From Candidatus Saccharimonadota bacterium (GTDB taxonomy: Bacteria > Patescibacteriota > Gracilibacteria > BD1-5 > UBA2023), in assembly GCA_042852035.1 (NCBI GenBank), contig BAAFHK010000001.1, forward strand, positions 1 through 32,000: a stretch of 32,000 nucleotides of DNA, in the 5' to 3' direction. Positions 1-32,000 of the stretch are shown here, one piece after another. The position numbers were made by a program, and so were the translations under genes. Below the pieces are notes generated by a model. The model did not search any database. It saw only the letters and a list, made by a program, of their open reading frames with translations, and was not told the DNA's origin. The number at the start of each line of letters is the position of its first letter. Position 1 is the stretch's first letter.

Positions 1-340
1 TGGAAGCATCTTTGGATAATGCGAATTGGAGCTCAACACTTCCAGATCTTTCAGGAAATAAAACTCTCTTCGTTCGTGTAAAGGCCCAAGGAATTAATCC
101 ACCAAGCCAAGCAGTAACTCTGAATTTCTCAACTAATCCTATCGCTCCACCTCCTCCATCAGTAACCGCTGACGATAATAACAACACGGTTGTCGGATAT
201 AATGCGACTACTATGGAAGCATCTTTGGATAATGCGAATTGGAGCTCAACACTTCCAGATCTTTCAGGAAATAAAACTCTCTTCGTTCGTGTAAAGGCCC
301 AAGGAATTAATCCACCAAGCCAAGCAGTAACTCTGAATTT
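1..340 (+). repeat. Intragenic direct repeat with 213-nt period; 127 nt are identical between copies
   Basis: nt 1-127 are identical base for base to nt 214-340. The copies diverge at 128 versus 341. Confidence 0.95.
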
Positions 341-650
341 TACTGTAAATAATACGATTTCTATTTCGGGCAGTGCTTTCGAGGCTCTTGCTGACATGAC
401 TATTTCTGATAATTATGGCCTCCCAATAACTCCTATTAATGCAGGATGAGTTACTGATACTCAAGGTCGAACCATTACCTATTCAACTACAGGATTACCT
501 CCTACTATTACTATTAACCCAAGTACCGGAGTGATAACTGGTTCTTATGATGCTGGACTTCTAACATCATTTACAGTGACCGTCACAGCATCCAATGGCA
601 TAAGTATCGTTGAAAAAACCTTTGTTTTGACAATCAGAGATGATGGATAA
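1..650 (+). CDS. 3' part of a repeat-rich secreted adhesin-like protein (5' end outside window); two tandem 71-aa domains followed by a He_PIG/'putative Ig'-like C-terminal domain
   Basis: Frame 3 is open from nt 3 to TAA 648-650 once TGA 447-449 is read as Gly. It encodes the repeated unit EASLDNANWSSTLPDLSGNKTLFVRVKAQGINPPSQAVTLNF. The C-terminal 'TTGLPPTITINPSTGVITGSYDAG..FTVTVTASNG' resembles the He_PIG motif (GLP..l.in..TG.isGt). Confidence 0.7.
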
Positions 651-671
651 AAAATCGAACTCAACTTTGAT

Positions 672-2408
672 TTAATTCGAAATAACGAATTTTTTCAAAG
701 TGGCTTTAATAGGAAAATTATATCCTATGTTATTTCCTATTATGAATTGAGAGGGTATTGTTGATAGGGTGAAGCTTATATTTGTTTGATTGCTATAGGT
801 TCATAAATTCGTAGTTACACCCAATCTGGTTTTGCAGAAGTAATTTCAAACCGGATTCACATCGCCAACGAAACAAATCCCGTTTTTTACAATAAATAGT
901 TTCTCAGTTCAGAATTCGAATATGTAATGCTTTGTTGCTGAGAGGGTTATTGGTTCCTTGATCTCTAGAGTGAGAGTCTTACCCGACAGAGCACTGTATC
1001 AGCCAAGCTTGGAGGATATCTCTGATCAGCTAAAACCTATATATTGTCCCGATGCTAGTATTTTAAACCCCGCTCAAGGATTGAGTGTTCAAGAGGAATT
1101 TTCTCTACAGAGGTGATCGGTTGGAAGTCTTCATGGGAATACAGAGAGCGTCATCAGATCAGGACATATTGTACTTGCCATATTAGTTATATCGGATAGA
1201 GCAGGCAGACTAAAATCTGCAGTTGCCAGTATGTTGTTTGGCATACAACGATAACGCTCGTTCCACCACTTATTTCATGCATCACAGAGGCTCATGGCTT
1301 CAAGATTTCCAGAAGATGTAAGATTTCAGTCCGCTAAAATATTCGGGGAGGCGGCGAGTATTTCATCTCGAAGAACAATTCTCTTCGATGGGGAGAGAAA
1401 TGATCCAGATATGGTTCAAAGTCCATACATATATTCGATATCTTTCCTGACATTCTTTCGTATCCAATTATTGCCATAATTAACATATTTTTCTATTCAT
1501 ACCGGACTTGGTTTTACTCAAGTACATCAGAGTGGATTGATAATATATAACCCCCCAACCTTAATATCATCAAGGCTTTCGAGTAGATGGGTAGATTGGT
1601 TCTTACATCGAACTGAGGCTCAACTTGAGAATCGGGAATCAACGAGATTCACAAATGTTTGAGATGATGATGGGGTCTTGAGGATTCACCATCAACTCCC
1701 TGTATTAGTGACAACTACTACATTCCCAGTAGAGCTTAAGTTAATACTCGTTCATCGTACTCATACAACGATAATTTCTGTTCAAACGTTATAGGATCCA
1801 GTTTCGGTAAGGATACGTCACCAGACTGACCCATTTGAGAGCATAGCAGAAGCAATAGTTGTGCCATCTGGAAGTGTACCAAGATCGAGAGATATAGTTG
1901 TATCCCCATCAAGTCTCAGAATTGAACTATCAGCAAATACGATAGTCATAGTGCATCCTGGAGGGGTCTTTACTATATCTCAGGCTTTCAGTACATTTCA
2001 TGTTGCTGTTAATCCTTGAGTATTATCGATACGATAATAGTCTGCTGGACAGTCTTGACTTTGTATTGTTGCGTAATCTGTAAGGAGAACATTAACGGTT
2101 CCACAGATTCTTTTTCCAGATGAGTCAATTCCTATATACTTCTGCCCTGATGAGCAACTTGAATCGTCTTTAAGATACCCGCTTGCCGATACGCCAGAAA
2201 GAGCGAGACTATTTGGGACTGTTCCATCACCTGCATAATTTCCGAGATCATTCGTACCAAGAAGTTTTGTAAAAACTTTTCCAATAGTACCATCTCAAAT
2301 CGGTATACGTGGAAAGGCAGGAGTATCCGGAAATAGTCCTGGAAATAGCGCAAGAACTGAACCACTAATAAGTCCAAGACCAAGCAAAAGGAGAATAATT
2401 TTTTTCAT
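672..2408 (-). CDS. Secreted FecR-domain protein (578 aa)
   Basis: A 579-codon minus-strand frame from ATG 2408 to TAA 672-674 has no TAA or TAG. It contains 25 in-frame TGA codons, so it is essentially invisible in the standard-code track. The N-terminal signal peptide is MKKIILLLLGLGLISGSVLA. The central 'GSVWGRILTETGSYNVGTEIIVVGVRGTSINL' fits the FecR-domain core (..f.V.T....vgVRGT.f.v). Confidence 0.75.
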
Positions 2409-2417
2409 GGGATAATA

Positions 2418-2711
2418 TTAACGACAAAGAACATTTCCACTCGTATCGTATCCGTAGATGCACTTTCCAGCACCACAAGATTGATTTGGGGCAACCTGTT
2501 GAAAGCTTGTAACATCAAGTCCTCAGAGTTTCGCGCTATTAGCAACGGTGCCATCTCCATTGTAACTGACAACCTGATCTGGGGTGATACCGAGAATTTT
2601 CGCAAGAAGCTCACCGAAGAGTCCAGAGCTTGCAGCATCGACTACTGCTATCGTTGAGAGAAATCCAATAGCCCAGATGACTCAGGAGAGAAATATTCTT
2701 AAAGCTTTCAT
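2418..2711 (-). CDS. Small secreted cysteine-containing protein (97 aa), paralogous to the N-terminal module of the downstream FecR-domain protein
   Basis: Runs from ATG 2711 to TAA 2418-2420 with 2 in-frame TGA. The signal/TM segment is MKALRIFLSGVIWAIGFLSTIAVVDA. 'YNGDGTVANSAKLGGLD...CGAGKCIYGYDTSGNVLC' parallels 'YAGDGTVPNSLALSGVS...CSSGQKYIGIDSSGKRIC' of the 672-2408 product. Its stop lies 9 nt before that gene's start. Confidence 0.6.
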
Positions 2712-2770
2712 AGTAACAAAAAAGAGTGAGATTTTTGCAGCAAATCGGGAAATCTGATATAGTCTATAGT

Positions 2771-4825
2771 ATGCAATTCGCTCGAAATCTCAAGCATATT
2801 TTTATCATCTGGTGCATCGCATTCCTTCTCATTCTCTTGTGAGTAAAGCTTTTTGATTCGACTTTTACGATTTCTTTTACGCATTATTTTGTGTATAGAA
2901 ACTCCTGAATCCAGAGTATCCTTTTTCCATATCATTTTTCTCCTTCGAAAGATATAGCTCTTATTAAGATTGATGATGCGAGTCTGAATGCTTATCAAGC
3001 ACAAAGAGGGCTAAAAATGCTTACGATACCAAAATCTCGATATGCAAATATAGTACGACTTCTTGAAAGTGCATCTGTAAAGGGAATTGCTTTTGATATT
3101 ATCTTTCAGAATGTTGATCCATCGGAGGATCTTTTCATTAAGACCCTCAGTGCTAATAAAAATATTGTAATCGCAAGTAGTTATAAAAAAAATGCAGTAT
3201 GTGTTGCAGGATCTTGATGATTATTTGAGGACTGTGAGGGAATACCGAGAAAGCCATATCAAAATATTCCATGGTGACTTATTAATCACTATGAACAAGG
3301 GGATCGCAGACCATTTGTTGTTGATGTGAGTGGGACTACTTATTCCGACTGGAAGACAGATACAAAAATATATACCCTTCCTCTTGCTCTTGCAAATATT
3401 CTCAATCTCCCTTATGAGAAGTCTCGATATGAAAATCAGGTTGGAAAGGATTTTCTTATCCCTTATTTTGGTTGAAGTAATACGTATGCTCAGACAACAT
3501 ATGGCTTTAATGATGTTCTCTCGATGCGTTCCGATGAACTTGAAGAGGCGTTTTCAGGAAAATACGTATTCATCTGAGAATGAGGATCTATTATTCACGA
3601 CCAATTTCTTTCCCCAGTTTCTTCGACCATGATGGATGGAGTTGACTCTCATGCTCATCTTTTTGATGGGATCCTCCAAGGAAGATATTTAGAAGAGTTT
3701 AGCATGCGAGATTTAGGCTATAAAATTCTTATAGGATTCATTGCTCTTTTTCTTATCGTATTTTCACTTTTTCTCCCAAAATATATTTCACCGATATTTG
3801 CCTTACTGAGTATACTTTTGTTAATAGTGGCTTCTCGGTATCTCTATTTCCATTATGGATACGTTTTTCAAATCGATCCACTCATTCTTGCATGAGGGGT
3901 ACTCACATTTCCATTAACCTTTATTTATCGATTCTTTGTTATTGATAAAGAGAAACGTCTTCTTACTTCCGCATTTTCACATTATGTTGATGGGAGAGTT
4001 GTTGAGAAGATTGCAGCTTCAGGAAAGCCAATAAATCTCTGATGAGAATCGAGACGATTAAGTATCCTCTTTTCCGATATTGCAGGATTTACGACACTTT
4101 CTGAGAAGCTTCCACCGACAGATCTTTTCCTTCTAATGTCTTCGTATCTCTCGAAGATGACAGAAATTCTGACTCAAAATGGTGGAACACTCGATAAATA
4201 TATATGAGATGCTGTGATGGGTTTTTATGGTGCTCCACTCGATGATGAGAGACATGCATATCATGCCTGTGAGACTGCACTTAAGATGCGAGAGATACTT
4301 CCACAATATAATCAAGAAATTGCCAAACAAGGCTTAGGCCCCATAGATTTCCGCGTTGGTATAGCAACTGGGGATGTGTTAGTCGGAAATATCTGATCAG
4401 CAAATCGATTTAATTACACGGTTCTTGGTGATACTGCGAATCTTGCTTCAAGACTTGAAAGTGCTTCAAAAGAGTATGGTACTCATATTATTGTTTCTGA
4501 ATCTACCTACTTAGATACAAAAGAATTTTTTTCATTTCGAAAACTTGATAAAATTGCTGTAAAGGGGAAGAATGAGGGGGTATGTATTTATGAACTTGTC
4601 GCCAAAGGAGACTCTCAAACTCTAGACGGAAGTCTATGATACTATAAGAATTACGAAGATGCTCTAGAGTTGTACTTTCAAGGAAAATATCTTGAAGCAG
4701 GAAAACTCTTTGAAAAATATGCGAGCGTTGATGTTGCATCAGCTCTTCTTGCTAGAAGATGTCTCGATATCCTTGAATGAAGACTCAAAATAACAGATGG
4801 TATTTATAGGATGGAATATAAATAA
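2771..4825 (+). CDS. Membrane-bound CHASE2 sensor fused to a class III adenylate/guanylate cyclase (684 aa)
   Basis: One frame joins track ORFs 3017-3217, 3629-3895 and 4214-4396 through in-frame TGAs and ends at TAA 4823-4825. CHASE2-type N-terminus: TM segment, then 'DIALIKIDDASL...IPKSRYANIVRLLESASVKGIAFDIIF', 'VFIGEGGSIIHD' and 'GVDSHAHLFDGIL'. TM helices follow. Cyclase core: 'RRLSILFSDIAGFTTLSE', 'KYIGDAVMGFYGAP', 'RVGIATGDVLVGNIGS..RFNYTVLGDTANLASRLES'. Confidence 0.88.
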
Positions 4826-4874
4826 TACCAAATTATGAGGAAATATTTTCCCCCATTAAGCGAGTATTCTTGGA

Positions 4875-7862
4875 TTATTTATGAGGAGATATATTTGAAA
4901 TTTGAGATATTTGCTTGAGGAAATCTCTCGAGTCCTTCCAATTTTTAACCTCTGTCTTAATTTTTGTGACACTGAGGAGTATCATATCGTGTTTTGCATC
5001 AAACCGTTCTAGAAATGCGCGAAGGGCTTGAGGGGGGGTTCCTTGGTGGAAATCAAAATGATAGTTTTGCCCCACTTTTGATACTTTTGCAACGTGATAT
5101 TGGCTGAGTATAAGTGAGGTTCGTATCATGAGAAAAAGGTTTTCCAATGGGGATTGTGCTCAATCATTCATAAGAAATGTCTCTTCAACTCGATCGAGAT
5201 CTTCAAGGCTCTCAATAGCTTCGATTTCTCGAAAGAATGAAAGTTTATCTATATCAGAATCAAAGAAATCTGTTGGTAAAACATATGAGAGATCAAGTTC
5301 GATCTTCGTTTTTTCTTGATTATTTTTCCCACTTCGAATAGCATCAATTTTCTCCTCGAGGAGCTGAAAGTAGAGTGAAATTCCAACTTCTTTTGATTTT
5401 CCGCTTTGTCTGAATCAGAGTATATCGCCAGTCCCACGTATCTGCATATCACGCATTGCTATTTCATAGCCACTTCCGAGATGAGAATTTTCAGAAAGAA
5501 CAATTAAACGTTCTCTTTCAATATCTGAAAGTTCGTACTTTCGGTACATAAGGTAGCATTTTCCGCTGATATCTTTTCGTCCCACCCTTCAGCGAATCTG
5601 ATGAAGTTGTGCGAGTCAGAATTCTTCTGCTTCCGAGACAATTATAGTATTAGCTCAAAGAAAATTCACACCGTTTTCAATAATAGTGGTTGTAAGAAGG
5701 ATATCGTATTTCCCGTGCTTAAAATCATGAATACGATTCTCTATTTCATCCGCAGGCATTTGTCCATGTGTGGTAATTATTTTCATTCATCTTCCTACAA
5801 AGAGTTCTTCTATCTCTTTTTCTATCATTGGCAATGCTCGGATTCTATTGTGAAGAATGATTGTCTGTCATCATCTCTCAAGTTCAAGCTCTATTGCATT
5901 TTTAATAATCGATTCATCCCAGCGCACTACGATTGTTTCGATGGGCTTTTTTCTTGGGGGTGGAGTAGTTAAGAGTGATATTTTTTTTAGACCAGAGAGT
6001 GCTAGATTGAGGCTTCTTGGGATAGGAGTTGCTGAGAGGGAGAGGATATCGATATGTGCTTTCATCTTTTTGAGGGCCTCCTTATGAGCCACGCCAAACC
6101 GATGCTCTTCATCGATGATAAGAAGTCCAAGTCTTCGGAAGTGAACATCCTCTGAAAGAAGTCGATGAGTTCCAACGATAACATCAATACTTCCATTCTT
6201 AAGTTGCTCAAGTATGGATTTCTGTTCTTTTTGAGTTGTGAGGCGAGTGAGAGATGCTATTTTTACTCAGAAAACACCAAGCCGTTCATCAAAAGTTTCT
6301 CTGTGTTCTTCTGCAAGAATGAGAAGAGGAGAAATCACAGCTACCTGCATCCCAGAAAGTATAGCCTTATAAATAGCGTTCATTGCTACTTCTGTCTTTC
6401 CGAATCCAACATCACCTGATATAAGGCGATCCATTGGAATCTCATCTTCCATGTCAGCAAAAATATCTTCGATAATTGACTTTTGATCTGGAGTATGAGT
6501 ATAGGGAAATGCTTTGAGAAATGTTTCTTCTTCTGTTGGAAATTTTTTGAAGGGAATGCGTTTTGTAAGCTTTCTCTTTGCTTCTGTTGAGAGTATTTCT
6601 TCTGCGATTATTTGCACCTCAGCATCAGTCTTTGAGAGAGTGCGCTCCCACTCCTTTCCTTCTAATCGAGACAGTTCGATATCGGATTCACCGACGTATT
6701 TTGTAATTCGACCGAGCTCAGTGAGGGGAAGGTATACTTTATCATTTCAGCTATATCAAATTACCATATACTCCCTTTCTATAAGGCCGATACGCTTCTT
6801 TTCGAGGTTTAAATACTTTCCGATACCATGCTCACGGTGTACGACCAAATCTCATTCCTTGAGTGCGAGAAGAAGATCGAGGTGTTTTATAGAAGATTTA
6901 CGAACACGATTTTCGATAAAAATCTTTCAGAAAATATCATCCCCAAGGAGAATGTAGGGAGTTAGGGCATCTTCTAATATAAAGCTTTCAAATTGATGTC
7001 GAGAAGACTCAACGTGAAATTTTTGGAGGTTGTTGAGCTCAAAAAATTCATTTAACTTTTTCTCATATCGACTCACAATTTTTTTTATACTTCAGGAGTA
7101 TGTTGAGAGAAATGATTTAAGGGCTTCCGTATTTTCGATTTCGGGTTTTTTTATGCTTTTCTTTTCACTTCAAGTCCTCTCTAGAGATGAATACTCAATA
7201 ATGATTTTGCTATTTTCGTGGAGCCAATCTCTTTCAGCAATAAACTCAGTAGCAATAAGTGCAAGTGGATACTGCGAAATATATTCTAACAATTCAAGAT
7301 TTACAGAATCTTGAAGTGAGGAATTATTGACTTCACTCCCTATGCGTGGAAAAATTACAGAATCATGATGGACATGGCTTTCTCAAGACATTTCCATTAT
7401 GCTTTCTATCTCATTATCAAAAAACTCAATCACCCACTCACTTTCCTTTGCCATTATCCGAATAATAGATCACTCTCTCTTATAGGTGCCGATTTCACCA
7501 CGATAGTCACTCTGAGTATAACCGATATTGAGAAGATTCTCGATAAGGAGATTTTGCTCTATTTTATCTCACCGATTGAGTCGTAAAGTATGGAGTCTTT
7601 GGATTCATTCAAGATTTCCCTGAATTCTGAAAATATCAGCAGGAATAAGAAAAATGTGCTTATGACTTTTTTGGATTCCAAATACTTCACTTGCATGCGT
7701 GAGTGTTTCTATTTCTTGTCAAAGAAGAGACGCTCAGAGATTTTCTATCTCTTTTGATGAAGAATGAGTTCCAACATAAAGAATCGTTTTATCCTTTCAT
7801 TTTACAAAATCCCTCAAGAGAAAGAGGGAGGCTGTAGTATGCGGAATTCACGAAAATATCAT
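4875..7862 (-). CDS. mfd: Transcription-repair coupling factor Mfd (995 aa)
   Basis: A single 996-codon frame links track fragments 4875-5147, 5871-6092 and 6267-6617 through TGA codons. Motifs: 'GDVGFGKTEVA' (Walker A), 'LLIIDEEHRFGV', 'SATPIPRSL', a UvrB-homology N-terminus ('GTYKREGSIIRI') and a TRCF C-terminal domain. ATG 7860-7862 lies 15 nt after the frr stop. The true stop is TAA 4875-4877. Confidence 0.93.
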
Positions 7863-7877
7863 ACAAATTATGGTTCA

Positions 7878-8423
7878 CTAAACCTTCATTATCTCTGCTT
7901 CCTTTTGTTTCTCGATTTCATCAATATTTTTGATTGCTGAATCTACGGCTTTTTGGAGGTCGTTCTCATAACTTTTAATAACATCTTCGGAAAGTGTTTT
8001 TTCAGTCTTTGCCTGATCAAGCTTTTTCTTATAGTCTTGGCGAATATTGCGTATAGACACCTTTGCTTCCTCAGTCATTCGGCTTGAGAGTTTTACGAGG
8101 TCTCTTCTTCTTTCCTCAGTTAATGGAGGGATGTTAATAAGGATAGATTCACCATTGTTATTTGGATTAAGGCCAAGATTTGCATCAGTAATTCCTTTTT
8201 CAATATCGCGCATGATTGACTTATCCCAAGGCTGAATTGAAATTGTCTGAGCGTCAAGTGTCGATACTGCAGCTACATTTTTTAGGGGTTGACTACTTCA
8301 GTATGCCATGACAAACACACCTTCGACGATTGCGGGATTCGCTCTTCATGCCTGAAGCTTCGCAAGCTCATTCTTATAGTGTTCTATGGCTTTGTTAAGC
8401 TCTTGTTGAAGATTTGTGAGCAT
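7878..8423 (-). CDS. frr: Ribosome recycling factor (181 aa)
   Basis: Runs from ATG 8423 to TAG 7878-7880. N-terminus: 'MLTNLQQELNKAIEHYKNELAKLQA(G)RANPAIVEGVFVMAY(G)SSQPL...ISIQPWDKS'. The two TGAs (8346-8348 and 8298-8300) fall on the conserved GRA and YG glycines of Frr. The C-terminal 111 aa appear in the track as ORF 7878-8213. Confidence 0.93.
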
Positions 8424-8495
8424 AATGAGAAAATATAATTAGAATACAAATGTACAAATAGTGTATCCAATTTCTCCTTTTCTACAAGGTTTTTT

Positions 8496-8523
8496 TTGAC
8501 AAAGAATACTGATAACATATTAT
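8496..8523 (+). promoter_or_regulatory. Sigma70-like promoter for the 8561 gene
   Basis: TTGACA (8496-8501), a 16-nt spacer, then TATTAT (8518-8523). The -10 element overlaps the upstream ATG at 8522, which argues for the start at 8561. Confidence 0.5.
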
Positions 8524-8560
8524 GTTCAGGACTATTTATTTCCTATATTTTCCTCAATCT

Positions 8561-9403
8561 ATGCGATCTCTCACCATTAGTGTCGTCGCACTCGTCGTGC
8601 TTTCCCCAGTTGCGAGTGTTTTTGCTGCTGACGCAATAACCGCTGATCCAGCTGCAAATACTACACTTTCAGCTCCTACGAATGTTGCTCCATCTGCAGG
8701 TTCTTCGGCTTGAGAATATGCTTCAGTTGCGTGTAATTCAAACTCAGCTTTTGCAGTAAATAACTGTAACCAATGTTTTGATGGTGGATCAGTAAAAGTG
8801 GGACAAAGATTGACGGGACTTTTTGATAACTGGACAAATAACACACCGAATCCACTTACTGCATACAAGGATGAACAAAAAAATCCAAATATGGTAAAAT
8901 TTGGAAATTCAACTTGGACTACTACTCCTGCAAGTGAAGTTTCAGTATGGAAGACTCCATCAGATATAGTTTGGACGAGTGGAAGTGGAGGAAAGTCTTC
9001 ATTCATTCTTTCACCTGGAGGGAAGGTTCGCTTCATAGAAGCAGATTTAAATGCTGGATATACACTTGATAAGACTGATAAGAAGAATGGTGAACTCGTT
9101 GGTATCCTCAGATTCCCTGTGGTATCTCATGTTACAAATACTCAGACAGCAACTGAGGGTGCAGCAGATACTCACTATGAATGTGTCGCATATAAGCTCG
9201 ATGCACCAGCTCCTACTCCAACCCCAACTCCAACAGTTGTTACTCCTACTCCAACCCCAACTCCAACAACCCCAACTCCAACCCCAGCTCCAAATCCTGG
9301 AAATATGACTCAGACTGAGACGGGTCCAGAAACACTTCTCCTTATTGCTGCAGCATTCTTTATCGCCTTTGGCATGATGATGACTCTTAGAAAGAGAAGT
9401 TAA
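8561..9403 (+). CDS. Secreted surface protein with a Pro/Thr linker and a C-terminal sorting-signal-like tail (280 aa)
   Basis: The frame joins track ORFs 8522-8713 and 8798-9403 through TGA 8711-8713. The signal peptide from ATG 8561 is MRSLTISVVALVVLSPVASVFAADA. An alternative in-frame ATG exists at 8522. A PT-rich linker is followed by 'TETGPETLLLIAAAFFIAFGMMMTLRKRS', then TAA 9401-9403. Confidence 0.75.
9204..9298 (+). repeat. Coding Pro/Thr low-complexity linker (ACTCCAACCCCAACTCCAACA-type repeats)
   Basis: Encodes APAPTPTPTPTVVTPTPTPTPTTPTPTPAPNP. The 21-mer actccaaccccaactccaaca occurs twice. Confidence 0.85.
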
Positions 9404-9420
9404 TTATTCTTACAAAAAAA

Positions 9421-9447
9421 CCCAGGATATAGTCCTGGGTTTTTTTT
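9421..9447. terminator. Rho-independent terminator, potentially bidirectional
   Basis: Stem cccagga / tcctggg (9421-9427 and 9433-9439) with loop tatag. An A-run precedes it and a T-run follows. Confidence 0.8.
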
Positions 9448-9481
9448 ATTGTGATTTTTTCGTGAATTGCAAGGTTGAATA

Positions 9482-9509
9482 TTGACACTTTATATACTAT
9501 ATTTATATT
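9482..9509 (+). promoter_or_regulatory. Sigma70-like promoter for the 9610 gene
   Basis: TTGACA (9482-9487), a 16-nt spacer, then TATATT (9504-9509). This leaves a leader of about 95 nt that contains the palindrome TTAGC-N7-GCTAA (9559-9575). Confidence 0.45.
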
Positions 9510-9609
9510 TAAATGAATTTGTTTTAATGGCATAAAATATGTGAGATTTTTGCAAATATTAGCGAAATATGCTAACGTAGTCTGGTAATATATCTTTAAA
9601 TTATTCCTT

Positions 9610-12600
9610 ATGTTTACTCGCGATATAAAATCTTCTAGCATCATTGATTTCTCAAAATTGAAGCACCAGAAGAGGGCTGAAGCAGAACCAGCATGATGAG
9701 CATCAGTACAAAGCGTGGATGATTATATTGCAGCAATGAAAAAGCATATTGCGTCAATAAAGGAAAGAGATCCACAGAAGGCTCAAGTAATGGAGCAGGT
9801 TGTAGCTGATATTGAAAAGGCAAAGAGTACCCTCTGAAGATCACTTTCACGCCTTCATAAATCTATGCCGAAGCCAACGAGTTACGAAGATGGTGAGCAA
9901 CTGGCTATTAGGGCTTTTACTTCAGTCGGTATAGATCAGAAAGTTGCTGAAGATTATGCTGAAGTTTTTGTCGATACTATAAAGAAGACTCAACTCGGCC
10001 TTGCGGAACTGAAAGTAAGCGTAGACCATAGTGATGGTATTGACTTTGCTGAGATGAAAGATTTGATCCTTGATCCAGCGAATTTTACAGAAACACAGAA
10101 TAAAGAACGTTTCCTCTCAATCTTCCGTGGAATGAAGAAGTCAGCTGTTCGTACGAGTAACTTTGGAGCCCATCAGGTTGAATCTGCTATTAGCACCTAC
10201 CTATGAGATGCTACTAAGCTTGCATCGAGTGTAAAAACAATTACAGGAAAGGATTTTGGAAAGGAAGAACCAGTAAATCAGGCATTAGCAAAGGAATATA
10301 TTGCAAAAATAAATGAGCGTGCTGATTTTCTTTCTCGTATGTATGCTCTTTATAATGGAGCACCTCAGATGTGAGGACTTGAGGCTGTAATGTTAGGAAA
10401 GGATAATGAACTCCTTGCGACTCTCTTTGCTCGAGAGGATTTTGCTGCCAAATTAAAAGATAAATGAGTCAGCTCTGAAAGCCTTCTTCAATATGTAAAG
10501 GATACTGGAATCACTCTTCCAATCCCGTCACTTTGATTCATTGGATCATATACGAGTTCAATTGATACCAAGAGAAATGAAGCTGGATTAAGATCTAATA
10601 ATAGCCACCTCGGAGAGGCAGCATATGTTGAATCGAATCTTTTTGGACTTATAGACCAAGCGAGAGGAAAGGAACCAGCAACATTTGGAAAGGTGGTGGC
10701 AGATATCGTACGTACGATTGTTCGTCCAGTGGAAGCTGGTGTATCAATCGATAGAAGAGCTCGACTTATAGAAAATAGTGCACTCGTTACAGCGCTTTCA
10801 TGGAATGCTATCTTCGATATGAAGACAGGGACAGTAAATGAAGCATGGGAAGCGAATATTACAAAATTAGTAGAGGAATTTCAAAAATCAAATAGTCTCC
10901 CAGAAGGTTTTAGTAAAGAGGCTTTTGTTGCGAGTATGAAGGAAAAAGTAGCATACTTCGATACTATTAAGAGTACAGGAGATAAGGCTCAGGCAGAAAA
11001 TGTTCTCAAACTTGGAGTTATGAGACAGGCATTCGTTAATCAAGCAGCTGAACTTACAGCAAGTCGTGTTGATCAAGGAGCAAAATTTGATGGAGTATCA
11101 GCAGGGTTAGCACTTGTGGTCCTTCCATTTGTAAAATTCAATACTTCAAATGTTGCCGTTTCTCGACAGGGAGTCTCAGAAGCATCAAATGATGTAGCAA
11201 GAGTATCGGCAGGGCTTGTCCGATGAAAAGAAGGACAACAGCTCGATGCGGTATGATTTACTCTCGCTCGAGATGGAGATAACTATGTCTATACTCCAAA
11301 AGAAGGGGTAAGCTATGATTATAAAAAGGTAACACTTCCAGAATGAGTCACTCTCTCAGCTGATGGAAAATCTCTAGTAAGTAAAGAACCACTTTCGCTT
11401 CATGTTACCCAGAGTAGTTCAGTTGACATGAGAAAGGGGGTATCTTCTGTTCTTGTAGTGAAGGTTGCTGAGGCGATAAAAACAAAGGTGGAACTAAAAA
11501 ATATGTATACCCTTGATGCGGATGGTCGTACGTATACATTTAATGATAAACTCGGTAAGGCTACCCTTGATTTTAGTGCCGTAAAATGAGCTGCTTATGA
11601 TGAGAAGGCAAAAAAACTCACACTTCCTTCATGAGTAGAAGTTGTTATGAGACCAGAAAAGGGCGCTGACGGTATCCTTACAAAGATAGTCTTCCTTCCG
11701 AAAGCAGTTTCATCCGTTGATGCTGCTCAGGATGCGGAATCACTGAGAAAGCTCGAGAAGTCACTTGGCGGATCAATTTATATCATGAGTCGTGAAGCAG
11801 CGAAGTACCCTGATTTTACAGACTTCCTCCTCTTAATTTCTGGTCAAAAATACTCTGAGGCAGCGAATGCGCTCGGAAAGATGAAGAAATACCAAGTAAC
11901 ACAAAATATCATAAAAGCTCTCGGTGGTATGGACGCTATTAACGCAAGTCCTGATAAGCTCGCCGTACTTCTTACTTATACTTACGGAGCTATCAATCGC
12001 CTTCTTTGAGGAAATGCGAAAGCATCAGATTACAGCGCTGCTCGTAAAGATACGCATAGAGCGGAAGTGAATCTTGCTCCGAATCGAGCCAATGATGCTA
12101 ACGAAGCTACTTTTTCAAAGATTCAAAGTCATACGCCAACACCACTTACTGGAATTTACGGATCGGATCGTTCTATTGCTGTTTCAGTTTTTGCAACACC
12201 ACTCTGAGGACGCCATCGTATCGATAAGGTGGACGGATCGATTAATGTCAGTAAAGAAGCAAGAGCAGAACTTAATGAGAACCAGAAAAAGGCAGTTATT
12301 GAAGAGCATGCAAAGATTATTCAAGCAGGACTTGACCGAGTGAACGCCATCCTTCCTGATGGTAAAAAAATGACATTAGAACAATACAAAGCAGTTCTTC
12401 TCAGTGGAAAAGTTGAAGGCTTTCCAGGACTTGAAATGGTAAAAAAGGCAGAATTCTTTGAAGCTCGTGCAATGATTCAATGAAACTTCTGTGCCAACAA
12501 AGTTGAAGGTATGGTGCTCCCATCATTTCGAGTGAAGAATGAAGGAGGGGACTATTCGTATGAAAGTAGCACACGTACTCCTCAGTATACCTCAGAGAGT

Positions 12601-13014
12601 ATATTTAACGGAGATCGCATGGCAGTAGATGGAAGTAGTATAGGTATCGGTGCATTAAAGGCTCGTTCAAAAGGTCAAGATAAACCAGATGGCAGTACCG
12701 AGCCAGGTCAACAACCTGAACCAAATGGTAGCACTACCCCTGGAGTTATTAGGGACGGAAGTACCGGAACAACCTGAACTGGTGGTGCCTGACAGAGTGG
12801 CTCTACAAATATTATTAATGGTGGTGCCTCTGGGCCTGGTGGGAATATTATTAGGCCTCCTGCAACATGAGCTACAGGTCCATGAACTACGGTTCCTCCT
12901 GGTCCAGTAATCTCTCCAAGTGCAGCATCAGAATGATCAAACTTTGGTTCTCATATTACAAAAGCAGCTCTTGGAGCATGAGCGTGAAATGAGGCTTGGG
13001 ATACTCTGCAATAG
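9610..13014 (+). CDS. Large orphan protein (1134 aa) with no obvious signal peptide and a Gly/Pro-rich C-terminal tail
   Basis: One frame joins track ORFs 9865-10206, 10693-11226, 11647-12009, 12229-12483 and 12511-12777. ATG 9610 is the first start after the in-frame TAA at 9586. The stop is TAG 13012-13014. No family is recognisable by eye. There are internal repeat-like units ('KKVTLPEGV' and 'KKLTLPSGV'). Confidence 0.75.
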
Positions 13015-13065
13015 AGAGAATAATTGACAATATTTATTTCATATATACTATAACAAAAAAATACC

Positions 13066-13365
13066 ATGAAACATATACATATTACATTATTTATTGCAGG
13101 GGTTCTTCTTGTTACCGGATGTACCCAGAATGCAGATAAAAATGCTTCACCAAACAAAGAGGTTCCACCTGTAGAAACTGTAACAAACACATCTTCACTC
13201 CAAGGAAATGTTACTCCAGAAAAAACTGAACTTCACGGAGCTGAAATCGCAGGGAAAACCCAAGACTTCCCAGCTCCAAGTGATGATGGTACTCCTCATA
13301 CTCCAATTCCAGTAAGTGCTCCCATCGTTGGCGAATCCCAATCCTTTCCTCCCTCAGTAAAATAA
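13066..13365 (+). CDS. Small lipoprotein (99 aa)
   Basis: MKHIHITLFIAGVLLVTGC carries a lipobox (VTGC). The remainder is Pro/Thr/Ser-rich and probably disordered. The ORF is intact in either genetic code. Confidence 0.75.
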   Translation: MKHIHITLFIAGVLLVTGCTQNADKNASPNKEVPPVETVTNTSSLQGNVTPEKTELHGAEIAGKTQDFPAPSDDGTPHTPIPVSAPIVGESQSFPPSVK

Positions 13366-13389
13366 TTGTCCATCTCTAATTTTCTTTCT

Positions 13390-16300
13390 ATGAAACGTTC
13401 ATATTCCACCTTCCTAGGAACTGTGCTTGTCACACTTGCCACCACCATGGTTGGGCAGTCGGCATATGCATTTGACACGACTTGATGTGATCAAGTCTTT
13501 CCTTCAGTACCCTTGAGACAAGGGTATAGCTATACCTTCTATGATGATTATACAAATCACAATAGTTATAAGCATTGGGTAGGAAACCCAAGTGTTGTTA
13601 TTCAAGAGCAGTATGACTATAATCAGTCATCAAACTTACCTGCCTTCGGTCTTTCGAGTGCTCTTTTAGGGCAATCGCAGATTGTGAATGGTGGACAGAA
13701 GATTCGTGCTATTCAGGCAGCTTCAAGTTATCCAATCATTGCTCGACCTGCTACACGAAGTCCAGACAATCTGGTAATACGTTATACGCTCGACTATTAT
13801 GGAGAGAGTGGTCAATCATGGATTGGTCCTTATACTCATGTCGAATGTCAACCATACGAAATCACATGGTGTGGTGACGGAGTTGAAGATAGTAGTGAAG
13901 GTGAGCAATGTGATCTTGGTACATCAAACGGAAGGGAAGGATCTTCTTGTAGTGCTACCTGTACTGATGTTCCACCTCCTCCTCCAGTTGCAGGTGTCTG
14001 TAGTACTACAGTAACTTGACCTCAATCCTCTCCACTTACCAATGGATCATGTAATGTTGGTTCAGTAGTTGGATTTACTTCTGCTGGAACAAATCCTGTA
14101 AATTACTCATGGACTTGTAGTGGTCTTAATGGCGGACCTTCAAGCCCAACATGTAGAGCATCATATACTCCACCTCCCCCTCCAGTTGATGGTGTCTGTA
14201 GTTCAACCGTATCTTGAGAAGTGGCATATCCACTTACCAATGGATCATGTAATGTTGGTTCAGTAGTTGGATTTACTTCTGCTGGAACAAATCCTGTAAA
14301 CTACAGTTGGAAATGTAGCTGACAAAATGGCGGAAACCAAAGTCCTACTTGTAGCGCAGTATATAGAACTCCAGTAAATGGTGTCTGTGGACCAACAAAT
14401 GGAACTAATGTTGCATCAAAACCAAATACCGGTCTTTGTAGTGTTGGAACACCTTCAGTTGTTAATGGAAATGGTCCTTGGACTTGGTCATGTGCAGGAA
14501 CAAACGGTGGTACAACTGCCAATTGTAGTGCAAATCCAATACCAGTAGATGGTGTTTGTTGACCTGCTGATGGTGTGGTAACCAATGTTGCACCAACCAC
14601 TGGTCTTTGTAATGTTGGAACACCCTCAGCTGTTACTGGAACTGGTCCTTGGGCGTGGACGTGTGCTGGAACAAACGGTGGTGCAACTGCCAGCTGTGGA
14701 GCACCTATATGTGAACCGATGAATTTTATACTTTCAGTAAAGAAATACGTAGATGGATTCGATGCTCAAGATACTGATCCGCCAGTTGCCAAAAATCCCG
14801 GAGATTCTCTGATCTATACGATTATCGTAAAGAACGAATGAATTGCATCTACAAGTGGTGCAACGACTATACTTGATGATCTTCCATTCAATATTAGCCA
14901 AAATGGATCCCCCTCAGGACCTGGTTGGAATTGTAGCGCTAGTACGCCAACTCGAATATCATGTACCTCTACAGCAGTTATTCCTTCATGATCAACTTAT
15001 CCAACTATTACTGTTCCTGCTAAGGTAGCGAGCGGTGCGACTGGATTGATTCGAAATCTTACGGTTGTAACTACAAGTAACCCTGATGGATCAACGGCTC
15101 CAGGAAGAGATAGAGACCCAGCTTCTATTATTCTTCCTCAGGATGGAAAATGTAGCTCTACTCTCAGTGGAACCCTTTCTTCACCTATAACTGCAGGTGC
15201 CTGTGATATTGGAACTCCTATTAACTTTACTGTTACCTGAACCAACCCGATTAATTATTCTTGGAATTGTACAGGTGTAAATAGTGGAGCAACAAGTCCT
15301 GTGTGTCGAGCGAACTATACATGTCAATCAAATCCATGTACTGGTAGTGATTATCCAGTGATTTCTATAAAGAAGGCAGCTGAAGGTCGTGATGGTCAAA
15401 CAATCAGTGATGCTGCTCAAGTAGCTCCAGGATCATCATTTAGTTATACCTATACCGTTCAAAATACTGGATCTGGTACAGCTACAGGAGTGACTATTAC
15501 TGATACTCTTCCTCAATACGTTTCTGTAACTGCAGTTCCTACTGGTACGGATTGGACTTGTGCTAAATGAACAAAGGTAGTTGCGAGTGTAACTCACCAT
15601 ACTATTGTCTGTACATATACAAAACCACTTCTTCCAAGAACTACAGCTCCAGTTGTTACAGTGCCAGCACTTCTAAGTCCTTCTACTCCAGTAGATAGTG
15701 CTCTTCGAAATGTTGCGTACGTTTGTCGCGCTTGAGCAAGCTTACTCGAATGTGATCATACTTGTACGAATCCAAATGACCCAAGTTGTACTCCACCTCC
15801 TCCTCCTCCAAATTGTGACCCAATGCCAGGAAGTCCAAATTATGACCCTGCATGTGTAACGACAGGGACTGGATTCAAACTATCCATAAAGAAATATGTT
15901 GATTTTAATGATGCTCAAACGACAGCTTCTGGTTATGTAGTAAGCTACAATCAACTTATAAATTACAGTATTATTGTAAAGAATGAGGGACCCCTTTCTA
16001 CAACAGGTGTTACTACCGTAACTGATGCTCTGCCTGTCGGAGTGGCTCTCAGTGGTACTATTACTGGTACTGGATGGAGCTGTAGCGGAACATCGTCTAT
16101 TAGCTGTAATTCATCTCTTGTTATTGCTTGAGGCTCAAGTTTTCCTGCGATAAATATCCCAGTTCGTGTTACTGCTACTTCTGGAAGCGTCCTCAACGAG
16201 GCAATCGTAAGCAATCCAAATGGGACAACTGATCCAGGAAAAGACAGAGATCCAGCCGTTATACTTATCGGAAATTATCTTCTTTCTATAAAAAAAGCAG

Positions 16301-18807
16301 CGAAAGGACTCGACGGTCAAGCACTTAGTGATGCTGCCCAAGTGGTTCCAGGTGAGTCATTTAACTATACCTATACCGTTCAAAATACTGGATCTGGTAC
16401 AGCTACAGGAGTCACTATTACTGATACTCTTCCTCGTTATATTACTGTAACAGCTGTTCCAACTGGAACTGATTGGACTTGTTCAAAAGGCACAAAAACT
16501 TCTTCCTGAGTAACATATAATACAGTTATCTGTACCTACTCAAGACCACTTCTTGCCGGGGCAACAGCTCCAGTGGTTACAGTTCCTGCTATGGTAGATC
16601 CTGCAACTCCAGAGGGTTCTCAGCTTCGAAATGTGGCATATGTATGTTCGTCTGGAAATACCACAACAGAGTGTAATCCTGGATGTACAGACCCAAATAA
16701 TCCAAGCTGTACTCCGCCTCCACCTCCTCCAAATTGTGACCCAATGCCAGGAAGTCCAAATTATGATCCTGCGTGTGTCGTTGCAAGTAGTGCAAAACGT
16801 TGTGATGCACTCATTTCAAGCCCATCTGCTTCTACTCTTGCTCCAGCTTCGAGTGTTTCATATAGCTGTACGGCTGCAGGTTCTGGAATAATTCTTGCAA
16901 ACCTTGATTACCGTATTACCTGTGGTTCTACAGATTCTTCGGCAACATATGGTTCTTGAAATACAAAAAACTGTACTCTTCCGAATTCATATGGAGTATC
17001 ACAAACAGTTACCTGTAGTGTAAAAGATAGAACAACTGGTGTGGTCTACTCAGGTTCAGATGCTGGTTCATGTAGTGTTACAAAATATACTACGAGTGGT
17101 GGATGTACATGAAATTGTGGATGAAGTAATATGTACTATATTCCAAAGTGTGTGAATAATATCCCAACTTGTACCCAGTATGTAGCAAATTCACTTGCTG
17201 ACTGTAATGCAGCTAATGGAAATAACTGTATGTCTCATGCACAGTGTGATCCTGCTGGTCTTTCTTCACTTTCATGTTCATGAGGTGGTGGAGGAGGGTA
17301 CTGTGGAGATGGCGTACTTCAACCTTCTTCTTGAGAAGAATGTGATGTATGATTTAGTCCACTTATCCCAAGCGATAAGCGCTGGTGTGGTCAACCTGGA
17401 GAAGTTGATGCTTCTGGAAATAGCGTTGCTTGTAAGGTTCGTACAACTACAAACCCTGGCGATAACCCAATCACTGGTCTCTGGATGACAATCCCTCGCC
17501 TCTCAAGTGCTCGACTTGGAAATTCACAACTCGATGTAGTTCCAGGAAGCCCAAATCTTGGTCGCGTAAACTTTGCCTCTTACCAAATGGTTCTCGGTCT
17601 TAATACTCAAGCCTTTACACTTGCTGATACTGTTGGATTTGGAATCAAGACAGGTGAGCCACTTGCTCTTGCTATTCCAAAGAATAAGTATTTCTGTCTT
17701 GGCACAGACGGTACAGCCCTCAATAGTAATACAATATGTACAACATTTGGAGCACTTGCGGATAGCACCTTCCAAACATATCCAAATGTTCTCGATCCAA
17801 GTAATCCATATATCCTTATAGGAGATGGTTACTACCAATACCCTTCGACACAAAATCCTGATGGTTCTTGGAACTATCTCTGAGGAAATGCAAGTTCGCC
17901 AAGCAATATGATTCTGTTCCGTTGACCGACAACATATGGTACAAATACTCTTGCTTCTGCCTTCCGTGGAGACAAACTTGGTACTGATAAGATTACTCTC
18001 TTCCACTATAGTGCTGTTTGAGCTCTTCCAATCGATCTCGTAACTCTCCCTGTAAAGGTTTCAAGTCCAATGGTTGGTACCTCTTCGACAACTCTTACTC
18101 GCAGTAGTATTACTACATTTATGAATAGCAGAGATGCTCTTCGAGATTTCCTTTCACACTTTAGTAATTCGACAACAACCTCAACAGTAGTAAATACTCC
18201 AAATTCAAATCCAAACACTGCTGTAAATGTAATCTCACTCGGATCAAAAACTGCTCCAATCGGAGGACTAAATGTCTCAGGTACGACAGAACTTGCTGGA
18301 TATACTCTCAATGGAAACAGCAATGTCTACGCAGTAAAATGAGATGTTACTCTCAATTGTACAAGCGGAATAACAGCTACATCTCTTTCAGGAGTAAAGA
18401 CACTTGTTGTCGAAAATGGAAATCTTACTATCAATTGTAATAATTCTTATCCTACTTCTGATACTTCTTCAAGTTGGGCATTCATTGTTAAGGGTGGAAA
18501 CATAAAAATTTCTAATAATGTCACCAATATTGTTGGAGTTTACGTCACAATTCCAGAGGCAAGTGTTGGTGGAAAGTACCTCTCAAGTGAAGGAACAAAC
18601 ACCAATAGCATTATCACTATTAATGGTAGCCTCTACGGTGATGCTGCTGACCTTATGAGCAAGCGTAACTACCTTCGTGGTACGAATGCATATGATACAC
18701 TCACAACAGGAGTAATTCTCTCTTACTCTAATCGTGCTCTCGTATCTCCTCCACCTCTTCTTACACAATATCTTAACAACTATACTGTTACCAGAGTGGT
18801 TAGATAA
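13390..18807 (+). CDS. Giant secreted cysteine-rich surface protein (1805 aa) with DUF11-type repeats, Cys-repeat modules, CGDG..EECD repeats and a beta-helix-like C-terminus
   Basis: A single 1806-codon frame joins track ORFs 13513, 14575, 15046, 15301, 15823, 16573, 17485 and 18070 through TGA codons, ending at TAA 18805-18807. The signal peptide is MKRSYSTFLGTVLVTLATTMVGQSAYA. DUF11-like units read 'SIKKYVD..DAQ....PGDSLIYTIIVKNEG....TILDDLP'. There are five 'GVC...G..LC.VG....G.GPW.W.C.G.NGG....C' repeats and 'CGDGV....GEQCD.G..N' repeats. Confidence 0.85.
14031..14300 (+). repeat. Intragenic tandem duplication with 198-nt period and a 72-nt identical core
   Basis: nt 14031-14102 are identical to 14229-14300. 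Flanking sequence (13983 versus 14181 onward) is similar but diverged. Confidence 0.9.
15361..16781 (+). repeat. Intragenic duplication of a roughly 500-nt module at a 921-nt offset
   Basis: 15361-15860 parallels 16282-16781 (DUF11 unit, Cys motif and PPPPPPNCDPMPGSPNYDPACV hinge). There are identical runs, for example 15445-15491 = 16366-16412 and 15808-15845 = 16729-16766. Confidence 0.9.
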
Positions 18808-18821
18808 ATAGGTCCCAGAAA

Positions 18822-18848
18822 AATACTCCCGAAATCGGGAGTATTTTT
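18822..18848 (+). terminator. Rho-independent terminator
   Basis: Stem aatactcccg / cgggagtatt (18822-18831 and 18836-18845) with loop aaat, followed by a T-run. Confidence 0.8.
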
Positions 18849-18866
18849 GTATATTTTGAATTGTTA

Positions 18867-19403
18867 TTATTGAACTTGACCAAGTACCTTTTCTACCGCA
18901 TTTTGAACACTTTCCGTTTCTTTATGAACATACACTATAGTTCAGGATTTTTTTCAAAGTTCATAATATCATGCTTGTTTGAGGTGGGGTCAGAGGGCCT
19001 CCCTTTTTTTCATATCAATAAGAGCACTGAGACATGTTTGCACTCAAGGAATGCTATTTCTTCTTGTAATCGCTAAGAGAGCACTCTGAATTTCAATTAC
19101 TCTTCATTTCCTGCTTGCATGAGGATTGAGATTGATGCCCTGAGGGGGAACAATAATAATCCGATTTTGATGAAAAATCTCAGGAACTAAGAAGCTAAAA
19201 CTTCCTGCATCACCATTCATATCCCAAGTGAGTAGCTTCTGTTCTCCAGTAAAAACTTTTCCATATTGCCCATCTGGATTTAAAAGTTCATGAACTCTTC
19301 GATTTGCTTGATTTTCGCTCCCATCCCAGATTTCTCAAAATCCATCTTTTATCCTACGGGGAAGAAAGGGGCGTTCTCAAATGGCATTGTATTGAATTTG
19401 CAT
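18867..19403 (-). CDS. Orphan protein (178 aa) co-oriented downstream of uvrB
   Basis: Runs from ATG 19403 to TAA 18867-18869. It has 8 in-frame TGA and no TAA or TAG, checked triplet by triplet. It starts 37 nt after the uvrB stop. No family is recognised. Confidence 0.55.
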
Positions 19404-19440
19404 ATTGAGAAGTATAAACTATTTCTCAAGAATAGTAAAG

Positions 19441-21402
19441 CTACTTCATAGATTTTCTTAGCGCCATAAGTTCGTCTCTTATTTCTGCCGCACGTTCAAA
19501 ATCAAGATTTGCAGCAGCTACATCCATCTCAAGTTCAAGACGTTTCTTGTAGGCTTCCATATTTGCAATATGACCTCCATCAAAGGGGTCTTTTTTCTTT
19601 GAAGGAATTCCGATTTCTTTAATCGATGAGAGAATTGTTTTTGGAGTAATTTTGTGTTTTTCGTTGTATGCCATTTGAATTTCGCGACGACGATAGGTTT
19701 CTGCTATGGCATCCTTCATGGCGATTGATTCTTTCTTATCGTGTGTATACATCACGACATGACCATTCACATTTCGTGCTGCACGACCAATAATTTGGAG
19801 GAGGGAAGTTTTCGAACGTAGAAATCCAATCTTTTCAGCATCAAGAATTGCAATAAATGAAGTTTCAGGAAGATCTAAACCTTCTCTGAGGAGATTAACC
19901 CCCACGATAACATCGATATTCCCGAGACGGAAATCTCGAAGTATTTCCAGACGTTCCAGGGTTTCTATCTCCGAATGGAGGTAGCGCACCTTGAGTCCGT
20001 TGCCTGCGAGGTATTCTGCAAGGTCTTCACTCGATCGTTTTGTAAGAGTGGTTATGATGGAGCGTTCGCCACGATTTTTTGCTGCATGAATATGTTTCAT
20101 CACGGAATCAACCATGAATTCCATATCTTCGATAGTAATTTCGGGGTCAAGAAGTCCAGTAGGTCTAATGACTTGTTCGGCAATAATTTCACTTCGTTCA
20201 AGCTCAAGGGCTGCAGGAGTAGCTGAGACATAGAGTGTCTGACCCGCTTTTTTCTCGAATTCTTGGCTGCGCAGAGGTCGGTTCTCAAGGGCTGATGGAA
20301 GTCGAAATCCATAATTGACGAGATTTTCTTTGCGCGCTCGGTCTCAGGCATACATCCCGCCAATCTGTGGGATGGTAATATGAGATTCATCGACGAACAT
20401 AAGATAGTCTTTTGGGAAGAAATCCATGAGCGTTGATGGTGGGTCTCCAGGCTTTCTATTTGAGAGATACATAGAATAGTTCTCAATTCCATTCACGAAT
20501 CCAACCTCAGAAAGCATTTCTATGTCATACTCAACTCTCATTTTGATACGTTCAGCTTCAACCAATTTTCCATTATTTTTGAAGAATTCAACTTGAGCCT
20601 CCATTTCTTCGCGAATTTTTGGGATAACTTCATCGATGATAGATTTACTCGTTACGAAGTGTTTTGCTGGAAAGATAACAGCTTCTTCAAGCTCTTCGAG
20701 TGTGACATAGGTAAGGTATTCAGCTCGAGTAATGCGTTCGAGAGTGTCACCGAAGAATTCAAGACGGAAAAATGATTCACTTGAGCTTGGCCAAATCTCA
20801 ACCGTATCGCCCATAATATGAAACATCCCCGCTTTAAAGTCCGCGGTTGATCGTTTGAATTGGAGATTTACAAGGGCAGCGATGAGGGCTTCGAGTTGAT
20901 AATCTTCACCCACTTTAAATCGTAAGCACTGTTTCTCGTATTCATCTACTTCACCGATACCATAGATGCAGGATACGGATGCTACAATGATAACATCTCG
21001 ACGTGTAAGGAGAGATTCGGTTGCTGCGTGTCGAAGTCTATCTATTTCCTCATTAATTGTCGCCTCTTTTTCTATATAAGCTCAAGTTTTTACCACGAAT
21101 GCTTCCGGTTGGTAGTAGTCATAGTAAGATACAAAATAGTGTACCGCATTTTCTGGGAAAAATTCCTTGAATTCTTGAGCAAGTTGAGCAGCAAGTGTTT
21201 TATTGTGAGCAAGAATAAGGGCAGGTCTCTGGCTTCGGGCTATAATATTAGCCATCGTAAAAGTCTTTCCTGATCCAGTTACTCCGAGAAGCGTTTGATA
21301 CTGGTGTCCAGAGTCGATAGATTCGAGCAGCTTCCCGATAGCCTCGGGCTGATCTCCGGTGGGAGAATATTTGGAATGGAGCTTAAATATATTGTGAGTC
21401 AT
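19441..21402 (-). CDS. uvrB: Excinuclease ABC subunit B (653 aa)
   Basis: One frame joins track ORFs 19441-20124, 20344-20913 and 21082-21402. Motifs: '[12 protein letters not shown]' (Walker A), 'FVDESH', 'QIGGMYA(G)[24 protein letters not shown]', and a C-terminal UVR domain '[13 protein letters not shown]'. Confidence 0.95.
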
Positions 21403-21505
21403 AGAAAGAAATCACCGTATTCTAATGAAATTTACATAAGTTTCAAAATCTAAATTTTGGAAACAGGTATTTTCACTATAATCAAAGAACTTCTTTCTTT
21501 CTTCT

Positions 21506-22471
21506 ATGCTTCTTTCCATCTTTTTTCTACTTGCCTGACTTATTCTCCTTACGGTTGGGGGGAACCTTCTCGTTGATGGTTCGATCTCTCTTGCAAAAAA
21601 ATGGAAAATTTCAGAAGCAGTTATTGGACTTACTATTGTTGCTATAGGCACAAGTATGCCAGAACTTATAGTCTCCTTACTAGCATCAATTTCTGGAAAT
21701 ACGGATATTGCAATAGGGAATGTATTAGGTTCAAATATTGCAAATATTTTTCTTATTCTCTGAATTACAGCTATTGTGGCCCCGATTAACCTCTCTGCCA
21801 CGACTCGATTTTTTGATCTTCCTGTGAATATTTTAGTATCAATCTTGCTTGGGGTTATCGTCAGTGATATATTCCTGGATGGATTACATCTAAATCTTAT
21901 TGGACGAATTGACGGAATTATTCTCCTCTCTTTTGCTGTTATCTATATTCTTTATTCACTCAAGCATAACAACTTTATTCCAAGTGAGACGGATGAAGTT
22001 GAACGAATACTATCTTCTTGGAAGGCAATTCTATGGGTATTGGGTGGAATATGAGTACTCTTTATTGGATGAAAAATATTGGTCACGGGAGCGGTTGATC
22101 TCGCGAAAATGGTAGGAATTTCTGAAAGCATTATTGGTCTTACAATCGTTGCTATAGGTACGAGCACTCCAGAAATGATTACCTCAATTATCGCTGCAAA
22201 ACGATGAAAGCCCGACATTGCTGTCGGGAATATCGTTGGTTCAAATATTATGAACATTCTCGTTATACTTTGAGTTTCTGCGTTTATAGCGCCACTTCCA
22301 TTTAAGCTCGCATCATTTATTGATCTATTTATGGCATTTATAGCACCAGTAGTAGTGCTTGTGCTTTCGCTTGTATGGACGAGAAACAAACTTGAAAGAA
22401 GAGATGGGATTACTCTTGTTATTATGTATCTCATCTATCTTGGCTATTTGATTTCAGAAGAAATACTTTAA
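21506..22471 (+). CDS. CaCA-family Ca2+/cation antiporter (YrbG-like, 321 aa)
   Basis: Runs from ATG 21506 to TAA 22469-22471. Two alpha-repeats are present: 'GLTIVAIGTSMPELIVS...AIGNVLGSNIANIFLIL(G)' and 'GLTIVAIGTSTPEMITS...AVGNIVGSNIMNILVIL(G)'. It is hydrophobic throughout. Confidence 0.88.
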
Positions 22472-23058
22472 GATAAAACTTCTGGAATCTTCGGTAGTGA
22501 TTTTCATCGTCTTGGACTTGATCGAGAGATTCTTCTCTTATAGAAAATATTTCCTCCACTCATTCACTCAGTTCGAAACTCAGTTACATAAGTGTCTCGA
22601 ATGCTCGGATCAAGTTTATATACTATTTCACTTGCTTCTCGGAAGTTATATCATTCTTGCATAAGTCTAAATAATTCTCGTTGCACAATAACTCCTCTTA
22701 CACTAATTCTTTGAAATGGTGGGACTATCGATGATGCTGTGAGGATTTCTGATGCGCCATTTTTGAGTATTTGGGTATCACTGAGGAGTATTGGCTCGTG
22801 ATGTCATTCCTCATATCTTTCTCCCATAAGGTGAGGAAGTTTTTGTCATACGAGCTCCTCCTCATCACAGAGTGATGCGAGGATTTGTGCGAATTTTACT
22901 TCGTCTCGTATTCCCTCATTGCTTCTCGCGTGAGGGAATTTCATACGAATAAGTTCATGTATTCGAAGGGAAGTTCTCCAGACAGTTGTGCTGGTCTGTG
23001 ATTCTATAAGAGAACGAGCCTCACAAAGATGTAAAAAGAGATCGTTATCTGAAAGCAT
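22468..23058 (-). CDS. Orphan protein (196 aa), last gene of the bcp operon
   Basis: Runs from ATG 23058 to TAA 22468-22470. It extends track ORF 22846-23058 through in-frame TGAs, with no TAA or TAG (checked). It starts 5 nt after the bcp stop. Confidence 0.55.
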
Positions 23059-23063
23059 AGATA

Positions 23064-23465
23064 CTACTGAATTTCTTTTAATAATTTTTCAGCATGCCCC
23101 TTTGCTTTTACATTTCTCCATTCTTGCAGGATTTCTCCATTTTCATCCAGAAGAAAAGTTGATCGAATAACGCCTATATACACTTTTCCATAATTCTTTT
23201 TTTCTCCTATTACACCGAATTGTTCATGGAGTTCTCCACTTGTATCTGATATGAGCTCGATGCCGAGATTACATTTATCGCGAAATTTCGCATGAGATAT
23301 TTCAGAGTCCTTTGATACCCCGATGATATGTATCCCGAGCGCCTTGAACTCATCTTTTAGTCTTGTAAAATCTTGAGCCTCAAGAGTGCATCAAGGAGTA
23401 TCATCTTTCGGATAGAAATAGAGAAGCGTCTTTTTGTTCCCTTGTAAGATTTTCGTAAGATCCAT
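23064..23465 (-). CDS. bcp: Peroxiredoxin, Bcp/thiol peroxidase type (133 aa)
   Basis: Sequence: 'MDLTKILQGNKKTLLYFYPKDDTP(G)CTLEAQDF...GVSKDS...HAKF'. The active-site PxDxTPGCT motif has its glycine encoded by TGA 23391-23393. The gene is absent from the standard-code track. Confidence 0.85.
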
Positions 23466-23485
23466 AGTTTTTTGGTTTTGGAAGA

Positions 23486-24169
23486 TTAAAGTGGTCAGTA
23501 ACTTCTTTTTCATCGGGACTTTTTATCACTTTCAGCAAGAGCTCTATGTATCAGGTCTTCGATATGAGATTGTAACTCTCATACTCTTTCTCATATTCAT
23601 GTGGAAACTTGGAGGGCTTGATGCATAGCAATCAAAACTTCTTCAGGTGGAAGGAGGGAGCGTAAGTATGCTAGGGCCCTTTTTCTGGTTGCTTCCATCT
23701 GCTCTTCGGTGAGTCTATTTATTTTTCCAGCATTTGGGTCATACTCAAGAAGTAATGGGGCATCTTCTTTTGGAGAGAAGTAGAGTTCAGTAAGTTCTGG
23801 ATTGTGCTTGAGTACTTGGTCCATGAACTTCTGACTTCCTCGACTGAATATGGGGTGTTTATTAGTATCATTTCAATCATCGGGAGGGAATTCTTCATAC
23901 AGGGTTCCTCGAGCCATTGCTTCTGCTATATCTTCATTAAGTGTCACGAAAGCTTGAGTAAAGAGAATGCTTCTGATGGAAGAAGAGTGTAATTTTCGTA
24001 TCCAATCGCTTGTTATCTTTTTTGCCTCTTTATCGTTATCGACTCTTGTTCGTTCTTCATGAATCGACCAGAGTCTCATCATAAGTTTTTCCTCACGTCC
24101 TTTTCTCCGAGCTAAAAGTTTTTCTCGTTGATCATAGATGTCTCAATTTTCACGAAAACTTTTTCCCAT
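23486..24169 (-). CDS. Orphan protein (227 aa), first gene of the bcp operon
   Basis: The frame joins track ORFs 23597-23824 and 23873-24082. ATG 24169 is the first start after the in-frame TAG at 24185. The stop is TAA 23486-23488, 20 nt before the bcp start. Confidence 0.6.
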
Positions 24170-24231
24170 ACCAAGCAGTATAGACTATTTTTTAGTATTA
24201 CAAGATATATATTATTTTTTTGAACGATATT

Positions 24232-24750
24232 TTAGGCAAAAGAGTTTCCTTCTTCGTCTATTTTTCTCTCTCATTCATCTGTATCAAGATGAATTTCATG
24301 AGATATGAGACGAATGCCTTTGATTCGGTATCTCATGTGCTCATCGTCCATCTCATATTCGAGTACAAAGTCATATGGTTCATCTGAATTACTCGAGAAG
24401 ATATTTCGTAATTTTGCAGCCTCACTTTTTCCCATTCGATGTTCATAAAGATAGCTAAAATCCTCAAATAGAGGGTGCATAATTTCTTTCGTAGCTCGAT
24501 CGAGGGTGTAGGTGAGATTTCCTGATGGTACATCAAGGTTTCTGAGAAGACTAAAAATATGAGCCTCCCTTCTTTCGCATTCAATAACCATCTTTTGTAA
24601 TTCGAGTGCTTTTTTGTGAGAATTTTTGAGCTCTTTGAGAGATTCTTGTGCTATAAATCGTATTGCTTCGATAGTGCCTCATCCTTTCGACACTTCGATA
24701 AAGGATGCAGCGAGATAGGGATAGATCGAAGGAGTATTATTGAGAGGCAT
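24232..24750 (-). CDS. Orphan protein (172 aa)
   Basis: Extends track ORF 24271-24591 in both directions. ATG 24750 follows an in-frame TAA, and the stop is TAA 24232-24234. Confidence 0.55.
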
Positions 24751-24760
24751 ACATTATTTA

Positions 24761-25270
24761 CTACTTTTGAGCGACAGGGGAGCCTTGAGGTTGAGTTCAC
24801 TTTTTTCCTCAAAGAGTGTCCAAAAGTGCTGCGGCTCGACCTTGAGCCCGAGCAAGGGCTTCTGCTTTTTCTCGGGAAGCGGCTTGTTCTTGTTGGAGTC
24901 TTGCGGCATCTATACGTGCTTGATTTTCTTGTTCAGCTCGATTTGCAGCATCTGTACGTGCCTGTGTCATAGTTCCATCGAGGGAAGCGGCTCGTTCACT
25001 AGCACTTACGAGGGGCGCTCAAAAGAGTTTTTCAGCGAGTCTTCACTTTCCCGTTCGGATATAATCTTCAGCATCCCTACGGATGCCATCCGCCCAAAGT
25101 TTTTTCCCAGCATATCTCAGAGTGCTATCATTATTTTTCCCATCAATAATTGCTTTTAATTTTGCCCTCATGAGTGTGAGATCACTTTTTGTTTCAGTTC
25201 AGAGCTTTCCAAGGGCTTCAGTAACCTTAGGATCAACGAGGAGATCGCTTAACCCATCATTTTGTGACAT
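24761..25270 (-). CDS. Orphan Ala/Gln-rich coiled-coil protein (169 aa)
   Basis: Runs from ATG 25270 to TAG 24761-24763. It has 5 in-frame TGA and no TAA or TAG (checked). It encodes '...TQARTDAANRAEQENQARIDAARLQQEQAASREKAEALARAQGRAAA...'. The overlapping plus-strand track ORFs are antisense artefacts. Confidence 0.55.
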
Positions 25271-25294
25271 GACTTCGGTTCACATATTGTAGAA

Positions 25295-25585
25295 TTAGAA
25301 ATTATAATTTAATACCAGACCTTCTTTCTCTTCATTTTCTTTTTCACTGTTTTCATACTGAGTTATTTTAGCAAGGGTTTTTCTTGAGAACTGTGACATA
25401 TCATGGAAGTATTCCTCCACATATTTTTGCTTCTCGATGAGCGCCTCATCATCGAGGCTATCGAGCTCGAGGTAGATTGCTTTGAGTCACTTTGTGTCAT
25501 TCACCTCAAATATTTCTCCAATAATCTCTGTAAGGTGGACGATATATTTCTGGCGTGCTTTCGAATCAACAAATCTTTTTTGCAT
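25295..25585 (-). CDS. Small orphan protein (96 aa), paralog of the 26011-26310 product
   Basis: Runs from ATG 25585 to TAA 25295-25297. 'ARQKYIVHLTEIIGEIFEVNDTKGLKAIYLELDSLDDEALIEKQKYVEEYF' aligns with 'ARKNFIIGITEIILQIFDISSEERRNIIINELSALDDATLLEKKDSIDDYF'. Confidence 0.6.
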
Positions 25586-25646
25586 AGCGTGAGTTCATAA
25601 AAGGAATAAATCTTCTATAATTATTCCATAACTCTTTATTTCCGTC

Positions 25647-25676
25647 AAAAAAAGAGGTGAATTCACCTCTTTTTTT
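25647..25676. terminator. Bidirectional rho-independent terminator
   Basis: Perfect palindrome agaggtgaattcacctct (25653-25670), flanked by an A-run and a T-run. Confidence 0.8.
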
Positions 25677-25989
25677 ATGCTTGTTTTGAATTTTTTCAGA
25701 AATTGAGCTCTGCCACCAATTGCTTCAGGGCAACATCGATAGCCTTCTGTCTTTGCGTCTGGACCCGCTCAGCAAATCCTCTAAATGCCAGAGCAACCTG
25801 TGAAGAATCCGTATGCTCTATAGCAGCAGTAATCGCAGAGTTTAACATCTCTTGAGCGTAAGGTGTTGCTTCATTGTGGAGTTTCTCGAGAAAATCTCTC
25901 ACGTCTCGAGTGTCAAGAACGGGGTGAGCTTGAGCGAGTCTATCGACCTGCTCACGAGATCAGAGTTGTTCCGGTGAATATTGAGTCAT
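25675..25989 (-). CDS. Small helical orphan protein (104 aa)
   Basis: Runs from ATG 25989. It extends track ORF 25696-25902 at both ends. The standard-code stop TGA 25696-25698 is read through to TAA 25675-25677, which abuts the terminator. Confidence 0.55.
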
Positions 25990-26010
25990 ATGTGTTTTTT
26001 TATGTTATAT

Positions 26011-26310
26011 TTATGCGAGGATGATGCCTTCTAGAGATTTATCGAGATCTTTTTGCTCCTCCTTTTCGAGGTAGAGATGTTCCATACGTAGAAGTTGGTA
26101 GAAGTATGACTTATTGATTTCATTCGCCTTTAGGAAATAGTCATCGATGGAATCTTTCTTTTCCAGAAGAGTAGCATCATCAAGGGCTGAGAGTTCATTT
26201 ATTATGATATTTCGACGCTCTTCACTTGAGATATCAAAAATCTGGAGAATAATCTCAGTAATCCCGATGATGAAATTTTTTCGTGCTTCTTCGGTAAAAA
26301 GTGCTTCCAT
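26011..26310 (-). CDS. Small orphan protein (99 aa), paralog of the 25295-25585 product
   Basis: Corresponds to track ORF 26011-26319. ATG 26310 is preferred over the TTG at 26319 because it aligns with the paralog's N-terminus. Confidence 0.6.
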   Translation of the reverse strand: MEALFTEEARKNFIIGITEIILQIFDISSEERRNIIINELSALDDATLLEKKDSIDDYFLKANEINKSYFYQLLRMEHLYLEKEEQKDLDKSLEGIILA

Positions 26311-26408
26311 GAGAATCAAAAACTATACGGTGCTAGAGTAACAGATAGAGCCTATTCTGTCAACTTCTTTGTCTCGTAGTTTCTTTAAAATGCGGTAAAA
26401 ATATAGAA

Positions 26409-26435
26409 TTAGCACGTAGATAAAAAAAGTGCTAA
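26409..26435. promoter_or_regulatory. CIRCE-like inverted repeat (HrcA operator) upstream of dnaK
   Basis: ttagcacgt-agataaaaa-aagtgctaa compared with the consensus TTAGCACTC-N9-GAGTGCTAA. It is 27 nt long with 7+7 outer arm positions matching. Confidence 0.7.
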
Positions 26436-26441
26436 AAAGTT

Positions 26442-26469
26442 TTGACAGAAGAAAAAATTCTGATACAAT
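26442..26469 (+). promoter_or_regulatory. Sigma70-like promoter of dnaK
   Basis: TTGACA (26442-26447), a 16-nt spacer, then TACAAT (26464-26469) with an extended -10 TG at 26461-26462. This implies a leader of about 110 nt. Confidence 0.55.
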
Positions 26470-26582
26470 TTTTTGCAAGTTTAGGTTTTCGGGGCATGGA
26501 TTGCTTCGTACCTCGCAATGACGGGAGCACTAATCCCGTATTGAAAACTTATCACTTTATCATTCATAACTCACTCTCTCAT

Positions 26583-28469
26583 ATGTGAAAAATTATCGGT
26601 ATCGATCTCGGAACCACCAACTCTTGTGTTGCCTTCATGGAAGGTGGACAGGCAAAAGTTATCCCCAATACTGAAGGGGGAAATACAACTCCATCAGTTG
26701 TTGCTCTTAAAAAAGATGGTGAAACTATCGTTGGTATGCCAGCTCGCCGCCAATCAGTGACGAATCCTACGAAGACCATCTACTCAGCGAAGCGATTTAT
26801 CGGACGCAAATTCTCAGAAGTTCAAGATGAAATCAAGAATGTTCCATTTAAGGTGACTGAAGGACCAGATGGAGGAGCGATGATCGAATGGGACGGGAAG
26901 CCTGTACGTCCAGAAGAAATCTCAGCAAAAGTCCTCGAAAAGCTCAAGCATGATGCTGAGAAATATCTCGGACAGAAAGTAACAGAAGCGGTTATCACGG
27001 TTCCTGCTTACTTCAATGATGCAGAGCGTCAGGCAACTATCAATGCTGGAAAAATCGCAGGACTCGATGTGAAGCGTATCGTCAACGAACCAACCGCTGC
27101 TGCCCTCGCCTATGGTGCAGATAAAAATAAAGATCAAAAAGTAGCTGTCTACGACTTCGGTGGAGGAACATTCGATATCTCTATCCTCGAAATCGGAGCA
27201 GAAGGAACCTTCGAAGTGCTCGCGACCAATGGTGATACTCACCTCGGTGGTGATGACTTCGATCAGAAGATCTTCGAATACGTGATGAGCGAATTCCAGA
27301 AAGATACTGGTATCGATCTCCGTAAGGATCCTATGGCAGTACAGCGTGTCCGCTCTGCTTCTGAAAAGGCAAAAATCGAACTCTCAAGTGCGACTTCTAC
27401 TGAGATCAACGAACCATTCATTGCGATGAATGATGGAGTGCCATCAAACCTCAATATGACGATTACTCGTGCGAAGTTCGAGGAGCTCATCGCCGACCTC
27501 GTAGAGCGCTCTATGGAGCCATGTCGAAAGGTGATGAAGGATGCAGGACTCCAAGCGAACCAGATTCACGAAGTAATCCTCGTCGGAGGTTCGACTCGTG
27601 TCCCGATGATTAAGCAAAAGGTGGAACAATTCTTCGGAAAGAAACCCAATGAATCCGTCCACCCAGACGAAGCAGTTGCTCTCGGAGCTGGTATCCAGGC
27701 AGGTATCATCCAGGGTGATGTGAAGGATGTTCTCCTCCTCGATGTCACTCCACTCTCACTCGGTATCGAGACTCTCGGAGGTGTGATGACTCGCATGATC
27801 GAGCGAAACACGACTATCCCAACCAGTAAATCTCAGGTCTACTCAACCGCTGCTGATAACCAAGACAGTGTAGAAATCCACATCCTCCAAGGTGAGCGTG
27901 AGATGGCGAATGATAATAAGTCTCTCGGACGATTCATCCTCTCGGGTATCGCTGCTGCTCCACGTGGTATCCCACAGATCGAGGTGACTCTTGATATCGA
28001 TGCTTCAGGAGTCCTGCATGTCACTGCGAAGGATAAGGGAACCGGCAAAGAACAAAAAATCACCGTCCAAGGCTCAACCGGAATGAGTGATGATGAAATC
28101 GATAAACTCGTAAAGGAAGCTGAAGCAAACCGCGAAGCCGATAAGAAGAAAAAGGAAGCTATCGAAGTTCGCAATCACGCTGACTCCCTCGTCTACCAAT
28201 CAGGCAAAACTCTCGAAGAGAACAAAGGAAAATATGAAGAAGCCGACGGCAAGACTGCAGAAAGTGCGCTCGAGAGACTGAAGCAAGTCCTCGCTGACTC
28301 GAACTCAAGCAAAGAAGACATCGAGGAAGCCACTAAGGTCCTCAATGATGTCATGATGAAGATTGGCCAAGCCATCTACTCACATGCGGGTGACCCTGAG
28401 AAAAAGGACGAAGCAGGAGAGAAGAAGAATGATGATGGAAGTGTCGAGGCTGAGGTAGAGGAGAAGTAA
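26583..28469 (+). CDS. dnaK: Chaperone DnaK/Hsp70 (628 aa)
   Basis: ATG 26583 then TGA 26586 gives M(G)[15 protein letters not shown], the canonical DnaK N-terminus. The rest is track ORF 26637-28469, with 'DLGGGTFD' and 'VILVGGSTR'. Stops are tandem: TAA 28467-28469 then TAG. Confidence 0.97.
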
Positions 28470-28474
28470 TAGTT

Positions 28475-28506
28475 ATCCCCACTAATTTTGAGTGGGGATT
28501 TTTTTA
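28475..28506 (+). terminator. Rho-independent terminator of dnaK
   Basis: Stem atccccact / agtggggat (28475-28483 and 28491-28499), followed by a T-run. Confidence 0.8.
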
Positions 28507-28518
28507 AATTTTTTAAAT

Positions 28519-29733
28519 ATGGCTCGTAAATTTTCAGAAATTCTTATCACAGAAGATTTATGAATAATTGATCTTATTCATTCAAAAATTCAAAAATTCA
28601 GGGATAGATTTTCATCAGAGAATGATCCAGCAGCAAATGCACTTAATAATGCTATGGCGTTTATTGAGGTTAAACAAGTTCGAAATATTGATCAAGCTAC
28701 TAAGGATATATTTGAATTAATACAAAAAAACCCGAATGCTATTATGACAGATTCGATGGAATGACTTTGGGATTACTGTGGAGAAAGATATAGTAGTTTA
28801 TATAAAAGTATTCGATGATTTAATGAATCCTGACCATGAGTACATGATATACTTATATCTAATGAATGGCAGAATTTCGAGAAGAATATAAAGTCGCAAT
28901 TTCATGAGTTTGATAATTACCAAAATAGATATTCAGAAAAATTTGAGAAGATTAATGAATTAGAAAGTAGAACATATACTTTACTCTCGCTTGTAAAATC
29001 GGCAATACTAGAATCAAAATGAATATCAGAGCAAGTTAAATTACCTGATTGATTTGAGGAAGCTAATAAAATTGCTGATTCACTATTAAAAAATAAGAGC
29101 CTCATTGAATCAGGTATAGAGTCTAGTAAATCTATTCAAAATTTTAATGTAAATAATATTGATGAGGCATTAAAAAATGTGTGAGAAATGTTTTATAATA
29201 AAGACACTTATATACCATTTCAGAATCCAAAATGGACATGGAAGGATTTTATGAAATTTATTAAATTCAATATTTGAGAGGCTATCGTTGTTTTTTCTGA
29301 GGATTTCTTCAAATCTCCAAAGTGGTGGCTTCTCTTGGGAATGGTACCATTGATTACGATATTTTCTGTATTATGGTCAGAGTATAATTTTATTTTAATT
29401 TCTAAAGATGTAGACTTAAAGAAATATCAAGATTACTGGCAAATACTAGTTTCTACACATATAATTTTCGTATCATTTGTTTGATACATTGTTGTATTTT
29501 GCTTTTGAAATTATAGAAAGCTAGAAGCAAGAATGGAGAGTTATAAATTTAGATCTATTCTTACAAAGTCTTTTTGATATCTTATAAAATCAGCTGATGA
29601 TGAACAAAAAAAGATCTTATACCCAAAAGCCTTGGACGCTATTTTTAAAGATTTACCTGAAGCAAATATAGGACAGGATTTAAATATTAACTTACCAGTT
29701 ACAGAAATCATAAAATGATTAAATTCTAAATAA
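28519..29733 (+). CDS. AT-rich orphan membrane protein (404 aa): roughly 250-aa soluble N-terminal region and two predicted TM helices
   Basis: A 405-codon frame with 13 in-frame TGA and no TAA or TAG, checked triplet by triplet, despite roughly 25-30% GC. TM segments: 'WWLLLGMVPLITIFSVLW' and 'ILVSTHIIFVSFVGYIVVFCF'. The gene is entirely absent from the standard-code track. Confidence 0.7.
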
Positions 29734-29760
29734 AAATCCCTCCATTTCGGAGGTTTTTTT
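29732..29760 (+). terminator. Rho-independent terminator
   Basis: Stem cctcc / ggagg (29739-29743 and 29749-29753) followed by T7. It shares the 13-mer aaaaatccctcca with the terminator at 30434. Confidence 0.6.
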
Positions 29761-29775
29761 ATTGTGATAATAATA

Positions 29776-29804
29776 TTGACTATTCATAATTAAATGTAAT
29801 ATAT
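29776..29804 (+). promoter_or_regulatory. Promoter-like element for the 29825 gene
   Basis: TTGACT (29776-29781) followed by AT-rich -10 candidates (taatat 29797-29802 or atatat 29799-29804). The exact -10 is ambiguous. Confidence 0.35.
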
Positions 29805-29824
29805 ACAGATACTATTTCTTCCAT

Positions 29825-30385
29825 ATGCCTACCGTAGAACATCGAGCTCTCATAGGAGTCGAAACAGACCCAATCATCGTCCAAGAAGCAACTGATGGTG
29901 CAAATAAGACGATGATACGATTTGGACGACTCGTCGAGCTTATAGTGGGATTGTATCGTGAAGAGCGATTTGAGTATGTTGATGCGAAACCTCATTATGT
30001 ACTTACCTCTCAGGGTGATAGGCTTCTTAGGGGTGATTTGGTAGATGTATATTGACCGAATACTGTTGAATTCATGCATATCTTAGCAAGAAAGCAGCTC
30101 ATAAAAGAAGGAAAATTGAGAGGGCAGATTGGGTATGAAGGCGTCCATCTTCCTCCAAAGTTTTCCAAGCTCACCTATGATGAAATCGTAGAAACCCTTC
30201 TTTGGTATGCTGAGTACTCGAGTGATGAAGAACGAGAAGTTATTATGGAGTTTCTCCTCACTGATGGTCGATGTGGTGGATCATATAGGGAATTCAATGA
30301 GAAAAATAGAAGAGTCCAAACAATCCTGACCCAGGTTTCGAATTCGCAAGTTGGGCAAAAATTCCCTAAGGATGATTCCTTATAA
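29825..30385 (+). CDS. Orphan protein (186 aa)
   Basis: Joins track ORFs 29825-30055 and 30074-30385 (same frame) through TGA 30053-30055, ending at TAA 30383-30385. Confidence 0.6.
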
Positions 30386-30433
30386 AATCTAAAATTTCTC
30401 GTAGACGGAGAAATAAGAAAACGTGGTAACTCT

Positions 30434-30462
30434 AAAAATCCCTCCACATCGGAGGGATTTTT
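30434..30462. terminator. Bidirectional terminator shared by convergent genes
   Basis: Stem atccctcc / ggagggat (30438-30445 and 30451-30458), with an A-run upstream and a T-run downstream. Confidence 0.75.
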
Positions 30463-31315
30463 AATAAGTTGGATTTGGTTGCCAGACTCACTCGGGTTCA
30501 TTGGGATTTGATTTATTTCAAAAAGCCTTTTTCTTATAGACAGGTATATCTCAGAGATGAGCAAGTATTTTTCCACGAACGACTCATTCATTTTCAGTTG
30601 GGATGACATTCGCATAACGCTTCATGAGTTCTGGAGGGAGTGTTATCCTCGACATCACCGATACTTGCACCCCGATCATTGTTGGTTGAATTTGCATGCC
30701 TACCACATCCATACCATGTTCTACTGGCAGCTCAGGAAATGGTTCTATAGGATCAATATGTCATTCAAATATAAGCTGACACTGAGTTTCTCCATTTTCT
30801 CCTGGGACAAACTTCGGTACCGATATAAGTTTTCTCTCCTCTGTTTCTATATCGTTTTGTGCGAGGAGTGAGAGGAGTGATTTCCAGTGTTGGAACTTCG
30901 TCATAAGTTCAGCTGCAATAATCCTATCCTGATCATGAGGAGAAAGGGTATTTGCAAGAGTAGTGTTTACAAGTTTTCGAGTGGTAAATCTTTGAAAAAG
31001 AGAGGGTTCTTTAATGACGACATGGTAGAGGAAACCTCACACCATTGAGAGTGACCTTTTTCGAATAGAGTCTTTTAGGCTTCGTGCTTCGAGGCTTTCA
31101 CTTGGGTCATCTTTAAGGATTGCCCACTCTTCAGGGGCTACTTTTTCTATCCATTTGACTGAGAGTTCTTTTGGTGACTGCCATACAGCACTATTGGTGA
31201 GACTAAATAGAACATCATATGTTCGAGAATATCATTTCCGAATACGGCCCCAAAGCCTATGAGCAGCCTCAGCATAGATTTCATGTTTTTTTTCTAATTC
31301 CGTTGGTGCATTCAT
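30461..31315 (-). CDS. Orphan protein (284 aa)
   Basis: Runs from ATG 31315 to TAA 30461-30463. It has in-frame TGAs only, with no TAA or TAG (checked triplet by triplet). It is absent from the standard-code track. Track ORF 30175-30615 is in a different frame and runs through the terminator. Confidence 0.6.
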
Positions 31316-31478
31316 GAGACTTTTAAATAATTAGTGATAGATTCTTCAAGAAGATGTGAGGTCTAGAGTATCTCCTTCATATGGACTCAATTCTAAGAAT
31401 GTTTCGAATTCATAATTTTTATATATTAATAATTATATCATCATGTCAAATTTATTTTCATGAATATTGCTATGAGAT

Positions 31479-32000
31479 TTATTCTTCTCATTTTGGGATA
31501 TATCATCCTCAGAGATTTTTTGCATCGAGTCTTGGAACTACTATGGTTCGGAAAATAAATTCGAGTCGACGTTCTGGAGTATTGTATTTCTCAACTTGTA
31601 GAAGTGGGAATCATCGTAGAATTGCAGCGTCAATCCACTCGAGGAATTCAGCATAACTTGATAGGAGTATCCGAGATTTTTCTCTATTTGTTCCGTATCG
31701 GGCAATCTGAATCTGCGCCTCCTTCACTTCCCCTTCACTGTGAGCAAGTTCGGTTACTGCAAGGATTGCGAGAAAGAGTAGAGGAGGGGTATAGTTTTCA
31801 TCTCGAACAAATGAAGTGGCACTTACGTGGAGCTCAAGAAGTGGGTCAATAATTTCATAGTCATAGCCATGCTCTGAGTCAGGGCTTGACATAGGGATAG
31901 CTTCTGGAAAAAATCCTCTTTCATTCGAGAGAAGGTCCTGCTCAACATTATCAAAGTCAGCGGGATCTTCATCTTCCGTCTCTAGGATATACTGATGTTT
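31479..32000 (-). CDS. Orphan protein, 5' end beyond the window (or starting at ATG 31892)
   Basis: The frame of track ORF 31611-31892 stays open upstream to nt 32000. Downstream it continues through TGAs to TAA 31479-31481. Confidence 0.5.

Follow-up and report, generated by a model that had tools for sequence, protein, structure and literature searches.

NCBI translation table 25, the Candidate Division SR1 and Gracilibacteria code, reportedly goes back to the work of Campbell et al. 2013, Rinke et al. 2013 and Hanke et al. 2014. A second code that reassigns the same codon, with UGA specifying Trp, is that of the Mycoplasmatales and of several insect endosymbionts. The locus analysed here has in common with table 25 the meaning of UGA as glycine, UAA and UAG as the only terminators and a small-genome CPR host, and the deposited record of its source, HHAS10, is translated in this manner; the code itself does not differ, but the host is placed in GTDB class JAEDAM01, which is split from Gracilibacteria proper. 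With table 4 (Mycoplasma/Spiroplasma and endosymbiont code) it shares the reassigned codon, an identical ORF structure and the presumed enabling step, loss of RF2, whereas the amino acid in our sequence is Gly and not Trp. In public table-4 gene calls of relatives, false Trp residues are seen on conserved Gly columns. The extended code of the Absconditabacteria combines UGA as Gly with CGA and CGG as Trp (Shulgina & Eddy 2021, PMC8629427). The lineages are related and UGA as Gly is common to both, but the CGA (109 codons) and CGG codons of our sequence behave as arginine. In a syntenic relative (JGI 3300081562, contig Ga0654615_0000138; 54–94% identical) the partner of CGG is an Arg codon in 6/6 cases and that of CGA usually CGN or AGA; in distant Mfd homologues, the residue ranking first in the CGA/CGG columns is R. 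This Arg pairing and the R columns speak against CGA/CGG as Trp on a small sample that includes only 10 CGG codons.

The window, by which we mean the whole 32,000-nucleotide stretch analysed, is almost certainly the first ~32 kb of the 750-kb HHAS10 contig and uses genetic code 25, with UGA as a fifth glycine codon and termination at UAA and UAG only. Translated with table 25, 15 of its genes yield residue for residue the GenBank proteins of MAG HHAS10, within GAB0174122–GAB0174145. HHAS10 is assigned to the uncultured Patescibacteria/CPR ('Candidatus Altimarinota' at NCBI, class JAEDAM01 in GTDB, Gracilibacteria-type) and originates from activated sludge; its 1.3-Mb Gracilibacteria-type genome has been described, and FISH located the organism attached to Zoogloea (PMC9530719, PMC11393006). 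The closest homologues carry Gracilibacteria labels, and the Gracilibacteria/Absconditabacteria-like lineage proposed in a preliminary description of the sequence is borne out by the exact protein identity to HHAS10. The GC content of 39.6% lies inside the range of 0.21–0.53 known for these clades (PMC8629427). The glycine meaning of TGA is not new, as the Codetta v2.0 result UGA = Gly has already been published for exactly HHAS10 and for class JAEDAM01 (Fujii et al. 2024; PMC11393006).

Gene calling with table 11 split the window into 63 ORFs with a coding density of 0.646 and a mean length of 109 aa, whereas TGA as a sense codon resulted in 27 ORFs, a density of 0.961 and a mean of 380 aa; in control calls the density was just 0.735 with TAG and 0.821 with TAA as sense. 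Density and ORF length are thus restored once TGA is sense, in line with the preliminary description. The 21 gene models contain 167 in-frame TGA among 9,463 codons, corresponding to 22% of their glycine codons, and five extra small genes contribute 11 more, so that the window total is at least 178. Every sizeable gene contains in-frame TGA (Table 1). The claim that genes end only at TAA or TAG holds for 21/21 models (TAA 16, TAG 5), and 6 further ORFs all end at TAA. The C-terminus of Frr resembles the chloroplast RRF end, and the UvrB alignment reaches to a few residues from the C-termini of PDB UvrBs. Gene structure does not separate tables 4 and 25.

Table 1. Gene models of the window, with in-frame TGA codons and identical deposited proteins
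Feature	Position	Strand	Remarks
Partial ORF from window start, Ig-like (He_PIG) surface protein	3..650	+	1 TGA; perfect 127-nt repeat
HHAS10_00010, hypothetical secreted, FecR-like domain	672..2408	-	24 TGA; TAA end; identical GAB0174122.1
HHAS10_00020, small hypothetical	2418..2711	-	2 TGA; identical GAB0174123.1
CHASE2 + class III adenylate/guanylate cyclase	2771..4825	+	15 TGA, including KYI-G-DAVM 4205-4207 and GNI-G-S 4394-4396
Mfd, transcription-repair coupling factor, HHAS10_00040	4875..7862	-	23 TGA, all G in identical GAB0174125.1
Frr, ribosome recycling factor	7878..8423	-	2 TGA (8346-8348, 8298-8300); TAG end; identical GAB0174126.1
Hypothetical secreted/anchored, Pro/Thr-rich linker	8522..9403	+	1 TGA
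Hypothetical, 1134 aa	9610..13014	+	22 TGA
HHAS10_00080, small lipoprotein-like	13066..13365	+	0 TGA; identical GAB0174129.1
Cys-rich repeat surface protein, 1805 aa	13390..18807	+	22 TGA
HHAS10_00100, hypothetical	18867..19403	-	8 TGA; identical GAB0174131.1
UvrB	19441..21402	-	2 TGA: 20344-20346 (MYA-G-DRARK), 21082-21084 (codon 107); identical GAB0174132.1
CaCA, Na+/Ca2+ exchanger family	21506..22471	+	6 TGA, starting at 21536, 21761, 22052, 22070, 22205, 22271; identical GAB0174133.1
HHAS10_00130, hypothetical	22468..23058	-	5 TGA; identical GAB0174134.1
Bcp/peroxiredoxin	23064..23513	-	1 TGA, 23391-23393 (TP-G-CT)
HHAS10_00150, hypothetical	23486..24169	-	7 TGA; identical GAB0174136.1
Two hypotheticals	24232-24750, 24761-25285	-	2 and 6 TGA
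Three small hypotheticals	25295-25585/25666 (alternative starts), 25675-25989 (HHAS10_00190), 26011-26319	-	
DnaK	26583..28469	+	Single TGA, codon 2 (26586-26588); identical GAB0174142.1
HHAS10_00220, hypothetical membrane protein	28519..29733	+	GC 27.8%; 13 TGA vs 4 GGN
HHAS10_00230, hypothetical	29825..30385	+	1 TGA; identical GAB0174144.1
HHAS10_00240, hypothetical	30461..31315	-	7 TGA; identical GAB0174145.1
Partial ORF off window end	31479..32000	-	4 TGA

The partial ORF at the window start is absent from the annotation of the deposited record. For the 1134-aa protein neither a Pfam match nor an orthologue in the syntenic relative was found. The repeats of the 1805-aa surface protein carry TGA at the equal repeat position, as in 13971-14019 and 14169-14217, which both end in TGA. 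The first and the last of the three small hypothetical genes within 25295..26319 look like paralogues.

The amino acid encoded by TGA is visualized by the homologues. For DnaK, UvrB, Mfd, Frr, Bcp, the cyclase and CaCA, alignments with proteins of solved structure cross the TGA codons without a change of frame and extend along the entire protein. Of 28 TGA sites, 15 are Gly in the best PDB homologue and none is Trp or Cys; for the first 27 sites, before DnaK was added, the count of 15 Gly corresponds to a binomial p = 2.4e-10 at an assumed Gly background of 8%. Among 20 distant Mfd homologues, G occupies 41% of the cells in TGA columns and 48–79% in the GGA, GGT, GGG and GGC columns. Codetta-style log-odds for TGA, calculated over 22 Mfd columns, amount to +18.8 nats for G, -14.8 for N and -17.7 for W. 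In five Pfam families G beats W by 10.2, 10.7, 25.2, 8.0 and 2.0 bits (Guanylate_cyc, 101.5 vs 91.3; CHASE2, 85.6 vs 74.9; Na_Ca_ex, 216.1 vs 190.9; RRF, 199.7 vs 191.7). The profile columns favour Gly over Trp. Codon 107 of UvrB is Asp in the PDB UvrBs and G in 87/120 clade relatives; some of these 87 proteins are demonstrable table-4 translations, and hence their G stems from a GGN codon. With these sequences, this apparent exception to TGA as Gly is resolved.

Comparison of codons with the syntenic relative points in the same direction. The 96 partners of window TGA codons comprise 23 TGA, 50 GGN, 23 other codons and no TGG, and the proportion of GGN among the 73 non-identical partners is highly significant (binomial p = 3e-40). 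Conversely, window TGG is matched by TGG in 40/43 cases and by TGA in none. The notion that TGA is synonymous with GGN between relatives is thus confirmed by the codon-level alignment. Where relatives have been translated with table 4, a G found at a TGA column has to derive from GGN. The preliminary description had cited nine TGA codons as marking invariant glycines. Eight are in frame at the coordinates it gave, namely those in DnaK, the cyclase (two) and the first CaCA repeat (21761-21763) on the plus strand, and those in Frr (two), Bcp and the MYA-G-DRARK motif of UvrB on the minus strand; the ninth, in the second CaCA repeat, was placed one base off, as 22270-22272 reads TTG in that register and the true TGA is located at 22271-22273. 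In general TGA mostly coincides with glycine columns of standard-code homologues, but two of the cited positions are not invariant: residue 2 of DnaK is Ala in the best PDB match and Gly in E. coli DnaK, with TGA at this codon in the relative too, and the position in the second CaCA repeat is Ala in NCX_Mj. Between some 25% and 50% of the TGA sites fall in variable columns, and roughly half do so when judged against distant homologues. Since ~24% of TGA sites are non-Gly in the relative and about half lie in variable columns, single sites are not each diagnostic.

Gene calls, profile and homologue columns and the codon comparison with the relative all support the original assignment of TGA to Gly, with Trp and stop rejected. 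The use of TGA among glycine codons is uneven. TGA accounts for 2% of Gly codons in DnaK (1/55) and 6% in UvrB (2/35), compared with 45–76% in lineage-specific genes, the upper value being that of HHAS10_00220 (13/17), and the relative retains Gly at a smaller share of TGA sites than of GGN sites (73/96 vs 375/429, Fisher p = 0.0065). Both observations would fit a form of code 25 with ambiguous or costly UGA decoding, in which the codon mainly specifies Gly, and genes that are constrained or expressed at a high level tend not to use it. Cross-talk with UGG through U34 wobble might, for example, lower efficiency or accuracy, and a potential UGA/UGG ambiguity of this kind has been noted (PMC8629427). 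We regard such a decoding cost as rather unlikely, as the pattern of TGA shares is confounded by evolutionary rate and by gene GC (rho = -0.38, p = 0.085, 21 genes) and derives from the sequence of these 21 genes. Likewise, we suggest only tentatively, and with some doubt, that UGA might not be a fully equivalent glycine codon, being nearly excluded from strongly expressed or constrained genes (DnaK, UvrB), dominant in fast-evolving lineage-specific ones and located at less conserved positions.

Genetic code 4, with TGA as tryptophan, is highly improbable. It predicts the same gene structure as table 25, and W is indeed present at TGA columns in many database homologues from the clade; however, these residues fall on Gly columns of standard-code homologues and stem from genes called at Logan, ENA and JGI, which identifies them as table-4 mistranslations of TGA. 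Assignment to Trp is further contradicted by the lack of W at TGA sites in the PDB homologues, by the Mfd log-odds, by the complete absence of TGA–TGG pairs with the relative (0/96 and 0/43) and by the loss of 2–25 bits in Pfam score. In addition, Trp would reach 2.4% of residues, versus 0.68% from TGG alone; Gly content with TGA counted is 7.9%.

That TGA is a stop codon as in the standard code, its in-frame occurrence being due to fragmented pseudogenes, sequencing errors, selenocysteine or programmed readthrough, is vanishingly improbable. Table 11 still covers 65% of the window, but the structure alignments of seven proteins cross TGA in frame and at full length, the number of in-frame TGA per 32 kb is far too high for Sec or readthrough, 23 TGA positions are retained as TGA in the relative, and the essential genes dnaK, frr and uvrB would all be broken. 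Selenocysteine recoding is also rejected on its own account, with at least 178 TGA distributed over nearly all genes and none aligned to Cys. An Rfam search, which bears on a SECIS element, gave no match in the window.

On the basis of facts established for the lineage, we propose that UGA would have a tRNA-Gly of its own, with a UCA anticodon and the GlyRS identity set G1:C72, C2:G71, G3:C70 and U73. Release factor 2 (prfB) would have been lost, leaving RF1 to handle UAA and UAG and no competitor at UGA. A tRNA(UCA) bearing glycine identity elements has been described (PMC8629427). The passage of PMC6851277 that cites Hanke et al. 2014 (PMC4032931) states that prfB was undetected in all BD1-5 genomes and that UGA as Gly was confirmed by proteomics in this lineage. 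Neither the 32-kb window nor 38 kb of the syntenic relative contains tRNA genes, and no release-factor gene was found in the window among the named conserved genes or the hypotheticals scanned, which are part of the models. A strict tRNA(UCA) pattern gave no HHAS10 match in a genome collection, where the pattern may be too strict or HHAS10 not included. Three other genomes (L013, L025 and L022) carry a tRNA(UCA) that has the glycine identity elements; their labels read Gracilibacteria in one case, Patescibacteria group in another and just 'uncultured bacterium' in the remaining one.

For HHAS10, the glycine reading of TGA is essential for reading the genes of the window. If UGA-Gly is truly unequal to the other glycine codons, this would suggest either that tRNA-Gly(UCA) decodes at a cost or ambiguously, or that mutation drives a flux from GGA to TGA which is checked only by selection.

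Read with table 11, in which UGA is a stop, the 32-kb window (GC 39.6%) falls apart under greedy ORF calling into 63 ORFs with a mean length of 109 aa and a coding density of 0.646; TGA is the commonest of the three stop trinucleotides counted over all frames. With TGA as sense, the same procedure yields 27 ORFs with a mean of 380 aa (maximum 1813 aa) and a density of 0.961, and the control recodings gave no comparable gain (density 0.735 with TAG and 0.821 with TAA as sense). The fragmentation is thus resolved as the preliminary description had stated. In-frame TGA makes up 167 of the 9,463 codons in the 21 gene models, and five additional small genes add 11; all 21 models terminate at TAA (16) or TAG (5), the only two stops that had been proposed.

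The meaning of TGA was determined independently of any translation by codon-level alignment of orthologues from the window and a syntenic relative (JGI 3300081562, contig Ga0654615_0000138, loci L001 and L002; 54-94% protein identity). The 96 aligned TGA codons of the window face TGA (23), GGA (23), GGT (15), GGG (7), GGC (5) or another codon (23), and in no case TGG (binomial p = 3e-40 for the GGN count when the 73 partners other than TGA are considered). In the reverse direction, TGA codons of the relative meet 23 TGA, 30 GGN and no TGG, and window TGG is paired with TGG at 40 of 43 positions and never with TGA. Since TGA pairs with GGN and never with TGG between the relatives, it behaves as a fifth glycine codon.

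Conserved proteins translated with TGA as X were also aligned to solved structures from standard-code organisms. Glycine occupies the TGA sites at 7 of 12 positions in Thermus Mfd and 6 of 11 in E. coli Mfd, 1 of 2 in UvrB, both in Thermus RRF and one of two in chloroplast RRF, 2-4 of 4 in class III cyclases (the KYI-G-D and GNI-G-S positions among them), 3 of 6 in NCX_Mj for CaCA, and the single site in Bcp; residue 2 of DnaK is Gly in the E. coli protein and Ala in the best structure match. Taking the best match per protein, Gly is present at 15 of 28 sites and Trp and Cys at none (binomial test on the first 27 sites only, 15 of them Gly with 8% assumed as background, p = 2.4e-10). For Mfd, 119 database homologues were aligned, and in the 20 most distant the TGA columns hold G in 172 of 419 non-gap cells (41%), compared with 48-79% for the GGA, GGT, GGG and GGC columns. 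Summed over 22 Mfd columns with TGA, Codetta-style log-odds were +18.8 nats for G, -14.8 for N and -17.7 for W, and the calculation also recovered W for TGG and R for CGG. In agreement, G outscores W in all five Pfam families tested (bit-score gains: Guanylate_cyc 10.2, CHASE2 10.7, Na_Ca_ex 25.2, RRF 8.0, AhpC-TSA 2.0). Homologues hence favour Gly and disfavour Trp at TGA columns and, together with the codon pairing, confirm that TGA is a glycine codon in the window.

Tryptophan, the meaning of UGA in table 4, is rejected by the absence of TGG pairing in the relative, the negative log-odds and the lower Pfam scores. Fragmented genes or pseudogenes were rejected because the structure alignments continue in frame across the TGA positions, and selenocysteine because none of the 28 sites is Cys in the best structure matches; readthrough was likewise considered and rejected. 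A separate reassignment, of CGA/CGG to Trp, has been described for Absconditabacteria and some Gracilibacteria, but is not seen in the window and was rejected, on small numbers (10 CGG codons). The 109 CGA and 10 CGG codons still behave as arginine: the aligned CGG codons face an Arg codon in the syntenic relative in 6 of 6 cases, and R is the top residue at CGA/CGG columns of distant Mfd homologues.

At the level of single sites, eight of nine TGA codons cited earlier as invariant glycines are in frame with the coordinates and strands assigned to them, and that of the second CaCA repeat lies at 22271-22273, not 22270-22272. Their reading as glycine holds; 'invariant' was too strong for a few. 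Codon 107 of UvrB (TGA at 21082-21084, minus strand), in the YIEK motif region, faces a conserved Asp in the UvrBs of the PDB. Of 120 clade relatives, 87 carry G in this column, 19 D, 10 W and 4 A, and 42 have W at codon 353. The closest relatives have G at codon 107 yet W at codon 353, which identifies their records as table-4 translations, where G must be GGN. Codon 107 is thus a lineage-specific Asp-to-Gly change in the Gracilibacteria-type clade, not counter-evidence to glycine. Many public protein predictions for relatives (Logan, ENA, JGI) display Trp on conserved glycine columns (Mfd, P0002-P0100; UvrB, P0121-P0240; HHAS10_00220, P0274-P0280). In near relatives, W residues at Gly columns are TGA translated by table 4 instead of table 25, the code with UGA as Gly.

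Of all glycine codons, 22% are TGA, but the share falls to 2% in DnaK and 6% in UvrB and reaches 45-76% in several genes specific to the lineage. Gly is kept in the syntenic relative at 73 of 96 TGA sites (76%) versus 375 of 429 GGN sites (87%, p = 0.0065). Gene GC correlates weakly, and not significantly, with TGA share (rho = -0.38, p = 0.085; 21 genes). A decoding cost may lie behind the uneven use and the lower site conservation, but so may GC content and evolutionary rate alone (n = 21 genes). HHAS10_00220, a membrane-protein gene, has a GC content of 27.8% versus 39.6% for the window, and TGA at 13 of 17 glycine codons; it lacks an orthologue in the syntenic relative. Among 5.8 billion proteins it has seven homologues, none from NCBI and none with a taxon name, and with 17-25 W apiece all seven resemble table-4 translations.

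Codon meaning and termination at TAA or TAG only follow from the data presented here; for the decoding machinery we draw on the literature. UGA would be read by a tRNA-Gly(UCA) with G1:C72, C2:G71, G3:C70 and U73, as described in PMC8629427, and prfB would be lost with prfA retained (PMC6851277). For a BD1-5 bacterium, PMC6851277 credits Hanke et al. 2014 (PMC4032931) with proving by proteomics that UGA is translated as Gly. ARAGORN detected no tRNA genes in the window or in 38 kb of the syntenic relative, an Rfam search of the window gave no match, and no release-factor gene was identifiable among the named conserved genes and the scanned hypothetical genes of the window. Scanning a genome collection with a structural tRNA-Gly(UCA) pattern (G1-C72, C2-G71, G3-C70, U73, U8, A14, U33-UCA-A37, T-loop) produced 31 matches, and ARAGORN found a tRNA(UCA) in three of five loci checked. 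All three have the glycine identity set and two encode the 3' CCA; they belong to one Gracilibacteria MAG, one Patescibacteria-group MAG and one 'uncultured bacterium'. HHAS10, the MAG containing the window, is absent among the 31 matches; either the pattern is too strict or the genome is not in the collection.

Coordinates of further features in the window and of tRNA(UCA) genes in loci L013, L025 and L022 of three other genomes
Feature	Position	Strand	Remark
Partial Ig-like (He_PIG) surface-protein ORF	3-650	+	enters from window start; contains 127-nt repeat
HHAS10_00010	672-2408		first gene of deposited record
1134-aa protein	9610-13014	+	very large, secreted or hypothetical
1805-aa Cys-rich protein	13390-18807	+	internal repeats; very large, secreted or hypothetical
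Small gene	25295-25666	-	upstream of dnaK
HHAS10_00190	25675-25989	-	third small gene, between the two paralogue-like genes
Small gene	26011-26319	-	upstream of dnaK
HHAS10_00220	28519-29733	+	membrane-protein gene
tRNA(UCA)	L013 4485-4561	+	ARAGORN label 'SeC'
tRNA(UCA)	L025 507-580	-	ARAGORN label 'SeC'
tRNA(UCA)	L022 2420-2493	+	ARAGORN label 'SeC'

From the position of HHAS10_00010, the first annotated gene, the window begins at or near a contig end. The partial surface-protein ORF preceding it has no annotation in the deposited record; its direct repeat is perfect (1-127 and 214-340, period 213 nt or 71 codons), and the contig break probably lies inside it. The 1805-aa protein contains repeats with a 921-nt period (15362/16283 and 15748/16669) and a 198-nt period (13971/14169), and its orthologue region in the relative matches CLIPPER (PF01345). 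The 1134-aa protein has neither a Pfam match nor an orthologue in the syntenic relative. A 41-nt segment at 2719-2759 and 9534-9574, one copy directly preceding the cyclase gene and the other the 1134-aa gene, is 73% identical between copies, both with GTGAGATTTTTGCA, and could be a common regulatory motif or a chance match. The two small genes flanking HHAS10_00190 look like paralogues by their common motif (LTEIIGEIF...LDSLDDEALIEK versus ITEIILQIF...LSALDDATLLEK); the starts chosen for them differ from the deposited proteins.

Translated with table 25, Mfd matches GAB0174125.1 (HHAS10_00040, Candidatus Altimarinota bacterium, 750,307-bp contig) exactly over 995 residues, and the deposited protein has G at all 23 Mfd TGA positions. 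Fourteen further translations are identical to deposited HHAS10 proteins (DnaK, UvrB, Frr, CaCA, HHAS10_00010, _00020, _00080, _00100, _00130, _00150, _00190, _00220, _00230 and _00240). These exact matches bear out the Gracilibacteria-type placement; at NCBI, taxid 363464 is the phylum Candidatus Altimarinota, and PMC8629427 lists this taxid for Gracilibacteria. HHAS10 is a 1.3-Mb MAG, 97.7% complete, from activated sludge (PMC9530719), later assigned to GTDB class JAEDAM01 and located inside Zoogloea clusters by FISH. With Codetta v2.0, its authors assigned UGA to glycine in JAEDAM01, HHAS10 included (PMC11393006). The same paper gives UGA as stop in the GTDB class Gracilibacteria MAGs of its tree, a statement that is at odds with the usual description of Gracilibacteria and hinges on GTDB class boundaries.

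The glycine call made here adds no scientific novelty. In Gracilibacteria and Absconditabacteria, UGA as glycine has been textbook knowledge since 2013-2014. It was already known for the lineage and, as reported in 2024, for this exact MAG, and the public record uses table 25. The finding is nevertheless correct and indispensable for annotation, as the choice of code determines each annotation in the window: table 11 breaks the genes into pieces of about 109 aa, and table 4 places false tryptophans at conserved glycines of every protein.

What the first reader, a model, noticed from the sequence alone, without database searches (positions are those of the whole stretch)
8496..18848. A 10-kb same-strand cell-surface cluster: candidate host-attachment apparatus
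Four consecutive plus-strand genes occupy one third of the window. They are a signal-peptide protein with a PT linker and C-terminal anchor signal, a 1134-aa orphan with no signal peptide, a lipoprotein, and an 1805-aa Cys-rich giant protein. The lipoprotein and the giant gene are only 24 nt apart and are probably co-transcribed. Terminators occur only at 9421 and 18822. Code-25 lineages are thought to depend on other cells, so a surface cluster this large in a compact genome could mediate cell-cell attachment. None of the four products has an assignable function.
Basis: inference. Interest (0 to 1): 0.7.

Follow-up and report, generated by a model that had tools for sequence, protein, structure and literature searches.

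The report
Conserved three-gene surface adhesin operon
In this uncultured, UGA-recoded CPR bacterium the 10-kb "surface cluster" is really two units: a lineage-wide anchored surface protein, and a conserved three-gene operon (a hypervariable signal-less ~1100-aa protein, a tiny disordered lipoprotein and a giant fibrillar-adhesin-like protein), which is a plausible but untested determinant of which cells it sticks to.

Summary
Read with UGA=Gly (code 25, verified on UvrB, Mfd and DnaK), four plus-strand genes fill 8561-18807 as described.

The four genes are not one unit.
- **G1 (280 aa):** has its own consensus promoter and terminator and more than 150 homologues. It sits beside frr in all 26 loci examined (the window plus 25 relatives). 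In about half of them G2-G4 do not follow it.
- **G2-G3-G4:** a real module. In the window and 10 relatives, a leaderless protein of ~800-1250 aa, a 52-99-aa lipoprotein and a giant ending "...NPPPLL..YL.NY.V.RVV[KR]" recur. Spacers are 7-53 nt, a shared extended -10 promoter lies upstream, and the flanking genes fall into five different arrangements.
- **G4:** fibrillar-adhesin-like, with a signal peptide, Cys repeats and four CLIPPER/DUF11 stalk domains.
- **G2:** an orphan with no Pfam, PDB or PHROG relatives. It occurs as deeply divergent types that do not follow phylogeny. A relative with Frr 92% and G1 85% identity loses all similarity 8 nt into G2. Only the MFT start, one Cys module and a Pro-rich tail are shared.

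A role in host attachment is inferred, not shown. Giant DUF11 surface proteins are already proposed for this role in the sister lineage. I rate this a new variant of a known kind, interest 0.55.

The parts
8496..8523 (+). G1 promoter: TTGACA, 16 nt, TATTAT, preceded by a T-run
   Evidence: 11/12 consensus match. The same element is conserved upstream of G1 in all 11 loci compared, including Class II loci. Coordinates verified.
8561..9403 (+). G1: 280-aa secreted protein. It has a signal peptide, a 4-Cys beta-sandwich ectodomain, a PT linker, and a near-invariant C-terminal signal T-x-T-G-P-E-T-LLLIAAAFFIAFGLMF-LRKR.
   Evidence: Translation. More than 150 homologues at 46-85% identity. Alignment A1 gives the invariant Cys residues and tail. 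AF2 pLDDT is 84.9, with the ectodomain above 90. No significant PDB or BFVD fold match. The tail scores 12.1 bits against PEP-CTERM TIGR02595, below the 16-bit cutoff. G1 is adjacent to frr in all 26 loci examined (window plus 25 relatives).
9414..9446 (+). Intrinsic terminator ending the G1 unit
   Evidence: 15-bp stem followed by a T-run; sequence verified.
9482..9509 (+). Upstream promoter-like site P1 (TTGACA...TATATT)
   Evidence: 11/12 match. Shared only by the window, L002, L007 and L008.
9550..9578 (+). Conserved triad promoter P2: -35 TTGCAA (9550-9555), 17-nt spacer, extended -10 TG-n-TAACGT (9570-9578). An AT-rich leader without an obvious SD follows, up to ATG 9610.
   Evidence: Alignment A4 of 9 loci has invariant T, TG, TA and T columns. 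It includes L029 and L031, whose upstream genes are unrelated. Also present in L032. Coordinates verified.
9610..13014 (+). G2: 1134-aa leaderless orphan, one 'type' of a hypervariable positional family. It starts MFT, has a single Cys, and ends in a P/T/G-rich tail.
   Evidence: No hit among 5.8e9 proteins. An exhaustive phmmer search found only two fragments, at 93% and 65% identity. One relative, L001, at 53-56% identity. No Pfam, NCBIfam, PDB-sequence, PHROG or PADLOC hit. Family features.
12166..12564 (+). G2 conserved C-terminal module (aa 853-985): VFATP..G.HRID..DGS ... FFEARAM..GN.C961.N...G...P.F
   Evidence: Conserved in 6 slot proteins at E 1e-16 to 1e-67. The module HMM reaches L030 (E 3.7e-5), and after adding L006/L030 it reaches L002 (E 0.0043), each at the homologous position. 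All 11 slot proteins have only 1-2 Cys, one of them always in this C-x-N motif.
12565..13011 (+). G2 low-complexity Pro/Thr/Gly-rich C-terminal tail
   Evidence: Tail composition in all 11 slot proteins.
13024..13051 (+). Possible internal promoter (TTGACA...TACTAT) in the G2-G3 spacer
   Evidence: 10/12 match. A similar insert occurs only in L002. The other loci have 7-26-nt spacers with no room for a promoter.
13066..13365 (+). G3: 99-aa mini-lipoprotein (lipobox VTGC) with a disordered, acidic, P/T/S-rich mature part
   Evidence: A lipobox ORF of 52-99 aa occupies the same slot in the window and all 10 relatives that carry the triad. There is no sequence conservation beyond the signal peptide.
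13390..18807 (+). G4: 1805-aa Cys-rich giant, fibrillar-adhesin-like. Signal peptide 13390-13470; N-terminal domain 13471-13869; Cys repeats 13993-14697 and 15145-15306; four CLIPPER/DUF11 domains 14722-15144, 15352-15789, 15871-16275 and 16276-16713; Cys-rich region 16732-17346; family-specific C-terminal domain 17377-18804.
   Evidence: Pfam and NCBIfam hits. Domain map. Orthologues P0001, P0011, P0023 and P0030 and the locus copies share the N- and C-terminal domains and the ...NPPPLL..YL.NY.V.RVV[KR] end. Internal 921-, 198- and 171-nt duplications.
18819..18848 (+). Intrinsic terminator ending the triad operon
   Evidence: 13-bp stem followed by a T-run. A hairpin plus T-run follows G4 in 7 of 8 loci.

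Best explanation
The region holds two independent surface-protein units.

**(1) G1 (shown).** G1 is a monocistronic gene with a consensus-grade promoter, conserved across this code-25 phylum and fixed beside frr. It encodes a disulfide-bonded beta-sandwich on a PT stalk with an almost invariant C-terminal signal.

Inferred: the signal is a tripartite sorting or partner-binding signal that keeps an abundant protein on the cell surface.

**(2) G2-G3-G4 (shown).** These form one operon running from a conserved extended -10 promoter to a terminator, and it moves as a block between genomic contexts.

Inferred mechanism:
- G4 is exported by Sec and forms a mechanically robust fibre. It has a tip domain, Cys-knotted repeats and four CLIPPER stalk domains. 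The conserved 480-aa C-terminal domain is the cell-proximal docking end, because G4 has no TM or sorting signal.
- G3 is a lipid-anchored, disordered P/T/S-rich tether at the membrane.
- G2 reaches the surface by a non-Sec route. It joins the complex through its conserved C-terminal Cys module and Pro-rich tail, and it displays a large variable body.

G2 (with G3 and the 5' part of G4) is replaced by unrelated 'types' between close relatives, with a sharp junction at the G2 start codon. I therefore infer that this segment is exchanged by recombination under diversifying selection, and that it sets surface specificity, most likely which partner or prey cells the bacterium binds.
For: Code and genes.

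G1 is separate:
- It has its own promoter and terminator.
- G1 is next to frr in all 26 loci examined (window plus 25 relatives). In 14 loci (L012, L014, L015, L018-L028) it is followed by a 311-aa gene, Der and other housekeeping genes.

The triad is a unit:
- Besides the window it recurs in 10 loci: L002, L005, L006, L007, L008, L010, L011, L029, L030 and L031. L010 and L011 look identical over the block, so they count as nine independent instances.
- Spacers are 7-53 nt and 11-27 nt.
- Flanking genes fall into five arrangements: frr...uvrB; frr...DUF87; L21/LysM-CHAP...CorA/VanY...LexA/RecA...holA/FKBP/trmD.
- The conserved promoter travels with it, and a terminator follows G4 in 7/8 loci.

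G4 as adhesin:
- Signal peptide and four CLIPPER/DUF11 domains.
- CLIPPER is an isopeptide-bonded stalk domain of fibrillar adhesins (PMC12617251).
- Giant DUF11 proteins are proposed for host fixation in Vampirococcus (PMC8080830).

G2 variability:
- Identity to the window falls smoothly for Frr (92 to 72%), G1 (85 to 51%) and the G4 C-terminus (48 to 36%).
- G2 gives no match in the two closest relatives but 28-35% in more distant ones.
- L032's type resembles that of distant L005 (E 1.4e-7).
- blastn similarity to L032 is continuous over 7391-9617 and stops 8 nt into G2. Against L002 it is absent over 9389-13970.

Shared G2 features: MFT start, 1-2 Cys, the C-x-N module and the Pro-rich tail.

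The low share of TGA among Gly codons in G1 (5%) and G4 (12%), compared with DnaK (2%) and Mfd (37%), hints at high expression (inference).
Against: - There is no expression, localisation or binding data of any kind.
- G2 has no signal peptide, TM segment or known export signal, and no transporter gene lies in the window. Its K/E/A/L-rich helical-looking parts would also fit a cytoplasmic protein.
- The MFT start may reflect an mRNA-level constraint rather than a protein signal.
- No interaction among G2, G3 and G4 has been tested.
- The AF2 model of the G4 C-terminal domain failed (pLDDT 37), so the 'docking end' is inferred only from conservation and the absence of an anchor.
- The tip domain has no recognised binding fold.
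- L005 and L031 slot proteins join the G2 family only by motif and architecture, not by significant scores.
- Most triad loci share the frr-uvrB neighbourhood, so part of the synteny is simple genome collinearity.
Confidence: 0.55

Rival explanations
1. The triad builds a protective or antigenically variable coat rather than an attachment device. G2 would be an S-layer-like, Cys-poor coat protein exported without an N-terminal signal peptide, as some S-layer proteins are. G3 would be its membrane tether. The type switching would be driven by phage or predator evasion, with G4 a general fibre.
For: - G2 is large, nearly Cys-free and lacks a signal peptide.
- Its types are discrete and non-phylogenetic.
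- S-layer proteins and large non-classically secreted proteins are reported for a closed Gracilibacterium genome (PMC6851277).
- From my own knowledge: S-layer proteins are typically Cys-poor, and RsaA-type ones lack an N-terminal signal peptide.
Against: - No SLH or other S-layer domain, and no PDB-sequence or Pfam hit.
- No type I secretion genes in the window.
- The strict linkage to an adhesin-type giant is not explained by this reading.
Confidence: 0.2
2. G2 is a cytoplasmic or membrane-associated protein, such as a scaffold, chaperone or export helper for the giant. It would be co-transcribed with G3-G4 only because it is needed for their biogenesis.
For: - No signal peptide or TM segment.
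- Charged, helix-prone N-terminal regions.
- A disordered tail with a short terminal peptide, as in some cytoplasmic tethering proteins (the comparison is from my own knowledge).
Against: - A biogenesis factor should be conserved, not replaced by unrelated types between organisms with 92% identical Frr.
- PT-rich segments in this genome occur in the exported G1.
- No ATPase or chaperone motifs and no family hits.
Confidence: 0.12
3. The operon is a contact-dependent effector system. G4 would be the delivery filament, G2 a polymorphic effector, and G3 a cognate protective or immunity lipoprotein that co-varies with it.
For: - G2 and G3 vary together as a block while the flanks stay conserved.
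- Code-25 relatives are predators (PMC8080830).
Against: - In known polymorphic toxins (my own knowledge) the N-terminus is conserved and the C-terminal toxin varies. Here the C-terminal module is the conserved part.
- No toxin, peptidase or nuclease domain was found.
- G3 is a low-complexity disordered peptide, unlike folded immunity proteins.
Confidence: 0.07
4. The genes are unrelated surface genes that are neighbours only because this genome region is collinear among relatives. There is no functional module.
For: Mfd, frr, uvrB and dnaK flanks are also collinear in L002, L005, L007, L008 and L010.
Against: - The triad is kept intact where the flanks differ (L006, L029, L030, L031).
- Spacers are 7-53 nt.
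- The promoter is shared.
- Every giant of the family with upstream sequence available is preceded by both partners.
Confidence: 0.03

Closest known systems
Fibrillar adhesins with CLIPPER (DUF11, PF01345) stalks (PMC12617251; PDB 9IFR)
   Same: G4 has an N-terminal signal peptide, is very long, and has a non-repeat N-terminal domain. It carries four tandem or interspersed CLIPPER domains with Lys / D-x-LP / Asn positions compatible with isopeptide bonds, plus a distinct C-terminal region.
   Different: - No recognised adhesive tip domain.
- No known anchor (LPXTG, OmpA, CTERM). Instead there is a family-specific 480-aa C-terminal domain ending RVV[KR].
- Extra Cys-repeat modules.
- Obligatory genetic linkage to a mini-lipoprotein and a leaderless hypervariable protein.
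- Sequence similarity to 9IFR is not detectable by phmmer.
Giant membrane or surface proteins of Vampirococcus lugosii (Absconditabacteria), proposed to mediate host recognition (PMC8080830)
   Same: A code-25 CPR lineage with giant proteins carrying DUF11 and other adhesion domains. The same functional inference (host fixation) is drawn from sequence alone.
   Different: That paper lists individual giant proteins. A conserved G2-G3-G4 operon, its promoter, and the type switching of the partner gene are not described in the passages I read.
C-terminal sorting signals: LPXTG/sortase and PEP-CTERM/exosortase
   Same: The G1 tail has the same three-part layout: a short motif (T-E-T-G-P-E-T, which contains a T-G pair and a P-E), a hydrophobic helix and a basic end. 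PEP-CTERM is the best NCBIfam match. A sortase exists in a closed Gracilibacterium genome (PMC6851277).
   Different: - There is no LPXTG.
- The PEP-CTERM score is below its cutoff (12.1 against 16 bits).
- The TM helix itself is nearly invariant (AAFFIAFG), which is unusual for either system.
- In about 400 kb of sampled loci, only G1 carries the signal.
Streptococcal M-protein-type hypervariable surface fibrils (comparison from my own knowledge)
   Same: G2 has a variable, helix-prone body, a conserved C-proximal part, and a Pro/Gly-rich segment of the kind that spans cell walls. Its types differ between close relatives.
   Different: - G2 has no signal peptide and no LPXTG.
- It shows no detectable homology to M proteins.
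- It is about 1100 aa long, with Gly-rich hydrophobic stretches.

Membership tests
Fibrillar adhesin with CLIPPER/DUF11 stalk (G4) | N-terminal Sec signal peptide | tested here: met
   MKRSYSTFLGTVLVTLATTMVGQSAYA|FD, with n-, h- and AxA regions read from the sequence. No dedicated predictor was available.
Fibrillar adhesin with CLIPPER/DUF11 stalk (G4) | Repeated stalk domains of the CLIPPER family | tested here: met
   PF01345 E 1.3e-24 with 4 stretches. DUF7507/CLIPPER_2 E 5.5e-11. TIGR01451 E 3.8e-19.
Fibrillar adhesin with CLIPPER/DUF11 stalk (G4) | Intramolecular isopeptide bond (Lys, Asn, catalytic Asp/Glu) | tested here: inconclusive
   Each repeat has [LI]S[VI]KK, [ILV][LT]D.LP and a late Asn. 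No alignment to 9IFR could be obtained, and no structure model was made.
Fibrillar adhesin with CLIPPER/DUF11 stalk (G4) | Recognisable adhesive tip domain | tested here: not met
   The N-terminal domain (aa 28-160) has no Pfam, NCBIfam or PHROG hit. It is conserved and sometimes duplicated in relatives.
Fibrillar adhesin with CLIPPER/DUF11 stalk (G4) | Known cell-surface anchor (LPXTG, OmpA-like, CTERM sorting domain) | tested here: not met
   There is no C-terminal TM or motif. The protein ends ...NRALVSPPPLLTQYLNNYTVTRVVR, and the C-terminal 476 aa have no family hit.
LPXTG sortase substrate (G1) | LPXTG (or LAXTG/NPQTN) motif followed by a hydrophobic helix and a basic tail | tested here: not met
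   The motif is T-[KQ]-T-[EK]-T-G-P-E-T. The helix and the RKR tail are present. No LPXTG model hit appeared in NCBIfam.
LPXTG sortase substrate (G1) | Sortase encoded in the genome | not testable with these tools
   None in the 32-kb window. A sortase is reported in another Gracilibacterium (PMC6851277).
PEP-CTERM / exosortase substrate (G1) | Match to the PEP-CTERM sorting-domain model at or above its cutoff | tested here: not met
   TIGR02595 scores 12.1 bits against a cutoff of 16, E 0.29.
Bacterial lipoprotein (G3) | Signal peptide ending in a lipobox [LVI][ASTVI][GAS]C | tested here: met
   The window has ...LLVTGC. The 10 other loci carrying the triad have L[AST][GSA]C or TGC at residues 14-24.
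Bacterial lipoprotein (G3) | Lgt/LspA processing enzymes in the genome | not testable with these tools
   Only 32 kb of the genome is available.
S-layer protein (G2) | SLH or another known S-layer or cell-wall-binding domain, or homology to a known S-layer protein | tested here: not met
   No Pfam, NCBIfam or PDB-sequence hit, with either single sequences or a 6-member profile.
Polymorphic toxin / effector (G2) | Conserved N-terminal trafficking region, variable C-terminal toxin domain, and an adjacent folded immunity gene | tested here: not met
   The polarity is the opposite: the C-terminal module is conserved and the body varies. No toxin domains were found. The downstream ORF is a disordered lipoprotein.

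The most novel reading that the evidence does not exclude
The G2-slot proteins may be a new class of leaderless, cassette-switching surface specificity proteins of code-25 CPR bacteria.
- They would be exported through a so-far unknown signal (the conserved MFT-x-R-[HK] N-terminus).
- They would be coupled, possibly covalently through the single invariant Cys of the C-x-N module, to a lipoprotein-tethered CLIPPER fibre.
- Recombination at the conserved promoter/start codon and within G4 would swap whole G2-G3 cassettes, and so change host range.
Probability: 0.15. Interest if true: 0.8.

Novelty: new variant of a known kind. Interest (0 to 1): 0.55.

Why it matters
Gracilibacteria have no cultured member, and how they find and hold partner cells is unknown. 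A conserved operon pairs an adhesin-type giant with a partner gene that is swapped wholesale between near-identical genomic backgrounds. That gives a concrete, trackable candidate for a host-specificity locus. G2 types could be correlated with co-occurring hosts in metagenomes, followed in time series, and targeted in proteomics or cryo-ET of enrichments.

The work also defines three unannotated protein families for annotation pipelines:
- G1, with a new C-terminal signal.
- The G2 Cys module.
- The G4 C-terminal domain.

Finally, public protein sets translate these genes with code 4, which places Trp where Gly belongs.

Tried and rejected
G2 could therefore be searched only with aa 310-538 and was not modelled.
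2. AF2 of the G4 C-terminal domain, via orthologue P0001 with a 7-row MSA, gave pLDDT 37. It is unusable and no fold search was run on it.
3. Foldseek of the good G1 model against PDB and BFVD gave only weak Ig-like or pilin-like resemblances (E >= 2.5e-3, TM < 0.4). No function was assigned.
4. P0123 and P0124 from the exhaustive search are repeat-protein noise.
5. P0002 (L003) and P0003 (L004) share only Cys repeats with G4 and lie in unrelated contexts. I rejected them as orthologues.
6. The first hhalign run used a global-alignment flag by mistake, and the pairwise rerun timed out. I replaced both with phmmer and HMM iteration.
7. phmmer of the CLIPPER region against PDB found nothing.
8. 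Ideas considered and dropped for the G2 Cys module:
   - Thioester domain: the Cys/Gln order and domain size do not fit.
   - Sortase-like His/Cys/Arg: the Arg at +13 is not conserved.
   - Double-glycine leader: the GG is not conserved.
9. PHROGs, PADLOC and Rfam gave no hits.
10. The hypervariable PTD-repeat gene of Sieber et al. is a different gene.

Full report
**Check of the observation.**

With the standard bacterial code the region breaks into short ORFs. With TAA/TAG as the only stops, four long plus-strand genes appear.
- UGA encodes Gly. In UvrB a TGA aligns to the conserved Gly of 'MYNGDR' in a solved UvrB. TGAs also fall on the Gly of Mfd motif VI (R[G]RVGR) and of DnaK 'M[G]KIIGIDLG' (the motif identities are from my own knowledge).
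- An exact database match of G1 names the source as a 'Candidatus Altimarinota bacterium' MAG (locus tag HHAS10_00060, 750-kb contig). That phylum sits in the Patescibacteria/CPR group.
  - G1 has a signal peptide, a PT linker and a C-terminal TM/RKRS.
  - G2 is 1134 aa without a signal peptide or TM (maximum 19-residue hydropathy 1.48).
  - G3 has the lipobox VTGC.
  - G4 is 1805 aa with 71 Cys.
  - The G3-G4 gap is 24 nt, and strong terminators lie at 9414-9446 and 18819-18848.
- Two corrections:
  - G1 most likely starts at ATG 8561, because the ATG at 8522 lies inside the -10 box and 8561 is the conserved start.
  - G4 is not without assignable domains. It has four DUF11/CLIPPER hits.

**G1 is a separate, phylum-wide gene.**
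- G1 has more than 150 homologues at 46-85% identity, none of them annotated.
- In a 43-sequence alignment the four Cys are invariant. So is the C-terminal stretch T-x-T-G-P-E-T-LLLIAAAFFIAFGLMF-LRKR, which is better conserved than the ectodomain.
- AF2 with this alignment gives a confident beta-sandwich ectodomain (pLDDT above 90 over about 165 residues), a disordered PT linker and a terminal helix.
- Foldseek finds no significant match in PDB or in viral models, only weak Ig-like or pilin-like resemblance.
- The tail's best family match is the PEP-CTERM sorting domain, but below its cutoff (12.1 against 16 bits), so it is not a member.
- G1 has a consensus-grade promoter (TTGACA, 16 nt, TATTAT) conserved in every locus compared, and its own terminator.
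- G1 lies next to frr, divergently transcribed, in all 26 loci examined: the window plus 25 relatives.
- In 14 of those loci (L012, L014, L015, L018-L028, with G1 about 45-50% identical) the next gene is an unrelated 311-aa protein followed by Der and other housekeeping genes.
- G1 is therefore not part of an obligatory four-gene apparatus.

**G2-G3-G4 is a conserved operon.**
- The orthologue of G4 (P0001) lies in an 81-kb contig collinear with the window. Four further G1-anchored loci and two metagenome loci show the same order.
- The key test is giants of the same family in other neighbourhoods. The family is recognised by the C-terminus ...NRAL.NPPPLL..YL.NY.V.RVV[KR].
  - L029 is flanked by L21 and LysM/CHAP on one side and CorA and VanY on the other.
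  - L030 is followed by LexA and RecA.
  - L031 is followed by holA, FKBP and trmD.
  - L006 has a DUF87 ATPase instead of uvrB.
  - In each, the giant is preceded by a lipobox ORF of 52-86 aa, and before that by a Pfam-less protein of about 1000-1250 aa.
- The spacers are 7-53 nt (G2-G3) and 11-27 nt (G3-G4).
- A hairpin plus T-run follows G4 in 7 of 8 loci.
- Upstream of every G2-slot gene there is the same promoter, including where the upstream gene is unrelated. It reads TTGCA[AT], 17-18 nt, TG-n-TA-nnn-T, then an AT-rich leader and ATGTTTAC. Window coordinates are 9550-9578.
- In the window and L002 only, the G2-G3 spacer carries an extra TTGACA-type site, a possible internal promoter.

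**What the three products look like.**

G4:
- A signal peptide and a 130-aa N-terminal domain. Relatives duplicate this domain or place it internally.
- Two CGDG...E[EQ]CD motifs and five 50-aa four-Cys repeats.
- Four CLIPPER domains, a Cys-rich region, and a 476-aa C-terminal domain conserved at 33-48% across the family.
- Recent internal duplications of 921, 198 and 171 nt at about 84% identity.
- CLIPPER (DUF11) has been shown to be a CnaA-like, isopeptide-bonded stalk domain of fibrillar adhesins (PMC12617251).
- G4 has no TM, LPXTG or CTERM anchor.
- My AF2 attempt on the C-terminal domain failed (pLDDT 37).

G3:
- It is conserved only as a lipoprotein signal peptide followed by 35-80 residues that are 35-47% Pro+Thr+Ser, acidic and almost free of Lys/Arg.

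G2:
- No relatives in Pfam, NCBIfam, PDB sequences, PHROGs or PADLOC.
- No hit in a 5.8-billion-protein word-indexed search.
- An exhaustive HMMER search found only two fragments.
- One 53-56% relative in a Gracilibacteria MAG.

**The G2 slot is hypervariable in a cassette-like way.**
- The 11 complete or near-complete slot proteins fall into group A (window, L001, L007, L008, L010, L029), which shares the C-terminal 300-500 aa. Group B is L006 and L030, and L002, L005 and L031 are singletons.
- All of them share:
  - absence of a signal peptide, and only one or two Cys per roughly 1000 residues;
  - one Cys always in a C-x-N...P motif 100-190 residues from the end;
  - a Pro/Thr/Gly-rich tail.
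- Most, 8 of 10 with a complete 5' end, also share an MFT or MYT start.
- An HMM of the 130-aa Cys module from group A finds L030 (E 3.7e-5). After adding group B it finds L002 (E 0.0043). Each hit is at the homologous position, against a background of all ORFs of all loci. L005 and L031 remain linked by motif only.
- Divergence does not follow relatedness. Relative to the window, Frr, G1 and the G4 C-terminus decay smoothly. G2 is undetectable in the two closest relatives (L032: Frr 92%, G1 85%; L002: 80%, 65%) but 28-35% identical in more distant ones. L032's type instead resembles that of distant L005 (E 1.4e-7). The window's own type exists elsewhere at 93% identity.
- At the DNA level, similarity to L032 is continuous at 79% from 7391 to 9617 and ends 8 nt into G2. 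Against L002 there is no similarity from 9389 to 13970, and it resumes inside G4.
- This is the pattern expected of allele or cassette replacement by recombination between conserved flanks, under diversifying selection.

**Mechanism, and what is inferred.**

Shown:
- two transcription units;
- conserved linkage of the triad;
- adhesin-type stalk domains in G4;
- a lipoprotein signal in G3;
- type switching of G2.

Inferred:
- G4 forms a surface fibre whose conserved C-terminal domain is the cell-proximal end.
- G3 tethers the assembly to the membrane.
- G2 is exported by a non-Sec route and supplies the variable, exposed specificity element.
- The whole assembly mediates binding to partner or prey cells.

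The last point matches what has been proposed from sequence for giant DUF11 proteins of the predatory sister lineage (PMC8080830). It also fits the general expectation that Gracilibacteria attach to other cells (PMC11452946), but nothing here tests it.

The main rivals are a protective variable coat, a cytoplasmic biogenesis factor, and an effector/immunity system. The polarity of conservation in G2, the lack of toxin or S-layer domains, and the disordered nature of G3 argue against the last two more than against the first.

**Comparison and novelty.**
- The general idea, that giant adhesin-like surface proteins of code-25 CPR bacteria serve host attachment, is already in the literature.
- In the papers I could search, I did not find the three-gene module, its promoter, the G2 family with its single-Cys module and cassette-like replacement, the G4 C-terminal domain, or the G1 family with its near-invariant tail.
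- I therefore rate it a new variant of a known kind, of moderate interest. It offers a concrete, testable candidate host-specificity locus, but the function is unproven and the most intriguing component (G2) could not be modelled with the tools allowed.

Noticed in passing
window 12-4825 (also L005, L006, L007, L010): Upstream of mfd there is a second conserved surface or signalling group. It comprises a large He_PIG Ig-repeat protein (partial, 12-650), a secreted FecR-domain protein (672-2408, minus strand) and a CHASE2 adenylate/guanylate cyclase (2726-4825). Relatives keep the same set.
   Followed up: partly
P0001, P0023 and P0030 against L002, L030 and L031: The public protein collection translated these code-25 genes with code 4, so Trp stands at every TGA where Gly belongs (for example 10 or more W/G differences in P0001). 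This degrades homology searches and structure prediction for the whole phylum.
   Followed up: yes
window CDSs (table): The share of TGA among Gly codons varies strongly: DnaK 2%, G1 5%, UvrB 6%, G4 12%, G2 22%, cyclase 27%, Mfd and the FecR protein 37%, p178 47%. If TGA is avoided in highly expressed genes, G1 and G4 are abundant proteins.
   Followed up: no
window 9579-9609, 13015-13065 and 13366-13389, and the same spacers in the loci: Start codons of G1-G4 and their orthologues are preceded by AT- or pyrimidine-rich sequence with no obvious Shine-Dalgarno motif. L006, L007 and L029 carry a small inserted hairpin in the G2 leader. Rfam has no match anywhere in the window.
   Followed up: partly
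window 8430-8495 (frr-G1 intergenic): A motif AATAGTGTATCCAAT...CTACAAG(C/G)TTTTTTTT is conserved upstream of the G1 -35 box in all loci compared, including distant ones. It may be the divergent frr promoter or a regulator site.
   Followed up: no
window 18867-19403 (minus strand): A 178-aa orphan lies between G4 and uvrB and is conserved at 34% in L002 (184 aa). It has no Pfam hit, and 47% of its Gly codons are TGA.
   Followed up: no
window 21952-26319 (minus strand): A run of about nine small to mid-size ORFs lies between uvrB and dnaK. Only one (23064-23513, a Bcp/AhpC-TSA peroxiredoxin) has a family hit. L002 has a shorter, different set at the same place.
   Followed up: partly
window 28492-29733: The 413-aa gene after dnaK is very AT-rich (GC 0.276, against about 0.39 for the window, with a GC dip to 0.30 at 29001-30000). 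It has 13 TGA codons and hydrophobic C-terminal segments, with no family hit. It may be foreign or fast-evolving.
   Followed up: no
window 15362-16778: G4 contains a 921-nt duplicated unit (one CLIPPER domain plus the Cys/Pro-rich linker 'CTNPNDPSCTPPPPPPNCDPMPGSPNYDPACV') at about 84% nt identity. It also contains 198-nt and 171-nt Cys-repeat duplications. These are substrates for copy-number change.
   Followed up: partly
L008 8320-13712: In this relative the giant gene appears broken or mis-assembled. My code-25 ORF call gives only the C-terminal 724 aa, while the database call is 1365 aa, with a 1.3-kb gap after the lipoprotein.
   Followed up: no
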